Assembly: GCA_965214365.1 (NCBI GenBank)
Contig: CBDCBM010000004.1
Coordinates: 1,926,881-1,990,880 of the forward strand
Length of the DNA: 64,000 nucleotides
Source: Lichenihabitans sp.
Lineage (GTDB): Bacteria > Pseudomonadota > Alphaproteobacteria > Rhizobiales > Beijerinckiaceae
Direction: 5' to 3'
Part shown: one piece after another, positions 1 to 64,000 of the stretch
Position numbering within the stretch: the first letter of the stretch is position 1
Layout: every line of letters begins with the position of its first letter
The notes under the pieces: generated by a model
Seen by the model: only the letters and a program-made list of their open reading frames with translations
What the model was told of the DNA's origin: nothing
Database searches by the model: none
Program-made: the position numbers and the translations under genes

Positions 1-1
1 A

Positions 2-3000
2 ACCGTCGGCACCATCCACACCGGCAGCCTGACGATCAGCGCGGCGGCGGGCAACGAAGGCAGCGGCCAAGCGGTGCGATCGATCGCGGCGGCGGGCGCG
101 GGCGGTACCTATTTCGGCCTTGGCGCGGCGGTCTCCGACAGCACGGCCAGCAATTTGGTAACGGCCGGCCTGGGGTCCACCGTCGACCTTTCGGTTTCGG
201 GGATGACCCATACGGCGGCGACCAACGTCTCGGTGACGGCGACCGACACGTCGTCGGTCCGGGCGGATTCCTATGGTTTCGCGTTCGGGTCCGCTGCTAT
301 CGGAGCCTCGATTGCGCTGACGCAGCGCAACACGATCATCACCTCGGAGCTGACCGGAACCGCCAACGTTACGGCAACTACGGTCGCGGTCAACGCCTCC
401 AGCGGTGGCGAGAGCTGGGCCTATGCGCTCGGCGGAGCCGGCGGCATCTATTTCGCCGGTTCGGCCTCCGTTGCCACCTCGGACGACAATGCCAGCGTCA
501 CCTCGGACATCCACGACGGCGCCGTGGTGGCGGCCGGATCCGCGCATCCCAACAGCGTGACGGTCTCCGCCGCCGGGACGCCGGACTCGAAAGCCTTCGC
601 GTTCGGCGTGACGGTGGGCGGCGGCGGAGCGCTCGGCGCCTCCGTGGTGCTGGCGAGCGCGTCCCAGCATGTCCTCGCCACGGTCGACGCTGACGCCAAT
701 CTCATGGCCAGCAACGACCTTTCGATCCTCGCCATGGGCAGCGTGAACGGCCCGATCGCGTCGGACTTTCCCACCAATGTTCAGGTCCCTTCCAGCACGG
801 ACAGCTTCGAGACCGGGGGCGCTTCAGTGTCCGGCTGGGCGATCGCCGGCGCCGGCGCCATCCTGGTCGGCGCCCAAGCGACCGTGGCCGAGGCCTCCAA
901 CACCTCGGACGTCGAGGCGACGACCGGCACCAAGAAAAAGACTGCGAGCGACGGCACGCAATATGACGCCGGGCTGGCGCTGCCGATCGGCAACGTCACG
1001 ATCGAGGCCAACAATACGACGGCACAATTCGCGCGCGGCTACGGGGTCTCGGCGGCCGGCGTCGCGGCGATCGGGATCGTCATCGTTCGGACCGAATCGG
1101 ACACCACCACCACGGCGCAGGTCGGCGCCGGCGCCTATTCGACGAGCCTCGGCGCTCTGGCCAATGCCTCGGGTGCCGTGCAATCGCTCAACGTCCTGGC
1201 GACTGGCACCGATACCAGCAGCGCCCGCGCGCAGGCGGGCAGCGGCGGCATCATCGCGGGCAGCGGCGTCGACGGACGCACCATCGACAATTCGACGGTC
1301 CTGGCGGCGATCGGCAACAATGTCGGTATCGTGACCGGGGCCGTGACCGTGGCGGCGAGTCACACGATCAACTTCAAAGCCGACACGGATTCGGTCCAGG
1401 CCGCGCTGGTCGGCGCCAGCGGCGACTATTCCAGCGACACCGAAAACGCCACCGTGACGGTGCAGATCGGCAACGGCGCGAGCCTGACCTCGCTCGATCA
1501 GCTCGACGCCACGGGCGTCGTCTCGGCCCCGAACGCCCTCCTCATCACGGCGTCGAATATCTTCGACCGTATCGGAACGGGCGCGAGTTCCACGGGCGGC
1601 GCCGGCGGCGTCATCAGCGGCGCGGGCGCCAGCAACGATATCGAAGTCACCGGCTTCACGCATGTGCTGATCGGCGCCGACGCGCAACTGATCGACGGCA
1701 CGGGCGGCATCGCGCTCCTGGCGACGAGCGCCGCCAACGTCGCCGACAAGGTGGTGCTCACCACCGGCGGCGCCATCGCCGGGGCCGGGGTCAACGACAC
1801 CGTCAACGTGACGCTGAACAACGATGTGACCCTGGCGGATTCCGGCGCCGCCGATGCCCATCCCACGCTGATCTCGAGCCAAGGCACGGTCGCGCTCGCC
1901 ACGTCGGCGACCGGCAATGCGACCTCACAGGCGCTGGTCAGCACCTATGGCGCGGCGGTGGTTGGCGACGCGCAATCGCACGCCAATATCGCCGCGTATC
2001 AGACCGTGGCGGTGGGCAAATACGCCACGATCGTCGGCTTCGACGAAGTCGACGTGACGGCGGGATTGAACACGTCGGGCGGCACCTACGACATCACCAA
2101 CCTCAACGCCTACGCCGACGGCACCGCCAATGCCCAGGGGCTCATCGGCATTCCGGTGGCGCAGTCCTATTCGACCGCGCACAGCTATACCAATGTCAGC
2201 ATCGGAACCGGCGCGGCGGTCAATGGCGGCGGCAATGTCATCGTCGGCGCCTATCACGGAACGGCATCGAGCGGCGCCGATGGGACCGGCCACTACAACA
2301 TCCTCGGGGTTCCGGCCTCGAACCATTTCGAGCAGAGCAGCACCGACACGTCCGGCGACGTGAACATCAACGGCACGGTGACGGCCGGCATCTACCACGA
2401 CCAGGAAATTACCATCGATTGCGGCACCGGCGTCGCCTGTACGGCCGGCAGCACGCCCATCGTGCATGTGAAGCTCGGCGGCGCGGCCGTGACCGCCTCG
2501 GACGGGACGCTCAAGATCGACATCGCGCCGGGAACGTCGTCCGCGGCGACCAACGCTTCCTTCGGGACCCACAATTACAACCTCGCTGGTTACGTGTCGG
2601 GGATCATCACCGCGCAGGGGCTAAGTTCGAGCTCGGACGAGGCGACGCTGCTGAAGGCCGGTGTGCCGCAGGGTCTCACCAAGGTGGTGGTCCTCGGCCA
2701 GCTCTTCGCCGGGGGCGGCGTCGTCACCATCAACGCCGACACACTCGAAGGCGCGGGCACGGTGACCTCCTACGGCCATCCGACCATCGATGTCGTCAAC
2801 AATACGGCGGCCTCGCTGATCCTCCTCGACGGCGCCTATATCCCCGACCATCCGGCCAGCGAGGTGCTCTTCACCGGCAACGCCCACACGCCGCCGAGTT
2901 CGCTGCATGTCCTGATCGACCCCGGCTATAACGCCGCGACCTCGCCGCCCGAAGGCGTGACGATCACCCTCGCCTATAACGGCGCGGCGCAGAGTCTGTC

Positions 3001-6000
3001 GGACCCCACTACGGGTTCCAACCTGGGCGCATACGGGCCGGCCTTCATCAATGTCGGCGACATCTCGAACCTCGGCGGCCAGATCACGCTCACCAATGCG
3101 AAAGGCTGGTTCGCGCAATTCGGAGCGATCTCCGGCGCGGGCGTGACCGAGACCGCGCCCTATGGCGGGCTTGTCGTATCCTCGCCCAACCAGCCCTTCC
3201 AGGCCGGCGGCGACCCGTTCGCGGCCTGGTCGCATTTCGAGAACTATATCGGCAACGACGGCTCCAGCACCACCGGCTACAGCCTCAACCACGGCAGCGA
3301 CGGCAGTTACGCCAGTGGTACGACCGCCATCCCGGCCGAGGCCAACGTCGATGCCTTCCTCTACGTGGCCGCCAATCTCTATATCGCGGAGAACGATCCG
3401 AAACGATTTACAGGAATTTTTTTCGACACTATTCTTGGTGATAATTCTTTAGCCAACATTTTTGCCGGCACAAATATTCTGGATGGCCAACTCTATGGTC
3501 GATCCGACTATGGAGACCTTTCGGACAGTAACGGTGAGATTTTTACTCATCTCAACACGTCCTATGTCTTCCGGGACGATTGCGTCAGCAATGGATGCTA
3601 TGCAAATAGCAACGGCCTTGGCCCTTACGACGACACAAATGTCTATCTTTTGAATCCCAATAACCATGGCAATAGCCACGACGGCATACAATTCCAGTAT
3701 ATTCCGGTGGTAAGTTTGCCGGGATCCTACAATCTTCCATCATTAGGCATCAATACAGTGACCGGCACGGCTAGCTATATCGCTAGTGAAATCGTGAAAT
3801 CGAACAGCACGGCCATAAACGGCACCAATACGACCACCTACAATGCGGCGAACGGTTTCGAGCTGACGGCCAACGACTACAATCTGACCGGGCAGACGAC
3901 GGTATCGTCGAAAATCTTCGGCGGCCCCATTGCCATCAATGCCGCCATCATCGACATCAACGGTGCGATCACCTCCGGTCGGGACAATGACTATTCGTTG
4001 ACGATCGGGTCTTCGCTGGACACGCAACTCGCGGGCTACCGGCAGGCTTACCTCAACGGCACCGGCGCTGCGACCCGGACGCTCGATACCGGCAATTCCA
4101 ACATCACCGCCGTGTTCGACGCCGCCGACAACGTCATCAAGGTCAACGACATCATCGCCTCGACCGGTGCCGGCTTCGTGTCGCTGACCGGCAAGATCAT
4201 CAGCACAAACGCTCTGGCCCAAGGTCTCATCACGGTTCACGGCGGCCTCGGTCAGGTTACAATCAATAACCAGACGAATGTCGGCATCGTGATCGACAAC
4301 GTCGACAACGGCAGCGTGGAGAACGGCGCGGCGCTGACCAGCGAAGTCTTCATCCACGATCTGCTGAAGACCGGTGTCGCGGCCTACGATACCACGACCT
4401 ATCGCTATACGCCCGGCCAAGGGGTAGCGACCTACTATTCCAACGGCGGCGCCGCCTGGAACAGTACCGGCGCGGTGCTGAGCACGTCGACGACCGCATC
4501 GACCGTCACCTACAACCCTGTCGCCAACGCCCGCTATTACTGGGATCAGGAAGCGACGCTCGAGAAATACGATAACAACAGCTATGATACAGCCAACCCC
4601 TACGCGCCCTGGAAATTCACGACCGGCAATACATCCACGCCCTACACGCTGAAATCCTCCGGTGTGACGACCAGCGAGGTCAGTTCCAACCTCTTCCAGG
4701 AAACGATCACCGCGACATCGAGCTTCACGCCGCTCACTTATTACTACGAAGATTCCACCTCTTCGGTCGCCGACGGCGAAGGCTTCAAAGGCGTTTACTG
4801 GACTTATGACGTCGTCAACAAGGTCGACCTGATCCTGCACAACAGCGTCAAAGCCGACAATCAGTTCAACATCCAATTCCTCGGCAACGCCACATCGTTT
4901 CTCGACATCACGTCCGATACCGCGGTCGACCTTGCCGGCACCATCAACAATGCCAGCGGCACGACCAGCATCGTGGTCGCGGGCAATGCCGCCCCCGGCA
5001 ACAGCGACATCACCACCGCCTCGACGGCGCATGTGACGACGAAGAACCTGGTTCTGTCGACGCCTGGCGCCATCGGCAGCGTCGCGAGCCCCTTCACGGC
5101 CGCGATCAGCACCGGCGGCGTGGTGAAGGCCAGCGCGGGCGCCTCGGGCGTCAGCCTGGTGTTCACCGGCGCCGCCGCCATCGACAGCGTCTCAAGCCAG
5201 ACCACCACGAACGGCGCCACCACGTATGGCGACGTGTCGATCGCGGCGCAGGGGTCGATCACGGCGGCAGGCAAGCACATCCTCACCAGCCATGATTCCA
5301 CGGGCGCGCTCCAGACGAGCTTCGCGACGGCGGGCACCGTCACCACCGGCAGCGTGGTGATCGGCGGCGTGACGCTCGCCGGAATTTCGGTGAGTGACAC
5401 CAACATCACCGGCCGCAATGTGTCGCTCTCCAGCAACAGCGGCAGCATCGGCACAGGCTCAGCACCGCTCGTCATCAACGCCAACGCCACCGTCAACCCG
5501 GTGACGGGCGCCCTGGTCGACGGCACAATTCGGGCCATCGCCAACGGCGACATCGGCCTCACCGGCGTCGGCACGACGGCGTCGGCGCCGAGCAATTTCC
5601 GCATCGACCTCATCAAGGCGGGCGGCAACGTCACCATCAACGTGCCGAACGGCATCATCCTCGACGCCTCGGGCCAGACGTCGAGCCAGGTGCTGAGCAC
5701 CGACCAACTTGCCACCATCAAGCAGTCGCTCCATCTCACCGTCGCCACCGGCGCCAACCAGGGCGCGTCGGACAATGCAATCCGGCCCTTCGAGCAATCG
5801 GTCGATATCGCCTATGCAAACTACGAGAGCCTGCTGTCGAACGGCACGGTGAGCGGTGGCACGTTCACGCTGACGGCCGGCGGTATGCCGGCTTACGTGC
5901 AGACGGTGGCGTTGCAGAACGACACAGCCTATCAGACGCTGATCGGCTTCGGTTCGGTCGCCGGCGACGGCACATTCACGCTCAACTCCTTAGGCCTCGC

Positions 6001-9000
6001 CAATTATCGGGCGGCGGCCGCCGCCTCGCTCAACCTGTCGGCCACGACCGTCACCGACGCGCAGGTGCAAGTCTATGCCCAGGGCCTTTTCGCCTCGACG
6101 AGCGTCGATGTGCTCAAAGGGCTGGTCAACAACGGTCAGTTCTCGAATAGCGGCACCTTCACGCTGACGTCGACGGGTATCGCCACCTATCTGACGAAGG
6201 CGCTTCCCTCGATCAGCTCGGCAAACCAGAGCGCGGCCACGACCCTTCTGGCGAACAGCACCATCGCCACCGACGGCACATTCAGCCTCACCACCGCAGG
6301 CATCCAGACCTATCTGCCGCAAGCGATCGCCGGTTTGTCGACGACCGCGCAAGTCTCGGCCAATGCCCTGCTGTCGAACGGCACCGTCGGCTCGGACGGC
6401 AGCTTCACGCTCAGCGCGGCGGGGCTGCTGGCTTACGCGACCGCCGCCGCGACCGCCGACAATGTCACGACCGCGACCTCGACGCAGATCCAGGCTTACG
6501 CGTCCGGGCTCTACGCGACCCTGGTGCAGCAGACCCAGACCTTTGCGGGCGTCCAGTACAACACGCTGAACCTGAAAAGCGTACAGACCTACGCGCAGAC
6601 GCTCTATGCGAACACCAAGCCGAGCGATACCGCGATCCAGGCCTATGCATCGACGCAATATTCGAGCGACGTCAGTCTGTTCAAACAGGCCTTCGCAACT
6701 TCCACGGATACCGCAGGCGCAGGCTGGCAGACCGGGCTCGCCTCCGTGGCCCAGGCCCCGACCATCAATTACAAGGTCGCGACGAGCAGCACGCTCTACA
6801 CCACGCTGACACAGAACGGCGGCACGACGACCGCCTTCGAGGACAAGATCGGCACGGACTATACGAGCTACCAGACGCTGCTGGCCAACGGCCAAGTGTC
6901 GAACGGCTCCATTACCCTGACAAGCGCCGGCGTCGCCGCTCTGCGCCAGGCCGCGACCACGGGCGCGATCGCCGCCACCGACGCCCAGGTTCAGGCTTAC
7001 GCGCAGGCGCAATATGCCGCCGACGTGTCGGACTTCAAGCAGGCTTTCGCAACGACCTCCGATCCGACCGGCGCGCAGTGGCAGGCGGGGCTCGCCAATT
7101 CCGCCGCGACCTTCGTCTACCGCACGAGCGATGTCGCGAGCGGGACGATCGCCGCGACCCTGACCAATGGCGCTGTCTGGACCGATCAGCAACTCACGCT
7201 GGCGGTCGATCAATCGGCCGTGCAGCCGGCGGCGGCGCTGGTCGGCAATTCGGCGACGGCGAGTGTCGTCGGCCAGAACATCACGATCAACGCGGCCGGT
7301 GGCGTCGGCCAGGTCGCTCCGGCGGTCTTCGTGTCGAAGAGCGACCTTCTCGGCACCAGCACCGACCTTGCCACGAGTACCGGCATCGCCCGCATCGCCC
7401 AGGAGACGGCGGCCCTCGCGGTGGCGACGACGCCCGGCACGGTCGTGGCGCACTACGACGCGCAGAACAATCTCACCGGCTACAATGTCATCCTGACGTC
7501 GCCGCTGTTCGTCAGCGTGGTCGGCACCACGGCCACCAATGGCGTGACGACCACGACCGGAACCGTCAGCGCCAGCTCGGCGAATGGCGCGGTTTTACTG
7601 CAAGGCACCGCGCAGGGCGGTGCGGGTGGCGACACGTTGCGCATCGGTTCCATCGCGGCGCAGGGCGATGTGAACCTCGCCGCGCCGGTCAGCATCCTCG
7701 ATGGTGGCGTCTCCGTCGGGACACCTTCGATCTTCACAGGCGGCATACTTACGCTGCAGGCCGGAACAGGCAGCATCGGCTCCACGGCTGCGCCGGTGAC
7801 GTTCGAGGCGACGACCTCCATCAACGCCTCCGCCGCCCATGACGTCACCCTCAAATCCTACGGCGCCGTAACGGTCAGCCGCATCGGCGCCGATTCAGCG
7901 GCGGGCACCGCCTCGCTCCAGGCAATCAACCGGGTCGACGGCGGCGGGACCGTGGTGTCGGCCGGCTCGATCACAGGCGTCGCCGGAGCAGGCGGCCTCG
8001 CGGCGATCGTTCTGTCGGGGCATTCCCTGATTCTCAAGGCCGACAGCACCATCGGCTCGTCGGATCTGAGCCTCGCGGTGCGAACGATCGGGGGCGCCTT
8101 GTCGGGCTCGGCGGGAGGAGACGTCTACCTCGCGAGTCCGACCGTCGCGGGGGTTCTCTCACCATTGACCGTCAGCGGTTTCTCCGGGACTGGCAGCGTG
8201 ACTGTCACGGCCGACGCGGAACTCGATTTCACCGGCGCCACGTCGGCAACAGGTGCGCTCAACGCGACCGGTCATTCGATCTCAATGGGGCAGAACGCGT
8301 CGATCGCTGCTGGCAAAGCCGTCAACCTTACCACGACAGCGGGCGACATCTCCCTCGGGCAGGTGGTGAGCAGCGTCGGCACGACCCCCGCGATCTCGCT
8401 GAAAGCGACCGGCGGTGCGATCACAGGCAACGGCGACGGTCAGGTCAACCTCATCGCCGCCGCTTCGAGCGTATCCTTGACGGCCTCGACCGGGATCGGC
8501 ACCGCCGCGACATTGTCGGTCGCAGCACGACCGGTCACGCTCAATGCTGCGAGCCTCAGCGCCTCGACCTCCAGCGGTGGCATTCTCCTCGCCACGACGA
8601 CGACCCTGCCGTCCATCCTCGGTATCACGGCGGCGACGTCGCTCGACGCGACCTCGCTGACCGCGTCGAGCGGCACGGTCGGTATCATGGGAGTGGAAAG
8701 CCTTGCGCTCGACAGCGTGTCGGCGGCCACGCTGGCGGCGGGCTCCGCCGGCTCGATCCAGATCGGCACGGCAACGATCATGAACGCCGCGACCGTGAAC
8801 GCGGGAACGACGATCAATGTCGCGACATCGTTGAACTCCACGACGGGCAACGTGGCGCTGACCACGACCTCCGGCTCGATCACAGGCGGATCGGTCACGG
8901 CGAGCAATCTGTCGCTCAATTCCGGCAGCGCCATCGGCTCCAATAGCGCCGCTTTCGGTTTCACGCTGCGAACGGGCGGTATCCTGTCCGGGCAGGCCTC

Positions 9001-12000
9001 CGGTTTTGCCAAGCTCGCTGGAACCGGCGACGTCGCCGTCTCGACATTGTCGTCGTCCGGAGATCTTTCGCTGACGTCGAGCGTCGTGCTGGACATCGCA
9101 TCGTCGTCAAGCGTGGCGGGCCTCGTGTCGTCCACCGGCGGCAGTGTAACGCTGCGCGGAAACAGCATCACCATGGGGGCGGGGGCGGGCGTCTCGGCCT
9201 CGGGCAGCGCCACCTTGTCGGCGGCCGGCAATATCGTCCTGGGGCAGATCAAGAGCACGTCGGCCGCGACGTCCTCGGCTGTCATCAACATCGAGGCCGG
9301 AGCCGCGTCCTTGGGCGTGCCCGTGACGTCAGGCACAGGCTCCATTTCGAGCAACGGCGACGGACAGACGAATATTTTCGGCACCGCCGCAGGTGTCGGC
9401 GCGACGCTGAACGCGGGAGTCAGCGTCGGATCGGTGTCGGTCGCCATCGCCGAGATAGCCGCGACCGCCGACACGGGCAACATCACCCTTGTTCAAAAGG
9501 CGGCATTGCACGCGACCTCGCTGACCGCCTCGCAAGGCGGCGTCGATGTCGAAGGCGTGCAAGCCTTGACCCTCGACAGCGCGACGGCCGGGACGACATT
9601 CACGGCGAAATCGACAAGCGGCGCGATCACGCTCGGGACGGTTGCGAGCGTCGGCCCGCAGCACATCGATGCCTCCGGCAGCATCAACTTCCATAGCCTG
9701 ACGACGACCGGTGCTGCGGCGGATATCGGGCTGACCTCCACCTCTGGCGCGGTAAAGGGGACATCGACGACGCTCAATGCCGTGACGACCCTGTCCTCGA
9801 TCGGCTCGGCGCGCGACGTCACCGTGTCCGGCCTCAGCGTAGCGCTCGACGGGGTGACGGCGGCGCGCTCGGCCTTGATCGCTTCGACCGGCGGATCGAA
9901 TACCGGGGCTAGTGTCACGGCGACGACCGGCACCGTGACACTGTCGGCGGGCGGCACGGCCTTGTCGAACGGCGCGCTGACGCCGTTGTCGGGTGCGACG
10001 CTGAACTGGGCGTCGGTCTCCGCCATGACCGGTACATTGACGGCGACGGCCGACGACACGCTGACCCTAAGGACGGTGACGACCGGGGGATCGCAGACAA
10101 TTCACGCGGCGAACACGCTGTCGTTCACAACGCTGACCACGAACGGGATCGCTGGTGACGCGGGCAATGTGACGCTGACCTCGGATGCGGGGTCGATCGC
10201 GGGCGGCAGCATCGATGCCCACGGCTCGGCGCATCTCACGACCGCGACACTGAATTCGGGCCAGAGCGTGACGGCGGCGACCGGGGATACCTTCATTGAG
10301 GGCGGTACAGCCGTTTCCTGGTCGATCATCCAGGCGACGCTGGGCAATGCCACGGTGAAAGCGGATGCTGGAAACCTTTCGGTCACCAGCGTGAGTGCCG
10401 GTCAAACCGCAAGCCTGACCGCGACGGCCGGCAGTATCCTGCCCGTGGGCTCGTCCTCTTCGCTCTCGTCTTCCAACCTCGTTCTCACCGCGCTCGACGA
10501 CGTTGGCGTCGCCGGCACCGGGAACGGGAGCCCCACGCCGTTCGGGTTCACGCTCGGCGCCGGAGGAACGCTATCGGGCGCCGCAGGCGGCTCGGCTTGG
10601 CTCCTCGGCACCGGCGATGTCGCCATCAACCGGTTCTCCGCCGATGCCGGGCTGTCGCTCGTCACCGCCGGTGGCATCACGATCAAGAGCGTCACCGGCA
10701 CCCTCAACGGGGTAACGACCACGACGACCGGCCTCGTCTCCTCCCTCAACGGTGGCGTCGCGTTGCGGGGCAACCTCATCACCATGCAGACCGGCGCTGG
10801 CGTTTCGGCCGGCGGCAGCGTCAGTCTTTCGGCGGATGGTGACATCACGCTCGGTCAGGTGAAGAGCACCTCGGCCAATACGAGCGCTGCGGTGATCGAT
10901 ATCGAGGCCGGCGCGGCGACATTCGGCGCTCCCGTCACCTCGGGTACCGGCTCGATTCTGAGCAATGGCGACGGGCAGACGAACATCCTGGACGGTGTCG
11001 CCCGCACCGGTGCTGTGTTGAATGCGGGCGACGGCGTCGGATCCGTTTCGGTCGCTATCGCCCATCTCGCCGCAGACGCCGGCAACGGCAACATCACGCT
11101 CGTGCAGAAGGCCGACGTGCAGGCGACATCGCTCATCGCGCTGCATGGGAGCGTCGATGTCGAGGGCGCCAACGCCCTGACGCTCGACGGTGTGACTGCG
11201 GGGACGGCATTCATCGCGAAATCGACCGCCTCCACCATCACCATCGGCACGGCGACGAGCGGCCTGACGCAGACGATCCTGGCGCAGGGCGACCTCGACT
11301 TCCACGCCCTGACCACGACGGGCGTTACGGCCGACATCTCGCTGACCTCGACGCTGGGCGCAGTGGCGGGCCAGCCGGTAATGGTGAACGGCGCCTCCAT
11401 CCCATCCTCGATCGGTTCGTCGCGGGACGTCCTGGTCTCCGGCCTCAGCGTGACGCTCGACGGTGTGACGGCGGCGCGCTCGGCCTTGATCGCCTCGACC
11501 GGCGGTTCGAACATAGGCGTCAATGTCACGGCGACGACCGGCACAGTGACCCTGTCGGCCGGCACGACGCTGGACTGGACGAGGGTATCGGCGCTGCAAG
11601 GCACGCTGACGGCCACATCCGCCGACACGATCACGCTTGGCACCTCGACGACGGGCGGGTCGCAGGGGATTCATGCGGCGAACGGGGTTAGTTTTACGAC
11701 GCTGACCACCCACGGGATCACGGGCGACGCGGGCGACGTGACGCTGACCTCAGACGCGGGGTCGATCGCCGGCGGGTCGATCGGGGCGAACGGATCGGCG
11801 GTGCTGACGGCGCTGACCACGATCACGGGAGCCTCCCTCACGACCACGACGGGGTCGATCGACATCGAGACGGGTAGCCTGGCGTCGGGCACGGGCGGTC
11901 TCATCCAATGGACCGAGCTGACGGCCGGCACCACGCTGAAGACCATCTCGGGCCAGGGCGCGATCACCCTCGGCACGGCGACGAGCGGGGCAGGGCAGAC

Positions 12001-15000
12001 CCTCCATGCCCATGGGGCGGTGGATCTGACCACGATCACGGTGAATGGCGGCACGCTGGGCGTGACCTCGGACACTGGCACAGTGACGATCGGCACGGCG
12101 ACGAGCGGCCTGACGCAGACTCTGGAAGCGAATGGGGATCTTAACTTCCATGCCCTGACGACGACGGGGGCCACGTCCGACATCTCGCTGACCTCGACGC
12201 TGGGCGCGGTGGCGGGCCAGCCGGTGATGGTGAACGGCGCCTCCGTCCCATCCTCGATCGGCTCGGCGCGAGACGTCTTGGTCTCCGGCCTCAGCGTGAC
12301 GCTCGACGGTGTGACGGCGGCGCGCTCGGCCTCGATCGTCTCGACCGGCGGTTCGAACACAGGCGTCAATGTCACGGCGACGACCGGCACAGTGACCCTG
12401 TCGGCCGGCGCGACGCTGGACTGGACGACGGTATCGGCGCTGCAAGGCACGCTCACGGCCACGGCCGCCGACACGATCACGCTTGGCACCTCGACGACGG
12501 GCGGGTCGCAGGTGGTTCATGCAGCGAACGGGATCGGCTTCACGACGTTGACCACCAACGGCATCGCCAGCGATGCGGGCGACGTGACGCTGACCTCGGA
12601 TACGGGGTCGATCACCGGCGGGTCGATCGGCGCGCAGGGGTCGGCGGTGCTGACGGCGCTGACCACGATCACGGGAGCCTCCCTCACGACGACGACGGGG
12701 TCGATCGACGTCGAGACGGGCAGCCTGGCGGCGGGGACGGGCGGTCTCATCCACTGGACCGAGCTGTCGGCTGGCACGACGCTGACGGCCGTATCGGGCC
12801 AGGGCGCGATCACGCTCGGCACGGCGACGAGCGGGGCAGGGCAGACGATCCATGCCCATGGGGCCGTGGATCTGACCACCATCATGGCTAACGGCGGCAT
12901 GCTGGGCGTGACCTCGGACACCAGCACGGTGACCATCGGCACGGCGACGAGCGGCCTGACGCAGACGATCCTGGCCGCGCAAAATATCGTCTTTACGCAA
13001 TTGACCGTGTCGAGCGGCGACATCGCCGTCACCTCCGACACGGGCTCGATCAGGGGCGGCTCGATCATTGCGCAGGGTTCGGCCACACTGACATCGGCCC
13101 AGGACAATACCGGCGACAGCCTAACGACCCGCACCGGCGGCGCCATACTCAATGCCGGCGGCCAGATCAGCTGGACCAATCTCTTGGTCGGCACGACGCT
13201 CGGCGCGACCTCGATGGGCTCGACCGTGACTCTCGGTACTGCGACGAGCGGGGCTGGTCAGACCCTTCACGCCACGCAAAACATCGGCTTCACGCAATTG
13301 ACCGCGTCGAGCGGCGACATTGTCGTGACGTCGGACAATGGCTCGATCGTCGGCGGCTCGCTCACCGCCCAGGGCTCGGCCACGCTGATAGCGGCCCAGG
13401 ACAATACCGGCGACAGCCTAACGACCCGCACCGGCGGCGCCATACTCAATGCCGGCGGCCAGATCAGCTGGACCAATCTCTTGGTCGGCACGACGCTCGG
13501 CGCGACCTCGACGGGCTCGACCGTGACTCTCGGCACGGCGACGAGCGGGGCTGGTCAGACCCTTCACGCCACGCAAAACATTGGCTTCACGCAATTGACC
13601 GCGTCGAGCGGCGACATTGTCGTGACCTCGGATACGGGGTCGATCAGCGGCGGGTCGATCGGCGCGAACGGGTCGGCGATGCTGACCGCGCTGACCACGA
13701 TCACCGGGACCTCCCTCACGACGACAACGGGCGCGATTGACGTCGAGACCGGTCGCCTGGCGTCGGGCACGGGCGGTCTCATCCACTGGACCGCGCTGTC
13801 GGCTGGCACGACGCTGACGGCCGTCTCGGGTCAGGGTGCGATCACGCTCGGGACGGCGACGAGCGGCACTGTTTCGGGCAGCACGGGCACCCAGACCCTC
13901 CACGCCCATGGGGCGGTGGGGCTGACGACCGTTACGGCGAATGGCGGCACGCTGGGCGTGACCTCGGACACTGGCACAGTGACGATCGGCATGGCGACGA
14001 GCGCCCTGACGCAGACGATCCTGGCGCAGGGCGACCTTAACTTCCATGCCCTGACGACGACGGGGGCCACGGCCGACATTTTGCTCACCGCGACGCTTGG
14101 CGCGGTGGCGGGCCAGCCGGCGATGGTGAACGGCGCCTCCGTCCCATCCTCGATCGGTTCGTCGCGGGACGTCCTGGTCTCCGGCGTCAGCGTGACGCTC
14201 GACGGTGTGACGGCGGCACGCTCGGCCTCGATCGTCTCGACCGGCGGTTCGAACACAGGCACAAGCGTGACGGCGACGACCGGCGATGTGACCCTGTCGG
14301 CCGGCGCGACGCTGGACTGGACGACGGTATCGGCGCTGCAAGGCACGCTCACGGCCACGGCCGCCGACACGATCACGCTTGGCACCTCGACGACGGGCGG
14401 GTCGCAGGGGATTCATGCAGCGAACGGGGTTGGTTTTACGACGCTGACCACCCACGGGATCACGGGCGACGCGGGCGACGTGACGCTGACCTCGGATACG
14501 GGGTCGATCACCGGCGGGTCGATCGGCGCGCAGGGGTCGGCGGTGTTGACCGCGGTGACCACGATCACCGGGACCTCCCTCACGACCACGACGGGGTCGA
14601 TCGACGTCGAGACGGGCAGCCTGGCGTCGGGCAAGGGCGGTCTCATCCAATGGACCGCGCTGTCGGCCGGCACCACGCTCAAAGCGATCTCGGGCCAGGG
14701 CGCGATCACGCTCGGCACGGCGACGAGCGGCACTTTTGCGGGCAGCGTTGGCACGCAGACGATCCATGCCCATGGAGCCGTGGATCTGACCACCATCGTA
14801 GCCAACGGCGGCACGCTGGGCGTGACCTCGGACACTGGCACAGTGACCATTGGCACGGCGACGAGCGGCCTGACGCAGACGATCCTGGCCGCGCAAAATA
14901 TCGGCTTCACGCAATTGACCGCGTCGAGCGGCGACATTGCCGTCACCTCCGACACGGGCTCCATCACCGGTGGCTCGCTCACCGCCCAAGGCTCGGCCAC

Positions 15001-17395
15001 GCTGATAGCGGCCCTCGACAATACCGGCGACAGCCTGACGACCCGCACCGGCGGCGCCATACTCAATGCCGGCGGCCTGATCAACTGGACCAATCTCTTG
15101 GTCGGCACGACGCTCGGCGCGACCTCGACGGGCTCGACCGTGACTCTCGGCACGGCGACGAGCGGGGCTGGTCAGACCCTTCATGCCGCGCAAAACATCG
15201 ACTTCACGCAATTGACCGCGTCGAGCGGCGACATTGCCGTCACCTCCGACACGGGCTCCATCACCGGTGGCTCGCTCACCGCCCAGGGCTCGGCCACGCT
15301 GATAGCGGCCCTCGACAATACCGGCGACAGCCTAACGACCTGCACCGGCGCTGCGACAGTCAACGCCGGCGGCCTGATCCGGTGGACGACGATCTCCGCC
15401 GGCACGACGCTCGGCGCGACCTCGACAGGGTCGAGCATCACTCTCGGCACGGCGACGAGCGGAGCGGGGCAGACGATCCACGCCGCGCAAAACATCGCCT
15501 TCACGCAATTGACCGCGTCGAGCGGCGACATTGCCGTCACCTCCGACACGGGCTCCATCTCCGGTGGCTCGCTCACCGCCCAAGGCTCGGCCACGCTGAT
15601 AGCGGCCCTCGACAATACCGGCGACAGCCTGACGACCCGAACCGGCGCTGCGACACTCAACGCCGGCGGCCTGATCAGCTGGACCAATCTCTTGGTCGGC
15701 ACGACGCTGAACGCCATTTCGACAGGCTCGACCGTGAGCCTCGGCACGGCGACGAGCGGAGCGGGGCAGACGATCCACGCCGCGCAAAACATCGGCTTCA
15801 CGCAATTGACCGCGTCGAGCGGCGACATTGCCGTCACCTCCGACACGGGCTCCATCACCGGCGGTTCGCTCGACGCGCAGGGTTCGGCCACGCTGATAGC
15901 GGCACTCGACAATACCGGCGACAGCCTGACGACCCGCACCGGCGCTGCGACACTCAACGTCGGCGGCCGGATCAGCTGGACGACGGTCTCCGCCGGCACG
16001 ACGCTGAACGCCATTTCGACAGGCTCGACCGTGAGCCTCGGCACTGCGACGAGCGGGGCTGGTCAGACCCTTCACGCCGCGCAAAACATTGGCTTCACGC
16101 AATTGACCGCGTCGGGCGGCGACATTGTCGTGACGTCGGACAATGGTTCGATCGCCGGCGGTTCGCTCGACGCGCAGGGTTCGGCCACACTGACAGCGTC
16201 CGATGGGATCACCGGCCAGGATCTCATCGCGACGACGGGCTCGGCCACCCTGCTGGCGCACGGCGCGATCGACTGGCAGACGCTGTCGGCGGGCCGCAGC
16301 CTCGACGTCGTGTCGAGCGGGGACAGGATGAGCATCGGCACGGCGACGAGCGGCGGCAGTCAGCGGATCGGCGCCTTGGGCGACCTCACCTTCACTCATC
16401 TTGTGGCTCGGGGCATCGCCGGGGATCCGGGCGACGTGACGCTCGCAAGCCTCGCGGGGGATATTTTGGGCGGGGACATCGACGCGCATGGCTTCGCCGC
16501 CCTGTCGGCGCAGAACATCACCTTTGGGGCGCTCAACGCGCTCAAGGGCTTCACCATCACCTCGCCGGGTTCGGTGAAGGGCGCCAGCTTCTCGACCGAG
16601 GGGGCTGTCGTGCTCGACGCGCTGGGCGATGTGACGCTCGGCGCGGGCTCGTCCTCGAACCTCAACCTGAGTTCGCCCTCCTCCATCACGTTGACCTCGC
16701 TCAGCGCCAGCACGACGCTCAACCTCGAGGCGCCGACCATCTCCATCGGCACCCTGACCCAGGCGCCCGGCGTGAGCGGGCCGCTGCAGGTCAATATCAC
16801 TGGCTTTGGCGGTTCTTTGGGCACCAGCGCCACGATCTTCTTCGACGCGCCGAATGGGGTCGTCATCGGCAGCCTGCGCGAGACCGATGCCGCCTTCACC
16901 ACCAACGCCTCGAGTTTTTCGATCGCCCAGGGCTTCGTCGCCGACACGCTGTCGCTGAAGACCGCGACGCAATCGCTTTACATGAACAACGGCCTGTCGA
17001 CGCCTGTCGCCGGCTACGACGTGCAGCTCTTCGCGCTGGGCGACGCCTTCAGCCTGTCGACGGCCGGGCGCGGCACCTTCACCGACGCCTATGTGGTGCA
17101 ATATGCGACCGACATGGCGATCCAGGAGACGCTGTTCGGCCAGCTCTTCCCCGGCGGCAGCCTGACCCGCGACCTCGACCGCCAGTCCCATGCGGGCGAC
17201 GATCTCAGCTTCGACGCGCTCGACCCGACCGGCAAACCGGCGAGCTGGCGCTTCTCCCCCGGCGCCTTCGACGCCTATCTCAAAGGCATCGACCGGGGCG
17301 CCATCGGGACTTCGCCGGACCAGCCGGCCGTCAACACCGGTCCGGTGGTGGTCGGCTCCAACACGAATGGGCAGCAATTGCGGATCGGGCCGTGA
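2..17395 (+). CDS. Giant TpsA-type filamentous adhesin/haemagglutinin-like exoprotein (LktA/FHA-like beta-helical repeats), 5'-truncated by the window edge
   Basis: The ORF track gives 74..17395 (5773 aa), but the frame is open from position 2 (TVGTIHTGSLTISAAAGNEGSGQAVRS...), so the true start is upstream. The protein is G/A/S/T/V-rich with beta-helix-like repeats and lies directly upstream of a TpsB transporter. The signal peptide and TPS domain are not visible. Confidence 0.88.
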   Translation, partial: TVGTIHTGSLTISAAAGNEGSGQAVRSIAAAGAGGTYFGLGAAVSDSTASNLVTAGLGSTVDLSVSGMTHTAATNVSVTATDTSSVRADSYGFAFGSAAIGASIALTQRNTIITSELTGTANVTATTVAVNASSGGESWAYALGGAGGIYFAGSASVATSDDNASVTSDIHDGAVVAAGSAHPNSVTVSAAGTPDSKAFAFGVTVGGGGALGASVVLASASQHVLATVDADANLMASNDLSILAMGSVNGPIASDFPTNVQVPSSTDSFETGGASVSGWAIAGAGAILVGAQATVAEASNTSDVEATTGTKKKTASDGTQYDAGLALPIGNVTIEANNTTAQFARGYGVSAAGVAAIGIVIVRTESDTTTTAQVGAGAYSTSLGALANASGAVQSLNVLATGTDTSSARAQAGSGGIIAGSGVDGRTIDNSTVLAAIGNNVGIVTGAVTVAASHTINFKADTDSVQAALVGASGDYSSDTENATVTVQIGNGASLTSLDQLDATGVVSAPNALLITASNIFDRIGTGASSTGGAGGVISGAGASNDIEVTGFTHVLIGADAQLIDGTGGIALLATSAANVADKVVLTTGGAIAGAGVNDTVNVTLNNDVTLADSGAADAHPTLISSQGTVALATSATGNATSQALVSTYGAAVVGDAQSHANIAAYQTVAVGKYATIVGFDEVDVTAGLNTSGGTYDITNLNAYADGTANAQGLIGIPVAQSYSTAHSYTNVSIGTGAAVNGGGNVIVGAYHGTASSGADGTGHYNILGVPASNHFEQSSTDTSGDVNINGTVTAGIYHDQEITIDCGTGVACTAGSTPIVHVKLGGAAVTASDGTLKIDIAPGTSSAATNASFGTHNYNLAGYVSGIITAQGLSSSSDEATLLKAGVPQGLTKVVVLGQLFAGGGVVTINADTLEGAGTVTSYGHPTIDVVNNTAASLILLDGAYIPDHPASEVLFTGNAHTPPSSLHVLIDPGYNAATSPPEGVTITLAYNGAAQSLSDPTTGSNLGAYGPAFINVGDISNLGGQITLTNAKGWFAQFGAISGAGVTETAPYGGLVVSSPNQPFQAGGDPFAAWSHFENYIGNDGSSTTGYSLNHGSDGSYASGTTAIPAEANVDAFLYVAANLYIAENDPKRFTGIFFDTILGDNSLANIFAGTNILDGQLYGRSDYGDLSDSNGEIFTHLNTSYVFRDDCVSNGCYANSNGLGPYDDTNVYLLNPNNHGNSHDGIQFQYIPVVSLPGSYNLPSLGINTVTGTASYIASEIVKSNSTAINGTNTTTYNAANGFELTANDYNLTGQTTVSSKIFGGPIAINAAIIDINGAITSGRDNDYSLTIGSSLDTQLAGYRQAYLNGTGAATRTLDTGNSNITAVFDAADNVIKVNDIIASTGAGFVSLTGKIISTNALAQGLITVHGGLGQVTINNQTNVGIVIDNVDNGSVENGAALTSEVFIHDLLKTGVAAYDTTTYRYTPGQGVATYYSNGGAAWNSTGAVLSTSTTASTVTYNPVANARYYWDQEATLEKYDNNSYDTANPYAPWKFTTGNTSTPYTLKSSGVTTSEVSSNLFQETITATSSFTPLTYYYEDSTSSVADGEGFKGVYWTYDVVNKVDLILHNSVKADNQFNIQFLGNATSFLDITSDTAVDLAGTINNASGTTSIVVAGNAAPGNSDITTASTAHVTTKNLVLSTPGAIGSVASPFTAAISTGGVVKASAGASGVSLVFTGAAAIDSVSSQTTTNGATTYGDVSIAAQGSITAAGKHILTSHDSTGALQTSFATAGTVTTGSVVIGGVTLAGISVSDTNITGRNVSLSSNSGSIGTGSAPLVINANATVNPVTGALVDGTIRAIANGDIGLTGVGTTASAPSNFRIDLIKAGGNVTINVPNGIILDASGQTSSQVLSTDQLATIKQSLHLTVATGANQGASDNAIRPFEQSVDIAYANYESLLSNGTVSGGTFTLTAGGMPAYVQTVALQNDTAYQTLIGFGSVAGDGTFTLNSLGLANYRAAAAASLNLSATTVTDAQVQVYAQGLFASTSVDVLKGLVNNGQFSNSGTFTLTSTGIATYLTKALPSISSANQSAATTLLANSTIATDGTFSLTTAGIQTYLPQAIAGLSTTAQVSANALLSNGTVGSDGSFTLSAAGLLAYATAAATADNVTTATSTQIQAYASGLYATLVQQTQTFAGVQYNTLNLKSVQTYAQTLYANTKPSDTAIQAYASTQYSSDVSLFKQAFATSTDTAGAGWQTGLASVAQAPTINYKVATSSTLYTTLTQNGGTTTAFEDKIGTDYTSYQTLLANGQVSNGSITLTSAGVAALRQAATTGAIAATDAQVQAYAQAQYAADVSDFKQAFATTSDPTGAQWQAGLANSAATFVYRTSDVASGTIAATLTNGAVWTDQQLTLAVDQSAVQPAAALVGNSATASVVGQNITINAAGGVGQVAPAVFVSKSDLLGTSTDLATSTGIARIAQETAALAVATTPGTVVAHYDAQNNLTGYNVILTSPLFVSVVGTTATNGVTTTTGTVSASSANGAVLLQGTAQGGAGGDTLRIGSIAAQGDVNLAAPVSILDGGVSVGTPSIFTGGILTLQAGTGSIGSTAAPVTFEATTSINASAAHDVTLKSYGAVTVSRIGADSAAGTASLQAINRVDGGGTVVSAGSITGVAGAGGLAAIVLSGHSLILKADSTIGSSDLSLAVRTIGGALSGSAGGDVYLASPTVAGVLSPLTVSGFSGTGSVTVTADAELDFTGATSATGALNATGHSISMGQNASIAAGKAVNLTTTAGDISLGQVVSSVGTTPAISLKATGGAITGNGDGQVNLIAAASSVSLTASTGIGTAATLSVAARPVTLNAASLSASTSSGGILLATTTTLPSILGITAATSLDATSLTASSGTVGIMGVESLALDSVSAATLAAGSAGSIQIGTATIMNAATVNAGTTINVATSLNSTTGNVALTTTSGSITGGSVTASNLSLNSGSAIGSNSAAFGFTLRTGGILSGQASGFAKLAGTGDVAVSTLSSSGDLSLTSSVVLDIASSSSVAGLVSSTGGSVTLRGNSITMGAGAGVSASGSATLSAAGNIVLGQIKSTSAATSSAVINIEAGAASLGVPVTSGTGSISSNGDGQTNIFGTAAGVGATLNAGVSVGSVSVAIAEIAATADTGNITLVQKAALHATSLTASQGGVDVEGVQALTLDSATAGTTFTAKSTSGAITLGTVASVGPQHIDASGSINFHSLTTTGAAADIGLTSTSGAVKGTSTTLNAVTTLSSIGSARDVTVSGLSVALDGVTAARSALIASTGGSNTGASVTATTGTVTLSAGGTALSNGALTPLSGATLNWASVSAMTGTLTATADDTLTLRTVTTGGSQTIHAANTLSFTTLTTNGIAGDAGNVTLTSDAGSIAGGSIDAHGSAHLTTATLNSGQSVTAATGDTFIEGGTAVSWSIIQATLGNATVKADAGNLSVTSVSAGQTASLTATAGSILPVGSSSSLSSSNLVLTALDDVGVAGTGNGSPTPFGFTLGAGGTLSGAAGGSAWLLGTGDVAINRFSADAGLSLVTAGGITIKSVTGTLNGVTTTTTGLVSSLNGGVALRGNLITMQTGAGVSAGGSVSLSADGDITLGQVKSTSANTSAAVIDIEAGAATFGAPVTSGTGSILSNGDGQTNILDGVARTGAVLNAGDGVGSVSVAIAHLAADAGNGNITLVQKADVQATSLIALHGSVDVEGANALTLDGVTAGTAFIAKSTASTITIGTATSGLTQTILAQGDLDFHALTTTGVTADISLTSTLGAVAGQPVMVNGASIPSSIGSSRDVLVSGLSVTLDGVTAARSALIASTGGSNIGVNVTATTGTVTLSAGTTLDWTRVSALQGTLTATSADTITLGTSTTGGSQGIHAANGVSFTTLTTHGITGDAGDVTLTSDAGSIAGGSIGANGSAVLTALTTITGASLTTTTGSIDIETGSLASGTGGLIQWTELTAGTTLKTISGQGAITLGTATSGAGQTLHAHGAVDLTTITVNGGTLGVTSDTGTVTIGTATSGLTQTLEANGDLNFHALTTTGATSDISLTSTLGAVAGQPVMVNGASVPSSIGSARDVLVSGLSVTLDGVTAARSASIVSTGGSNTGVNVTATTGTVTLSAGATLDWTTVSALQGTLTATAADTITLGTSTTGGSQVVHAANGIGFTTLTTNGIASDAGDVTLTSDTGSITGGSIGAQGSAVLTALTTITGASLTTTTGSIDVETGSLAAGTGGLIHWTELSAGTTLTAVSGQGAITLGTATSGAGQTIHAHGAVDLTTIMANGGMLGVTSDTSTVTIGTATSGLTQTILAAQNIVFTQLTVSSGDIAVTSDTGSIRGGSIIAQGSATLTSAQDNTGDSLTTRTGGAILNAGGQISWTNLLVGTTLGATSMGSTVTLGTATSGAGQTLHATQNIGFTQLTASSGDIVVTSDNGSIVGGSLTAQGSATLIAAQDNTGDSLTTRTGGAILNAGGQISWTNLLVGTTLGATSTGSTVTLGTATSGAGQTLHATQNIGFTQLTASSGDIVVTSDTGSISGGSIGANGSAMLTALTTITGTSLTTTTGAIDVETGRLASGTGGLIHWTALSAGTTLTAVSGQGAITLGTATSGTVSGSTGTQTLHAHGAVGLTTVTANGGTLGVTSDTGTVTIGMATSALTQTILAQGDLNFHALTTTGATADILLTATLGAVAGQPAMVNGASVPSSIGSSRDVLVSGVSVTLDGVTAARSASIVSTGGSNTGTSVTATTGDVTLSAGATLDWTTVSALQGTLTATAADTITLGTSTTGGSQGIHAANGVGFTTLTTHGITGDAGDVTLTSDTGSITGGSIGAQGSAVLTAVTTITGTSLTTTTGSIDVETGSLASGKGGLIQWTALSAGTTLKAISGQGAITLGTATSGTFAGSVGTQTIHAHGAVDLTTIVANGGTLGVTSDTGTVTIGTATSGLTQTILAAQNIGFTQLTASSGDIAVTSDTGSITGGSLTAQGSATLIAALDNTGDSLTTRTGGAILNAGGLINWTNLLVGTTLGATSTGSTVTLGTATSGAGQTLHAAQNIDFTQLTASSGDIAVTSDTGSITGGSLTAQGSATLIAALDNTGDSLTTCTGAATVNAGGLIRWTTISAGTTLGATSTGSSITLGTATSGAGQTIHAAQNIAFTQLTASSGDIAVTSDTGSISGGSLTAQGSATLIAALDNTGDSLTTRTGAATLNAGGLISWTNLLVGTTLNAISTGSTVSLGTATSGAGQTIHAAQNIGFTQLTASSGDIAVTSDTGSITGGSLDAQGSATLIAALDNTGDSLTTRTGAATLNVGGRISWTTVSAGTTLNAISTGSTVSLGTATSGAGQTLHAAQNIGFTQLTASGGDIVVTSDNGSIAGGSLDAQGSATLTASDGITGQDLIATTGSATLLAHGAIDWQTLSAGRSLDVVSSGDRMSIGTATSGGSQRIGALGDLTFTHLVARGIAGDPGDVTLASLAGDILGGDIDAHGFAALSAQNITFGALNALKGFTITSPGSVKGASFSTEGAVVLDALGDVTLGAGSSSNLNLSSPSSITLTSLSASTTLNLEAPTISIGTLTQAPGVSGPLQVNITGFGGSLGTSATIFFDAPNGVVIGSLRETDAAFTTNASSFSIAQGFVADTLSLKTATQSLYMNNGLSTPVAGYDVQLFALGDAFSLSTAGRGTFTDAYVVQYATDMAIQETLFGQLFPGGSLTRDLDRQSHAGDDLSFDALDPTGKPASWRFSPGAFDAYLKGIDRGAIGTSPDQPAVNTGPVVVGSNTNGQQLRIGP
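5820..7100 (+). repeat. Coding repeats with an (L)xNGxxxxxGTFTLTxxG hairpin plus a YAQ/FKQAFAT helical motif inside the adhesin
   Basis: About six imperfect copies, e.g. LLSNGTVSGGTFTLTAGG, VNNGQFSNSGTFTLTSTG, LANSTIATDGTFSLTTAG, LLSNGTVGSDGSFTLSAAG. There are also two copies of DVSxFKQAFATxxDxxGAxWQxGLA. Confidence 0.75.
8940..11700 (+). repeat. Older diverged internal duplication, offset 1611 bp (537 aa)
   Basis: The anchor agcaa(c/t)ggcga (SNGDGQTN) occurs at 9350 and 10961. The flanking peptides FGFTLxxGGxLSG and VLGQ(I/V)KSTSAxTSxAVIxIEAGAA are shared between the copies. Confidence 0.8.
11250..14850 (+). repeat. Module A (~846 bp, 282 aa), three near-identical copies
   Basis: The anchor gcgcctcc(a/g)tcccatcctcgatcgg (GASxPSSIGS) occurs at 11391, 12237 and 14133. 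The first spacing is 846 bp. Module boundaries are approximate. Confidence 0.8.
12940..13700 (+). repeat. Module B (297 bp, 99 aa) tandem array, 3 copies (last one partial)
   Basis: The anchor gcaattgacc occurs at 12997, 13294 and 13591, with an exact 297-bp period. Confidence 0.88.
14850..16300 (+). repeat. Module B (297 bp, 99 aa) tandem array, 5 copies
   Basis: The anchor gcaattgacc occurs at 14911, 15208, 15505, 15802 and 16099, with an exact 297-bp period. Unit: QNIxFTQLTASSGDIAVTSDTGSITGGSLTAQGSATLIAALDNTGDSLTTRTG...TLGTATSGAGQT. Confidence 0.92.
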
Positions 17396-17552
17396 GACTC
17401 GGACTTTTAGTTAAACACGCTTGACGATTTTTGATGCCGGCCCGGTTTCCCTCGGGCGGACATGGATTAGAGTGGAACCTCAGTCGATGGTGCGTGGCGT
17501 ACCCGTGATCAAACCCGCGGCCTTATGTGAATCAGCGTGTGTCGGCAGCGAC

Positions 17553-19229
17553 ATGACACACGCCAGTGTCCTGATCCTGCTGTGCGCCGCCTTTATCATT
17601 CCGGCGTCGGTTGCCCATGCCCAGTCGGCTCCGCCGTCCGTGCCTCCGCGCATCGTCGATCCGGGGCTCATCGAACAGCAGAACCGGCGCAACCAGATCG
17701 AGATCGAGCAGCGCTCGGCGCCCGAGCTTTCGGGGCCGCCGGTGGTGGCGCCGAAGGCCAATCCCGCCGTCGTGGCGGCGCCGGGTGGCCCGACCTTCCT
17801 GTTGAAACAGGTGGTCTTCGATGCCTCGACGTTCCTGACGCGCCACGAGCTCGAGGCGCTGGCGGCCCCGCTCATCGGCCGCAGGATCGACATCGCCACG
17901 GTGCAGCGCCTCGTCAAATCGATCAACGACATCTATGCGGCGCGCCAGATCGCCACGGCGGCCGCCTATCTGCCGCCGCAGGATCTGAAGGCCGGCACCT
18001 TGCGGATCGGCATCGTCGAGGGGCGGCTCGGCAGGGTCGTGGTCAAGGGCAATGCGGCGCTGTCGGTGGATTTCCTCAAGGACCGGATCTCGGTCGAGCC
18101 GGGCCAGGTGGTGGACACCGGGGCGCTGGCCGACGATGTGGCGCGGTTCAACAAGACCGGCGTCGCGCAGATCCAGGCCTTCCTGCAGCCGGGCGCGCAA
18201 TTCGGCCTCACCGACATCGGGCTCGGCGTCGTCGAACCGCCCACCAACGCGCTGCAGCTTTTCGTCGACAATCAGGGCGTCAGCTCGGTGGGGCGGCTCG
18301 AGGGCGGCATGCTGTTCCAGCGCTACGCGCCGCTCGGCCTCGACGATAAGCTCACGGTCTACGCGGTGAAGTCGGAGGGCGACATCTCGGGCAACGTCGG
18401 CTACAACCTGCCCTTCGACACGCTGGGCGGGCGCGTCGGCGCCTCTTTTACGCGCGGCCATATTCACATCGTCAACGGGCCCTTCGTGCCGCTTGACATC
18501 GACGGCGACAGCACCTCGAGCGCCCTCAACTTGAGCCATCCTGTCTTCGTCGACCAGGAGTGGCTGCTGCTGGGCCTCGCTTCGCTGTCCTATGGCAAGT
18601 CGACCTCGCAGCAATCGAAAGTGTCGATCACCAACAACGACACGCTCAAGGGTACGGCGGGGTTCACGCTCGGCTATGCGGGGCAGGCCTTCACGGCGAG
18701 CGCGACGCCGACTTTTTCGCGCGCCCACACCGAGTTCCAGGTGACCAACGCGCGGACCGACTTCACCCTCTACGGCGGCACCTATTCGGCCTCCTACCGG
18801 CTGCCGGCCGAGTTTCTGGCCACGCTCGGGGGCGCCTTCCAGGTGGCGAACCGCGCCCTGATCCCCGGCGACAGCCTGTTCCAGGTCGGCGGTCCGACGA
18901 CGGTGCGCGGCTATCCGACGGATGCGCTGGCCGGCCCGACGGGCTATTACGGCAATCTCGAACTCCATCACGGGCTCGACGGGGTCGGCGAGACGATCGG
19001 CGCGCCGCCCTGGTTCCGCACCATCGACGCCTTCGCGTTCTACGACCGGGGCGCGGTCTATAATCCCTCCCCGAAGGCCGTGACGCTGAACTCCATGGGC
19101 GTCGGCCTGTCGGACGCCCTCACCAAATCCGTGCTAGCGGAGATCTCGGCCGGCTTCCCGATCAACGACGCGGTTCCCCGCCAGCCGGGCTACGCTCTCT
19201 ACTTCCGCCTCACGGCGAAGTTCGAATGA
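17553..19229 (+). CDS. TpsB (ShlB/FhaC/HecB family) outer-membrane two-partner secretion transporter
   Basis: From ATG 17553 (ORF track 17421) there is a signal peptide ending AHA-Q, a POTRA-like segment (LLKQVVFDAST...AYLPPQDLKAGTLRIGIVEG), a beta-barrel with the conserved VRGY motif (GGPTTVRGYP) and an aromatic C-terminus (YFRLTAKFE). Confidence 0.92.
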   Translation: MTHASVLILLCAAFIIPASVAHAQSAPPSVPPRIVDPGLIEQQNRRNQIEIEQRSAPELSGPPVVAPKANPAVVAAPGGPTFLLKQVVFDASTFLTRHELEALAAPLIGRRIDIATVQRLVKSINDIYAARQIATAAAYLPPQDLKAGTLRIGIVEGRLGRVVVKGNAALSVDFLKDRISVEPGQVVDTGALADDVARFNKTGVAQIQAFLQPGAQFGLTDIGLGVVEPPTNALQLFVDNQGVSSVGRLEGGMLFQRYAPLGLDDKLTVYAVKSEGDISGNVGYNLPFDTLGGRVGASFTRGHIHIVNGPFVPLDIDGDSTSSALNLSHPVFVDQEWLLLGLASLSYGKSTSQQSKVSITNNDTLKGTAGFTLGYAGQAFTASATPTFSRAHTEFQVTNARTDFTLYGGTYSASYRLPAEFLATLGGAFQVANRALIPGDSLFQVGGPTTVRGYPTDALAGPTGYYGNLELHHGLDGVGETIGAPPWFRTIDAFAFYDRGAVYNPSPKAVTLNSMGVGLSDALTKSVLAEISAGFPINDAVPRQPGYALYFRLTAKFE

Positions 19230-19313
19230 CCAGAGCCCGTCGCCCGGGGGCGAACAGGCTCCGACGCCAAAGCGGCCCCCTTGGTGGTCGCCCCACAAAC
19301 CCGAGGATTATCC

Positions 19314-20048
19314 ATGGCCGACGCACCGCTTTTCTACGATAGCGTGACCCCCCTCAACCGCGAGCGGCATCGCGACCTCAAGCTGGCGGTGCCGGACAAG
19401 CCGTTCGGCTTTGCGGCGGGGGCGCATATGATCCCGGCCCTGGCGGAAGAGTTCGGCGCTGCGGCGCGGCATCTGCCGATCCTGTTCCTGCCGGGCGCGA
19501 GCCAGCCGAGCCCGGTCTTCCTGGTCGGCCTGCGGCCGGGCCGCAACGGCTTCGTCAACGAGGACGGCGCCTGGTCGGCGGGCTACCTGCCAGCCTATCT
19601 GCGCCGCTATCCCTTCATCATCGGCGAGATGGAGGGCGCCGAGCCGCTGATCTGCCTCGATGAGGGTTCGGACCGGCTCTCGCGCGAGGCGGGGCGGCCC
19701 TTCTTCGCCCAGGACGGCACCGACACGCCGCTCCTCGCCGAGATCGTCAAGCTCACCGGCGACTACTTGAACGCCGCCAAGCGGACCGAGGCCTTGATGG
19801 TGGCGCTCCAGACGCACGACCTTCTGCGCCCCATCACCATCGAGGCGCGGCCGAGCGACCCTTCGGCTGGCGGCAACACGTCGAGTGCCGTGATGCACGG
19901 CCTCCTGGCCCTCGACGAACACAAGCTCAACGCTCTGCCCGACGACCAAATCCTCGACCTCAGACGCCAGGGTTTTCTCGGCCCCCTCTACGCCCACCTC
20001 ATCAGCCTCGCATCCGTCGATCGATTGAGGGAGAGCAACCCATCATAG
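19314..20048 (+). CDS. SapC family protein
   Basis: Shine-Dalgarno gagga precedes ATG 19314. Motifs PLFY..VTPLN.ERH, EEF..AARHLPILF, YLPAYLRRYPF and LDE.KL..L......L...G.LG.LYAHLISL match SapC-family proteins as I know them. Confidence 0.85.
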   Translation: MADAPLFYDSVTPLNRERHRDLKLAVPDKPFGFAAGAHMIPALAEEFGAAARHLPILFLPGASQPSPVFLVGLRPGRNGFVNEDGAWSAGYLPAYLRRYPFIIGEMEGAEPLICLDEGSDRLSREAGRPFFAQDGTDTPLLAEIVKLTGDYLNAAKRTEALMVALQTHDLLRPITIEARPSDPSAGGNTSSAVMHGLLALDEHKLNALPDDQILDLRRQGFLGPLYAHLISLASVDRLRESNPS

Positions 20049-20199
20049 GACAGTACCTGAAGCTCTCGAAGCAAAGAGAGAGGTAATTGAACCGGGAAAT
20101 CAACTTATCTCGTGTCAACAGCCGATTGGTTGCTATGTGATTGGGGAAAGACCTACCGAATGTTAGACAGAAATAGCGATTAATCTCAGCGCCAGAATA

Positions 20200-20815
20200 T
20201 AGATTGGCGGGTTTAGACTCACAGTTGGATTCCCAGAGTGTTGAAAGCCTGATTGATTGCGAGCACGGATGAGCTTGCATGGAGGCTTAATGGGCGTGGC
20301 AGTTTGCCTGATCCGAGAGGATCACGCGGCGTCGGAGCTTCGTGCCGAAGCGGCGAGGACCAAGGAGGCGCCGCCGTCCGGCGATCGCGACGATTAAGGA
20401 GGGCATCGCGGGACCGGGCCCAAAAGTTGACGACGTCATTCGCTGGCGCTGCATCGATCTTTGCGCGCAGGTCTCCCAACGGTTTTCGGTCACGGTTTCG
20501 GCGGGCACGATGGCCAAATGGCTGCGTAAGCCGGGCTCACCCACGTGCAGCCTTGCCCGTATCATCCAAGACTGACCTGGCCGCGCAGGAGCTTTTCAAA
20601 AAAGCTTCGGCACGAGCGTGAAAACCGCCTTGGCTGGGCCCCACGAGGCCAAGCCCGTCAAGATCTGATTTCAGGATGAAGCGCGGGTCGGACAGAAAGG
20701 CTCGCTCAGCTACGTCTGGGCTCCGGTGGGCTCCCGGCCCCCCATGGTGTGCGACAATCGTCACGACACCGCCTACATTTTCGGTGCGATCTGCCCCGCA
20801 CGCGGTAACTGGCGT
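20200..20815 (+). mobile_element. IS630-family insertion sequence remnant (degraded transposase pseudogene)
   Basis: ggagg precedes ATG 20290 (MGVAVCLIREDHAASELRAEAARTK). Then come a winged-HTH piece (DDVIRWRCIDLCAQVSQRFSVTVSAGTMAKWLRK), the slippery ttttcaaaaaag at 20593-20604, and the DDE start KPVKI*FQDEARVGQKGSLSYVWAPVGSRP...FGAICPARG with W>TGA at 20666. It has an internal deletion and is truncated at the 3' end. Boundaries are approximate. Confidence 0.85.
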
Positions 20816-20837
20816 CCGATTGCGGACCTTGAAAGGC

Positions 20838-22487
20838 CTACCCCTTCGCGTTCAACAGGCGCCGCCACTGCACCAGCCCCGCCGTGGATGAATCGAACCC
20901 CTCCGTCGAGGCGGACGCATCCTCCACCACGGCTCCCAGCTTCAAGGCCAGTTCCTTGCCGAGTTCGACGCCCCATTGGTCGAAGGGGTTGGTGTCCCAG
21001 ATCGCCGCCATGGTGAAGACACGGTGCTCGTAAAGCGCGATCAACCGGCCGAGCATCCGGGGATCAAGCGTCTTGTAGAGGAAGGTCGAGGTCGGCCGGT
21101 TGCCTTCGAAGACCTTGTGCGGCGCCACAGCATCGATGTCGGCCGCGTTCATGCCACCCTTGGCCAGGATCGCCTTCACCTCGTCAAGCCCCCGGCCCAA
21201 CATCAGCGCCTGCGATTGCGCGAGGCAGTTGGAGAACAGGATCGCGTGATGATGCGCGTCCGCCTTCGTGGGTTCGGCGGCGATCAGAAAGTCGGTGGGG
21301 ATGATATCGGTCCCCTGGTGCAACAATTGGAAGAAAGCGTGCTGGCCGTTGGTGCCGGGCTCCCCCCAGACCACCGGCCCGGTGCCTTCATGTACATGCG
21401 TCCCGTCGATATGCACATGCTTGCCGTTGCTCTCCATGTCGAGCTGCTGGAGATAGGCCGGAAAGCGCCCGAGGCGCTGGTCGTAGGGAATGACCGCCTG
21501 GGTCCCGAACTTCCAGGCATTGCGATACCAGACCCCGAGGAGGCCCATCAGCATCGGGATGTTCTTGTCCGGAGGCGCGGTGCGGAAATGTGTATCCACC
21601 TCGAAGCCGCCGCGTAAAAAATCCTCGAAGTGTTGCGGACCGATGGCGATGGTCAACGCCAGGCCGATGCTTGACCAGAGCGAATACCGGCCCCCGACCC
21701 AATCCCAGAAGCCGAACACTCGGTCGGCCTGGATGCCGAACTGATCGACGAGGTCGAGCTTTGTCGATACGGCCGCGAAATGATGCGGCACCGCCTTCTC
21801 GCCGAGCGCGGCCACCAGCCAGGCGCGGGCCGAGCGCGCATTGGTCATGGTCTCCAGTGTCGTGAAGGTCTTGGACGAGATGATGAACAGGGTTTTGGCG
21901 GGGTCGAGATTCGCCAGGGTGTCGATCAGGTCGGCGCCATCGACGTTCGAGACGAAATGCGTATGGATCGCGGAGTCGGAATAAGGCGAGAGGGCGCGCG
22001 CCGCCATGGCGGGGCCGAGGTCGGAGCCGCCGATGCCGATGTTGACGATCTCGGTCAACTTCTCCCCCGTAGCACCCGTAATGCCGCCCGACCTGATGCC
22101 GTTGGCGAAGGCGCCGACCTTGGCCCGGACCGTCTCGACCTCGGGCATCACATCCTTGCCGTCGACCAGCACCGGCTGGCCGGAGAAGTTGCGCAGGGCG
22201 GTGTGCAATGCGGCGCGATGTTCCGTAGGGTTGACGATGCCGCCCGCGAACATGGTGTCGCGCTTGCCTTCGACATCCATGGTCTTGGCGAGCCGCAGCA
22301 AGGCTTGGAAGGCCTCGGCGTCGAGACGATGCTTCGAAAAGTCGAACAGCAGATCCTCGAACTCGACGTGGAACGCATCGAAGCGTTTCGGATCCGCGGC
22401 GAACATCGAGGCCATCGTCGTCTCGGCCAAACGGTCCCGATGGGCCCGAATCTCGGCGAATTTGGCGTCGTCGCGGTCTGTCGTCAT
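20838..22487 (-). CDS. pgi: Glucose-6-phosphate isomerase
   Basis: Motifs IVNIGIGGSDLGP, SSKTFTTLET, FWDWVGGRYSLWS, QLDMESNGK, GTNGQHAFFQLLHQG and NPFDQWGVELGK. Start moved to MTTDRDD (22487). Confidence 0.97.
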   Translation of the reverse strand: MTTDRDDAKFAEIRAHRDRLAETTMASMFAADPKRFDAFHVEFEDLLFDFSKHRLDAEAFQALLRLAKTMDVEGKRDTMFAGGIVNPTEHRAALHTALRNFSGQPVLVDGKDVMPEVETVRAKVGAFANGIRSGGITGATGEKLTEIVNIGIGGSDLGPAMAARALSPYSDSAIHTHFVSNVDGADLIDTLANLDPAKTLFIISSKTFTTLETMTNARSARAWLVAALGEKAVPHHFAAVSTKLDLVDQFGIQADRVFGFWDWVGGRYSLWSSIGLALTIAIGPQHFEDFLRGGFEVDTHFRTAPPDKNIPMLMGLLGVWYRNAWKFGTQAVIPYDQRLGRFPAYLQQLDMESNGKHVHIDGTHVHEGTGPVVWGEPGTNGQHAFFQLLHQGTDIIPTDFLIAAEPTKADAHHHAILFSNCLAQSQALMLGRGLDEVKAILAKGGMNAADIDAVAPHKVFEGNRPTSTFLYKTLDPRMLGRLIALYEHRVFTMAAIWDTNPFDQWGVELGKELALKLGAVVEDASASTEGFDSSTAGLVQWRRLLNAKG

Positions 22488-23120
22488 GGCTGGCCTCGTG
22501 AACGGATCCGGCCAGGCCGGGCGCCTGATCATAGCGCTTTTGATGACAGGTTCACAAAGGGGCAAATCCGGCACGGGGTTGGCGGGATCAAGATCTAACC
22601 GGCCATGTCGACCGGCATGTTCTAAAGCCGGGGTGATTCAGCCGCCGGCTAACGAGGATGAAAAACGAAGGGAGGCCGGGCAGGCTGATCCGAAAAGGTC
22701 CAACCGAAGCGGCCGTCGGCGATGCGCTTCTTCTTGTTGTCGCCGCCAAAATCGTCCTCCGTGGGAAGATGCCCGGCGCGTCCGGATTTTCCATCGTGAT
22801 GGAAACACGCTGCTTCTCCGACGCGAGGTCGTCGTTGCTCATCGCACGGCAGGCATCGCTGACCTTCGCCCTGAAGATCTTGCGAAGAATAATCCGTATG
22901 ACACTTTTTTTCGAGCACGCGCGAGATGATCCGTCAGTGATCAAGGTCAGGGGTCGCCCGAGTGAGACGTTGATTGATCCGTCTGCTTGAACCGCGGCGT
23001 GGGGATAGGTCCGCCCCATCGTGGACATGCGGCGACATTGGCCGCTGAGGGTGGTTCCCTCCGAGCCTGACCTCCCTTATGGAAGGGTGCACTGCACAAG
23101 ACACGTGAACTAGGAACGAC

Positions 23121-24941
23121 ATGGCTCCCCCGCTGCTGCAATTGACCGGCCTCAAATTCACGCTCGGCGGCAAGCCTTTGCTCGACGGCGTCGACCTGTC
23201 GGTGGGGCGCGGGGAGCGGATCTGCCTCGTCGGCCGCAATGGTTCGGGCAAATCGACCATCATGAAGATCGCGACGGGAACGGTGGAGGCCGATTCCGGC
23301 GGGCGTTTTCTGCAACCGGACGCGACGCTGCGGGTCATGGCGCAGGAGCCCGACCTTTCCGGCTTCGATACGGTGCTGGCTTATGCCGAGGCTGGTCTTG
23401 GGCCGGCTGACGACACCTACCGCGTCAAGATGATGCTGGAAGACCTCGGCCTTACCGGCGACGAGCACCCCTCGCGGCTCTCCGGCGGCGAGGCCCGGCG
23501 CGCGGCCCTTGTGCGGGTCATGGCGCCCGAGCCCGATATCCTGCTGCTCGACGAGCCGACCAACCATCTCGATCTGCCCGCCATCGAATGGCTGGAGAGC
23601 GAACTTGCCGGCCTTCGCTCGGCGCTGGTTCTGGTTAGCCATGACCGCCGCTTCCTCACCAAACTGTCACGCACCACGGTCTGGATCGATCGCGGTGTCG
23701 CGCGGCGCATCGAACGCGGCTTCGGAGCCTTCGAGGACTGGCGCGATCAGGTGCTCGAAGAGGAAGAGCGTGACCGTCATAAACTCGACCGCAAGATCGC
23801 GGCGGAGGAGGATTGGGTGCGCTACGGCGTCACCGGCCGGCGCAAACGCAACGTGGGCCGCATGGCCGCCTTGGCCGACCTTCGCCAGACCCGTCGTGAC
23901 GAGCGCCGCGTCGTCGGCGAGGCGAGGATGACGGTGTCGGAGGGGCGCACGAGCGGCAAGCTGGTGATCGAGGCCGATCAGATATCGAAAAGTTTTGGCG
24001 ATCGGCCGATCGTCAGGGATTTTTCCACCCGCGTGCTGCGCGGCGACCGGATCGGGGTCATCGGCCCCAACGGCGCCGGCAAGACGACATTGCTGAACCT
24101 TCTCACCGGACGCATCGAGCCCGACAGCGGTACAATCAAGGTCGGCGCCAATGTGCAGGAGGCGACGCTCGACCAGGCCCGCGCGAGCCTGGCGCCGAGC
24201 ACCACCCTGGCCGATGCGCTGACAGGCGGGGGCTCGGACCAGGTCATCGTCAATGGCGTAAGCAAGCATGTCGTCGGCTATATGAAGGATTTCCTCTTCG
24301 GTCCTGAACAGGCCCGGACCCCGGTCTCGCGCCTTTCAGGTGGTGAGCGTGGCCGGCTTATGCTCGCGCGCGCCCTGGCGCTGCCCTCGAACCTTCTGGT
24401 GCTCGACGAGCCCACCAACGACCTCGACCTCGAAACCCTCGATCTGTTGCAGGACATGCTATCGGACTATCCAGGCACGGTGGTCGTCGTCAGCCATGAC
24501 CGCGACTTTCTCGACCGCGTCGCGACATCGGTCATCGTGGCTGAGGGCGAAGGGCGCTGGCAGGAATATGCGGGCGGCTATTCCGACATGGTGGCGCAAC
24601 GCGGCGCCGGCGTGACCGGAACGACCAAAAGCTTCGCCGCGTCGAAGACTTCAACGGGTCTCGATCTCGACCGGCCGACGGGAAACATGAACGGGGGGGC
24701 GAAGAAGCGCCTCAGCTTCAAGGAAAAGCATGCGCTCGAGCAATTGCCGAAGCGGATGGATGAATTCCGAGCCTTGAAAGCGAAGCTCCAGGCGGCCCTC
24801 GCCGATGGGAGCCTTTACGCGCGCGATCCGGCGCGTTTTGCCAAGTTCAGCCAGAACCTTGTCGATGTCGACAAGAAACTCGATGCCGCCGAGGACGAAT
24901 GGCTGACCCTCGAGGCCCTGCGCGATGCGGCGGAAGGGTAG
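23121..24941 (+). CDS. uup: ABC-F family ATPase (Uup-like)
   Basis: Two ABC cassettes (GRNGSGKST / LSGGE / DEPTNHLD and GPNGAGKTT / LSGGE / DEPTNDLD), no transmembrane domain, and a C-terminal KRLSFKEKHALEQLP coiled coil. Confidence 0.9.
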   Translation: MAPPLLQLTGLKFTLGGKPLLDGVDLSVGRGERICLVGRNGSGKSTIMKIATGTVEADSGGRFLQPDATLRVMAQEPDLSGFDTVLAYAEAGLGPADDTYRVKMMLEDLGLTGDEHPSRLSGGEARRAALVRVMAPEPDILLLDEPTNHLDLPAIEWLESELAGLRSALVLVSHDRRFLTKLSRTTVWIDRGVARRIERGFGAFEDWRDQVLEEEERDRHKLDRKIAAEEDWVRYGVTGRRKRNVGRMAALADLRQTRRDERRVVGEARMTVSEGRTSGKLVIEADQISKSFGDRPIVRDFSTRVLRGDRIGVIGPNGAGKTTLLNLLTGRIEPDSGTIKVGANVQEATLDQARASLAPSTTLADALTGGGSDQVIVNGVSKHVVGYMKDFLFGPEQARTPVSRLSGGERGRLMLARALALPSNLLVLDEPTNDLDLETLDLLQDMLSDYPGTVVVVSHDRDFLDRVATSVIVAEGEGRWQEYAGGYSDMVAQRGAGVTGTTKSFAASKTSTGLDLDRPTGNMNGGAKKRLSFKEKHALEQLPKRMDEFRALKAKLQAALADGSLYARDPARFAKFSQNLVDVDKKLDAAEDEWLTLEALRDAAEG

Positions 24942-25033
24942 ACCTCGCCTTTCACACCTTTTGGCGTCGACACGTCACCATCGTTACGCCGCACGAGCGG
25001 CGGCGCGCATGCCGGCCAATATCACGAAGAGTT

Positions 25034-26410
25034 TTAGATGAGATGCAGGATGATGCTGGCCGTCGCGCTGATGGCCAGCGTCGCCACAACGCCGAGCTTG
25101 AAGCGGAACAAGACCACAGCGGCGAGGACGGCCAAAAGAAGGGCTTTGAGGTCCACGCTGCTCGGAAGGGGCGCATCGAAGGACAGGCCCAACGCACGAA
25201 TCTGAATAGTTGCGATGAACAGGCTGTGCAGCGCGAACCATAAAGCGAGATTGGCGATGACGCCGACGACGCTTGCCGTGATGGCGGCGAGGGCGCCCGA
25301 CAGGGTGGTGTTGCGCCGCAGCGTTTCGATCAGGGGAGCGCCGAGAAACACCCATGTGAAACAGGGTGCGAAGGTCACCCAGAGCGTGAGGAACGAAGCA
25401 GCGACGCCGCCCCAGAGGCCCGTGAGCGGGCCGGGGGCGCGAAAGCCCGCGAGAAATCCGACGAATTGCAGCACCAGGATCAGCGGTCCAGGTGTGGTTT
25501 CGGCAAGGCCGAGACCGGTCAGCATTTCCGGCGGCGACACCCAATGATAGGTGCCGACGGCCTCCTGGGCCGCATAAGCCAGCACCGCATAGGCGCCCCC
25601 GAAAGTCACCACCGCCATGGTCGAGAAGAACCAGGCGACATCGGCGAATACCCCCGTGCCGCGTAAAAATACCAGAGGCAAGACCCATCCGACGGCACAA
25701 AGGAAGCCCGCGCGCCGGGCGCTCTGCGCAGATCGCGCCACGCGGGCGGGGTCCGCATCGAGAGCGATGTCGATGAGGGCGAGGGTTCCGTTGCCTGCTT
25801 TGCCGTTGCCCGTATGAACGAAATGTCCGGGCGCCCACGCGCCGACGAGACCTGAGGCCAGCATCACTACGGGAAACGGGACGGATAGGAAAAAGAGAGC
25901 CGCGAAGGACGCAGTGGCGAGAACCCAGGCCCAACGCCCCTTCAAGGCCCGGCCTCCGATGCGCAGGACGGCCTCGGCCACCAAGGCAAGCACCGCGCTT
26001 TTGAGACCGAGGAACAGCGCCCCGACCATAGGCACGGCGCCGAGAATGGCGTAGAGCGCCGAGAGCCCCAGCATGACCAGGGCCCCAGGGATGATGAAGA
26101 GGAACCCGGCCGCGAAACCGCCCGCGACCCCGTTCATGAGCCACCCCAGATAGGTGGCCAGCTGCTGCGCCTCGGGACCCGGCAAAAGCGTGCAAAAATT
26201 CAGAGCCTGGAGGAAGCGGTCCTCGCTGATCCAGCGCCGCTCGTCCACGACCATGCGATGCAAAAGCGCGATCTGTCCGGCAGGGCCGCCAAACGACAGG
26301 CAGCCGATCCGCAACCACAGCCTCGACGCTTCGGCCAAGCTGGGCATTGCCGAGGGGGACCGGGGATTGCCGGTCATCGACGGCTTGAGTTCGGTGACCC
26401 CAACCCTCAA
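25034..26410 (-). CDS. chrA: Chromate efflux transporter (long-chain CHR family)
   Basis: SFGGPAGQI, FCTLLPGPEAQQLA, TFGGAYAVLA and LAETTPGPLIL in two homologous halves. The start could instead be ATG 26377. Confidence 0.92.
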   Translation of the reverse strand: MRVGVTELKPSMTGNPRSPSAMPSLAEASRLWLRIGCLSFGGPAGQIALLHRMVVDERRWISEDRFLQALNFCTLLPGPEAQQLATYLGWLMNGVAGGFAAGFLFIIPGALVMLGLSALYAILGAVPMVGALFLGLKSAVLALVAEAVLRIGGRALKGRWAWVLATASFAALFFLSVPFPVVMLASGLVGAWAPGHFVHTGNGKAGNGTLALIDIALDADPARVARSAQSARRAGFLCAVGWVLPLVFLRGTGVFADVAWFFSTMAVVTFGGAYAVLAYAAQEAVGTYHWVSPPEMLTGLGLAETTPGPLILVLQFVGFLAGFRAPGPLTGLWGGVAASFLTLWVTFAPCFTWVFLGAPLIETLRRNTTLSGALAAITASVVGVIANLALWFALHSLFIATIQIRALGLSFDAPLPSSVDLKALLLAVLAAVVLFRFKLGVVATLAISATASIILHLI

Positions 26411-26421
26411 GCCTTGTCAGC

Positions 26422-27993
26422 TTACCATTCGACGCGGAAGCCGCCCTTGCCGCCGGCGCCGAAAAGACCGTCCCCACCGCGCACATCGGCTTGCAGGAAG
26501 GCGGACTTGCCGCCGCCGAAATCGAACTTCACCGCCAATACGCCTTCACCGCGCAACTTGCCTTGATCGTTCAGGATGTTGCCTGAAGTGCCGAACACGC
26601 CGCCTTGGATGAAGTTGCCGCTGACCACCACATCGTCATAGACGAGACCGGTCAATGTGGTGGTTACCTTGGTGTCGCCGAGCACGCCGTCGATGCCGAA
26701 CCGCGATCCCCCTTGCAGGCGGACCATGTCGCCATCCTTGAGACCCAGAGCCGCCGCGCCGCCCGAATAGGACGAGAGCGTATATTGCACCCCGCCAGTC
26801 GGCTCCATCCAGAGGCGGGCCATGAGCGGGATGCGGTAGTTGAGATTGTCCGATACCGTGAATTCGTCGAGCGAGGCTTTGCCGCTGCCCGTGAAGACCG
26901 AGGTGAACGGGTTGAACGTGCCCGGGAAGCAATTGCAGACCTGGAACGCCTGGGTGTCGGTGAAAGACTCGTTGAGATCGAGGAAGTCGTTCTTGATGAG
27001 GAAGTCGTTGGACCAGGGCCCGTTGAAATAGGTGACGTAGCCGCCGAGGCTCGGACCACTGAGATGAGCTTTGAGATTGCCGAATCCGTTGGAGAGGCCG
27101 CCCACCGCGCCGGGCGGGGCAGTTGATACGACGGAGGTATTCACCTTCACGTCCGACTCGAGGTAACCGGCCATGACGCCGAGGATGAGCCCGTCGCCGC
27201 CATATAGAAAGTCGCGTTTGGTCCAGTCGATACCGCCGACGAACCCTTCCGATGTGGTCTTGCTCGACGCACTAAGGTTGAGCTGTGTCGCGCCCGGCAA
27301 ATTGGAGCAGCATTGGAGGCTGTTCGTCGACTTGCCGCTTCGTTCTTCATAGTCTCCGAAGCCCTGAGCCCAAGCCCCGTAATGGGCCGGTATGATGAGA
27401 ACTGGCGGCGCGAAAGGCGCGGCTTCGACAACCTCGGGGGCTGGGGCGCGCGACGGGGCGGGCCGGCGCCGAGGGATCACGGCGAGCTGGGGCTTAGTTC
27501 TGCGAAGGGGAATGGCGGACGGCCGCGCTGCTTTTAAAGGCTGAGTCGCGGTCGAGGCTCGCCGGACCTGCGGGACGGGACGCGCCACGACCGGCGCAAG
27601 AGGCGTCGGTCGGCACAAACCGTCGATGAAAGTCTGGCCCGGTGGGCAGGTCGCAGCCTCCGTGGCCCGCCGACCCTGGATCGATTGCGTCGCGGTCACG
27701 GTCTCGACGTTCGACATGGATTGCGCGAGATTGCCGACCGCTTGCCCGGCCAGCGCGGCTCCTGAAAACGCTCCCGCGTTGACGCCACCCTTCTGGGCCG
27801 GATTGGTACAGGCGCCGCCCGTGAGGGTGATGCCGGAGATGGTTCCCGCGAGCGGATCCACGCTATCCGTGGTCTTTACGCTGGAGGGGCAGAATACGGT
27901 TTGGGCATGCGCGCCCGAGGAGACCGTGAGGCCAGCCAGCACAAAAAGGGTGGCGGCCAGAAGTCCCTTTACATTCATGAATGCTTTCAGCAC
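26422..27993 (-). CDS. Autotransporter-type outer-membrane beta-barrel protein with a short Cys-rich N-terminal region
   Basis: Signal peptide (AHA-Q), a short Cys-containing domain, a Pro/Arg-rich linker, then GAWAQGFGDYE and alternating beta-strands ending in GGFRVEW. Confidence 0.72.
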   Translation of the reverse strand: MLKAFMNVKGLLAATLFVLAGLTVSSGAHAQTVFCPSSVKTTDSVDPLAGTISGITLTGGACTNPAQKGGVNAGAFSGAALAGQAVGNLAQSMSNVETVTATQSIQGRRATEAATCPPGQTFIDGLCRPTPLAPVVARPVPQVRRASTATQPLKAARPSAIPLRRTKPQLAVIPRRRPAPSRAPAPEVVEAAPFAPPVLIIPAHYGAWAQGFGDYEERSGKSTNSLQCCSNLPGATQLNLSASSKTTSEGFVGGIDWTKRDFLYGGDGLILGVMAGYLESDVKVNTSVVSTAPPGAVGGLSNGFGNLKAHLSGPSLGGYVTYFNGPWSNDFLIKNDFLDLNESFTDTQAFQVCNCFPGTFNPFTSVFTGSGKASLDEFTVSDNLNYRIPLMARLWMEPTGGVQYTLSSYSGGAAALGLKDGDMVRLQGGSRFGIDGVLGDTKVTTTLTGLVYDDVVVSGNFIQGGVFGTSGNILNDQGKLRGEGVLAVKFDFGGGKSAFLQADVRGGDGLFGAGGKGGFRVEW

Positions 27994-28302
27994 CGCTGCC
28001 CCCGCCCTACTGTGCTCAGAATCGAGACCCTAACATGAAGCTGCAGGGTGTGATGTGATATCGCTGCAACAATCGATCACTCAACCTGCTCAGGAGGTTT
28101 TTGACCAACCTCGAAGGTTTGAAGCGGCGTTGTCATACGTCTTAAGTGAAGCCGGTTTGGTAAACCACCTTGCGGCCTTAGAATAACGGTCGGCCAGATA
28201 ACCACGGGGTCGCAAGGGCGCTTGGCCGGATCGTCTCGATAGTGCGTTCTCGATCGCAAGATTGTCGACACTGGCGGGATGTGGCGCGGCTGTGTTTGCT
28301 GC

Positions 28303-28656
28303 TCAGGCCGCGCGGCGAAGCGACGCCAACCATTTCGACATGGGCCATCGGGTCGCCGCCGCGACGGCGCGGCGCGGTGCTTCCGCCATGCGGTCGAGAG
28401 CGTCACGCACCTTGACCCCAAACGTGTCCTGCTCTCGGCGTCGGCGTGCCAAGACGGCCCGATGCCTCAAGACGAAAGCCGTCACGACATAGCGCCCGTC
28501 GGTGCGTCCAACGCTGTCGAAGGCTGATCGGCTCGCCTTCTCGATGACAGCAGCCTGGATGCTCAAGGGAATGTCGTCCCAATGGCTCAACACGGCGGTC
28601 ATCAATCCGAGGACGGTTGGGCCGTCGCCGCGATCGACAAAGATCAGGTCGTCCAT
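28303..28656 (-). CDS. Hypothetical protein
   Basis: From ATG 28656 (MDDLIFVDRGDGPTVLGLMTAVLSHWDDIPLSIQAAVIEKAS...), downstream of the response regulator on the same strand. No family recognised. Confidence 0.5.
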   Translation of the reverse strand: MDDLIFVDRGDGPTVLGLMTAVLSHWDDIPLSIQAAVIEKASRSAFDSVGRTDGRYVVTAFVLRHRAVLARRRREQDTFGVKVRDALDRMAEAPRRAVAAATRWPMSKWLASLRRAA

Positions 28657-28720
28657 ACGAAAACTCCGGAAGCTCGATTGACCCTGCCCGACCAAGCTTT
28701 CCGGAGGATGGTGCCGCCTA

Positions 28721-29104
28721 TTAGTCCCGGCCTGTGGCTGTCCTGACTTCGTCCAGCAAATCCTGGGGCGTGTAGGGTTTGGCGACGAAACGGCCATCAT
28801 CCGGCATCTCGTCCGGGGTGGGGCGCAAGCGGCCCGAGGTTACGATAAGCTTGACGGCCGGCCACCGCCGATGAACCTCATGGGCAAGGTCGATTCCATT
28901 CAATGGCCCGGGCATATTGATATCCGTGAAAACTACTCCGATGTCGCAGTGGTCGGCAAGTATCTTCAGCGCCGTTATGGCATCAGGCGCTTCCAGCACC
29001 CGATAGCCCCTGTCCTCGAGCACATCCATAGCGATCAGTCGCAGCATCGCCTCGTCGTCGACAATCAGGACAATAGGATGAAGGCTTGAAATTGGATCGG
29101 CCAT
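28721..29104 (-). CDS. Single-domain CheY-like response regulator
   Basis: VLIVDDE acidic pocket, phosphoacceptor in VVFTDINMPG, TSG, and FVAKPY. 127 aa with no output domain. Confidence 0.93.
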   Translation of the reverse strand: MADPISSLHPIVLIVDDEAMLRLIAMDVLEDRGYRVLEAPDAITALKILADHCDIGVVFTDINMPGPLNGIDLAHEVHRRWPAVKLIVTSGRLRPTPDEMPDDGRFVAKPYTPQDLLDEVRTATGRD

Positions 29105-29312
29105 GATCTGCCAACCGATATTGCCCTCGATAGTTGCACGACTTCGTGCTTGATCCGTCGGCGGCTTGACAATCTGAGGATATGTTCGCTATTTGTTCTG
29201 ACGCACGATCGGGAAAACTCGGTACTGATTTCGGACGAGATCCTGCTCCACGTCATTGGAATCGATCACATCCATGCCTTTGGATGGGGCAGACCCAAAG
29301 GCATGGACGTGA

Positions 29313-30503
29313 TTGAGGCAAGCGAGGGAGAAGCGGGTGCTGCGCTGGAGCGATGTCGACGCGCCCCCGGTCGCCCGGAGAGCACAGCGGGCACAACGTT
29401 CAGCTCGAGCCGATGCGTCGCCGCCCGAGGAGCGTGCCGCCATTGCCAGAAAGGGCAGGGGCGCGGTCAGCAATCCCACCGGCCGGTTCGAACCGGCGCA
29501 GCGGGTCGAGGTGGCGGATGGATGGGACACTGCGGAGGAGGACCTGCCGCCTCTCTTCACCACGGTCACGCCGGAGCGGGCGAAGACGATCATCACCCGC
29601 AACGAATCTCCGGATATCTCCTTCGAGCGTTCGATCAATCCCTATCGGGGTTGCGAGCACGGCTGTGTCTATTGTTTTGCCCGGCCGACCCATGCCTTCA
29701 TGGGGCTATCGCCGGGCCTCGATTTCGAAACCAGGCTCTTCGTCAAACAAGGCGCCGCTGAACGCCTGGAGCAGGAACTGGCCGCGCCGGGCTATAAGGC
29801 GAAGACCATCGCGATCGGCACCAACACCGATCCCTATCAGCCGATCGAACGACAGCATCGGGTCATGCGCTCGATCTTGGAGGTTCTGGCGCGCACCGAT
29901 CATCCGGTCGGGATCGTCACCAAATCCGCTCTAGTGGCGCGCGACATCGACATCCTGGCTCCGATGGCGGCCAAGGGCTTGGCCAAGGTGGCGCTGTCGG
30001 TCACGACGCTCGATCGCGACCTCGGGCGCACGCTCGAGCCCCGCGCGGCCACGCCGGAGAAACGGTTGCGAACCATCGAGGCGCTGGCGGCGGCGGGCAT
30101 TCCGGTCAGCGTGTTGGTGGCACCGATCATTCCCGCCATCAACGATGCCGAGATCGAGACCATTCTCGAGCGGACCTATGAAGCTGGCGCCAGGCAGGCG
30201 GGCTACGTGATGTTGCGCCTGCCGCTCGAAGTACGCGATCTTTTCCGCGAATGGATGCTCGCGCACCACCCCGACAAGCTTCGGCATGTCATGAGCCTTG
30301 TCCAGTCGGTGCGGGAAGGGAAGGACTATGACGCCGCCTGGGGCAAGCGCATGACGGGCACGGGACCCTATGCCGAGATGATCGGTCGCCGCTTCGAAAT
30401 CGCCAAGCAGAAACTGGGCTATGCCAAGACTCGCACGAGCTTGCGCACCGATCTTTTCAAGCCGCCGATTCCCAAGGGCGGCCAGCTCGATTTCTTTCGG
30501 TAA
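29313..30503 (+). CDS. PA0069-family radical SAM protein (SplB-related)
   Basis: GRGAVSNPTGRF, ITRNESPDISFERSINPYRGCEHGCVYCFARPTH (CxxxCxxC) and GTNTDPYQPIE. Start uncertain. Confidence 0.9.
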   Translation: MRQAREKRVLRWSDVDAPPVARRAQRAQRSARADASPPEERAAIARKGRGAVSNPTGRFEPAQRVEVADGWDTAEEDLPPLFTTVTPERAKTIITRNESPDISFERSINPYRGCEHGCVYCFARPTHAFMGLSPGLDFETRLFVKQGAAERLEQELAAPGYKAKTIAIGTNTDPYQPIERQHRVMRSILEVLARTDHPVGIVTKSALVARDIDILAPMAAKGLAKVALSVTTLDRDLGRTLEPRAATPEKRLRTIEALAAAGIPVSVLVAPIIPAINDAEIETILERTYEAGARQAGYVMLRLPLEVRDLFREWMLAHHPDKLRHVMSLVQSVREGKDYDAAWGKRMTGTGPYAEMIGRRFEIAKQKLGYAKTRTSLRTDLFKPPIPKGGQLDFFR

Positions 30504-30637
30504 AGCACGATGGGCCGCTACCGAAATGATCGAGACTTCAAATCCCTTAATGATGGAACGGGTGGTTTGAACGAGGGCGATTTGAAGTGTCCTCGGACCC
30601 AGTTCAGCTGTTTCAACCTTTAGATCGTGATGCTTAA
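30501..30637. repeat. Palindromic intergenic element (RIME/MITE-like) between convergent genes
   Basis: Inner inverted repeat acttcaaatc (30535-30544) / gatttgaagt (30579-30588). Outer imperfect inverted repeat taaagcacgat ... atcgtgatgctta. Confidence 0.5.
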
Positions 30638-31236
30638 ACCTCGCCGACCTTGCAGCCGAATTCTGCGGCGGCGTCCGATAGCCAGTGTCCGAATCCACCC
30701 GCCATAGAGCGGGGCACCGCGACTTCGTAAGTCGGACGGTCGTCAAGCTGCCACAGCAGGGCTGAAATCCCCACCGCGACCGTCATGGCCACATCCCCAG
30801 CGCGGAAGGCGCGTGGATGGAGATCGATCTCGAACCCCTTGGCGAGCGCGTCTCGCACACGCGGGCCGCTGATAGTCAGGGCGGCGCGTGAATGACTCTG
30901 GTCGATGAGGGTGGCGTGAGAGGTCCATCCCGACAGGTCGGCTTCCAACTGCGCGAAGGACCCGGAGCGGCGCACCAGCCACTGGCCCGGCCCCGCCCAG
31001 AGTAGGGTAAGGCCCTGCGCATTGACCCATCGCGGCTTCAACGGAAGCTCGAGCCCCCAGGCTGTCACGGCCCGCGTTAAACCGTCGCCAGAACCTCGCC
31101 GCAGGCTCATCAAAGCCATGGCGCAGGGGGTCGATTCCACGATCGTCACCCCCGGCGCGCCGGATTGATTGCCAAGCCGGCCGCGCCGCCAAACGCCCGC
31201 CCAGGGAGAGATTTCGGCAAAAGCTGTGTCAGCCAC
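30634..31236 (-). CDS. soxG: Heterotetrameric sarcosine oxidase-type gamma subunit
   Basis: LLWAGPGQWL, IDQSHSRAALTISGPRVRDALAKGFEIDLHPRAF and YEVAVPRSMAG. Probable GTG start at 31236, overlapping the soxA stop. Confidence 0.88.
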   Translation of the reverse strand: MADTAFAEISPWAGVWRRGRLGNQSGAPGVTIVESTPCAMALMSLRRGSGDGLTRAVTAWGLELPLKPRWVNAQGLTLLWAGPGQWLVRRSGSFAQLEADLSGWTSHATLIDQSHSRAALTISGPRVRDALAKGFEIDLHPRAFRAGDVAMTVAVGISALLWQLDDRPTYEVAVPRSMAGGFGHWLSDAAAEFGCKVGEV

Positions 31237-34200
31237 GCAGGCGCGCTCCTTCAGGATCGTAGAAGACTGGCGCACAGACCTGCACAAGCGTGTCACGGCC
31301 CCTCACGGGGTCATAGGCGCGCACCTGTTCCCCGTGGCGACGCGGCCCGCGCCGCAACAGACCGAGGGCGATCACCGAGCCCAGGGTCGGCGACCAGGCC
31401 GAGGAGGTGATGAAGCCTTCGTCGTTGCGGGCCTTGTTCTCGGCTCCGGGCCGCAACAGATGGGCGCCGGCGCCGATCGGATCCTGGGGGTTGACTGGTT
31501 TGAAGCCAACGAGGACCGGCCGCTCGGGATCGACCAGCGCCGGCCGCCCCGCGAGCGTCGCGCCGATAAAATCCTTCTTCATGGACATCATGCGCCCAAG
31601 TCCGAGGTCCATCGCGGTGGTCTGCCCGTTCAACTCGCCGCCGGCCGCATGCCCCTTTTCGATGCGCAAGACGTTGAGAGCCTCGATCCCGTAAGGGACG
31701 ATGCCATGCGGCGTTCCGGCCACCATCAAGGCGCGCAACAGGCTATCGCCGGCATTGGCCGGCACAGCGAGTTCATAGGCGAGTTCGCCCGAGAAGGAGA
31801 TGCGGAACAGCCGGGCCGGCGTCCCATCCCGCAACGCAGCCGACGCCACCGCCATGAACGGGAAAGCCGCGTTGGACAGATCGAACTCCTGCCCGAGAAC
31901 CGCCGATAGGACCTCGCGCGAGCGCGGGCCGGCAATGGCGAATTGCGCCCATTGTTCCGTCACCGACGCCATGGAAACGTCGAGGTCCGGCCAGAGCACC
32001 TGAGCCGCGAATTCCATATGCGCCATCACCTTCACGGCATTGGCTGTGGTGGTCGAGAGGACGTACCGCTCCGCGCCGAGCCGGGCGACAGTACCGTCGT
32101 CCATGACGAAGCCATCCTCGCGCAGCATGACGCCATAGCGGGCCCGGCCGACGGGAAGCGTCGACATCATATTGGTGTAGAGCCGGTCGAGCAGGATGGC
32201 GGAATCCTTGCCGACGACCTCGATCTTGCCGAGAGTCGAGACGTCACAGAGCCCCACCCGTTCGCGCACCGCCTTCACCTCGCGATCGCAAGCGTCACGC
32301 CAGCCCTTGTCACCCGGCTTCGGAAAATATTGCGCGCGCAGCCAGAGGCCGGTCTCCATGAAGACCGCGCCTTCGTGGACCGCCCAGGCATGGCCCGCCG
32401 TCAGCCGCGTCGGCTTGAGATGCTTGCCCTTATGGTGGCCCGCGAGCGTCCCGATGGCGACCGGCGTATAGGGTGGCCGGAAGCGCGTCGTGCCCGTGGC
32501 CGCGACCGTCTGGCAGGTGAGTTCCGCCATCAAGGCGAGGCCGTTGACATTGGAGGTCTTGCCCTGATCCGTCGCCATGCCGAGGGTCGTATAGCGCTTG
32601 AGATGTTCGACGGACCGGAACCCTTCGGCTTTCGCGATCTCGACGTCCGAGGCCGACACGTCGTTCTGGAAATCGACGAAAGCCTTGCCCTTGAGGTTCT
32701 TGACCCGCCAGAGCGGCGTCACGGCCGTGCTCTCGGCATCGGCGGAGGGAATGGTTACCGATTTCGGGTGGAAGCCGCACGCCGAGGCGGCCTCGCAGCC
32801 CGCCCGAATGCCGTCCGCCAGACAAGCCGCAAGCGCGAAGTCACCCCTCGCGGCTCCGACGACCTTCATGCCGGGCGGCAAGGTTCCTGGGACGAAAGCG
32901 GCCAGCGAGGGCGCCCATTCCGGACGGCCGCCGAGATGCGACGTGAGATGGACGGTCGGCTGCCAGCCGCCGGAAACGGCAAGCAGATCGCACGGCAAAG
33001 ACAGCACCTGACCACGGGCGTCGCGGATCTCGACGCCCTGCAGTTGCCGCGTGCCGAGCGCGCGCGAGACGACGCCCTCGACCAGCCGGGCGCCTGTTTC
33101 GCGACTCAGCACTTCGAGGCTAACGAGCGCGTCGGGGCGCGGGTCGACCACGGCCGCGAGCTCGATGCCGGCTTGAGTGAGTTCGCGTGCCGTGCGCAGC
33201 GCATCGTCGTTGTTGCCGAAGATCACGGCACGACTGCCGGGTTTGACGGCGAAACGATGCAGATAGGCCCGGACCGCGCCCGCCAGCATCACGCCCGGCC
33301 GATCGTTATCGGCGAAGACGACGGGCCGCTCGATGGCACCACTCGCCAGGATCGCCTGTTTGGCTACGATGCGCCAAAGCCGCTGGCGCGGCTCATGAGC
33401 CGGCGGCGTGGCGACATGGTCGTTGACGCGCTCCACCGCCGCATAGGTGCCCCCGTCATAGACGCCGACGACCGTCGTGCGCCGTAGGACCCTCACCTCC
33501 GGCAGGCTCGACAGTTCGGCCTCGACCGAGGCGACGAACGCAGGCCCCGATTGCCCGCCGATCTCCCGCTGCTCGTTGAGCAACCGACCGCCGAGCGCGA
33601 AATCCTCCTGCAGCAGCATGACGCGGGCGCCCGAGCGCCCGGCCGCAAGGGCCGCCACCAGGCCGGCGGGGCCGGCGCCGATGATCAGGACGTCGCAGAA
33701 GGCGGTGCACTTTTCGTAACGATCGGGATCCGGGGTCTCCGCAGCACGGCCGAGCCCGGCCGCCTTGCGGATCATGGGCTCGTAGACCTTCTCCCAGAAG
33801 GCGGCCGGCCACATGAACGTCTTGTAGTAGAAACCGGCGCCCAGGATCGGCGCGGCCAGCGAATTGATGGAAAGAAGGTCGAAACGCAGGTTGGGCCAAC
33901 GGTTTTGGCTCTGCGCCACGAGGCCATCGTAGACCTCGGTGGTGGTGGCTCGGGTGTTGGGCTCGCGCCGTGCGCCGTCCCTCAACTCGACGAGCGCGTT
34001 CGGCTCCTCGGGTCCCGCGCTCAGGATGCCGCGCGGCCGATGATACTTGAACGAGCGCCCGACGAGGCGCACGCCATTGGCCAGGAGCGCCGAGGCCAGC
34101 GTATCGCCCGCGAAGCCTTGATATTGCTTGCCATCGAAGGAAAACGACAATGGCCGGCGCTCGATCTGGCCGCCGGCGATCAACCGAAAGGGCTGAACCC

Positions 34201-34297
34201 GAGAGGCGGCAGCCACGGGCGAATTGGGTGTGACCCGCGCGGCCCGACCTGGAGAACTTTCCCCGGGAACGGCTGCGGGACGGACTGCATCGCTCAT
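31229..34297 (-). CDS. soxA: Heterotetrameric sarcosine oxidase-type alpha subunit
   Basis: GDTLASALLANGVRLVGRSFKYHRPRG, IGAGPAGL, HLKRYTTLGMATDQGK and a C-terminal GcvT-like folate domain (DVSTLGKIE, RISFSGELAYEL). Start moved to MSDAVR (34297). Confidence 0.93.
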   Translation of the reverse strand: MSDAVRPAAVPGESSPGRAARVTPNSPVAAASRVQPFRLIAGGQIERRPLSFSFDGKQYQGFAGDTLASALLANGVRLVGRSFKYHRPRGILSAGPEEPNALVELRDGARREPNTRATTTEVYDGLVAQSQNRWPNLRFDLLSINSLAAPILGAGFYYKTFMWPAAFWEKVYEPMIRKAAGLGRAAETPDPDRYEKCTAFCDVLIIGAGPAGLVAALAAGRSGARVMLLQEDFALGGRLLNEQREIGGQSGPAFVASVEAELSSLPEVRVLRRTTVVGVYDGGTYAAVERVNDHVATPPAHEPRQRLWRIVAKQAILASGAIERPVVFADNDRPGVMLAGAVRAYLHRFAVKPGSRAVIFGNNDDALRTARELTQAGIELAAVVDPRPDALVSLEVLSRETGARLVEGVVSRALGTRQLQGVEIRDARGQVLSLPCDLLAVSGGWQPTVHLTSHLGGRPEWAPSLAAFVPGTLPPGMKVVGAARGDFALAACLADGIRAGCEAASACGFHPKSVTIPSADAESTAVTPLWRVKNLKGKAFVDFQNDVSASDVEIAKAEGFRSVEHLKRYTTLGMATDQGKTSNVNGLALMAELTCQTVAATGTTRFRPPYTPVAIGTLAGHHKGKHLKPTRLTAGHAWAVHEGAVFMETGLWLRAQYFPKPGDKGWRDACDREVKAVRERVGLCDVSTLGKIEVVGKDSAILLDRLYTNMMSTLPVGRARYGVMLREDGFVMDDGTVARLGAERYVLSTTTANAVKVMAHMEFAAQVLWPDLDVSMASVTEQWAQFAIAGPRSREVLSAVLGQEFDLSNAAFPFMAVASAALRDGTPARLFRISFSGELAYELAVPANAGDSLLRALMVAGTPHGIVPYGIEALNVLRIEKGHAAGGELNGQTTAMDLGLGRMMSMKKDFIGATLAGRPALVDPERPVLVGFKPVNPQDPIGAGAHLLRPGAENKARNDEGFITSSAWSPTLGSVIALGLLRRGPRRHGEQVRAYDPVRGRDTLVQVCAPVFYDPEGARLRG

Positions 34298-34581
34298 CGG
34301 GTGAACTCCCCAGCCTGGCCCTTCACCCCACGCGCCGCCGAGACCGAGGCAATTTCGTGGGTCGAGATGTTGCGCTCGACTGTCAGCCAGGCCCGACATC
34401 CCGCGCTGTGCTGCCACCATTCACGCAGCATGCCAGGAGGATTGCGGCGAATATAAACATACTCGAAAAAAGCCGCTTCCCCGGCGGTCGCACCGGTCTC
34501 TGGCCGAACCGGCGCCGCATCGCCCAGATACGTGAATTCGGCGTTGGACCGTTCGCCGCAGAAGGGGCAGGCAATGCGCAT
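34294..34581 (-). CDS. soxD: Sarcosine oxidase-type delta subunit
   Basis: MRIACPFCGERSNAEFTYLGDA...YIRRNPPG...EWWQHSAGCRAWL, with the Zn-binding Cys/His pattern. Its stop overlaps the soxA start. Confidence 0.9.
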   Translation of the reverse strand: MRIACPFCGERSNAEFTYLGDAAPVRPETGATAGEAAFFEYVYIRRNPPGMLREWWQHSAGCRAWLTVERNISTHEIASVSAARGVKGQAGEFTR

Positions 34582-34625
34582 GGGTGTCGGGTTCCAAAAA
34601 GCGGCAGCATTCAAGTCTTGATGGT

Positions 34626-35912
34626 TCAATGCAGGTTGGGCTGTGCCCCGGACCCCGCCTCGTCCAACAAATGGCCCGTGGCGAAACGATCGAGCCGGTA
34701 GGGTACGTTCAGGACATGCGGCTCGTCGTTGGCGATCGTATGAGCGAAGCAGAAGCCGGACGCCGGGGTTGCCTTGAAGCCGCCGTAGCACCAGCCGGCA
34801 TTAAGGTAGAGACCCTCGACGGAGGTCTTGTCGATGATCGGCGATCCGTCCATCGACATATCCATGATGCCGCCCCAGGAGCGCAGCACGCGCAGCCGCC
34901 CGAGGCGCGGCATCACGGAGACCGCTTCCTCCATCACCTCCTCGACCATGGGCAGGTTGCCGCGCTGCGCATAGGAATTGTAGCCGTCGATCGAGCCGCC
35001 GAAGACGAGGCCGCCCTTGTCCGATTGGCTGATGTAAAAATGCCCCCCGCCAAAAGTCACGACATTGGGCACCAGCGGTTTGATGCCTTCCGACACGAAG
35101 GCCTGGAGCACGTGGCTCTCGATCGGCAGCCGCAAGCCGGCCATGGCCGCGACGCGGGAGGAATTGCCCGCGCAGGCAAGGCCGATCTTCTTGGCGCCGA
35201 TGAAGCCGCGCGACGTCTCGACCCCCGTCACCCGCCCGCCCGCCATGCGGATGCCGGTCACCTCGCAATTCTGCAGGATATCGACGCCGCGTTTGTCGGC
35301 AGCCCGGGCGTAGCCCCAGGCAACGGCGTCATGGCGCACAGTGCCGCCGCGCTTCTGCAACAGGCCACCGGTGATCGGAAAACGGGCATTGTCGAAATCA
35401 AGGTCGGGGACCAGCGCCCTCACCCCCTCGCGGTCGAGAAGTTCGGCGCCGACGCCGTTGAGCCGCATGGCGTTGCCGCGCCGCGCGAAGGCGTCGCGTT
35501 GCGAATCAGAATGGCACAGGTTCAGAACCCCGCGCTGGCTCACCATGGCGTTGTAATTGATGTCCTGTTCTAGCCCTTCCCAAAGCTGAAGCGACTTTTC
35601 GTAGAAGGGGATATTGCCGTGCTCGCGATAGTTGGAGCGGATAATGGTGGTGTTGCGACCGACGTTACCCGAGCCGATCCAGCCCTTCTCCACCACGGCG
35701 ACATTGGCAAGGCCGTGGTTCTTGGCGAGATAATAGGCGGTGGCAAGTCCATGGCCGCCGCCGCCGACGATCACAGCGTCATAGGCGGGCTTGGGTTCGG
35801 GCTCGCGCCACACCGGGGTCCAACCGGTCTGTCCCTTGAACGCCTGCGACAGAATGGAAAAGATCGAATAATGCACGGCGATCCGGCTCCGTAGATGCAT
35901 CCCTCGGGGCAA
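34626..35912 (-). CDS. soxB: Sarcosine oxidase-type beta subunit (FAD)
   Basis: IVGGGGHGLATAYYLA, GSGNVGRNTTIIRSNY and NAGWCYGGFKATPASG. The real start is probably GTG near 35876. Confidence 0.93.
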   Translation of the reverse strand: MPRGMHLRSRIAVHYSIFSILSQAFKGQTGWTPVWREPEPKPAYDAVIVGGGGHGLATAYYLAKNHGLANVAVVEKGWIGSGNVGRNTTIIRSNYREHGNIPFYEKSLQLWEGLEQDINYNAMVSQRGVLNLCHSDSQRDAFARRGNAMRLNGVGAELLDREGVRALVPDLDFDNARFPITGGLLQKRGGTVRHDAVAWGYARAADKRGVDILQNCEVTGIRMAGGRVTGVETSRGFIGAKKIGLACAGNSSRVAAMAGLRLPIESHVLQAFVSEGIKPLVPNVVTFGGGHFYISQSDKGGLVFGGSIDGYNSYAQRGNLPMVEEVMEEAVSVMPRLGRLRVLRSWGGIMDMSMDGSPIIDKTSVEGLYLNAGWCYGGFKATPASGFCFAHTIANDEPHVLNVPYRLDRFATGHLLDEAGSGAQPNLH

Positions 35913-36153
35913 GGGCCCCAGGGGATGGCGGAAGCTGCCCGAAGCGCGATCCGAAACAGCGAAGCTTAGCGGCGACTCTTAGCTGGCCTTCAGCACTTCC
36001 TCAACAGCCGTGTGACATCGTCGACCGTGACAATCGGATGCGCCGGTCGATCAATTTTGCGGCGCACGCATGCGCAACGTCGCCTTCGTCTCGGCGCGGT
36101 ATTGGCTAAATCCCGTCAGTCCGGCTAGTTAGGCGAAACAGCCCGAGGATGGC

Positions 36154-36693
36154 ATGGCTCCCGACAGCGATCTGAAAGACTCGATCCGCAGCATTCCGGA
36201 TTACCCGAAGCCGGGGATCATGTTTCGCGACATCACGACCTTGCTCGGCGACGCCCGGGCTTTCCGGCGCGCCATCGACGAATTGGTGCAGCCCTGGGCC
36301 GGCACTAAGGTCGACAAAGTGGCCGGCATCGAGGCGCGCGGCTTCATTCTCGGGGGCGCCGTGGCGCATCAGCTTTCCGCCGGCTTCGTGCCGATCCGTA
36401 AGAAGGGCAAGTTGCCCCATACGGTGGTGTCCATTGCCTATTCGCTCGAATATGGTCTCGACGAAATGGAGATGCACAAGGACGCGGTGACGCCCGGCGA
36501 GCGTGTCATCCTGGTCGACGACCTCATCGCGACCGGCGGCACGGCGACAGCCGCCGTCAGCCTGCTCAAGCGCATCGGCGCCGATGTGGTGGCGGCCTGT
36601 TTCGTGATCGATCTGCCGGATTTGGGCGGTGCCGACAAGATTCGGGGGCTCGGCGTGCCGGTCCGTACATTGATGGGATTTGAGGGCCACTGA
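36154..36693 (+). CDS. apt: Adenine phosphoribosyltransferase
   Basis: [30 protein letters not shown] and [13 protein letters not shown]. Confidence 0.97.
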
Positions 36694-36701
36694 GTTCGTC
36701 G

Positions 36702-37187
36702 ATGGCAGGGTCAAAGCCACCGTCCATCCGCCGCGTCCTTTGGGCCGATTTCGATGACATCGGCACGCCGCACCTCTATGCGATGCTGCGCCTGCGATGC
36801 GATGTCTTCGTCGTCGAGCAGAACTGTCCCTATCCGGACATCGACGGCCTCGACTCGAAGGCCGCTCATCTCCTGGTCTGGCTTGATGCCGGCGAGCCGC
36901 TGTCCGGTTGCCTGCGGGTTTTTCTCCCCTATGCCGATTGTCCCTTCGCGAAGATCGGCCGCGTCGCGACCGCCAAGGCGGTGCGGGGAACCGGCCTCGG
37001 ACGCTGGATGATGCTTGAGGCGCTGAGCAACATCGATGCGCGCCATCCCGGCGCCACGACCGAAATCGGGGCGCAGGTCGCGATGGAAGGCTTTTACACA
37101 AGCCTCGGCTTTCTTCGCGTGTCGGAGGACTATGACGAGGACGGCATCGCCCATTGCACGATGATGCGGGCGAGCGGCAAGGCATGA
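36702..37187 (+). CDS. GNAT acetyltransferase, ElaA-like
   Basis: LRCDVFVVEQNCPYPDIDGLD, KIGRVAT...RGTGLG, GAQ and YDEDGIAH. Confidence 0.88.
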   Translation: MAGSKPPSIRRVLWADFDDIGTPHLYAMLRLRCDVFVVEQNCPYPDIDGLDSKAAHLLVWLDAGEPLSGCLRVFLPYADCPFAKIGRVATAKAVRGTGLGRWMMLEALSNIDARHPGATTEIGAQVAMEGFYTSLGFLRVSEDYDEDGIAHCTMMRASGKA

Positions 37188-37188
37188 C

Positions 37189-37665
37189 CTATCCCGGGCG
37201 CCGCTCCCAAAAGACGCTGCCATCGAATTCGAACACCACATCGCCGTTTTGATTGGTGCCGGTGTTGTGATGAAAGATCAGGCCCCAACCTGGCGTCGAG
37301 GTTCCGCGCTTCCCGACGAGTTCGGAAACATAGCGGATCGTATCGCCGACATGGACGGGCTTTTTCCATTTGAGCTGACGAAAGCCCGGCGATGGGCCGG
37401 GCTTTGACGGGGTCGAGCCGCTCGCCAGCAGCGAAGCCATCGTGGCTTGGCGATGAGCGACGTAGAGCTTCATCCAGATCGCCGCCGTATGCCAACCTGA
37501 AGCTGCCAGCCGTCCGAAATGGCTAAGGGCCGCCGCCGCGTCGTCGAGATGGAACGGTTGCGGATCGTAGCGCTGGGCAAAGCCGACGATCTCGTCCGCC
37601 GTGAACGTGTGGGTTCCGAGATCAAGCCGGGTCCCGATCACAAGGTCCTCGAAAAAGTCGCTCAA
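37189..37665 (-). CDS. MaoC family dehydratase
   Basis: FAQRYDPQPFHLD hydratase motif, ASGWHTAA, and PGFRQLKWKKPV. Confidence 0.88.
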   Translation of the reverse strand: MSDFFEDLVIGTRLDLGTHTFTADEIVGFAQRYDPQPFHLDDAAAALSHFGRLAASGWHTAAIWMKLYVAHRQATMASLLASGSTPSKPGPSPGFRQLKWKKPVHVGDTIRYVSELVGKRGTSTPGWGLIFHHNTGTNQNGDVVFEFDGSVFWERRPG

Positions 37666-38117
37666 GCTCGCTCCTCCGGCGTCCGGCGCTGAACCAGAAT
37701 GACGTTCCCCTGGCGCATGACGCAGGCGCCATGCTGATTCGTTATCGTGAACTCAACCCCTACAAGGCCCATCTCCGGCCGCGAGCGCGACGTCCGAAGG
37801 CTGGAGATCTGGCCATCAAGATGCAGATGGTCGCCGACAAGAACCGGCTGAGGCCATTCCACGATCTCGATGCCCGGGGCACCAAGACATGCGGTCCGGT
37901 GAAGGAAGACCTCGCAGATCATCCGCATGCCAAGGGCGCTCACATGCCATTCCGACAAGCCCCGGCCTTCGCGGGGTGGATCGGTCCAGGCTGACGCGTC
38001 GATCGCGGCATCAGCGAAAGCCGACTCGAACCAAGCCGCATCGTCCTGCGATACCAGCGTCTCGCCGTGCGGCAGAACCTGACCTTCCATCAAATCTTCG
38101 AAGAACCACTGCTGCAT
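37662..38117 (-). CDS. MaoC-like hot-dog fold protein with a degenerate active site
   Basis: FFEDL, LGAPGIEIVEWPQPVLVGDHL and SRSRPEMGLV. It overlaps the next gene by 4 bp and lacks the DPQPFH motif. Confidence 0.75.
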   Translation of the reverse strand: MQQWFFEDLMEGQVLPHGETLVSQDDAAWFESAFADAAIDASAWTDPPREGRGLSEWHVSALGMRMICEVFLHRTACLGAPGIEIVEWPQPVLVGDHLHLDGQISSLRTSRSRPEMGLVGVEFTITNQHGACVMRQGNVILVQRRTPEERA

Positions 38118-38454
38118 CACATCGATCTGTGGGCGAACGACCATGCAAGGCAAGGTCCAGAGATGGTAACTTGGGGAGCTTACGGCCATGATCAAGCATC
38201 AGCCGCGAGGCGGGCGCGCAACTAGAAGCGCGAACGGAGAGGCGTGCAAAACACCGAGGGGCTGTCTAGGGGCAGGTCCATCCCCGCCGCCTGCAAACCC
38301 CGAACGAGATCGCAAGCGCTGCTCTGTTCCTGGCGTCGGACGAGAGCGGTTTTGTGACTTGATCCCCCCGCAAGTCGCCCGAAAGGGTTGGGATAAGCAA
38401 TACAACGGGACGATAGGCGCGGGCAGGGGTACTTTCGTTTCGGCTGCCTTATAA

Positions 38455-38490
38455 AGAAACGCCGCTAACGATAGATCGTTAACGGCGCCT
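38455..38490 (-). terminator. Intrinsic (Rho-independent) terminator of the micropeptide gene
   Basis: The minus strand reads cgccgttaacgat-ct-atcgttagcggcg followed by tttcttt: a 13-bp stem with one U-G pair, a few nt after the TAA stop. Confidence 0.75.
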
Positions 38491-38493
38491 CCG

Positions 38494-38571
38494 TTAGTGA
38501 TGAAACAGCGCAATTAGAATAATGATCGGGATCGGCACGCCGATCAGCCACAGTAAAAGCGATCTACCCAT
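38494..38571 (-). CDS. 25-aa single-helix membrane micropeptide (MGRSLLLWLIGVPIPIIILIALFHH), not in the ORF track
   Basis: Hand translation runs from ATG 38571 to TAA 38494. A strong Shine-Dalgarno GGGAGGA lies 8 nt upstream. The peptide is fully hydrophobic and has its own promoter and terminator. Confidence 0.82.
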   Translation of the reverse strand: MGRSLLLWLIGVPIPIIILIALFHH

Positions 38572-38600
38572 GACGTCAGTCCTCCCTATCGATGACCGCT

Positions 38601-38626
38601 AACGTCGAATGTTTTGATGTGGTTCC
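38601..38626 (-). promoter_or_regulatory. EcfG (sigmaT/RpoE2) general-stress-response promoter
   Basis: The minus strand reads GGAAC-cacatcaaaacattcga(17 nt)-CGTT, about 30 nt upstream of the micropeptide ATG. This matches the alphaproteobacterial EcfG consensus GGAAC-N16/17-CGTT. Confidence 0.7.
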
Positions 38627-38713
38627 ATCAACACGACCGGATGAGCGGAAATCTGTTTAGGCGTGTGAAAAAGATAAAAATCGGGCCTTGCTCCACCGCC
38701 GCGATGGGCATTT

Positions 38714-39748
38714 TCAGCGAGAACCGCGCCGAGGCGCTTTCGGCTGCTGCTGAGTAATGCAGTGGATATTGCCTCCGCCATCCGCGATCCCGTGGCCGGG
38801 CACGATCACGATCTCGCGCTCCGGAAAAGCCATGCCGAGGACGCGAGCCGCCTCAGCGTCGGTGACCGCGTCAAAGCCCGGCATGATGATGGCTCCATTG
38901 GCGAGGTAGAAATTGACATAGGACAGCGCCACGGCCTGACCGTTGTCGTCATAATTGCGGGGCGGCATCGGCAGATCGAGGATCGTGAGGCGCCGTCCAC
39001 GGGCATCGATGGCCTTCTCGAGCACCGCCCTCGCCTCGGCCAGGATGGCGAAGTCGGGATCGGAGCGATCCGAGGTCGCCGGCAGCAGCACATGCGCGGG
39101 TTTATAAAAGCAGCATAGGTTGTCGACGTGACCTCGGGTCTCGTCGTTGGTGAGCCCGCGCGGCAGCCAGACGACACTCTCCACGCCGAGAGTCGCCATG
39201 AGATTCGCCTCGATATCCGCCTTGTCGAGATGCGGATTGCGCTTGGGGTCGAGCAGGCATTCCTCGGTGGTGAGCAGCGTCGCCTCGCCATCGACATGGA
39301 TGGAGCCGCCCTCCAGGATTTGGGGACCGACGATCCGCCGCGCCCCGGCGAGGTCGAGGATGCGGCGCGCCAGACGGGCGTCGCGATCGAACCCGTCGTA
39401 GCAAAGCCCCCAGGCGTTGAAGCCCCAATCGACCCCGGCGAGATCGCCGGCCTCGTCGACCACGAAGGTCGGGCCGATGTCGCGGGTCCAGCTATCGTCG
39501 AGCTCGGCCGGCACGAGGTCGGCGGCCCCCGCCGTCAAGCGGCCGGCCTCGTCGAGATCCTCCAGGCGGACCATCAGCGTCACCGGCTCATGCGCGGCAA
39601 TGGCCTTGACGACAGCGGCGAAAGCCTCGCGCGCCGGCCCGAGGCCATGACGCCAAAGGTCCGCCCGGCAGGGCCATGCCATCCAGCAGCGCTCGTGCGG
39701 CTCCCACTCGGCGGGCATGCGGCGACGTTGCGGCGCCCCGCGGGTCAT
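38714..39748 (-). CDS. aguA: Agmatine deiminase family protein
   Basis: RMPAEWEPHERCWMAWP, DDSWTRDIGP, FNAWG, LEGGSIHVDG, GHVDN, SYVNFY and GGGNIHCITQQQP (catalytic Cys). Start moved to 39748. Confidence 0.92.
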   Translation of the reverse strand: MTRGAPQRRRMPAEWEPHERCWMAWPCRADLWRHGLGPAREAFAAVVKAIAAHEPVTLMVRLEDLDEAGRLTAGAADLVPAELDDSWTRDIGPTFVVDEAGDLAGVDWGFNAWGLCYDGFDRDARLARRILDLAGARRIVGPQILEGGSIHVDGEATLLTTEECLLDPKRNPHLDKADIEANLMATLGVESVVWLPRGLTNDETRGHVDNLCCFYKPAHVLLPATSDRSDPDFAILAEARAVLEKAIDARGRRLTILDLPMPPRNYDDNGQAVALSYVNFYLANGAIIMPGFDAVTDAEAARVLGMAFPEREIVIVPGHGIADGGGNIHCITQQQPKAPRRGSR

Positions 39749-40839
39749 AGTCCGGCGGCCTCCACCGCGAGGCTGATCGCGGCCTCCTGATGCGGCAGGA
39801 GCGCGTGACCCGGATAGGTCGAATAGATCGGCAGGAAGGGATCGTCGATCGGCGTCTTGAGGCCGCTCAGCTCCTCCATCACCGCAAGGCCGCAATAGGG
39901 GACATAACTCGCCGAATAGCCGCCCTCATGCGACATGGCGAGCCGGCCTCCGCACAGGTCGTCCGCCGCGCGCATGAGCAAGGCCGTCAGGCTCCGGAAG
40001 CTGCCCGAATGAAGCATCATGCGGCCGAGCGGGTCGGCGACCGAAGCGTCGAAGCCCGAACAGACGACGATGGCGTCCGGCTCGAAGCGCCGCAGCGCCG
40101 GCAGGACGATGCGCTCGAAGGCGCTGAGATAGGCGCCATGGCCGCAGCCCGCTGGCAGCGGCACGTTGATGTTCGTGCCCTCGCCGGGTCCCGCGCCACG
40201 CTCCGCCAGCGTCCCCGAACCCAGCGGAAACAGCCCGTCCTGGTGGAGCGAGATGGTCAGGACGTCGGGATCCGCATAGAAAGCGGATTGGGTGCCGTTC
40301 CCATGATGCACGTCCCAATCGACGATGGCGACGCGGCCGAGCGCATGGGTTTTGCGCGCCTTCAGAATCGCGATCGGCACGTTGCCGAAGAGGCAAAAGC
40401 CGAGGCCAAGGTCCCGCTCGGCGTGATGGCCCGGAGGCCGGACCAGAGCGTAGCCATTGGCGACCCGCCCGGTCAGAACGGCATCGAGCAGCGCATAGGT
40501 GCCCCCAACGGCCAGACGAGCGATCTCGAAGCTGCCTGGTCCGAAGGGTGTCAGGTGGCTCGCGTCGCCGCCCCGGTCTTTGCTGAGAGCCTTGATCCGG
40601 GCGATGTAGTCGCGGTCGTGAAAAAGCGCGAGGTCGTCCTCGTCGAGCGCAGCAGAGGGGCAAAAGGTCAGGCGGTCGATGAGGCCCGAGACTTCCAAAA
40701 GATTGCGGAAGCGTCGCTTGGTGGCGGCATTTTCCGCATGTTCGCCCGGTTCGATGGTCAGGCCCGCCGGGAAGATGCTCGCCGCGTTGCCGGTATCGTG
40801 CCACAGGTAAAGCTCATGGAAATTCCAGCCTGTCGACAT
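39745..40839 (-). CDS. Class II histone-deacetylase-like amidohydrolase (HDAH family)
   Basis: YLWHDTG, RPPGHHAE, GFCLFGN, DWDVHHGNGT, SGFDASVADPLG and HEGGYS. Its stop overlaps the aguA ATG (ATGA). Confidence 0.92.
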   Translation of the reverse strand: MSTGWNFHELYLWHDTGNAASIFPAGLTIEPGEHAENAATKRRFRNLLEVSGLIDRLTFCPSAALDEDDLALFHDRDYIARIKALSKDRGGDASHLTPFGPGSFEIARLAVGGTYALLDAVLTGRVANGYALVRPPGHHAERDLGLGFCLFGNVPIAILKARKTHALGRVAIVDWDVHHGNGTQSAFYADPDVLTISLHQDGLFPLGSGTLAERGAGPGEGTNINVPLPAGCGHGAYLSAFERIVLPALRRFEPDAIVVCSGFDASVADPLGRMMLHSGSFRSLTALLMRAADDLCGGRLAMSHEGGYSASYVPYCGLAVMEELSGLKTPIDDPFLPIYSTYPGHALLPHQEAAISLAVEAAGL

Positions 40840-41241
40840 CCGCTATCCTCTGGGTTCCGCCCCATGCGACAGACGCGGGGTGCGCCCTCGCGAGCGTGTC
40901 GCGGGAGGCTAGACAGGGCCGGGATTTTGGTCAAACCGGCCGCCCCCCAGCCCTCGACGACGCTCCAAACCCCTTCGCGGTCGTCGAGGATCTGCTGATT
41001 GATCCGCGCCATCGCGTCTCCAGGGGCGCTGGCGAAGGGGCATGGACCGGCTGGGACAGCAATGCCGGATTATGGGATGCAGGCGCCGGGTTCTTGAAAG
41101 CGGCCTCGGCAATCATGCGGTGCATCGGTTCTTCGAACGGCGGGGTTTTGCACGGCCCTCGATCGTGATGATGCGGGATCTTTCGACTTCGTAAAGACTC
41201 TCTCGTTTATGCCTGACGGCGGGAAGGCTGCGGAGACACCT

Positions 41242-41484
41242 ATGGCCCGTGTAAAGCTTGACCTATCGATTCCCGATCGACTGAAATTCCAGAGCGCGCT
41301 CGACGAAGCGCAGACCCAGGGGCTCAAGGTCAGCCGCTCTTTCGCTGAACTCGGCATGATCAGCGGCACCATCGAGGCGAAGGCCATAGACGCGCTCGTC
41401 CATATCGACGGCATCGCCAGCGTGGCGCCGGAGCGGCGCGACACACCGTCCGGCTCCGCGACGATCCTTGGCATGAAGCGATGA
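41242..41484 (+). CDS. Small hypothetical protein with a probable ferredoxin-like (beta-alpha-beta-beta-alpha-beta) fold
   Basis: MARVKLDLSI...ALDEAQTQGLKVSRSFAELGMISGTIEAKAIDALVHIDGIASVAPE. The periodicity resembles peptidase-inhibitor-I9 or propeptide-like small proteins (inference). Confidence 0.6.
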   Translation: MARVKLDLSIPDRLKFQSALDEAQTQGLKVSRSFAELGMISGTIEAKAIDALVHIDGIASVAPERRDTPSGSATILGMKR

Positions 41485-41548
41485 GGAGTCTGGCCGTCTC
41501 GCCTCAAATCCCGTAAAGCAGCCGCATCTTTCGCAGGTCACTCAGCTC

Positions 41549-42439
41549 ATGTCTTTTTCCAACCTCGCGGGCACGACCGCCGGGGTCATCCTGTTTTCGC
41601 TCGGAATTTTCTTCTTCGCCTTGAACGATGCCCTGGGAAAATGGCTCGTCGCCGACTATGGCGTCGGGCAATTGCTGTTCATGCGGACCCTTGGCGCCGC
41701 CTTCCTTCTGGTGCCGCTGCTGTTGCGCCACCGGGGCGGCGTCTGGCTTCGGTCGCAATGGGCCTGGCATCTCGCCCGCATCCTGTGCATGGCCGTCGAT
41801 ACTTACGCGTTCTATTTCGCCTGTCGGGCGCTGCCGCTGGCCGATGTCATGACCTTTTATCTCGCCGCACCCATTCTCATCACAGCCCTTTCGGTGCCGC
41901 TGCTGGGCGAAAAGGTAGGCCTGTTCCGCTGGGTCGCCGTCGCGGTCGGCTTCATCGGCGTGCTGATCGCGTTGCGGCCAACCGGCGCGGCTTTCTCGGC
42001 CTCGGCGTTGATCGCGCTTGGCGGCTCGACCATGTTCGCATGCGCCGTGACGATCACCCGCAAGTTGCGCGATACCCATTGGATGAGCCTCGTCACCTGG
42101 CAATTCGTCGGGGCGGGCCTCATCGGCGGGGCCGCGTCGGTCTTCGACTGGCATACGCCGGGTCCGCTCGACATCGGCTTGATGTTCCTAGTCGGGATCA
42201 TCGCGATATTGTGTTTCATCTGCCTGACCAAGGCCCTGTCGATCGCCCCGGCGTCGCTTCTCGCCCCCTTCCAATATATGTCGATCGTCTGGGCGGTCAT
42301 TCTAGGGTGGGTGATCTTCGGCGATAGGCCGACCGCGTCCATCCTCGTCGGGAGCGCCGTCATCATCGCCAGCGGGCTCGCGGTATTCTTCCACGAGCAG
42401 CGAAGGGCGCCGGCCTATCTGGCGCGGCCTGTGCCATGA
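41549..42439 (+). CDS. DMT (EamA/RhaT) family transporter
   Basis: About 10 hydrophobic segments with LPLADV...APILIT.LS..LLGEKVG..RW.AV.VGF.GV and APASLLAPFQY. Confidence 0.9.
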   Translation: MSFSNLAGTTAGVILFSLGIFFFALNDALGKWLVADYGVGQLLFMRTLGAAFLLVPLLLRHRGGVWLRSQWAWHLARILCMAVDTYAFYFACRALPLADVMTFYLAAPILITALSVPLLGEKVGLFRWVAVAVGFIGVLIALRPTGAAFSASALIALGGSTMFACAVTITRKLRDTHWMSLVTWQFVGAGLIGGAASVFDWHTPGPLDIGLMFLVGIIAILCFICLTKALSIAPASLLAPFQYMSIVWAVILGWVIFGDRPTASILVGSAVIIASGLAVFFHEQRRAPAYLARPVP

Positions 42440-43392
42440 CGGGGCCGATCCACTTCGACGGGCGTCGCTTCTTCAACCCAGGCGTCGATACCGACAAGAC
42501 GTTGCGCGACCTCTGGCGCTGGCGGCGGAATAGTCGCCCCGCGCGTTGGCCGACGCATGTCGGCCTGCCTGTCTTCCCACCGCCGCCCGTCGCGGCCATG
42601 GCGGGCGAGTTCGTCCTGACCTGGATTGGCCAATCGACAGTGCTGATCCAGATCGAGGGCTGCAACATCCTGACCGATCCGATCTTCTCGCAACGGGCGA
42701 GCCCGGTGTCCTGGGCCGGACCAAAACGGGTGCGCGACCCGGGAATAGCTTTCGACAGCCTTCCGCCCATTCATCTGGTTCTGCTCAGCCATAATCACTA
42801 TGACCACATGGATCTGCCCAGCCTGAAGCGCATCGACGCGCGCTGGGCGCCTCCCGTCATCACCGGCCTCGGCAATGGCCGAACCTTGCGGCCCGCCGGC
42901 ATTCGCCATGTCGTCGAACTCGATTGGTGGGACGAACACACGCCGGTCGATGGGATCAATGTGCGCTACGTGCCGGCCCAGCACTGGTCGAGCCGAAGCA
43001 TCGTCGATCGCCGACGCGCGCTCTGGGGCGGCCATGTCGTGACGACCCCCGCGGGCACTTTGTTCTTCGCCGGGGATAGCGGATACGGCCCACACTTTGG
43101 CGAGATCGGCCGACACTATCGGCCCGATATCGCTCTCCTGCCGATCGGCGCCTATGAGCCGCGCTGGTTCATGGCCGATCAGCACATGAACCCGGACGAT
43201 GCGGTGCGGGCGCATATCGACCTTGGCGCGGCCCTGAGCCTCGCCCTCCATTGGGGCACGTTCCAACTGACCGACGAGGCCATCGAGGCGCCGCTCTCGG
43301 CCCTCATCGAGGCCAAGCGGGATCACGCTGTGCCGGATCAGGCTTTCCGGGTCACGGAGGCCGGCGAGACCCTGCGCTGGCGCCGCATATGA
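42436..43392 (+). CDS. MBL-fold metallo-hydrolase (NAPE-PLD/RomA-like)
   Basis: TWIGQST, ILTDPIFS, LSHNHYDHMD, VPAQHWS, FAGDSGY, LPIGAYEPRW and HWGTFQLTDE. ATGA overlap with the DMT gene. Confidence 0.9.
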   Translation: MTGPIHFDGRRFFNPGVDTDKTLRDLWRWRRNSRPARWPTHVGLPVFPPPPVAAMAGEFVLTWIGQSTVLIQIEGCNILTDPIFSQRASPVSWAGPKRVRDPGIAFDSLPPIHLVLLSHNHYDHMDLPSLKRIDARWAPPVITGLGNGRTLRPAGIRHVVELDWWDEHTPVDGINVRYVPAQHWSSRSIVDRRRALWGGHVVTTPAGTLFFAGDSGYGPHFGEIGRHYRPDIALLPIGAYEPRWFMADQHMNPDDAVRAHIDLGAALSLALHWGTFQLTDEAIEAPLSALIEAKRDHAVPDQAFRVTEAGETLRWRRI

Positions 43393-43409
43393 ACCGCTGC
43401 TGCATCAAC

Positions 43410-43454
43410 GCATGATGCCGAAAAGTCGACCCGGGTATTCGGACGACATCCTGC
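43410..43454. repeat. Palindromic intergenic repeat, copy 1 (degenerate)
   Basis: gcatgatgccgaaaagtcgacccgggtattcggacgacatcctgc, which is homologous to the copies at 45746 and 63617. Confidence 0.7.
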
Positions 43455-43506
43455 CCGACATCATCGTGCTCTAACGATACGAACTGCGCCTCAACCGCCA
43501 GGGTTC

Positions 43507-43533
43507 TGTCGAGTATCGATCAAATACTCGACA
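43507..43533. other. 10-bp perfect inverted repeat (terminator-like hairpin or operator) between convergent genes
   Basis: tgtcgagtat-cgatcaa-atactcgaca. There is no clear U-tract. Confidence 0.5.
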
Positions 43534-43554
43534 ATATTGGTGTGAAAGATTGCT

Positions 43555-43746
43555 TCACATATGTTTTTTGTGGCGCATCATCTTCGAATGTTCGCTGACG
43601 ATGACGTCGATCGCGTGCATCATGGCCGGGGTGACTTGATAGCCATATCTATTTTGAATAAATCCAGCTGATGCAGGCGACAACGTTAGGATCGACAAAA
43701 CGCTGACAGCAGCAAAAAAAACACCCGTACGAACGATAGAAAACAT
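43555..43746 (-). CDS. Small secreted Met/His-rich hypothetical protein (63 aa)
   Basis: Shine-Dalgarno gaggagg precedes ATG 43746. A signal peptide ends in ASA-G, and the mature tail is AMMHAIDVIVSEHSKMMRHKKHM. Confidence 0.65.
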   Translation of the reverse strand: MFSIVRTGVFFAAVSVLSILTLSPASAGFIQNRYGYQVTPAMMHAIDVIVSEHSKMMRHKKHM

Positions 43747-43970
43747 ATTTATTCCTCCTCTAGACCTCAATTGTATAACACCCTCGCGTTGCTGGTGTCA
43801 GACATCTATTCCATAGACGTGCGCTATCGTTCGGGCTGCGGCAAAAACCGTCGGTGATGCGGCCAAGCCGTGAGGGAGATGCCCGTCGCCAGGGAATGGT
43901 GCCGGTCGACTTTCGGCCGAGCCGTCCAGCGCGCATTCGGTTCGCTGAAGCGCTATAGCCTTGAAACGAC

Positions 43971-45587
43971 CTACCGCTGCAGCCGCAATCCGAACAGGAT
44001 CACGTCTTGAACGTAGCTGGAGCCGACCGCGCTCGAGTGCAAATCCTGGTGGGTATAGGCGGCGGTCGCCACGAGCGAGCGGGAGAGGTGATAGTCCGCC
44101 TTCAGCGACTCGGACAGCGTGTTCTCGGTGATCGGCGCGCCGCTATAGTCCGTGTTGAGATAAGTGATCGCGCCGGTGAGCGTGAGGTTGCGAAGCAATT
44201 GGTGTGTGACGTTCAGCGTCAATGAGCGCGACTGGGCGCCCGAGGAGCCGGCGACTGTCGTTTCGTCGAAGGTCGTGGAGGCCAGGAGGCCAATCGTCGT
44301 CAGCGGGCTCGCCGCATAGCTGACGGTGGCGTTGACCACCGGCCCGTTGAGCGCCTTCAGGCGGTTGTCGTCATAGCTGCGGGTGCCGTAACCCGCCGAG
44401 ACTTCGCCGGACAGAAGGCGGTTGAATTCGAAGCTCGTGCCCGCCTGACCGATGATGCCGACCGAGTCGCGTCGGAAGCCGGAGAGGTCGATCGTCGCGT
44501 CATGCAATCTGTCGTCGACCAGGATGTCGACGAAGGGCTTGAACACCGGCGTGATCTCGTAGGACGTCCGCAACCGCAGCCCATAGTCATTATAGTTGCC
44601 GTTGGCGAGGTCTTGGACGGAGCCGTTCGACAGGGTCGCATTGTCATAGGCCACGCGGTCGAAGGACCCATGAAGGCCGACGGAGACTCGACCGAAGCTC
44701 TCGGTCCCCCCGAAGGTCTCGCCGAAGCCGATGATGAGCGGGCGCGACACGGTGTTGACGCTGACGTCCGGCGAGCCGGGGCGCTGCGTGTCGATGGAAA
44801 ATCGCTGTTCGGCGTCGAGGGTGGTGTCGCGATTGACATCGACCCTGAAGTCGATGGTGCCGGTCGCGTCCGGTCGGTTGGCACCGCGATCGCTGAAATA
44901 ATCGTTATAGCCGCCGCGTAGATCCGCCTTCAGCTCGTTCGACGGCCAGTTCGATAGCACGCCGATGCCGCCTTCCGTGCGGCTGAAGCCCGATGGCTTG
45001 ATCCCCGTCGTCACCTGATCGGGATTGCTGTCGTAACCCAGGCTCTGCGTCACATAAGGCGTCACGATCAGCGTCCCGGTCTTGAGGCCGAGCGGCGTGT
45101 AGCCGTCGTCGATGACCTTGACCTTCTGTCTCGTGGGGACCGGCAGAGCCGCGATGGTCGGCGTCGGCAGGCTGTTCGACGTGGTGTCGGCGATGGGCAC
45201 GCCGCCGCGCAGCCGCAGGGCAGTGGGATAGGGCAGGAGCGTCGGCAGCGGCGGCGGCCCGCGCCGGGGCAGCTTGACGCGGTCCTGCGTCTTGGCTTGG
45301 GTTTTGGGGAGCGGGAACTTGCCGAGGGGGAGCGCCGGGGCCGGGGTTTCGGCGTCGGTCTGGTCGGAGGGAAGGGCGCCTGCAGGAGCCGGTGCTAGAG
45401 TGTTCGTCTCTAGCGTGGCGGGTGATTCATCGGCCGGGTCTTCCACAGGACCCCGCAAAGTGGGGGCGAGGGCGGACGGGGCGCCACCGGCGGATTGTGC
45501 AAGGGCCGAGCCTTGCGACAGCGAGGCAAGCAGCCCCGATGCGAGCATCGCGACCCAAGGCGCCGTGCGACAGCTAAGCGACGCCAT
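43971..45587 (-). CDS. Outer-membrane beta-barrel protein (BBP2/DUF2320-like)
   Basis: Signal peptide and a Pro-rich periplasmic region, then YTPLGLKTGTLIVTPYVTQSLGYDSNP and amphipathic strands ending in FGLRLQR. Confidence 0.82.
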   Translation of the reverse strand: MASLSCRTAPWVAMLASGLLASLSQGSALAQSAGGAPSALAPTLRGPVEDPADESPATLETNTLAPAPAGALPSDQTDAETPAPALPLGKFPLPKTQAKTQDRVKLPRRGPPPLPTLLPYPTALRLRGGVPIADTTSNSLPTPTIAALPVPTRQKVKVIDDGYTPLGLKTGTLIVTPYVTQSLGYDSNPDQVTTGIKPSGFSRTEGGIGVLSNWPSNELKADLRGGYNDYFSDRGANRPDATGTIDFRVDVNRDTTLDAEQRFSIDTQRPGSPDVSVNTVSRPLIIGFGETFGGTESFGRVSVGLHGSFDRVAYDNATLSNGSVQDLANGNYNDYGLRLRTSYEITPVFKPFVDILVDDRLHDATIDLSGFRRDSVGIIGQAGTSFEFNRLLSGEVSAGYGTRSYDDNRLKALNGPVVNATVSYAASPLTTIGLLASTTFDETTVAGSSGAQSRSLTLNVTHQLLRNLTLTGAITYLNTDYSGAPITENTLSESLKADYHLSRSLVATAAYTHQDLHSSAVGSSYVQDVILFGLRLQR

Positions 45588-45642
45588 TCCGCTTCCCGAC
45601 CCCTCAAAACCGCCCGATCCTTGATAAAGGTTAAAGGCGCAT

Positions 45643-45660
45643 GGTTAATGAGCCGTTAGC
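45643..45660 (-). promoter_or_regulatory. Possible CtrA-like box
   Basis: The minus strand reads CTAA-cggctca-TTAACC, one mismatch to TTAA-N7-TTAAC, in the divergent promoter region. Confidence 0.3.
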
Positions 45661-45745
45661 GTGCTCGTGCCGGCCTTGCTCGGACCTGTCCGGTCGGAGA
45701 GCCTTCGGCCGTGCGGTGATGCAAATCATGGCAGGGGATGTTAGG

Positions 45746-45852
45746 GCATGATGCCGAAAAGTTGGCACGGGTTTTCGGATGACATCATGCTTCAACTTAT
45801 TGGAATCGATCACGATGTCTTTGGATGGATTCCATCCAAAGACATCGTGATC
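45746..45852. repeat. Palindromic intergenic repeat, copy 2 (complete, bipartite)
   Basis: Part 1 is gcatgatg-ccgaaaa...ttttcgg-atga-catcatgc (45746-45790). Part 2 is a perfect 22-bp inverted repeat with a 1-nt loop, gatcacgatgtctttggatgga-t-tccatccaaagacatcgtgatc (45808-45852). Confidence 0.88.
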
Positions 45853-45864
45853 TAGGGCTTCCGC

Positions 45865-46887
45865 ATGACCATGCCTCAACTCGCGCCGCCCGATGGTGCG
45901 TCAGCCGATGCCCGCCGCGCGGTGACGTCCGCTTTGAAAACCCTGCGGATCGAGCGGGCCGGCATCTTGGCTCTCGAAGAGGCGCTAGACGACCCTCGCT
46001 CCGATTTTGCGGCCCGATTCGCCACGGCGGTCGGCATGTTACGGACCATCAAGGGGCGCGCCATCGTCACCGGCATGGGCAAATCTGGCCATGTCGGCCG
46101 CAAGCTAGCTGCGACTTTGGCCTCGACGGGCACGGCGGCTTCCTTCGTCCATGCGGCCGAGGCCAGCCATGGAGATCTCGGCATGATCCAGACTGGAGAT
46201 GTTGTCCTGGCCTTCTCCTGGTCGGGGGAGACGCCGGAACTCGCCCATATCGTCACCTATGCGCGACGCTTTGCCATTCCGGTCGTGGCCGTCACCAGCA
46301 ACGCGGAGAGCGCGCTCGGGCGCCAGGCGGATCTGTGCCTCTGCCTGCCCAAGGCGGAGGAAGCCTGTCCGAACGGTCTCGCGCCCACGACCTCGACGAC
46401 GATGCAACTCGTCATCGGCGACGCCCTTGCGGTGGCGCTGCTGGAGGCCCGGGGTTTTTCGGCCGTCGATTTCAAGACCTTCCACCCTGGCGGCAAGCTC
46501 GGCGCGCAACTGACCTTCGTGCGCGACGTGATGCATTCGGGCGACCGCATCCCGCTGATCGGGCGGGGGGCCGGCATGCAGGATGCGATCGTGGAGATGA
46601 CGGGCAAGCGGCTCGGCTGCGTCTGCGTCGTCGATGAGGCCGGACGGCTCTGCGGCCTCATCACCGATGGCGATCTGCGCCGCCAGATGGGTCCGCGCCT
46701 CTTGTCCGCGACAGCGGGCGAGGTCATGACCCACGCCCCGTTGACCATTGGGCAGGGTGCCTTGGCGGTCGAGGCCTTGAAGGTTCTCAACGACCGGCGG
46801 CGTTCGGTCTTGCCGGTCGTCGATGCCGAGCATGTACCGGTCGGCATCCTGCATCTCCACGACCTTTACGCGATCGGGGTGGGGTGA
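45865..46887 (+). CDS. kdsD: KpsF/GutQ family arabinose-5-phosphate isomerase (SIS domain plus 2 CBS domains)
   Basis: VTGMGKSGHVGRK, EASHGDLG, SWSGET, APTTSTT, FHPGGKLG and GLITDGDLRR. Confidence 0.93.
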   Translation: MTMPQLAPPDGASADARRAVTSALKTLRIERAGILALEEALDDPRSDFAARFATAVGMLRTIKGRAIVTGMGKSGHVGRKLAATLASTGTAASFVHAAEASHGDLGMIQTGDVVLAFSWSGETPELAHIVTYARRFAIPVVAVTSNAESALGRQADLCLCLPKAEEACPNGLAPTTSTTMQLVIGDALAVALLEARGFSAVDFKTFHPGGKLGAQLTFVRDVMHSGDRIPLIGRGAGMQDAIVEMTGKRLGCVCVVDEAGRLCGLITDGDLRRQMGPRLLSATAGEVMTHAPLTIGQGALAVEALKVLNDRRRSVLPVVDAEHVPVGILHLHDLYAIGVG

Positions 46888-46915
46888 CGGCGCCGGCGTC
46901 ACCTTTGGCCGTCAC
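46884..46915. terminator. GC-rich hairpin between the convergent kdsD and hpnA genes
   Basis: ggtgacg-gcgccgg-cgtcacc followed by ttt, with an alternative pairing gtgacggc/gccgtcac. Confidence 0.4.
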
Positions 46916-47904
46916 TTCACATAGCCGGCGTTCTGGAACCACGCGACCGCATCCGCCAGGGCTTGGCGGTAGGGCCGTGCCGTAAAACCGAGGTCCCGCT
47001 CGGCCTTGGCGGAGGAGAAGAACATTCGATATTGGGCCATCTTCAGGCCATCCACGGTCGCGAAAGGCTCCTTGCCGGTGAACCGCGCCACCCATTCGGC
47101 CGCGTAGGCCAAGGGAAATAGCGCACCGCGTGGCAATTCGATCGTCGGCGGCTTGCGCCCGACCAGCATGGCGATCACGCCCAGCATTTCGCCCAGCTTC
47201 ACGTCCTGGCCGCCGAGGATGTAGCGCTCGCCGATCCGGCCCTTGCGCCAGGCCATCAAGTGTCCCTGCGCGCAATCGTCGACATGAACGAGGTTCAGCC
47301 CCGTATCGATGAAGGCGGGCATCTTGCCGTTGGCGGCTTCGACCACGATGCGGCCCGTTGGTGTGGGCTTGATGTCGCGCGGCCCGATGGGGGTGGAGGG
47401 GTTGACGATGACTGCCGGTAGGCCCTGCGCCGTCATGCTCTCCACCAGGCGTTCCGCCATGACCTTGGAGCGCTTGTAGGCGCCGATGGTCGTTTCGGGC
47501 GCGTTGGGCGACGTCTCGTCGACCGGCACGCCATCGCGCCGCAACTTCAGGGTGGCGACGCTGCTGGTATAGACGATGCGCTCGATTTTGGCGTCGCGCG
47601 CGGCCTCCATGATGGCGCGGGTGCCTTCGACATTAGCCTTGATGATGACGTCGGGATCGGGCGCCCAGATGCGATAGTCGGCCGCGACATGGAAAAGGTG
47701 GCGGGGTCCATCGAGCGCACGCGCCAGCGAGGCCGGATCGCCGAGATCGCCTTCGGCAAGCTCGATATCGAGATCGGCCAGATTGCCCCGCGGGCTCGTG
47801 GGGCGGACCAGGGCGCGGACCTTGTGCCCCTCGGCCAGCAGCGCCCGGGCCACGGCCGACCCGACGAAGCCGCTGGCCCCGGTGACGAGAACGAATTCGC
47901 TCAT
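46912..47904 (-). CDS. hpnA: Hopanoid-associated NAD-dependent sugar epimerase/dehydratase
   Basis: VTGASGFVG, HVAADYRIW, YTSSVA, YKRSK and NPSTPIGPRDIKPTPTG. Start moved to MSEFV (47904). Confidence 0.85.
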   Translation of the reverse strand: MSEFVLVTGASGFVGSAVARALLAEGHKVRALVRPTSPRGNLADLDIELAEGDLGDPASLARALDGPRHLFHVAADYRIWAPDPDVIIKANVEGTRAIMEAARDAKIERIVYTSSVATLKLRRDGVPVDETSPNAPETTIGAYKRSKVMAERLVESMTAQGLPAVIVNPSTPIGPRDIKPTPTGRIVVEAANGKMPAFIDTGLNLVHVDDCAQGHLMAWRKGRIGERYILGGQDVKLGEMLGVIAMLVGRKPPTIELPRGALFPLAYAAEWVARFTGKEPFATVDGLKMAQYRMFFSSAKAERDLGFTARPYRQALADAVAWFQNAGYVK

Positions 47905-47914
47905 GGGTGCCCTA

Positions 47915-50368
47915 TCAATCCGCCGCCACCCGGGGTTTCGCATCGGCCGGGCAGGCTTCGTCCGGGGCGACGAGCCGAAGGGCGAAATCCTGCCCCTCCC
48001 AGCGATTGGCCTTGGGCCAGAACAGCGAGAAGCGCAAGGTTTCGCCGATTTTCAGGTGGGCGGTGTCGAGGTCGGCGACATGCACCCCGAAACTCGTCGG
48101 CTTGGTTTCGGTGTCGGCGACAGTTGCCCAATCGTCCCGGCTCCAGTGGATCCGGGCGGCAGTCAGCAATTCCACCCGGAGGGTTCGCCCCGCGACGAGG
48201 GTGCTGGCCATATTGCTGAAGCGCCAGACCGCGAGATCGGAAGTGGTGGCGTCCATCACATAGCGCTGACGCACCTGTGCCGGCATGTCGAAGACGACAT
48301 TGTCGCGCAGCGAGCGCAGCAGTTTCACATGCTCGCCATGCGCCCAGACGAGCGGCATGGCGGAGCCCGACGGCTTGCCGCGAAACAATTCCCGTTCAGG
48401 CACGTCGTCGCTGTCCCAAACCTGTTCGGGCAAGAGGCCACCCTCGCTGCCAGATCCCTCGAAAGCGGCAAGGAGCCGCCGCGCCTCGGTTGGCCGGCCA
48501 TGGGACAATTCATAATGGGCGCGCTCGCCCGTCAGCAGCGGCCAGGCGCGGCCAATGCCGGTGCCGTCGAAAGGCGAGCCGTCCTCATGTTCGCCGTAGC
48601 CGTCGCCGTTGTAGCGGTGCCAAAGCGGCCCTTGGGGCAACTCGACTTTCAGCAGATGGTCGATGGCTGTGATCGTGTCCAGAATACGCTGATCGTCCGC
48701 CGACCTGAGGCCGAAGCGCACCAGCGAAAGCGCATCCGGACTGATGGTAGCGTCGGCGGCTTGCTGGCCGAACGCCGGCGGCCGGTTCTTGATGGCGACG
48801 AAGCCGGTGAGCGGCGAGGGCGCGTCGGAACTTTCGACGGGCGTAATCCTCACGTAATACCCGGAGATCCCCAATTGCTTGGCAAGCTCGGTGCCGGTGG
48901 CGAAGGTCCAGCGCTCGATCGAGGCATTCCAAAGATCGGCCGTGTCGAGCAGGTACGCCGCATCCTCGACATGGCCGAGGCGGGTCGCCAAATCCGCCGC
49001 GACGACGAGCGCGGCGATCTCGACCGCGAGCGTGAAGGGAGAATAGCCGCCATCTTCCTCCCAGCGGTCCTGCCCGGTCACCGGACCGTTGAGCACGATG
49101 TAGCGGGCCGCATGGCGCACCATCAGCCAATAGCGCGGCAACTCGTCCATGGTAATGGCGCCCTCGCGCAGCGCCATATCGACGAGCAGGATCGGGAAGG
49201 CCGTCTCGTCCATCTGCAGGCCTAGCCAATAGGCCGATCCGTCGAGCCACATGTTCTGTGGCCAGTGCCCGTCCTCCTCCTGCGTGGCCTGCAGAAAGGT
49301 CAGAGCGCGCCGCGCTTCGGGAAATGCCCCGATGGCGAGAAGGGCGGTCGCGCTTTCGACGAGGTCGCGCGGCCAAACGAGATGGTAGCCACCGAGATCG
49401 TCGTCGCCCTTGCTGGCGCCCCAGGGAATGGAAAGGCTGGCGATCATGCCGCCGGCCGAGGCGCGGGCCTCATGGGTGCGCAGCACCGCCGTCGAGACCC
49501 GATAGGCGTTGAGACCCGGCGTCTTGACGGACGAAAGATCATCCAGTGGCACGAGCCCACGCTGCCACTCGCGCCAGCCTTCCGCATAGGCGGTTTCGGC
49601 CGACGAGAAACCCTCCATCAGGCTGGCCCGGGCCGCCAGCGAGGCTTCGTTGGCGTCGCGGCCGAAGCCGATGGCGAGTTCGACCTCGGAGCCTTGCGGC
49701 CCGAGATCGAGTTCGGCACAGATCGCGACATTGCCATCTTGCGCCAGGGGATGGAATTCGGTCAGACCGCCGTGTTTTTGCAGATCGGCGAAGCCGTCGC
49801 TGGTGCCCGCATAGCCGACCGAGAGCGCCGGGAAGGACCGGTTGGCGGCCAATACCAAAGTGGCGCCACGGCCCGATGCGAAGGCCATGCGCCAGCCTTT
49901 CAGCGTCGCCACGAAAGCGGTGTTATGGGCACCGGCGTTGACGAGATGGGGCGCGAGCAGGACAAAGAGCCGGTAGGGACCGGGTCGGTGCGCCTCGAAG
50001 GTGATGCGTTGCAGCACGACGTCGCGCAAGGGATCGGCCACGATCCGTTTGACGATGGTGTAGCGGCCGTCGCGGCTTCGATTGGTGAGTTCGAAGCCGG
50101 GCACGCCATCCACGATCTGTCGGACGGTGCTCAGCGTGTCGCGCTTTTCTTCTGAAAAATAGCCGTCCGGCCCAGTGACGATCAAGCCGCAATCGCGCGT
50201 GCAGGCCTGGTCGATGCGCGGATAGTAGATTTCGTTGAGGATGCCGTGGCTGATCGTGAACGAGACACGGCTCAATGCGGAGAGCGCGGTGCCGACGCCG
50301 GTCTTGGCGCTTGACGTCCAAGCGGGCAGGAGACCTGGGCCGCCGGGGGCATCGGTGACGTCGGACAT
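47915..50368 (-). CDS. GH15 glucoamylase/glucodextranase (glucan 1,4-alpha-glucosidase)
   Basis: N-terminal PGGPG..PAWTSSAKTGVGTA and NEIYYPRIDQAC (glucodextranase-N-like), YHLVWPRDL, QDRWEE, LPEQVW, SAMPLVWAH, and a C-terminal carbohydrate-binding-like domain. Confidence 0.9.
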   Translation of the reverse strand: MSDVTDAPGGPGLLPAWTSSAKTGVGTALSALSRVSFTISHGILNEIYYPRIDQACTRDCGLIVTGPDGYFSEEKRDTLSTVRQIVDGVPGFELTNRSRDGRYTIVKRIVADPLRDVVLQRITFEAHRPGPYRLFVLLAPHLVNAGAHNTAFVATLKGWRMAFASGRGATLVLAANRSFPALSVGYAGTSDGFADLQKHGGLTEFHPLAQDGNVAICAELDLGPQGSEVELAIGFGRDANEASLAARASLMEGFSSAETAYAEGWREWQRGLVPLDDLSSVKTPGLNAYRVSTAVLRTHEARASAGGMIASLSIPWGASKGDDDLGGYHLVWPRDLVESATALLAIGAFPEARRALTFLQATQEEDGHWPQNMWLDGSAYWLGLQMDETAFPILLVDMALREGAITMDELPRYWLMVRHAARYIVLNGPVTGQDRWEEDGGYSPFTLAVEIAALVVAADLATRLGHVEDAAYLLDTADLWNASIERWTFATGTELAKQLGISGYYVRITPVESSDAPSPLTGFVAIKNRPPAFGQQAADATISPDALSLVRFGLRSADDQRILDTITAIDHLLKVELPQGPLWHRYNGDGYGEHEDGSPFDGTGIGRAWPLLTGERAHYELSHGRPTEARRLLAAFEGSGSEGGLLPEQVWDSDDVPERELFRGKPSGSAMPLVWAHGEHVKLLRSLRDNVVFDMPAQVRQRYVMDATTSDLAVWRFSNMASTLVAGRTLRVELLTAARIHWSRDDWATVADTETKPTSFGVHVADLDTAHLKIGETLRFSLFWPKANRWEGQDFALRLVAPDEACPADAKPRVAAD

Positions 50369-50990
50369 GGTCGATCACGATCGCTGGTTTGCCGAGCGGC
50401 CGCTCCGCGCTGCTCGCTTCAGGTAACCTTCTTGTCGTCGGACTGGCAAGCGAAGGGTGTGTCTCCCGGAACGAACGGATTTGCAAATTAAGGGCGGTCG
50501 GCAGCCCTCGTTGCTTTCGCGGAGCGTGGATGGCGCAATCGCTGAGGTCACGTTCATGTTTTCGGATCTATTCGATCCAAAATTACCATGATCTAGTCTT
50601 GATTGGCCTTTAACGATGCGGGAGAAATCTTCAAGTAAAACGTTTAAGGATAGCCGAGCACTTGCGCGGTCTGCGACGATATGGTCATTGAGCACACCGG
50701 ACAAAACGAGGCCGCACGAAGACGGCGCTGGTCTGGGAGGAAAGGCCCAAAAAGGGCAGGGGACTAGCGTTTGTCGGGGTGTCTTGGCTTTTGCTCAAGG
50801 CGCCCCGTCGACGTTTTTCAGTGAGGGTCGAGCAGGGCTGCGCTCAATTGCGGGATGCGATACCCGTATGATCGCCCTGACCCGCGTTTTTCATCAGGTT
50901 GCCTGACAAGACATATCGAACATATAGGCTTGGTTTCCAATCAAGGCCTCATCCCGAACGCCGAGCCGAAGTTGGCGTGAGATGGACTGG

Positions 50991-52286
<1,296 letters not shown>

Positions 52287-52456
52287 TCCACGAAAACGGA
52301 GGGGCCGGCCGGGACGACTACGGCTCGCCCCCTTGCCTCACCCGTAGCCTCATCGCTAGGCTCGCACAACCTTTCGCGGCTCCGGCCATCGGAAGCCTCG
52401 GCTGTGAACGCGGCGCGGCGGATGAGGACCGGACCCTGTTCAAAAGTGTCGCCGCC

Positions 52457-53335
52457 ATGCCCCAACTCAAAGTCTTCCAATCCTTGTGGGCGACCGAATT
52501 GCGCACACCGGGCGTGTCGGAAGCTCCGGTCAGCGAGCGTTTCGATCGCGTCGAGGCGGCTGGTTTCGACGGGATGGGCATCGATCTTGGTGCTATGGAC
52601 ATCGTAGAGGCGAGGATGATCGTACCCGAGTTCGCGCGCTCGGGCCTCGACGCCCTCCTGACGGCCTTTCCCCGCTCGATCGAGGATCTGCGACCGGCGC
52701 TCCACCTCGCCAAGGACATCGGATCGCCTTTCGTGATCGTCATCGGTCAGGTCATGCCGTTGTCGGTCGAGGGCATGATCCCGGTCATTCGCGACTGGCA
52801 GAAGGTGGCCGCCGAAGAAGGCGTGCCGATCCAGTTCGAGACGCATCGCAATTGCATCACCAACGATCTCTTCTCGACGCTGCTGCTGCTCGACGCCATT
52901 CCGGACATGCGGCTGAGCGCCGATCTTTCGCATTACGTCGTCGATCGCGAGATGACGCAGCCGATCGGCGCGGACCTTCAGGACCAGGTCCAGCGCATTC
53001 TTCATCGTTCTGACTCGTTTCAAGGCCGGGTCGCCAACCGATGCCAGGTGCAGATCCCCCTTGGCTTTCCCCAGCACCGCATCTGGGTCGATACGTTCCT
53101 GGACTGGTGGCGACGGGGCTTCGAGTCCTGGCTCGCACGCACGTCGGGCCAACGAGACGCACTTTTTCTGTGCGAACTCGGACCACGCGATTACGCCATC
53201 ACCGATGCCAAGGGTGAAGAATTGTCTGATCGGTGGGCCGAAGCCCTGGTGCTCAAGGACTGGGCCTTGGAGCAATGGGTGGCCGCCGGCGGTTCTCCGT
53301 CGATCTTAGGCGGAGAGTCAACGAGGTCGAGCTAA
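52457..53335 (+). CDS. Sugar-phosphate isomerase/epimerase (xylose-isomerase-like TIM barrel)
   Basis: From ATG 52457 (MPQLKVFQSLW): FETHRNCITND, LSADLSHYVV, FQGRVA and FLCELGP. Confidence 0.8.
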   Translation: MPQLKVFQSLWATELRTPGVSEAPVSERFDRVEAAGFDGMGIDLGAMDIVEARMIVPEFARSGLDALLTAFPRSIEDLRPALHLAKDIGSPFVIVIGQVMPLSVEGMIPVIRDWQKVAAEEGVPIQFETHRNCITNDLFSTLLLLDAIPDMRLSADLSHYVVDREMTQPIGADLQDQVQRILHRSDSFQGRVANRCQVQIPLGFPQHRIWVDTFLDWWRRGFESWLARTSGQRDALFLCELGPRDYAITDAKGEELSDRWAEALVLKDWALEQWVAAGGSPSILGGESTRSS

Positions 53336-53403
53336 AACCGGCATCCGCTTCTCATGAATTCTTAGGATTGTCTCAGTAGCTCTAGGAGGAGCTGAAATCC
53401 GGC

Positions 53404-55311
53404 ATGGCCCTGGCTACGGTTGCATTGATGGATCTACGGGGCCTGCTTTCGTGTTTTGCCGTCGCGGCGCTGGCGATCTCGATCTGGGGTCACATCTCGC
53501 AGCGGCTCATCGACCGCAGCGTCAATCGGCATATCTGGATGGGTGTCGTGCTCGGCCTTGGGGTCGTCGCGTCGATGTTGCTGCCCTTGCGTGCCGAGGC
53601 CGGAATTTTGATGGATCTCAGAGGCCCGCTGCTTGGGGCCGCTGCATTCATCGGGGGCCCGATCTCCGCCATCATCGCCACATCCCTGGGACTTGCCAGC
53701 CGGTTCTATCTGGGCGGTGTCGGCATCTGGGCCGGAGCCTGCAATATTCTTCTGACGACCGTGGTCGGGCTCGTCGGCCACTCCATCGCTAGGGGACGTC
53801 CCACCAAAGCGCTGGGTCTTGCGGCACTGTCCGCCTGCGTCGCCCTCGCCAAGCCGGTCTGCAGCTTCGCTCTCCTGCATTCGCGGTTCAGTTCCAATTC
53901 CGATAAAATCATCAGTCTTGCCTTGCTCAGCTTCGGCTGCACATGGCTGGTTTTGCTCTCCATGCAACGGGAAGAGCGATTGCGTGCGCTCCTTGCTCAG
54001 GATTCTGTTTACAGGGCTATCATCAGGGCTCTACCCGACAGCCTGAATGCCAAAGATCGAGACAGCCGCTTCATTGCCGTCAACCCGGCGACAGCGCGCC
54101 TGATGAACGCTGCGTCCCCCGCCGACATGATCGGCAAGAGCGATGCCGACTTTTATCCGCCGGATATGAGTGCCCTGTTTCGACGAGAGGAACTCCTCGT
54201 GCTGGGTAACTCGGTCGTCGGTCCGATCGACCAGGAGGTGCGATTCGCCGACGGAACATATCGCTGGCTGATGTCGATGAAGACCCCGTTGCTGGACGAC
54301 CACGGCGCGGTCGTCGGCATCATCACTCACAATCGAGACGTGACCGATCGCAAGACGCTGGAGGCGGAGCTCCTGCAGACGCAAAGCGTCCTCCAGGAAG
54401 CGATGAACAATATGGCCGATGGGCTCGTCCTCTACGACCAGGACGGAGTGATCCGCTTTTGCAATCAACAATATGCGAACATGTTTCCCAAGACCGCCGA
54501 TCTTCGGGTCGAGGGATCGCGTTTCGCGGATATCATCAGGGCCTCGGTCACGCGGGGCGAGGAAGGGCCGAAGCCGGATCTCGAGGCTTATGTCGCCGAG
54601 AGGGTGCGCCTCCTGCCGAGATCGGGCGAGCGACTGCTCGAACTCCTAGACGGACGAAGCATCGAATTGCGCAGTCGCCTGCTCCCGGGGTCGGACACCC
54701 TGATCGTGTTCACTGACGTAACCGCGAAAAAACAGTTGGAGCGCGATCTTCAGCGTCGGGCATCCCAAGATCCATTGACGAGCCTTGCCAATCGATCCGC
54801 CTTCGAGTTCGAATTCGAAGCGGCACATCGGCAGGCGGTCTCAGGCAACTCCGCTTATGCGGTCCTGATGCTGGATCTCGACCGGTTCAAACCGGTCAAC
54901 GACACCTACGGCCATGCGGTGGGCGACCAATTGCTGGTCGAGGTCGCGGCGCGTCTCCGGGAGGCGGTGCGGGACGGCATCATCGCTGCACGGCTCGGGG
55001 GAGATGAATTCGCGTTTCTCGTCGTCGGTCAGGACATCGAGACCTCGACCGTCAAACTGGCCAATCGGCTTGTCAAGACCCTGAAAAAGCCATTCACGAT
55101 TGGGTCGATCACACTGACACCCAGCGGCAGCCTGGGCATCGCTTATTTTCCCCGTAATTCCACGGATCCTTTCGAACTTCTGCGCCTGGCCGACAAGGCG
55201 CTTTACGCGGTCAAGACGCGGGGCGGCGGTGCCTGGTTGGCCACGTCCGTGACGACCGGCGATCCGCGCGGCGCGGCCAAGACGGAGCCGGGCATTCAAT
55301 CCGCCGCATAG
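53404..55311 (+). CDS. Membrane-bound diguanylate cyclase (5TM-5TMR_LYT-like sensor, PAS, PAS, GGDEF)
   Basis: Hydrophobic N-terminus with MDLRGP...GG, two PAS segments, DPLTSLANR, LDLDRFKPVNDTYGHAVGD and an intact RLGGDEF. No EAL domain. Confidence 0.92.
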   Translation: MALATVALMDLRGLLSCFAVAALAISIWGHISQRLIDRSVNRHIWMGVVLGLGVVASMLLPLRAEAGILMDLRGPLLGAAAFIGGPISAIIATSLGLASRFYLGGVGIWAGACNILLTTVVGLVGHSIARGRPTKALGLAALSACVALAKPVCSFALLHSRFSSNSDKIISLALLSFGCTWLVLLSMQREERLRALLAQDSVYRAIIRALPDSLNAKDRDSRFIAVNPATARLMNAASPADMIGKSDADFYPPDMSALFRREELLVLGNSVVGPIDQEVRFADGTYRWLMSMKTPLLDDHGAVVGIITHNRDVTDRKTLEAELLQTQSVLQEAMNNMADGLVLYDQDGVIRFCNQQYANMFPKTADLRVEGSRFADIIRASVTRGEEGPKPDLEAYVAERVRLLPRSGERLLELLDGRSIELRSRLLPGSDTLIVFTDVTAKKQLERDLQRRASQDPLTSLANRSAFEFEFEAAHRQAVSGNSAYAVLMLDLDRFKPVNDTYGHAVGDQLLVEVAARLREAVRDGIIAARLGGDEFAFLVVGQDIETSTVKLANRLVKTLKKPFTIGSITLTPSGSLGIAYFPRNSTDPFELLRLADKALYAVKTRGGGAWLATSVTTGDPRGAAKTEPGIQSAA

Positions 55312-55356
55312 ATCGTGATCTGGTCGCCGAGCGGTCCCCGTCCGCAGCGTCCGGTC

Positions 55357-56061
55357 TCATAACCCCTCATCGATGGTCTCAAGCCATCGCGGCAGATCCT
55401 CCAATGTGCTGAGCTCGCGAAAACGCGGATGATCGGCCGGTACCGTGGCAGCCTCATGCGCCCAGACCAGCGGATAGGGGATCAGCGCCGCATAGGCGCC
55501 GGCCTCCAGCGGCGGCAGGACGTCGGAGCGGATCGAATTGCCCGCCATGACGGCGTTCGACGGCTCCACGCCGTAGCGCGCGAACACCCGGCGATAGACC
55601 GGGGCGGTCTTGTCGCTGACGACCTCGACGCCGGAGAACAACTGGCCGAGCCCCGAGGCCGCAAGCTTGGCCTCCTGGTGAAACAGGTCTCCCTTGGTGA
55701 CGAGCACCACCGGCGCGCGATCCGCCAAGACTCTCAGCGCCGCCTCGACCCCGGGCAGGGGCTCGACAGGGTGGCGCAGCAACTCGCGTCCCAGGGCGAG
55801 GATTTCGCTCATGGCGGCGCCCGAGAGCCGACGATCGCTGATATCGAGCGCCATCTCCATCATCGAAAGCGTAAAGGCCTTCGCTCCGTAGCCATAGATC
55901 GCGAGGTTGCGATGTTCGATCTGGCTGAGATGGGCGTCGATGTGATCGGGGGTCCCATAAGGCGCCAGGAGGTCCACGAGCTTGCCCTGCATGTCGCGAA
56001 AGAAGGTTTCGTGATGCCAGAGCGTGTCGTCCGCATCGACACAGATGAATTTGATCGGCAT
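55357..56061 (-). CDS. HAD-superfamily hydrolase
   Basis: From MPIKFICVDADDTLWHHE (motif I, DxD), then VTKGDLFHQEAK and MAGNSIRSDVLP. Confidence 0.9.
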   Translation of the reverse strand: MPIKFICVDADDTLWHHETFFRDMQGKLVDLLAPYGTPDHIDAHLSQIEHRNLAIYGYGAKAFTLSMMEMALDISDRRLSGAAMSEILALGRELLRHPVEPLPGVEAALRVLADRAPVVLVTKGDLFHQEAKLAASGLGQLFSGVEVVSDKTAPVYRRVFARYGVEPSNAVMAGNSIRSDVLPPLEAGAYAALIPYPLVWAHEAATVPADHPRFRELSTLEDLPRWLETIDEGL

Positions 56062-56115
56062 GGTTCCTCCACTTCGCGGATCGCGCGTGCTCGGCTTAGA
56101 CTGGCAGCTTAGGAC

Positions 56116-56958
56116 ATGATGGGGAGGAGCGACATGCCCGCAACGCCGCGAGGTCAGGTCCGGGTCGGCATCGGCGGTTGGGTCTTCGAGCCTTGGCGCG
56201 GCAGCTTCTATCCCCAAGGTCTGACACAGAGGCGGGAACTGGCCTATGCCAGCCAGGCGATGACCTCGATCGAGATCAACGGTACCTTCTACGGTTCCCA
56301 GAAGCCGGAGAGTTTCGCGCGCTGGCACGACGAGACGCCGGACGATTTCGTATTTTCCCTGAAGGGGCCGCGCTTCACCACCAACCGGCGCGTGCTCGCC
56401 GAGGCTGCTTCCTCGATCGAACGGTTCGTGACAAGCGGTCTCGTCGAGCTGAAACACAAGCTCGGGCCGATCAACTGGCAGTTTCCGGCCACCAAGGCCT
56501 TTGATCCGCAGGATTTCGAGGCCTTCTTGAAGCTGCTGCCGAAGAGCGTCGAGGGGCACGACTTGCGCCACGCCGTCGAGGTTCGGCACCAGAGCTTCCG
56601 CACTCCCGATTTCATCGCCCTGCTGCGCCGCTATGGGATCGCCTGCGTGCTGGCCGATAGCGAAACCTACCCGCTCATCGCCGACCCAACGGCGCCTTTC
56701 GTCTATGCTCGCCTGCAAAGCGCGTCGGAGGATTGCGACCTCGGCTATCCGGCTGAAACGCTGGACAGCTGGGCCGCGCGCGGGACACTCTGGTCAGAAG
56801 GGAAAGTGCCCAAGGATCTCGAAACCTTGGCCCCGCCCGAGAAGCCGGCCCCCAAGACGCGCGATGTCTTCATCTACATGATCAACGGGTTCAAACCCAA
56901 GGCGCCGACTGCCGCGATGGCGCTGATCGAGCGGCTCAAGGCGGGCGCCGCACGCTGA
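56116..56958 (+). CDS. DUF72 domain protein
   Basis: RVGIGGWVFEPWRGSFYP, SIEINGTFY, FSLKGPRFTTN, AVEVRHQSF and FVYARLQ. Confidence 0.9.
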   Translation: MMGRSDMPATPRGQVRVGIGGWVFEPWRGSFYPQGLTQRRELAYASQAMTSIEINGTFYGSQKPESFARWHDETPDDFVFSLKGPRFTTNRRVLAEAASSIERFVTSGLVELKHKLGPINWQFPATKAFDPQDFEAFLKLLPKSVEGHDLRHAVEVRHQSFRTPDFIALLRRYGIACVLADSETYPLIADPTAPFVYARLQSASEDCDLGYPAETLDSWAARGTLWSEGKVPKDLETLAPPEKPAPKTRDVFIYMINGFKPKAPTAAMALIERLKAGAAR

Positions 56959-56990
56959 AGATCGTCAGCGGAAGGAAGCATCGTTATCGA

Positions 56991-57875
56991 TCACCTCCCG
57001 CTCCGCATCCCCTTCTTCTTGTGCATCAACTGCCAGATGATCGGCGTGAAGATGAGCTGCATGGCAAGTTCCATCTTTCCGCCGGCACATACGACAGTAT
57101 TCGGCCGCGACATGAAACTGTCCTTCAGCATCGACAGCAGGTAGGGGAAGTCGATTCCCTTGGGGTCGCGAAAGCGGATCACGAGGATGCTTTCGTCAGG
57201 GCTTGGGACATGTCGGGAGATGAAGGGGTTCGACGTATCCACCGTCGGCGAACGCTGAAAATTGACATGCGTGCGCGAAAACTGGGGACAGATGTAGTTC
57301 ACGTAGTCGGGCATCCGCCGTAGGATCGTGTCGACGATGGCTTCATGCGAATGGCCGCGCATCTTCTTGTCGCGATGCAGCTTCTGGATCCATTCGAGGT
57401 TGATGGTCGGCACGACGCCGATCAGCAGGTCGGCATGCGGGGCGACATCCACCTCATCGGTCTTCACCGCCCCGTGAAGCCCTTCATAGAACAGGAGGTC
57501 GGTGCCGGCCGGAATGGTTTCCCAGGGCGTGAATACGCCGGGCTTGAGCCCGTGGGGCTTGGCTTCTTCCTCGTCATGGAGATATTTGCGAATGCGGCCG
57601 GTGCCGCTTTCGCCATAGTCGCGGAACAGCGTCTCGATTTCGCCGAACAGGTTCGCCTCGGGACCGAAATGGCTGAAATGGTTGCTGCCTTGCTTGGCAT
57701 GCGCGGCCATCTGCTGGCGCATCTCGGCCCGATCGTAACGATGGAACGAGTCGCCTTCGACGATCGCGGCATTGATATGCTCGCGGCGAAAGATCAGCTC
57801 GAAGGTCTCTTTCACGGTCGTCGTGCCGGCACCCGACGATCCGGTGACAGAGACGACAGGAAATTGGGTCGACAT
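56991..57875 (-). CDS. cbbP: Phosphoribulokinase (proteobacterial class)
   Basis: VSVTGSSGAGTTTV, EGDSFHRYDR, HFGPEAN, YEGLHG, NLEWIQKLHRD and QRSPTVDTSNPF. Confidence 0.96.
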   Translation of the reverse strand: MSTQFPVVSVTGSSGAGTTTVKETFELIFRREHINAAIVEGDSFHRYDRAEMRQQMAAHAKQGSNHFSHFGPEANLFGEIETLFRDYGESGTGRIRKYLHDEEEAKPHGLKPGVFTPWETIPAGTDLLFYEGLHGAVKTDEVDVAPHADLLIGVVPTINLEWIQKLHRDKKMRGHSHEAIVDTILRRMPDYVNYICPQFSRTHVNFQRSPTVDTSNPFISRHVPSPDESILVIRFRDPKGIDFPYLLSMLKDSFMSRPNTVVCAGGKMELAMQLIFTPIIWQLMHKKKGMRSGR

Positions 57876-57893
57876 GAGTCGGGCCTATCGGGT

Positions 57894-58970
57894 TCAGGAG
57901 CTGCGGAAGAGCGAGCGGTGGTTGAAGAGAGGCGCCTCGAAGGTCGCCGGCTCACCGCGCTCGAAAGCGTCGTGGTAGTCGATCAGGCGCTCGACCTCCC
58001 GTCGAGAACCCAGAATGACCGGCACGCGCTGGTGGATATCATGGGGCTCGATGTCGAGGAGCCGTTCCCGCCCGGTGGAGGCGGCGCCTCCCGCCTGCTC
58101 GATCAGCATCGCGGTGGGGTTCGCCTCATAGAGCAGGCGTAGACGGCCGGCCTTGAGCGGTTTCTTGGTGTCGCGCGGATACATGTAGAGGCCGCCGCGC
58201 ACCAGGAGGCGGTGCACCTCGACCACCATCGACGCGATCCAGCGCATGTTGAAGTCCTGACCTCGAGGACCAGCGACGCCCTCGACACATTCCGCGACGT
58301 AGCGGCTGACCGGCGGTTCCCAGAACCGGGCGTTGGAGGCGTTGACGGCGAATTCAGACGTAGTTTCTGGCACCCGCATCGACGGGTGGGTCAGCAGGAA
58401 GATTCCACTGTCGCGATCGAGCGTAAAACCGTCGACGCCGTGGCCGATGGTCAGCACCAGCATCGTGGTCGGCCCGTAGAGTGCGTAGCCGGCGGAGACC
58501 TGCCGATGACCCGGTTGCAGGAAATCCTCCGCCGTGGCGTCCCGTCCGGGATGAGGCGCCCGCAGGATCGAGAAGATCGTTCCGATTGTGGTGTTCGCCT
58601 CGACGTTGGAAGAGCCGTCGAGCGGATCGAAGGCCAGGAGATAAGCGCCGCGCGCGCAGGATGCCGGGAGCCGGTAAGGCTCCTCCAACTCCTCCGACAC
58701 CATGCCGCAGAGTTGTCCGCTCCGCTCGCAGGTTTCCAGGATGATGGTGTTGGTGACGATGTCGAGCGGCTTTTGAGCCTCCCCCTGCACATTGACCGTG
58801 ATCTCGACGGTCTCATGGCGGTCGATCCCGGTGCGGCCGACCGCCGTTGCGATATCGCGGCAGGCGCCTTCGACGGTCTTGATGACGGTGGCGAGGTCGG
58901 GGTCGAGTGCCGCTGCCCCCGTCTGAGCCGCGATCAAATAATCCGACAAACTGGTGTGCCGGTCGCCCAT
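57894..58970 (-). CDS. cbbF: Class 1 fructose-1,6-/sedoheptulose-1,7-bisphosphatase
   Basis: VQGEAQKPLD, SEE, FDPLDGSSN, NASNARFWEPPV, RWIASMV and LRLLYEANP. Confidence 0.95.
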   Translation of the reverse strand: MGDRHTSLSDYLIAAQTGAAALDPDLATVIKTVEGACRDIATAVGRTGIDRHETVEITVNVQGEAQKPLDIVTNTIILETCERSGQLCGMVSEELEEPYRLPASCARGAYLLAFDPLDGSSNVEANTTIGTIFSILRAPHPGRDATAEDFLQPGHRQVSAGYALYGPTTMLVLTIGHGVDGFTLDRDSGIFLLTHPSMRVPETTSEFAVNASNARFWEPPVSRYVAECVEGVAGPRGQDFNMRWIASMVVEVHRLLVRGGLYMYPRDTKKPLKAGRLRLLYEANPTAMLIEQAGGAASTGRERLLDIEPHDIHQRVPVILGSRREVERLIDYHDAFERGEPATFEAPLFNHRSLFRSS

Positions 58971-59013
58971 CGCTGTCCTCCCGATCCGGCGTTTGACGCC
59001 TTACTCTATTCTT

Positions 59014-59934
59014 TTATTGCGCGAAGACGCGGCTCTGCCGAATATCGTCATCCGTAATCAATTCAAGCGCGGCTCGGTTTATCGGGGAGCCACGTGACGC
59101 GAACAGGCGGTTGGCCTGGCGCAGGCGCGCTCGGTCAAGTGCGTTGCGGATGGATCGCGCATTGGAAAAGCGCGGCTGGCGCATGCGCAGCTCGATATAG
59201 TCCCGCATCGTATCGACCGCCTTGGCGTCGAAGCGGTAGTTCATCTTCGCCACCATCAACCGGGCAATCTGCACTAATTCGTCGGCACCGTAATCGGGAA
59301 AGTCGATATGGTGCGCGATACGCGAGGACATGCCCGGGTTCGAGCGATAGAACGTATCCATCCGGTCCTTGTATCCGGCCAACACCACGACAAGGTCGTC
59401 GCGATGTTCTTCCATGACCTGGAGTAGGATCTCGATGGCTTCCTGACCATAGTCCCGTTCGTTCTCGGGTCGATACAGATAATAGGCCTCGTCGATAAAC
59501 AGAACGCCGCCCATGGCCTTCTTGAGGATCTCCTTGGTCTTGGGCGCCGTATGACCGATATATTGCCCGACGAGGTCATCCCGCGTGACGCTGACCACAT
59601 GGTTGCGCCGGATATAGCCGAGCCCGTGCAGGATCTCGGCGATACGCTGAGCTACGGTGGTTTTGCCGGTGCCCGGATTGCCGGTGAAGCTCATATGCAG
59701 CGAGGGCGGTTCCGCCTCCATGCCCAGCGAGCGGCGGGCGCTTTCGACCAACAGCAGCGCGGCGATCTCGCGGATCCGGGTCTTTACCGGCTTCAACCCG
59801 ATGAGGTCGCGGTCGAGCGTCTCCATGATCGAGCCGACGTTCGACTTCTGATAGAGGGCTTCAAGGTCGACGATCGCCTCGGGCGGCGCCTCGGCAACCG
59901 GAGGCGTTCCGGACATCGGAGCTGGATGGCTCAT
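59014..59934 (-). CDS. cbbX: CbbX red-type RuBisCO activase (AAA+)
   Basis: [48 protein letters not shown] and NARSIRNA. Confidence 0.96.
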
Positions 59935-60344
59935 GGCGATGGCGCGGGCTTGGAGGTTGTGTAGCTGCGCAGCGTATAGCCGACATTTCGGCCCGGCCCC
60001 TCGGTCCGGATCAGTTCGAAGCCCGGCTCGATTTCAGGTCGATTGATCAGGAAGGACATCCGGATCGATTCGAAGCCCTTTTTGGAATCGAAGGCCAACA
60101 CCTTGATGTATTTGTTCGGATTCGCGCGGCGGCAGGCGTTGACCTCCATCATCACGCCGGCGGGATCGCGTAGGTCGAACATGGGGATGCCCCACATCGA
60201 CCAGTAGGTATTCCGGGGATGCGGATCGTCCGTATATTCCACCGCGACCGCCCAGCCGCTTTCGAGCGCATAGTCGATCTGCTTCTTGATTTCGGCATCG
60301 TTGAGGTCCGGCAGGAATGAGAACTGCCCTTGGGTGACGCGCAT
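59931..60344 (-). CDS. cbbS: RuBisCO small subunit, red type
   Basis: [27 protein letters not shown], and the C-terminal betaE-betaF hairpin extension ([23 protein letters not shown]) that is characteristic of form IC/ID. Confidence 0.97.
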
Positions 60345-60399
60345 GGTTCAAGCTCCAGGATGAGGAAACCCTTCTCCCGCCCGGCGGGAGAAGGACAGA

Positions 60400-61979
<1,580 letters not shown>

Positions 61980-62933
61980 ATGCGTCACGTTACGATCCGC
62001 CAATTGGAAATCTTCGGCGAGGCGGCGCGCCTGCTGTCCTTCGCCCGCGTGGCCGAGCGGATGAATCTGTCGCCTGCCGCCGTGTCGTTCCAAATCCGTC
62101 AGATCGAGCAAAGGGCCGGCTGCGCGCTATTCGAGAGGATCGGCAAGAAGGCTCGGCTGACCGAGGCGGGCGTGGCCCTGGAGGTCTACGCGCGGCTTGT
62201 GATGCAGGCGGTGAACGACGCGGACCAGGCGATGCAGGCCATCCGGCAGCACGGTGGCGGACGCGCGACGATCGGGCTCGTGACGACTGCAAAATACGTC
62301 GTCCCCCACATGTTGGCGCGGTTCCAGGCCGGAGAGCCGCATGTCGCCATCAGCCTCAAGGACGGCAATCGCGCCCAGGTGATCGAGATGATCCTTAACG
62401 GCGATGTCGACCTCGCCATCATGGGCCAACCGCCCGAAGGAGCGGACGTCGTGGCGGAGGCCTTTGCCGAACACCCCTCCGTCGTCGTAGCGGCCCCAAG
62501 CCACCGCCTCGTCGGCCGAAGGCTTCGGGCCGCCGATCTCGCGGGCGAGCCTTTCGTGGCGCGCGAAGACGGCTCGGGCACGCGGGCGCTCATGAGCCGC
62601 TTCTTTCCCGCGATGGGGTTCGAGCCCCGGATCGGCATGGTTTCATCGTCGAACGAAACCATCAAGCAAGCCGTCATGGCAGGCATGGGCCTTGCCTTGA
62701 TATCACGCCACACCATCGGGATGGAGCTCGGCCTCGGACGCATCGCGATGCTCGATGTCGAAGGCTTTCCCTTGATGCGATCGTGGTTCGTCGTGCATCG
62801 ACGCGCGATGCCGCAACTGCCGGTTCATGGGCGGCTGCGCGCTTTCCTGATCGCCCATGGGGCGGCCATCATCGAGGAACTCGAAGAGCGTCATGCTCAG
62901 TATGATCGACGCACAGCGCGGGAGATTCCATGA
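61980..62933 (+). CDS. cbbR: LysR-family regulator CbbR
   Basis: MRHVTIRQLEIF...SFARVAERMNLSPAAVSFQIRQIE HTH, AREDGSGTR and SSNETIKQAVMAGMG. Divergent from cbbL. Confidence 0.93.
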   Translation: MRHVTIRQLEIFGEAARLLSFARVAERMNLSPAAVSFQIRQIEQRAGCALFERIGKKARLTEAGVALEVYARLVMQAVNDADQAMQAIRQHGGGRATIGLVTTAKYVVPHMLARFQAGEPHVAISLKDGNRAQVIEMILNGDVDLAIMGQPPEGADVVAEAFAEHPSVVVAAPSHRLVGRRLRAADLAGEPFVAREDGSGTRALMSRFFPAMGFEPRIGMVSSSNETIKQAVMAGMGLALISRHTIGMELGLGRIAMLDVEGFPLMRSWFVVHRRAMPQLPVHGRLRAFLIAHGAAIIEELEERHAQYDRRTAREIP

Positions 62934-63616
62934 AACCATGGGTCCTGATCGGCTCGGCGCCGATCCCCGGCGGGACTGGCGATCTGCGCCTGTTGCGCCG
63001 AGATGCCGAATTCTCGCTGCGCCTCAAAGACAACGAACTCATGAGCAGCCGGGTACGCGGTTCCGAGGAAGCCCTGGCCACGCTCGCCATCTCGGCACTC
63101 GCGGGGCTCGACAAGCCCCGCATCCTTATCGGCGGCTTCGGCATGGGATTTACGGTGCGCGCAGCCCTCGATCTGCTGGGGCCCGAAGCCAAAGTCGTGG
63201 TGGCCGAATTGATCCCCGCCGTGGTGGATTGGGGGCGGGGGCCGCTAGCGCCTTTATCGGGCGACAGCCTCGCCGACCCGCGCGTGAGCGTCGAGATCGG
63301 CGATGTGGCCCGCGTGATCGGGTCGGAGCGTGGCGCCTTCGATGCGATCCTGCTCGATGTCGACAACGGCCCCGGGGGCGTGACCCGCGACGCCAACGAA
63401 GCGCTCTACGGCCTCAAGGGTCTGACGGCGTCCTTCGCAGCTCTTCGCCCTGGCGGTGTGTTGGCGGTCTGGTCCGCCGCGCCCGACGCCGTCTTCACGA
63501 GTCGATTGAGCAAGGCAGGATTCGCCGTCGCCGAACATGCCGTGCGGGCGCATGGCAAACGCGGCCTTCGGCATATGATTTGGATTGCGCGGCGCCCCAA
63601 CCGCTCCGCAGGCTAG
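62930..63616 (+). CDS. Spermidine-synthase-like SAM-dependent methyltransferase-fold protein
   Basis: ELMSSRVRGSEEALA, ILIGGFGMGFT, DAILLDVDNGP and LRPGGVLAVWS. ATGA overlap with the cbbR stop. Confidence 0.85.
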   Translation: MKPWVLIGSAPIPGGTGDLRLLRRDAEFSLRLKDNELMSSRVRGSEEALATLAISALAGLDKPRILIGGFGMGFTVRAALDLLGPEAKVVVAELIPAVVDWGRGPLAPLSGDSLADPRVSVEIGDVARVIGSERGAFDAILLDVDNGPGGVTRDANEALYGLKGLTASFAALRPGGVLAVWSAAPDAVFTSRLSKAGFAVAEHAVRAHGKRGLRHMIWIARRPNRSAG

Positions 63617-63702
63617 GCATGATGCCGAAAAGCCGGCACGGATTTTCGGATGACATCATGCTCTATGTCATTGAAATCGATCCATCCAAAGACATCGTGA
63701 TC
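63617..63702. repeat. Palindromic intergenic repeat, copy 3 (left arm of the second palindrome missing)
   Basis: gcatgatgccgaaaagccggcacggattttcggatgacatcatgc followed by ...aatcga-tccatccaaagacatcgtgatc, which is only the right arm of the 45808-45852 palindrome. Confidence 0.85.
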
Positions 63703-63796
63703 TGAGCCGCCGCGTCTTCTTGAGGGTGACACAGCCCGCTACCACCACGCCACCGCCTGGCAGTCATACTCTGTGACAAATCACGGGGAGAAACGC

Positions 63797-64000
63797 ATGG
63801 CGGGCGCGAGCCTTCGACTATCGGTGCTGGCCGCGAGCGGCATCCTCGCCGCAGCGACGGGTGCGCAGGCGCAAATGGCCCTGCCGGCCACGAAGCCGCC
63901 TTCGGGGGCCGACCTGTTCACGCGTCAATGTTCGACCTGCCACACCACCAAGGCCGGCGACCCCCAGCGACAGGGGCCGACACTGACCGGCATCGTGGGG
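63797..64000 (+). CDS. c-type cytochrome (class I, c2-like), 3'-truncated, not in the ORF track
   Basis: Shine-Dalgarno ggggag precedes ATG 63797. Translation MAGASLRLSVLAASGILAAATGAQAQ...GADLFTRQCSTCHTTKAGDPQRQGPTLTGIVG gives a signal peptide, CxxCH and the GPxL motif. Confidence 0.9.
   Translation, partial: MAGASLRLSVLAASGILAAATGAQAQMALPATKPPSGADLFTRQCSTCHTTKAGDPQRQGPTLTGIVG

Follow-up and report, generated by a model that had tools for sequence, protein, structure and literature searches.

The SapC-family protein encoded next to a giant two-partner secretion (TPS) locus of Lichenihabitans sp. is best read as a facultative cytoplasmic factor that is tied to giant cargo and is not part of the export machine, a reading to which we assign a probability of about 0.55. 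The evidence that carries it is the company kept by the gene: the link between SapC and giant exported proteins is non-random and recurrent, as supported by the comparison of gene neighborhoods and by the SapC tree.

The tpsA-tpsB-sapC gene block

We have analyzed a window of 64,000 nucleotides (the whole stretch of DNA under study), in which the block and its bounds comprise the following features:

2..17395, + strand: C-terminal part of tpsA, 5,797 codons, in an ORF that extends past the window's 5' edge
17553..19229, + strand: tpsB, Omp85-type outer-membrane transporter (POTRA_2 and ShlB)
19230..19313, + strand: tpsB-sapC spacer, 84 bp, without a terminator and with folding at chance level
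19314..20048, + strand: sapC, encoding a 244-aa PF07277 protein (full-length Pfam match)
20049..20280, no strand: AT-richer non-coding stretch at the end of the block (base composition)
20400..20830, + strand: remnant of an IS630-like transposase, truncated and interrupted by two in-frame stops (weak HTH_33 and DDE_3 matches)
20838..22574, - strand: pgi, glucose-6-phosphate isomerase, a convergent gene of the backbone at the boundary of the block (PF00342, E 8e-193)

The giant tpsA, tpsB and sapC genes share one strand and are separated by gaps of 157 bp and 84 bp, so that the ORF coordinates and Pfam matches bear out the co-oriented adhesin, TpsB and SapC genes of a preliminary description of this DNA. 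The adhesin gene, which had been put at more than 17 kb, turned out to be larger, since tpsA runs 10.4 kb beyond the window's 5' edge. From an ATG at G000:C4:1916571, its full-length reading frame of ~27.7 kb codes for 9,234 aa. The whole 5.1-Mb genome holds exactly one sapC and exactly one ShlB-type gene, and these are the two neighbors described here.

A ribosome-binding site (GAGGA) sits 7 nt 5' of the sapC ATG, and a search of the 84-bp spacer for a terminator-like site found none. The hairpin without a U-tract that had been described between tpsB and sapC corresponds to an inverted repeat (GAGCC...GGCTC) present at about 19234-19261. The spacer folded no better than shuffled sequences (z = 0.25), and the hairpin was rejected as a meaningful structure because its folding is at chance level. 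The three genes would probably be carried on one transcript.

The block had also been said to end at an AT-rich stretch and an IS remnant, and this holds: GC falls to 0.59 past position 20048, and the weak domain matches at ~20400-20830 indicate an IS630-like element, single-copy in the genome. When read through its two stops, the remnant matched HTH_33 (E 1.6e-4) and DDE_3 (E 2e-5), both under the Pfam cut-offs, and the stop-to-stop ORFs gave no Pfam match. Low-GC DNA lies upstream of the block. With such DNA on one side and the IS remnant on the other, joint transfer could account for part of the linkage between the genes.

TpsA and TpsB as an LktA-type secretion pair

The TpsA N-terminus carries a Sec signal peptide (...LLPVALVISGHSASAQA, read by eye from the sequence). 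The secretion domain is of the LktA type, with TpsA scoring 163 bits against NF012204, well over the curated cut-off of 60 for this family of filamentous adhesins. The Pfam TPS model (PF05860) gave E 6.5e-8 and 33.2 bits, just below its cut-off of 33.5, and the NPNG-type model TIGR01901 gave 19 bits only. NF012204 also matches the SapC-linked TpsA proteins of loci L008, L010, L012, L014 and L017. Tandem repeats of 297-nt units (99 aa) occur in tpsA at 12929-13660 and 14843-16353. A Pfam search of the TpsA body (the 5,797 residues within the window) and of the last 699 residues matched no family, and phmmer searches with body segments retrieved scattered relatives only.

TpsB matched POTRA_2 (58 bits, E 6e-16) and ShlB (53.5 bits, E 3e-14), both above the cut-offs, and has the signal peptide MTHASVLILLCAAFIIPASVAHA; translation could alternatively start from the in-frame ATG at 17489. 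Thus, a TPS domain follows a Sec signal peptide, and tpsA is followed, after 157 bp and in the same orientation, by the gene of a POTRA-bearing Omp85-type TpsB. Judged from these domains and their arrangement, the tpsA-tpsB pair belongs to the LktA-type subfamily of two-partner secretion (type Vb) systems. TpsA would be exported by Sec as a 9,234-aa repetitive fiber and would then cross the outer membrane through TpsB.

SapC beside giant exported proteins and elsewhere

The window's SapC falls in a clade of 22 sequences (SH-aLRT support 98-100), and in 19 of them SapC is adjoined by TpsB and/or a giant ORF. When the 14 genome loci were taken in which SapC most resembles that of the window, the same kind of neighbor was found in 13. 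Among six close homologues from metagenomes, four are encoded directly after tpsB, at a distance of 29-70 bp. The order tpsA (4,636 aa)-tpsB-sapC recurs in G298, a genome that belongs to the window's family but to a different genus, and a Methylobacterium carries the trio as tpsB/tpsA/sapC. When a 401-genome sample of the phylum was considered, all five LktA-type giant TpsA genes (5/5) were adjacent to SapC. Five gene orders were seen (tpsA-tpsB-sapC; tpsB-tpsA-sapC; tpsB<>tpsA-sapC; sapC-tpsA-tpsB; sapC<>tpsA-tpsB), and the SapC partners, where measured, have sizes of about 5,560, 6,020, 6,350, 6,440, 7,660, 8,690, 8,880 and 9,234 aa. The hosts of giant-linked SapC belong to the Alpha-, Beta- and Gammaproteobacteria and the Desulfobacterota, with one acidobacterial MAG (Vicinamibacteraceae). 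Mapped on the tree of SapC sequences, the giant/TPS label forces at least 10 changes, yet its clustering lies far above that of shuffles (0/500).

The cargo beside SapC is diverse, comprising LktA-type TPS and NPXG-type TPS proteins, LEPR-XLL N-termini, RTX repeats and an apparent autotransporter C-terminus. In one genome that lacks a ShlB gene, the neighbor of a SapC of the window's own clade is an 8,690-aa LEPR-XLL protein. LEPR-XLL/RTX giants also adjoin SapC of other clades, and one SapC, again of another clade, flanks a giant whose C-terminus looks, by eye only, like an autotransporter barrel. The ShlB gene was absent from three genomes with a SapC-flanked giant. Given that the SapC clade adjoins giants whichever the export route, SapC would probably be an optional cargo helper rather than part of an export machine. 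We also considered a C-terminal module shared by the giants as the SapC target; only the TPS-type C-termini proved mutually related among the SapC-linked giants, and this candidate was therefore rejected.

SapC is also found away from such proteins. The two closest homologues of the window's SapC (69% and 66% identity) lie in unrelated contexts, one between mnmG and an MscS channel and the other between an SDR and a GT2 gene, with no giant gene found within 5-10 kb of them. Across the phylum, 50 of the 60 SapC genes sampled (about 85%) have other contexts, which include TonB-receptor/halogenase/Cupin_8 loci. The family was found in 32% of sampled genomes (about a third of the Pseudomonadota sampled), often in several copies, and its neighbors are mostly outer-membrane or enzyme genes; OEP (TolC-like) occupied 4 of 98 neighbor positions of the other SapC loci. 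Hence, the enrichment near tpsB and giant tpsA anticipated in the preliminary description held within the window's clade, whereas most SapC genes of the phylum lie elsewhere. Close homologues in unrelated contexts, which it had set as an argument against its proposal, do exist in the nearest pair, although the wider clade stays giant-linked.

These data bear on the explanation that the linkage has no functional meaning, with sapC being either a passenger carried along by mobile islands of giant adhesins or a neighbor by chance. The low-GC and IS-bearing flanks of the block are compatible with it, as are the solitary nearest homologues and several TPS-bearing genomes without SapC. Nevertheless, a passenger would have to account for the five gene orders, four or more classes of cargo or secretion, a host range from three proteobacterial classes to the Desulfobacterota and the Vicinamibacteraceae MAG, and the strong clustering in spite of the forced context changes. 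Moreover, we estimate that a random gene lies within 5 kb of an ORF of at least 2,000 aa in only about 1-3% of cases, based on about 8 such ORFs in the 5.1-Mb genome. We regard a meaningless linkage as quite unlikely.

TPS systems, in turn, occur without SapC. LktA-type TpsA/TpsB pairs are present in four genomes that have no SapC at all (G450, G680, G687 and G771; one TpsA has 7,440 aa), and a further genome with such a pair (G460) carries a SapC of another clade, elsewhere in the genome. A genome with a 5,797-aa NPXG TpsA also has no SapC. SapC was rejected as an obligate partner of LktA-type TPS on the basis that the 5/5 of the first sample became 0 of 3 informative loci in the second, besides the four SapC-less genomes. 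SapC is, therefore, neither present wherever the subtype occurs nor restricted to TPS loci, being found also at LEPR-XLL/RTX giants, at the apparent autotransporter and at the TonB-receptor/halogenase/Cupin_8 loci.

The SapC protein

SapC matched PF07277 with 209.2 bits (cut-off 28.9) over model positions 1-220 of 220. A reading of its N-terminus, MADAPLFYDSVTPLNRERHRDLKL, revealed no hydrophobic signal segment, in agreement with the earlier proposal that the protein has no signal peptide, and SapC is predicted to be cytoplasmic. Lacking such a peptide, it would meet neither TpsB nor a periplasmic intermediate.

This location bears on the view that the type Vb machinery has a dedicated third component in SapC, in which case a chaperone or modifier specific to TPS would define a three-gene subtype. 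The adjacency of tpsB and sapC does recur with gaps of 29-84 bp (window, L009, L019, L020, L169-L172, L105, L092 and L165), and the LktA-type TpsA genes of the phylum sample all adjoin SapC. In addition to the predicted location, however, the ShlB-free genome in which the window's own clade flanks the 8,690-aa LEPR-XLL protein, the LEPR-XLL/RTX giants and the apparent autotransporter flanked by other clades, and the four LktA-type systems in SapC-less genomes all argue against a dedicated component, which we consider very unlikely. Since SapC is optional and not TPS-specific, "three-component TPS subtype" is the wrong label. Accordingly, of the two proposals in the preliminary description, the under-described TPS subtype does not stand, with non-TPS giants being flanked by SapC and LktA-type TPS occurring without it. 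The accessory of a giant-adhesin type Vb system survives in part: the linkage to giants recurs, but SapC is neither specific to TPS nor required for it.

The residues that are invariant in the family are all kept in this SapC (E46, F58, P93, A94, R97, R98, P100, F131 and S231); five of the nine were counted as polar or charged, with E46, R97, R98 and S231 named among them. H19, C114, D116 and H228 are near-invariant. In one alignment that mixes SapC proteins from giant-protein and TonB-receptor loci, both kinds share the same invariant polar residues. The sharing of invariant residues with SapC of unrelated loci leans towards a defined binding or catalytic site rather than a generic chaperone surface.

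The AlphaFold2 model of SapC is compact and globular (pLDDT 95, pTM 0.90). A Foldseek search of this model against PDB and BFVD gave nothing better than E 0.1 or TM 0.2, and a 93-sequence SapC profile found no relative among PDB sequences (best E 0.085). A cupin- or oxygenase-like nature, guessed from the Cupin_8 neighbors, was not supported by either search.

The same features could suit a small-molecule-binding or regulatory envelope protein that controls the expression or release of its neighbor without contacting the cargo polypeptide. Such a role would also fit SapC in the TonB-receptor/halogenase/Cupin_8 loci, and it is consistent with the invariant polar residues common to both kinds of locus, with a widespread, often multicopy family that lies mostly by outer-membrane or enzyme genes, and with the compact fold. 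On the other hand, the model and profile searches revealed no DNA-binding or known signaling domain, regulators rarely sit downstream in the operon of a 28-kb structural gene, and no ligand or partner of SapC is known. Overall, we find a regulatory role unlikely.

Proposed role of SapC

The cargo-tied reading assumes that one SapC lineage may be specialized for loci of giant exported repeat proteins. There, SapC would probably act on the giant cargo in the cytoplasm before export, and not on the TpsB pore. Such a helper would be optional for TPS and could also be recruited by giants that follow other routes, namely the LEPR-XLL/RTX giants, presumably type I substrates, and the apparent autotransporter. 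A more far-reaching version, which we put forward only tentatively, is that this lineage represents an unrecognized, fold-novel class of cytoplasmic factors for repetitive exoproteins of 5,000-9,000 aa. Such factors would have been taken up by type Vb, Va and type I-like cargo several times independently and would solve a common pre-export problem (export competence, targeting or modification).

To our knowledge, little is understood of the ways in which bacteria produce single polypeptides of 5,000-9,000 residues and export them. The SapC-giant link points to a cargo-side step outside current secretion models. Our literature searches on SapC together with TPS and giant adhesins found no connecting paper in the library covered. 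No function has been assigned to the SapC family and our searches found no structural relative, yet it occurs in about one-third of sampled Pseudomonadota; the link of one lineage to giant surface proteins, independent of export route, would give the family its first testable functional context.

Comparison with known systems

Bordetella FhaB/FhaC and Serratia ShlA/ShlB likewise combine a Sec-exported TpsA and a POTRA-bearing Omp85-type TpsB, encoded side by side. The TpsA described here differs in its 9,234 aa, in its Pfam TPS score of 33.2, just below the cut-off of 33.5, and in the attached SapC gene. The Fusobacterium necrophorum operon lktBAC shares with our block an LktA-type domain (NF012204, "adhes_FxxPxG"), an adjacent ShlB-type TpsB and a small third gene. 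LktA has roughly 3,200 aa, with the present TpsA being about three times longer, and LktC is much smaller than the 244-aa SapC. The block also differs from lktBAC in its alphaproteobacterial host and in a third gene of PF07277, and toxin activity is not implied.

In the sapCDEF loci of Campylobacter fetus and C. rectus, the source of the family name, a SapC-family gene adjoins export genes and those of large S-layer proteins (10.1101/2024.07.26.605372). Export there is by type I (SapDEF), whereas the block here is predicted to be type Vb. Beside our sapC, the ABC, MFP and OMF genes of a type I locus are absent, the neighbors being tpsB, the IS remnant and pgi.

The helpers on record for TPS are, as far as we know, few: HMW1C, CdiC-type acyltransferases and immunity proteins. 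HMW1A/HMW1B/HMW1C of Haemophilus influenzae provides a precedent for a cytoplasmic third gene product acting on TpsA before export. HMW1C, however, is a glycosyltransferase of known fold, whereas the SapC model matches no glycosyltransferase or other solved structure. Finally, the LEPR-XLL giants (NCBIfam NF012209, "LEPR-8K"; 8,690 aa measured) lie directly beside SapC, as giant TpsA proteins do. Unlike the TpsA described here, they have no TPS domain, three of their host genomes have no TpsB, and they presumably follow another export route.

The giant adhesin gene and its secretion block

The tpsA frame extends a further 10.4 kb upstream of the window and, from an ATG at C4:1916571, encodes a product of 9,234 aa. 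The gene is thus 27.7 kb long and is the longest ORF of the 5.1-Mb genome (four contigs). Its length was the sole correction to the adhesin-TpsB-SapC block of the preliminary description, which was otherwise confirmed in detail.

Features of the block and its borders
Upstream of the window, G000:C4:1905000-1916500: low-GC stretch (locus L147), ~11 kb, GC 0.47-0.62
2..17395, + strand: tpsA part in the window, one open frame running past the window's 5' end
12929-13660 and 14843-16353: tandem repeats in the C-terminal third of tpsA, copies 85-89% identical
17553 (ATG) to 19229, + strand: tpsB, 558 aa, POTRA_2 and ShlB domains
19314-20048, + strand: sapC, 244 aa, PF07277 at 209 vs. 28.9 bits
Downstream of sapC, after a drop in GC: IS630-like transposase remnant
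Beyond the IS630-like remnant: pgi, convergent

Reading of the TpsA N-terminus revealed a Sec-type signal peptide, followed by a secretion domain matching NF012204 (163 bits vs. a cut-off of 60). The Pfam TPS model scored slightly below its cut-off (33.2 vs. 33.5 bits) and the NPNG-type model TIGR01901 gave only 19 bits. NF012204 is the NCBIfam "leukotoxin LktA family filamentous adhesin" model, adhes_FxxPxG. The TPS pair is a member of the LktA-type subfamily of type Vb. A Pfam search of the TpsA body found no family. Near-identical tandem repeats of a 297-nt unit (99 aa) are present in this body, and they likely lead to copy-number variation and to the breakage of short-read assemblies. Contig edges fall inside such repeat-bearing genes in several related loci. 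The window segment 3000-5000 has a GC content of 0.55-0.59, vs. 0.66-0.69 in the rest of tpsA, with the frame uninterrupted; the peptide encoded there has no repeats and is enriched in N, D and Y.

The tpsA-tpsB and tpsB-sapC gaps measure 157 and 84 bp, respectively. The 84-bp spacer carries a GAGGA site ahead of the sapC ATG and no terminator-like site, and its folding does not exceed chance (z = 0.25 vs. shuffles); in the region, terminator-like sites are fewer than shuffles predict. A weak terminator-like hairpin (17385-17402; 5 pairs, then ACTTTTAGTT) lies over the tpsA stop codon, before tpsB, and might attenuate read-through into tpsB-sapC. In the whole genome there is one SapC gene and one ShlB-type gene, and the two are neighbors.

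The upstream low-GC stretch ends ~1.5 kb from tpsA. It encodes polysaccharide-modification functions (methyltransferase, DegT aminotransferase, GT2, MBOAT), a LuxR/sigma-r4-like HTH protein and an AraC-family regulator bearing a DJ-1/PfpI domain. This stretch and the downstream IS remnant together suggest that acquired DNA harbors the TPS block. Two loci of the window's family, L102 (genome G244) and L107 (genome G400), have a SapC of another clade beside LEPR-XLL giants and not beside TPS genes; hence, the window SapC/TPS block looks laterally acquired.

SapC adjoins giant genes in several gene orders

We have aligned SapC homologues and taken the best 80 matching loci (one genome per species, 10 kb on either side), whose six-frame ORFs were searched with window-derived TpsB and TPS-domain profiles, large ORFs being listed. 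Among the 14 loci nearest to the window's SapC, 13 had, directly adjoining SapC, TpsB and/or an ORF that measured at least 2,500 codons or was truncated by the end of the locus; the remaining locus lies 1.5 kb from a contig end. Seven of these loci were traced further into their genomes for full gene orders and sizes.

Gene orders in the traced loci
tpsB-tpsA-sapC: Methylobacterium alsaeris, giant of ~5,560 aa
tpsB-tpsA-sapC: Gallionella MAG, ~6,020 aa
tpsB<>tpsA-sapC: M. nonmethylotrophicum, ~8,880 aa
sapC-tpsA-tpsB: Mesorhizobium MAG, ~6,350 aa; Rhizobiaceae MAG, ~6,440 aa
sapC<>tpsA-tpsB: Caulobacteraceae MAG, ~7,660 aa
giant-sapC: Aquabacter cavernae, ~8,690 aa, genome without TpsB

The window order, tpsA-tpsB-sapC, was also found in Fulvimarina, a Boseaceae bacterium and others, as well as in another genus of the window's family (genome G298). 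For four of six close metagenomic homologues (those with 50-55% identity), sapC comes after tpsB with a gap of 29-70 bp, and in two of these loci (L169 and L171) tpsB is itself preceded by a giant gene (4,690+ and 7,012 aa). In L171, two ORFs without Pfam family (709 and 582 aa; 4260-8137) lie between the giant gene and tpsB-sapC, and may represent further components of the L171 system. Of these six homologues, the two with the highest identity (69% and 66%) have no TPS/giant context, their neighbors being mnmG and an MscS channel gene in one case, and SDR and glycosyltransferase genes in the other.

A maximum-likelihood tree was built from 143 SapC sequences; the window's SapC fell in a clade with full support (SH-aLRT 100), which reached 22 members when later loci were added (SH-aLRT 98). 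The context was giant or TPS for 19 members, other for 2 and not judgeable for 1. The proposed neighborhood enrichment held at the level of the clade, but not for the two nearest homologues. The giant/TPS label requires 15 changes on the tree, at least 10 being forced by well-supported branches, vs. a mean of 30 with shuffled labels (0/500 shuffles as low as observed). This indicated that giant association is a trait of particular SapC clades, yet with many gains or losses. That the linkage is meaningless hitch-hiking seems quite improbable, as gene order takes five forms, the cargo falls into four classes and the hosts span several phyla.

SapC is neither specific to TPS nor required by it

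The giants adjoining SapC differ in their N-termini. An LktA-type TPS N-terminus was found in the window and in loci L008, L010, L012, L014 and L017; an NPXG-type one in both Methylobacterium loci, Gallionella, L056, L072, L126 and L139; and the LEPR-XLL motif of NF012209 in Aquabacter, L054, L060, L074, L090, L102 and L107. The Aquabacter SapC belongs to the window's own SapC clade. Some SapC-adjacent giants carry RTX or PKD/cadherin-like repeats, and the C-terminus of a Rahnella giant (...IGIKYSW) resembles, by eye, an autotransporter-type barrel. In L126 and L139, from two ~2-Mb genomes of one genus, tpsB is followed by an NPXG-type tpsA and then sapC; this TpsA has only ~1,300 aa, so the linkage is not strictly confined to giants.

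Whole-genome searches found no ShlB-type gene in the Aquabacter, Pelagimonas and Paracoccaceae genomes. These genomes and the varied N-terminal classes supported that SapC follows the giant exported cargo and not the TpsB machine. Of the earlier proposal of SapC as a TPS accessory, the recurrent linkage to giants stands, but the specificity for TPS does not.

The same question was approached from the giants by searching NF012204 in an even sample of 401 phylum genomes. Five genomes, the window's included, scored above cut-off (ORFs of 5,437-9,272 codons), and in 5/5 the coordinates place a SapC gene next to tpsA/tpsB, with locus inspection confirming two. A second sample, 401 genomes of the class, yielded five further LktA-type TpsA genes, all adjoined by TpsB and none flanked by SapC. 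Four of these genomes lack SapC altogether, and the fifth has one SapC, of another clade, on a separate contig. The LktA-type genomes without SapC are small (1.2-3.5 Mb). SapC was also absent from a genome whose NPXG-type TpsA has 5,797 aa. The four SapC-less LktA-type TpsA/TpsB genomes contradict the idea of SapC as a required TPS component and, with the LEPR-XLL loci and the ShlB-less genomes, render a TPS-specific component highly improbable, despite the recurrent tpsB-sapC proximity. The link between one SapC lineage and giant exoproteins is real, recurrent, facultative and not specific to TPS.

The SapC protein and its possible role

SapC occurs in 128 of the 401 sampled phylum genomes, often in multiple copies. 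Among 60 loci drawn from this sample (one per genome), 10 received the giant/TPS label, L099 by a cut 1,227-aa ORF alone. The commonest immediate neighbors of the other loci (n = 98 genes) were FAD-linked oxidase (10), tryptophan-halogenase-like (8), TonB-dependent receptor (6), formylglutamate amidohydrolase (6), Cupin_8 (4) and TolC-like OEP (4) genes. Two sets recur in loci L087-L146: TonB-dependent receptor, Trp-halogenase-like, Cupin_8 and SapC; and SapC, FAD-linked oxidase and N-formylglutamate amidohydrolase.

The AlphaFold2 model of SapC (93-sequence alignment) is a confidently predicted single-domain alpha/beta protein (pLDDT 95, pTM 0.90), with no Foldseek match in PDB or viral models (best E 0.13, TM <= 0.2) and no match of its sequence profile in PDB. 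Nine residues are invariant in the 93 sequences (E46, F58, P93, A94, R97, R98, P100, F131 and S231) and four near-invariant (H19, C114, D116 and H228), the conserved residues being common to giant-protein and unrelated loci. By reading the sequence, SapC has neither a membrane segment nor a signal peptide, the latter as initially described. We infer that SapC is cytoplasmic and has a single conserved site for binding or catalysis, whose specificity is probably tuned by clade.

A regulator of envelope function or a ligand-binding protein would also cover the TonB-receptor loci; we consider it unlikely, no regulatory domain being visible in SapC. With a probability of roughly 0.55, SapC would instead be an optional cytoplasmic helper of giant cargo: sapC would be expressed together with tpsA-tpsB, its product would hold, target or modify the cargo chain before export, and giants of other export routes would use it also.

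No description of a SapC link to TPS or giant adhesins was found in the searchable literature. In a Colwellia study, a gene termed "SapC-like" lies upstream of a halogenase gene, with a TonB-dependent receptor gene in the same region. The only published SapC context found in our literature search is the Campylobacter sapCDEF locus (10.1101/2024.07.26.605372). There, the SapC gene belongs to a type I/S-layer locus, whereas in the window it stands at a type Vb locus.

Follow-up and report, generated by a model that had tools for sequence, protein, structure and literature searches.

A predicted stress-induced membrane micropeptide of 25 residues, missed by annotation in Lichenihabitans and conserved in three classes of Proteobacteria

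A short locus on the minus strand of the window, the 64,000-nucleotide stretch of Lichenihabitans sp. DNA analysed here, is very probably a self-contained, monocistronic gene of ~140 nt that encodes a 25-residue inner-membrane micropeptide, is predicted to be transcribed from a general-stress promoter, and may specify an accessory subunit of a larger membrane protein. The original prediction was of a complete unit, hidden from annotation, whose product is a small membrane protein induced by stress; most of it holds, on comparative evidence. The gene is unannotated, and the conservation of coding-type substitution, ORF length and the Shine-Dalgarno (SD) sequence among homologues shows that the peptide ORF is a genuine gene under protein-level selection.

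Organization of the locus

In order of transcription, the elements of the predicted unit are as follows.

38622..38626, (-) strand: -35 element GGAAC of the putative EcfG-type (ECF15) promoter, from direct reading and comparison with homologues
38601..38604, (-) strand: -10 element CGTT, separated from the -35 element by 17 nt and from the ATG by 29 nt
38580..38586, (-) strand: SD sequence GGGAGGA, separated by an 8-nt spacer from the ATG at 38571-38569
38494..38571, (-) strand: 25-codon peptide gene, from ATG 38571 to TAA 38496-38494, with the predicted product MGRSLLLWLIGVPIPIIILIALFHH
38451..38492, (-) strand: predicted intrinsic terminator, consisting of a hairpin (38492-38455) and UUUCUUUAU, from fold energy and the U-tract

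A GGAAC-N17-CGTT motif, the sequence GGGAGGA, an ATG at 38571, a 25-codon ORF closed by TAA, and a hairpin with a U-tract had all been called on this strand, and every one of them was found at the minus-strand coordinates listed above. The terminator hairpin was missed by a simple terminator scan and was revealed by folding. Its 13-bp GC-rich core extends to 17 pairs (38492-38455) and is followed by UUUCUUUAU; the predicted fold has an energy of -26.5 kcal/mol, compared with -14.2 +/- 2.8 kcal/mol for shuffled sequences (z -4.45), and none of 200 shuffles folded as well. Downstream of homologous peptide genes that, like this one, stand alone, a perfect-stem hairpin with a T-tract was present in 10 of 48 cases, as opposed to 0 of 96 control windows, which indicates that the layout of a complete unit recurs.

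The peptide gene is present in a single copy in its own genome and lies within the 518 nt that separate two unrelated metabolic genes. Its upstream neighbor encodes an agmatine deiminase of the PAD_porph family; on the downstream side lies a 177-aa ORF without a Pfam match, followed by a gene for a MaoC-like dehydratase. Two minor features were noted in the vicinity. Within 38714-40839 on the (-) strand, the agmatine deiminase gene and a gene for an HDAC-family deacetylase overlap by the sequence ATGA at 39745-39748, and a weak terminator-like hairpin lies on the (+) strand at 38589-38608, opposite the promoter and 5′ UTR. The latter is probably due to chance, as one such hairpin was found and 0.8 are expected from shuffled sequence.

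Conservation and coding evidence

The predicted peptide has one hydrophobic span. In its homologues the motif G11-x-P13-x-P15 is invariant, and positions L6, L7, W8, I14, I17 and I18 come close to invariance over three proteobacterial classes. Searches of related genomes returned peptide homologues in 34 of 61 at E <= 10, about 25 of them clear full-length matches, and contigs representing one genome per species yielded at least 179 confirmed loci in the three classes. The original prediction mentioned similar unannotated peptides in Alphaproteobacteria. These are real, and the range also takes in Beta- and Gammaproteobacteria. Carriers include Reyranella, Bradyrhizobium, Rhodopseudomonas palustris BisB18, Mesorhizobium, Rhizobium, Ensifer, Azospirillum, Sphingobium and Caulobacterales among the Alphaproteobacteria, Achromobacter, Bordetella, Alcaligenes and Pigmentiphaga among the Betaproteobacteria, and Pseudomonas among the Gammaproteobacteria. 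In an even sample of the alphaproteobacterial class, 42 of 298 good-quality genomes (~14%) carried the peptide. As many as four copies occur in some genomes, in varying genomic contexts.

Patterns of substitution were measured on a comparison set of 106 distinct nucleotide versions of the peptide gene, drawn from the Alpha-, Beta- and Gammaproteobacteria. All 106 ORFs are 24-28 codons long, begin with M(G)(R/K)x and keep the G-x-P-x-P motif at mid-span. Entropy at the first, second and third codon positions was 0.67, 0.115 and 1.35, respectively, and dN/dS was ~0.14. The loci had been collected by peptide similarity, which accounts for part of the low dN. Variation at third positions, conservation of start and stop codons, and the SD sequence are unaffected by this ascertainment. 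Of the 106 homologues, 104 have an SD-like sequence between -16 and -4. Between the locus in the window and those of the same genus, nucleotide homology is confined to the ORF and its SD sequence, and the 1.5-kb flanks are unrelated. Since the flanks differ even within the genus, synteny is unusable as evidence.

The promoter and its probable regulator

The original prediction assigned the promoter to EcfG, the sigma factor governed by PhyR and NepR. As evidence for a promoter, genome-wide enrichment of the motif was considered and rejected: GGAAC-N16/17-CGTT occurs 76 times in the genome, and 75 occurrences are expected from base composition. The chance probability of a copy in a given window of ~95 nt is ~7e-4. 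The motif alone proves nothing, and the case for the promoter consequently rests on comparison.

In the comparison set, 35 of 106 peptide genes carried the strict motif between -110 and -15 on the sense strand. The antisense control gave 0 of 106, and ten other windows gave 0-1 of 106 each. The promoter recurs among Alphaproteobacteria at a fixed place relative to the ATG: the distance from CGTT is mostly 25-40 nt in the homologues and is 29 nt here. The strict promoter is thus found in only about one-third of the homologues as a whole; among the 25 closest to the Lichenihabitans peptide it is kept in 21, despite spacers that have diverged.

The components of the general stress switch are encoded in the same genome. 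A gene for PhyR lies at C1:434948-435721 (335 bits vs. a cut-off of 240), a divergent NepR is encoded at C1:436082-436174 (52.7 bits), and nepR is preceded by a copy of GGAAC-N16-CGTT at C1:435807. The segment C3:454210-454668 codes for an EcfG-like sigma factor (NF009199, 241.6 bits vs. a cut-off of 219), which also resembles the N-terminal domain of PhyR. Elsewhere in this genome the strict motif precedes genes typical of the stress regulon, for KGG-repeat, DUF1328 and phasin-like proteins, and a gene for an unassigned 45-aa protein. Other ECF sigma factors recognize similar GGAAC/CGT boxes. The position-conserved motif, the presence of PhyR, NepR and EcfG, and the occurrence of the same motif at nepR, KGG and DUF1328 genes together point to EcfG, and control of the peptide gene by EcfG is well supported by inference. 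To our knowledge EcfG is absent from Beta- and Gammaproteobacteria, so regulation of the peptide would be lineage-specific.

The 45-aa protein is a candidate for a second unannotated stress micropeptide. Its ORF, on the (-) strand of C3 near position 402728, follows a GGAAC-N17-CGTT motif and encodes a predicted single-span product, MTEQPIKLEQTDARQGKTGLGVRYVLMGGLALIILAGIVIFMTVH, without a Pfam match.

A candidate partner protein

A gene for a membrane protein of ~300 residues adjoins 58 of the 106 peptide genes on the same strand, in all three classes and in both orders. The peptide gene comes first at 38 loci (Rhizobiales and Betaproteobacteria), with separations of 3-150 nt and the smallest gaps at 3-12 nt. 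On plasmid pAA02 of Aminobacter aminovorans, the peptide stop codon overlaps the SD sequence of the partner. The reverse order is seen at 20 loci, which include all 10 from Pseudomonas as well as those of Xanthobacteraceae MAGs. The remaining 48 peptide genes, among them the one in the window, are solo. Viewed from the side of the larger protein, ten related genomes have a close partner homologue, and in 7 of them a peptide gene is adjacent to it. When the partner gene DNA was used as a query, the start of homology in all of the plasmid records listed coincided with the ATG of the peptide (query position 110-122).

In the Lichenihabitans genome under study the partner gene is unlinked to the peptide gene. 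It lies on a different contig (C3:127714-128622, (+) strand), downstream of a DUF2382/DUF2171 stress gene. An obligate pairing of the two was considered and rejected, as five fairly complete genomes of the same genus (G005, G016, G021, G022 and G025) contain 1-4 copies of the peptide and no partner at E <= 1e-10.

The partner has the conserved motifs SAVSW...FRDTAHGF...GGRxRD and matched no family in Pfam or NCBIfam. Its homologues number more than 7,650 and go by the name of "hypothetical" or, in one case, "PhnA-like"; one of them is named from Lichenihabitans psoromatis. An AlphaFold model (pLDDT 73) is all-helical, comprising about four predicted membrane helices and a soluble domain that is likewise helical, and a fold search of the PDB with this model returned no relative (best E 1.2). 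No natural fusion of peptide and partner occurred among 120 partner homologues.

It had been suggested that the peptide might regulate a membrane complex. That guess gains a concrete candidate in the ~300-residue neighbor of 58 of the 106 genes. Binding of the peptide to this protein, of which it would be an accessory or regulatory component, is the likeliest of the modes of action considered; we put it forward tentatively, with somewhat less than an even chance of being correct. More speculative is the proposal that the two proteins form an undescribed two-component inner-membrane complex, conserved in the three classes and wired to the stress response of each lineage (EcfG in Alphaproteobacteria), in which the peptide might serve as the limiting, stress-dosed on/off subunit. 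Because several relatives have the peptide and no partner, a role independent of the partner, exerted on the membrane or on a different protein, must exist as well or be the main one.

Alternative explanations

The alternative that deserves most attention is that the peptide acts by itself. A stand-alone stress peptide in the manner of Pmp3/YqaE or DUF1328 could act on the bilayer or on another membrane protein, for example by altering membrane order or permeability under osmotic, heat or desiccation stress. The solo arrangement of the Lichenihabitans gene, with its own promoter and terminator, speaks for such an activity, as do the other solo copies that bring this class to 48 of 106, the five same-genus genomes that lack any partner homologue, and the small membrane proteins (DUF1328 and the unassigned 45-aa product) among the genes preceded by the motif here. 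Against it, conservation of the peptide is very strict for a helix simply embedded in lipid: the invariance of G11, P13 and P15 and the near-invariance of the six other positions named above suggest a specific protein contact. The tight, two-way linkage of 58 of 106 peptide genes to one protein family also counts against a peptide that works alone, and we regard this explanation as possible and on balance unlikely. A chance ORF accompanied by chance signals, with no gene at all, might be entertained for a reading frame of only 25 codons whose promoter motif occurs across the genome at the rate expected by chance. More than 100 homologues, with conserved length, SD sequence, promoter position and coding-type substitution, together with the occurrence of the peptide in 42 of the 298 genomes sampled from Alphaproteobacteria, leave it a negligible probability, and the comparative data can be taken to have effectively refuted it already.

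Two further explanations accept the ORF or its transcript as functional and differ as to how. A membrane toxin resembling those of type I toxin-antitoxin systems (Ibs, ShoB, DinQ, TisB) would depolarize the membrane under stress and promote dormancy. The length of 25 residues, the extreme hydrophobicity and the stress induction suggested by the promoter all match such toxins, and up to four copies per genome in varying contexts would be in keeping with them. In contrast to these systems, the peptide gene has a strong SD sequence that is not covered by the predicted hairpin, and its conserved operon coupling to a 300-residue membrane protein, in either order, is atypical of type I systems. Type I toxins are usually narrow in phylogenetic range, whereas the peptide spans three proteobacterial classes. 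No antisense partner was detected in two tests, both of them weak: no sigma-70-like promoter for an antisense RNA was found on either strand between 38100 and 38900, and an Rfam search of the locus gave no RNA family, its sole match being a meaningless one of the hairpin to a plant miRNA model. A toxin of this kind therefore appears quite improbable. Less probable still is a leader peptide (uORF) that regulates the downstream gene of ~300 residues, or a non-coding sRNA with a fortuitous ORF. The ORF does lie 3-150 nt upstream of the partner at 38 loci, with a stop codon that sometimes overlaps the partner SD sequence, and the predicted transcript in the window is of sRNA size. A leader is at odds with the reversed order at 20 loci and with the 48 solo genes, including the present one with its own terminator. 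Because a peptide of 25 residues cannot leave the ribosome tunnel before termination, it is also too short to sense membrane insertion co-translationally. A function purely at the level of RNA conflicts with the codon-position pattern described above, in which amino acids and not nucleotides are conserved.

The preferred explanation, a small membrane protein under EcfG control, suggests the following course of events. Under stress PhyR would be phosphorylated and would capture NepR, and EcfG would be freed. EcfG would then transcribe the peptide gene from about position 38594 as a short monocistronic mRNA, which the strong SD sequence would cause to be translated efficiently. The peptide would insert so as to span the membrane once, each of its ends carrying a basic residue, and the invariant G-x-P-x-P motif is predicted to kink or break its helix at mid-membrane. 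It might subsequently dock on the ~300-residue protein and serve it as an accessory or regulator, a final step that we hold with less confidence than we would require to call it probable.

Relation to known systems and annotation

The peptide makes a solid new family of small proteins within a known kind of element, as opposed to a new kind of system. Pfam and NCBIfam profiles gave no family at E <= 10, a result that is not absolute, as short hydrophobic queries fare badly under the filters of HMMER. In particular, no profile match was obtained to named families of small membrane proteins such as DUF1328, DUF3309, Pmp3/YqaE, entericidin, KdpF and CydX. A collection of 15 billion proteins does not contain the exact peptide, and its relatives occur there only as sporadic JGI "hypothetical" calls. 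Searches of 8.4 million papers by peptide fragments, and further literature searches by partner motif and topic, found no description of the peptide family or of its partner. For plasmid pAA02, the PLSDB gene table of the RefSeq record, which is known to be incomplete, lists the partner and omits the peptide.

The closest regulatory context is the EcfG regulon (ECF15; SigT, RpoE2), whose GGAAC-N16/17-CGTT promoter and PhyR-NepR-EcfG switch have counterparts in this genome. EcfG/RpoE2 regulons are rich in small proteins without an assigned function, and the peptide gene fits the same kind. It differs from the regulon in that the family extends to Beta- and Gammaproteobacteria and in that EcfG dependence is here deduced from the promoter and its setting. 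In Sinorhizobium meliloti, Schlueter et al. (2013, PMC3616915) found no predicted function for 150 of 202 rpoE2-dependent genes, and they correlated five new protein-coding genes with intergenic regions dependent on rpoE2. The peptide sequence was not found in the accessible part of the supplements to that study.

With respect to mode of action, a precedent is provided by accessory small membrane proteins, namely KdpF with KdpABC, AcrZ with AcrB, CydX with CydAB, MgtS with MgtA, and sarcolipin with SERCA. These proteins resemble the peptide in their size of 20-50 residues, in having a single span, in often being encoded in the operon of the partner in either order, and in having been missed by annotation. 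The peptide shares no sequence similarity with them, they do not have its mid-helix G-x-P-x-P motif, and its candidate partner is itself uncharacterized. A second point of comparison is offered by DUF1328 (UPF0391), DUF3309, Pmp3/YqaE, GlsB/YeaQ/YmgE and entericidin, which are likewise tiny membrane proteins or lipoproteins driven by stress sigma factors. The DUF1328 gene of the same genome shares the strict promoter motif with the peptide gene. At 24-28 aa the peptide is shorter than any of these and has no profile match.

Bacterial micropeptides of fewer than 30 residues are systematically overlooked by annotation. The present family is unusually well conserved; it offers a clear handle on its regulation, and a concrete family of candidate partners is at hand. 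Peptide and partner are two large "dark" families whose function could be tested by simple genetics, and the peptide gene would add a defined member to a largely uncharacterized EcfG regulon.

Genes adjacent to homologous loci

In seven loci of the same genus (L004-L009 and L022), a gene for periplasmic glucan biosynthesis of the MdoG/OpgG type (Pfam match 7.4e-176 at L007) is found upstream of the peptide gene at a distance of 107-190 nt, a neighborhood that fits osmotic adaptation. Outside the genus, the pair of peptide and partner genes is found beside further stress genes, which encode an entericidin lipoprotein, DUF892 (YciE/YciF-like), trehalose-6-phosphate synthase, and DUF6766 and KTSC-domain proteins. 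The loci concerned are those of Bordetella tumbae (L067), where the entericidin gene is just upstream of the peptide gene, of Aminobacter, Mesorhizobium and relatives (L057, L071, L060 and L075), and of plasmid pAA02 of A. aminovorans (L120). The partner was also seen at L005, L057, L084, L120 and other loci. At four Achromobacter loci (L059, L081, L092 and L096), a candidate small proline-rich ORF that ends in ...DPTPPAPDPRxPGxIDLA is located directly upstream of the peptide gene.

Follow-up and report, generated by a model that had tools for sequence, protein, structure and literature searches.

The overlapping deacetylase and agmatine deiminase genes of the window (the whole 64,000-nucleotide stretch of Lichenihabitans sp. 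DNA analyzed here) form a genuine operon that joins two known enzyme families and is limited to one lineage. The upstream gene encodes a Zn-dependent HDAC-family deacetylase of the HDAH/cluster 1b type (364 aa; 39745-40839, reverse strand), and the downstream gene encodes an agmatine deiminase, AguA (344 aa; 38714-39748, reverse strand), the assignments coming from Pfam (PF00850 and PF04371, respectively) and PDB matches. We give an even chance to the reading that the pair survives from a fused unit for amine/polyamine catabolism, in which a small N-acetyl amine would be the substrate of the deacetylase, working alongside AguA or downstream of it. The initial annotation had proposed that an APAH-like deacetylase supplies AguA with agmatine released from N-acetylagmatine; its view of the pair as one unit in amine or polyamine use stands, but neither an APAH-like deacetylase nor a conserved coupling dedicated to this route is supported.

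The gene pair and its surroundings

Both open reading frames lie on the reverse strand, and the ATGA at 39745-39748 combines the stop codon of the deacetylase gene (TGA) with the start codon of aguA (ATG), confirming the overlap first noted in the initial annotation. A GGAGG ribosome-binding site for aguA is located inside the 3′-end of the deacetylase gene (39760-39764, reverse strand), 12 nt upstream of the start ATG. We rejected a longer, TTG-started aguA frame (393 aa from 39895), which overlaps the deacetylase gene with an extension that matches nothing; the ATG at 39748 fits the homologues and has a ribosome-binding site. The overlap is ordinary, no more than chance for an operon: overlaps were found in 71 of 432 co-directional pairs (∼16%, using a rough ORF picker on 0.9 Mb of the source genome). 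It is also a derived state, since a TetR gene intervenes at the same junction in the four closest orthologous loci. We infer that the two genes are co-transcribed. Both are under purifying selection (dN/dS of ∼0.16 for the deacetylase and ∼0.21 for aguA, against three relatives). The closest named relatives are Lichenihabitans and Lichenifustis (78-80%).

The statement that no amidase for N-carbamoylputrescine and no transporter is adjacent holds for AguB and for a Pot importer, but a divergent EamA transporter gene lies 0.7 kb upstream. Divergent from the pair there is also the remnant of a GNAT acetyltransferase gene (40959-41194, forward strand), recognized by homology to intact GNATs, which lacks its 5′ half and has a frameshift near 41033-41042. 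It is 65-68% identical to an intact GNAT divergent from aguA in a related genome (G014), and a homologue is likewise placed in G024. An intact GNAT homologue (55%) is found elsewhere in the source genome (G000 C3:1107170-1107700), where it overlaps the stop codon of a gene for a class III aminotransferase. No remnants of amidase or TetR genes were found beside the pair, and promoter, terminator and repeat scans of the locus gave nothing exceeding chance. The intergenic region downstream of aguA is low in GC (56%); a 13-bp inverted repeat with a 2-nt spacer (window 38460-38487), downstream of aguA and upstream of MaoC-like genes, is a possible operator. The MaoC-like dehydratase genes are two in tandem (37189-38195, reverse strand) with a 4-nt overlap, and in relatives no such genes were found beside the pair; further along, 30634-35912 (reverse strand) carries a beta, delta, alpha, gamma operon that looks sarcosine oxidase-like.

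The deacetylase belongs to the HDAH/cluster 1b type

By its sequence the deacetylase is an HDAH/cluster 1b enzyme (287 bits to PF00850), with best PDB matches to PrpH (381 bits), KpHdaH (377 bits), and PA3774 (369 bits); together with DmhA and FB188 HDAH, these cluster 1b deacylases match it over nearly the full length at 320-381 bits. The APAHs of cluster 4 (PA0321, PA1409, and the M. ramosa enzyme) share its fold family and catalytic residues, and also occur in polyamine loci, but the best APAH structure (3men) scores just 122 bits, and in the tree the protein falls with the HDAHs, on a branch separate from the true APAHs, which form the outgroup. The APAH assignment was therefore rejected. 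The catalytic motifs are intact, as had been claimed for both enzymes: the protein contains R134-PPG-H138-H139, D174, N181, and E305-GG-Y308, and its predicted zinc ligands are D176, H178, and D264. The residues that classically mark a Zn-dependent deacylase (D176, H178, D264, H138, H139, and Y308) are invariant across 18 homologues. The N-terminal L1 loop, through which cluster 1b enzymes form tetramers, the RPPGHH and EGGY motifs, and the C-terminal helix region are further cluster 1b features; the enzyme keeps RPPGHH, as in the members that deacetylate lysine, whereas PrpH and DmhA, which act on small molecules, have RPAGHH.

Unlike the cluster 1b members tested to date, the deacetylase falls in a distinct alphaproteobacterial orthogroup, with an L1 loop shorter by three residues and tunnel segments (ASIF, SHLTP, and PIYSTY) that differ from those of both KpHdaH and PrpH. 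The polyamine/amide gene context of this orthogroup is likewise not described for the tested members (PMC11532494, PMC4784309). PA3774 was found to be inactive on acetylputrescine, acetylcadaverine, acetylspermidine, and acetylspermine (PMC4784309), and a cluster 4 member alone deacetylated acetylpolyamines among the enzymes tested in PMC11532494; both studies report cluster 1b enzymes as inactive on acetylputrescine and acetylcadaverine. A comparison of aguA-linked with unlinked deacetylase orthologues revealed no residues specific to the linked ones, whose tunnel has acquired no acidic residue either.

The source genome has one further, distant HDAC-family gene, and no APAH was found in it. 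APAH-like genes occur in nine genomes of the genus, seven of them without an HDAH orthologue; most belong to one clade, so that the pattern possibly reflects phylogeny only. In two other families, G027 and G039 (L149 and L150) carry a true APAH with aguB, amidases, and Pot genes, an arrangement of known type. A second cluster 1b-like deacetylase (56%) heads another Liv-type importer in G016 and G021 (L128:9310-10428 and L129:9702-10820), in G021 at 29 kb from the first. A frameshift interrupts the deacetylase gene in G022, G010, and G018 (L115, L116, and L117), likely a sequencing error because other genes are split in those assemblies too.

The second gene is a predicted agmatine deiminase

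AguA scores 391 bits against PF04371 and 375.5 bits against TIGR03380, just under the equivalog cut-off of 381.8, and its best PDB matches are plant and Enterococcus agmatine deiminases (250-307 bits). The catalytic set is present (C330, H207, D209, and D90, including the guanidine-binding Asp). In the plant enzyme, the channel and the free-amine-binding site are formed by W91, W125, G361, D89, and D220 (PMC6447857); these correspond to W87, W113, G325, D85, and E203 of the window AguA, and are nearly invariant in 11 AguA orthologues. We take these residues to identify the second enzyme as an agmatine deiminase that requires a free amine, as first supposed; binding of an N-acetylated substrate would probably be weaker.

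The initial annotation had also considered two-step de-modification of peptides, by the deacetylase and a peptidyl-arginine deiminase. AguA does share its propeller superfamily and Pfam family with the Porphyromonas enzyme PPAD (PMC4487231), and the Pfam name PAD_porph is the one point in favor of this reading. But none of the PPAD structures was matched even at E values of 10, against 250-307 bits for the agmatine deiminases, and the protein is a single cytoplasmic domain of 344 aa without secretion domains, whose closed site, with W87, W113, D85, E203, and G325 kept, is of the amine-binding AguA type instead of the PPAD type, in which an Arg pair binds carboxylate. Its neighbors in relatives are Pot importers. 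The PPAD assignment was rejected, and we consider peptide de-modification highly improbable.

The linkage is restricted to one clade of the genus

We surveyed 31 genomes of the genus, some of them incomplete. A deacetylase orthologue is present in 15 of them and aguA in 12, always alongside the deacetylase (12 of the 15 genomes with the deacetylase vs. none of the 16 without it); three genomes have the deacetylase but no aguA. The amidase (16 of 31) and potD (14 of 31) show nearly the same pattern. On the rpoB tree the deacetylase and aguA have a patchy distribution, including several sister pairs in which one member has the genes and the other has not. The two genes are closely linked in five (loosely six) of the 12 genomes that hold both. 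In G012, G016, G021, and G022 the gene order is amidase, deacetylase, TetR, aguA; the direct overlap is seen in the source genome alone, which has no TetR orthologue. In G010 the two genes are separated by 3.9 kb that include an amine oxidase gene; in G018 they are 1.6 Mb apart, and in five further genomes they are on different contigs with other neighbors. The directly linked deacetylases, including that of the source genome, form one clade on a very short branch (UFBoot 96), nested among orthologues of the cassette type described below.

Outside the genus, linkage was absent from 80 loci of the deacetylase, 80 of aguA, and eight orthologue look-ups. A sample of 400 genomes of the class gave none in 16 loci, with both genes present but apart in 10 of 17 genomes. 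One of the top aguA loci (G091) has a deacetylase gene 2 kb away, but it is divergent and encodes a protein only 40% identical. Co-occurrence gave Fisher p-values of 3e-6 in the genus and 4e-4 in the class (10/17 vs. 71/383), both overstated, since related genomes are not independent data points and the values are uncorrected for genome size. A conserved, dedicated two-step route, as had been envisaged, is thus not supported, since TetR intervenes in relatives and the linkage lies within one clade of the genus.

Two amine-related modules in relatives

The deacetylase has a wider context in relatives, in which genes for an amidase, a Liv-type ABC importer, a GMC oxidoreductase, and sometimes a PuuC-like aldehyde dehydrogenase precede the deacetylase gene. 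This amidase-Liv ABC-GMC-deacetylase cassette was found in six genomes of the genus and in Mesorhizobium, Aureimonas, Allorhizobium, Paroceanicella, and Methylocella; its importer and oxidases suggest that the deacetylase serves in small-molecule use. G007, G010, G014, and four distant loci have a copper amine oxidase gene close to that of the deacetylase. The Liv binding protein is close to PDB 3h5l (462 bits) and the amidase is of the PRK06169 type; PDB and NCBIfam searches with the GMC, the amidase, the binding protein, and the GNATs named no substrate. The cassette is conserved across Rhizobiales and Rhodobacterales (L231, L232, L235, L239, L240, L117, L121, L123, and L127), and is more widespread than the pairing with aguA.

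The aguA gene has its own context, consisting of potABCD, two to three GNAT genes, and a class III aminotransferase gene; the resemblance of these GNATs is to uncharacterised acetyltransferases and not to enzymes known to acetylate polyamines. The same TetR family member is found beside either module (Methylocella, G007, G018, and Aureimonas), and Aureimonas has independently united the deacetylase cassette with potABCD, the TetR gene, and the aminotransferase gene (73% identical), but with no aguA. In the aguA-linked clade, the orthologues of the Liv binding protein and the GMC have been lost, and the deacetylase is kept under selection.

In the source genome the remaining parts are dispersed. 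An AguB-like gene is located at G000 C1:609880 (385.7 bits, just under the equivalog cut-off of 410), so the missing aguB beside the pair leaves no gap in the pathway; the amidase is at C4:679 kb, the Pot importer at C1:99-105 kb, and the GNATs at C1:1063 kb. The aminotransferase, amine oxidase, GMC, and Liv importer have no orthologues, only paralogues of 37-46%. No SpeA was found, which favors the catabolism of imported agmatine, despite the presence of a fold-type I Orn/Lys/Arg decarboxylase. The set resembles the agmatine deiminase pathway, in which AguA works with AguB or a putrescine carbamoyltransferase, in its full AguA residue set and its AguB-like gene; it differs in that aguB is unlinked here and went undetected in 8 of the 12 genus genomes with aguA. 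Those without a close aguB are G002, G010, G014, G018, G022, G024, G043, and G044, all of which have the PRK06169-type amidase, a candidate non-homologous N-carbamoylputrescine hydrolase.

Proposed role of the pair and alternatives

We propose that two amine-catabolic modules were fused in a single clade of the genus, and that their parts later became scattered in the source genome. AguA would convert imported agmatine to N-carbamoylputrescine, and the unlinked AguB-like enzyme would convert this to putrescine. The deacetylase may be a zinc amidohydrolase whose substrate, a small N-acetylated amine, carries a neutral or acidic group at the opposite end; it would act alongside AguA or downstream of it, not before it. 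Our specific guess is the breakdown of an acetyl-protected diamine in a presumed catabolic direction: a GNAT would acetylate one end, the other end would be oxidized by the amine oxidase or the aminotransferase (or by the GMC, from an alcohol) and the aldehyde dehydrogenase, and the deacetylase would free an omega-amino acid, for example releasing GABA and acetate from 4-acetamidobutanoate. In yeasts, plants, and mammals, an acetyl-protected route leads from N-acetylputrescine through 4-acetamidobutanal and 4-acetamidobutanoate to GABA. Such a route needs a deacetylase together with a GNAT, an aldehyde dehydrogenase, and an amine oxidase, and all four occur around the orthologues, but the orthologous oxidases are missing from the source genome, and with the aminotransferase, amine oxidase, GMC, and Liv importer orthologues lost, orthologues alone do not complete the proposed route there. 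Our literature search found no bacterial paper on the acetyl-protected route or on an acetamidobutyrate deacetylase. Deacetylation of an N-acetyl monoamine, followed by oxidation, fits the cassette equally well.

Several alternatives were considered. The two genes may have no common function, being independent amine modules brought under one regulator by a single rearrangement, with the overlap a by-product of TetR loss. The single short-branched clade of linked deacetylases and its lack of specific residues fit such an accident, as do the 6 of 12 genomes that keep the genes apart and the absence of linkage in the 80 deacetylase, 80 aguA, eight look-up, and 16 class-wide loci; yet aguA accompanies the deacetylase across several sister pairs, selection has kept the deacetylase in the linked clade despite the loss of the Liv importer and GMC, and there is a second, looser association in G010 as well as the Pot link in Aureimonas, so we regard an accident as unlikely. 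The deacetylation of N-acetylagmatine ahead of AguA, as originally proposed, would explain the gene order and coupling. Since AguA keeps the free-amine-binding residues E203 (D220 in the plant enzyme) and D85 (D89), acetylated agmatine would need prior deacetylation; GNATs crowd around aguA, the source genome has no APAH, and the acidic entrances of cluster 1b enzymes like a positive charge near acetyl-lysine. This route is possible but not favored, because deacetylases of this type usually refuse charged polyamines: the clade's tested members do not act on acetylputrescine or acetylcadaverine, and the linked clade has gained no acidic tunnel residue. The orthologues, moreover, lie mostly away from aguA, three genus genomes lack aguA altogether, and among 22 papers listed on acetylagmatine, no title or abstract dealt with a bacterial deacetylase. 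We consider it distinctly improbable.

We think it equally improbable that the enzyme resembles KpHdaH or PA3774 in deacetylating acetyl-lysine of proteins or peptides and is co-expressed in order to control the pathway enzymes. RPPGHH and EGGY are indeed the motifs of robust lysine deacetylases, and PA3774 and KpHdaH are active on acetyl-Lys peptides in vitro (PMC4784309, PMC11532494), but the orthologues travel with a solute importer, an amidase, and oxidases, and the L1 loop restricts access. That the deacetylase or the linked amidase-signature enzyme stands in for AguB by hydrolyzing N-carbamoylputrescine is very unlikely: the eight aguA genomes without a close aguB (best match ≤139 bits vs. 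385-428) do all contain both the deacetylase and the amidase, but aguB is present in four of the five closely linked genomes, including the source genome, the cassette exists without aguA, and several of the surveyed genomes are incomplete; our literature search found no precedent for an amidase-signature carbamoylputrescine hydrolase. Against these alternatives, the remnant of a fused catabolic unit is the reading that we prefer.

As a local arrangement of two well-known families, the pair matters little unless a new substrate or a substitute for AguB emerges from it. It is an unlikely prospect that through this orthogroup cluster 1b acquires a natural small-molecule substrate within polyamine catabolism (of the 4-acetamidobutanoate type, or N-acetylagmatine), with an undescribed bacterial acetyl-cycle route and an amidase-signature enzyme replacing AguB where it is missing. 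The value of the pair is as a lead to the natural substrates sought for the HDAH/cluster 1b deacetylases (PMC4784309, PMC11532494), for which the locus and its relatives offer a small set of candidates as well as hosts that can be cultured.
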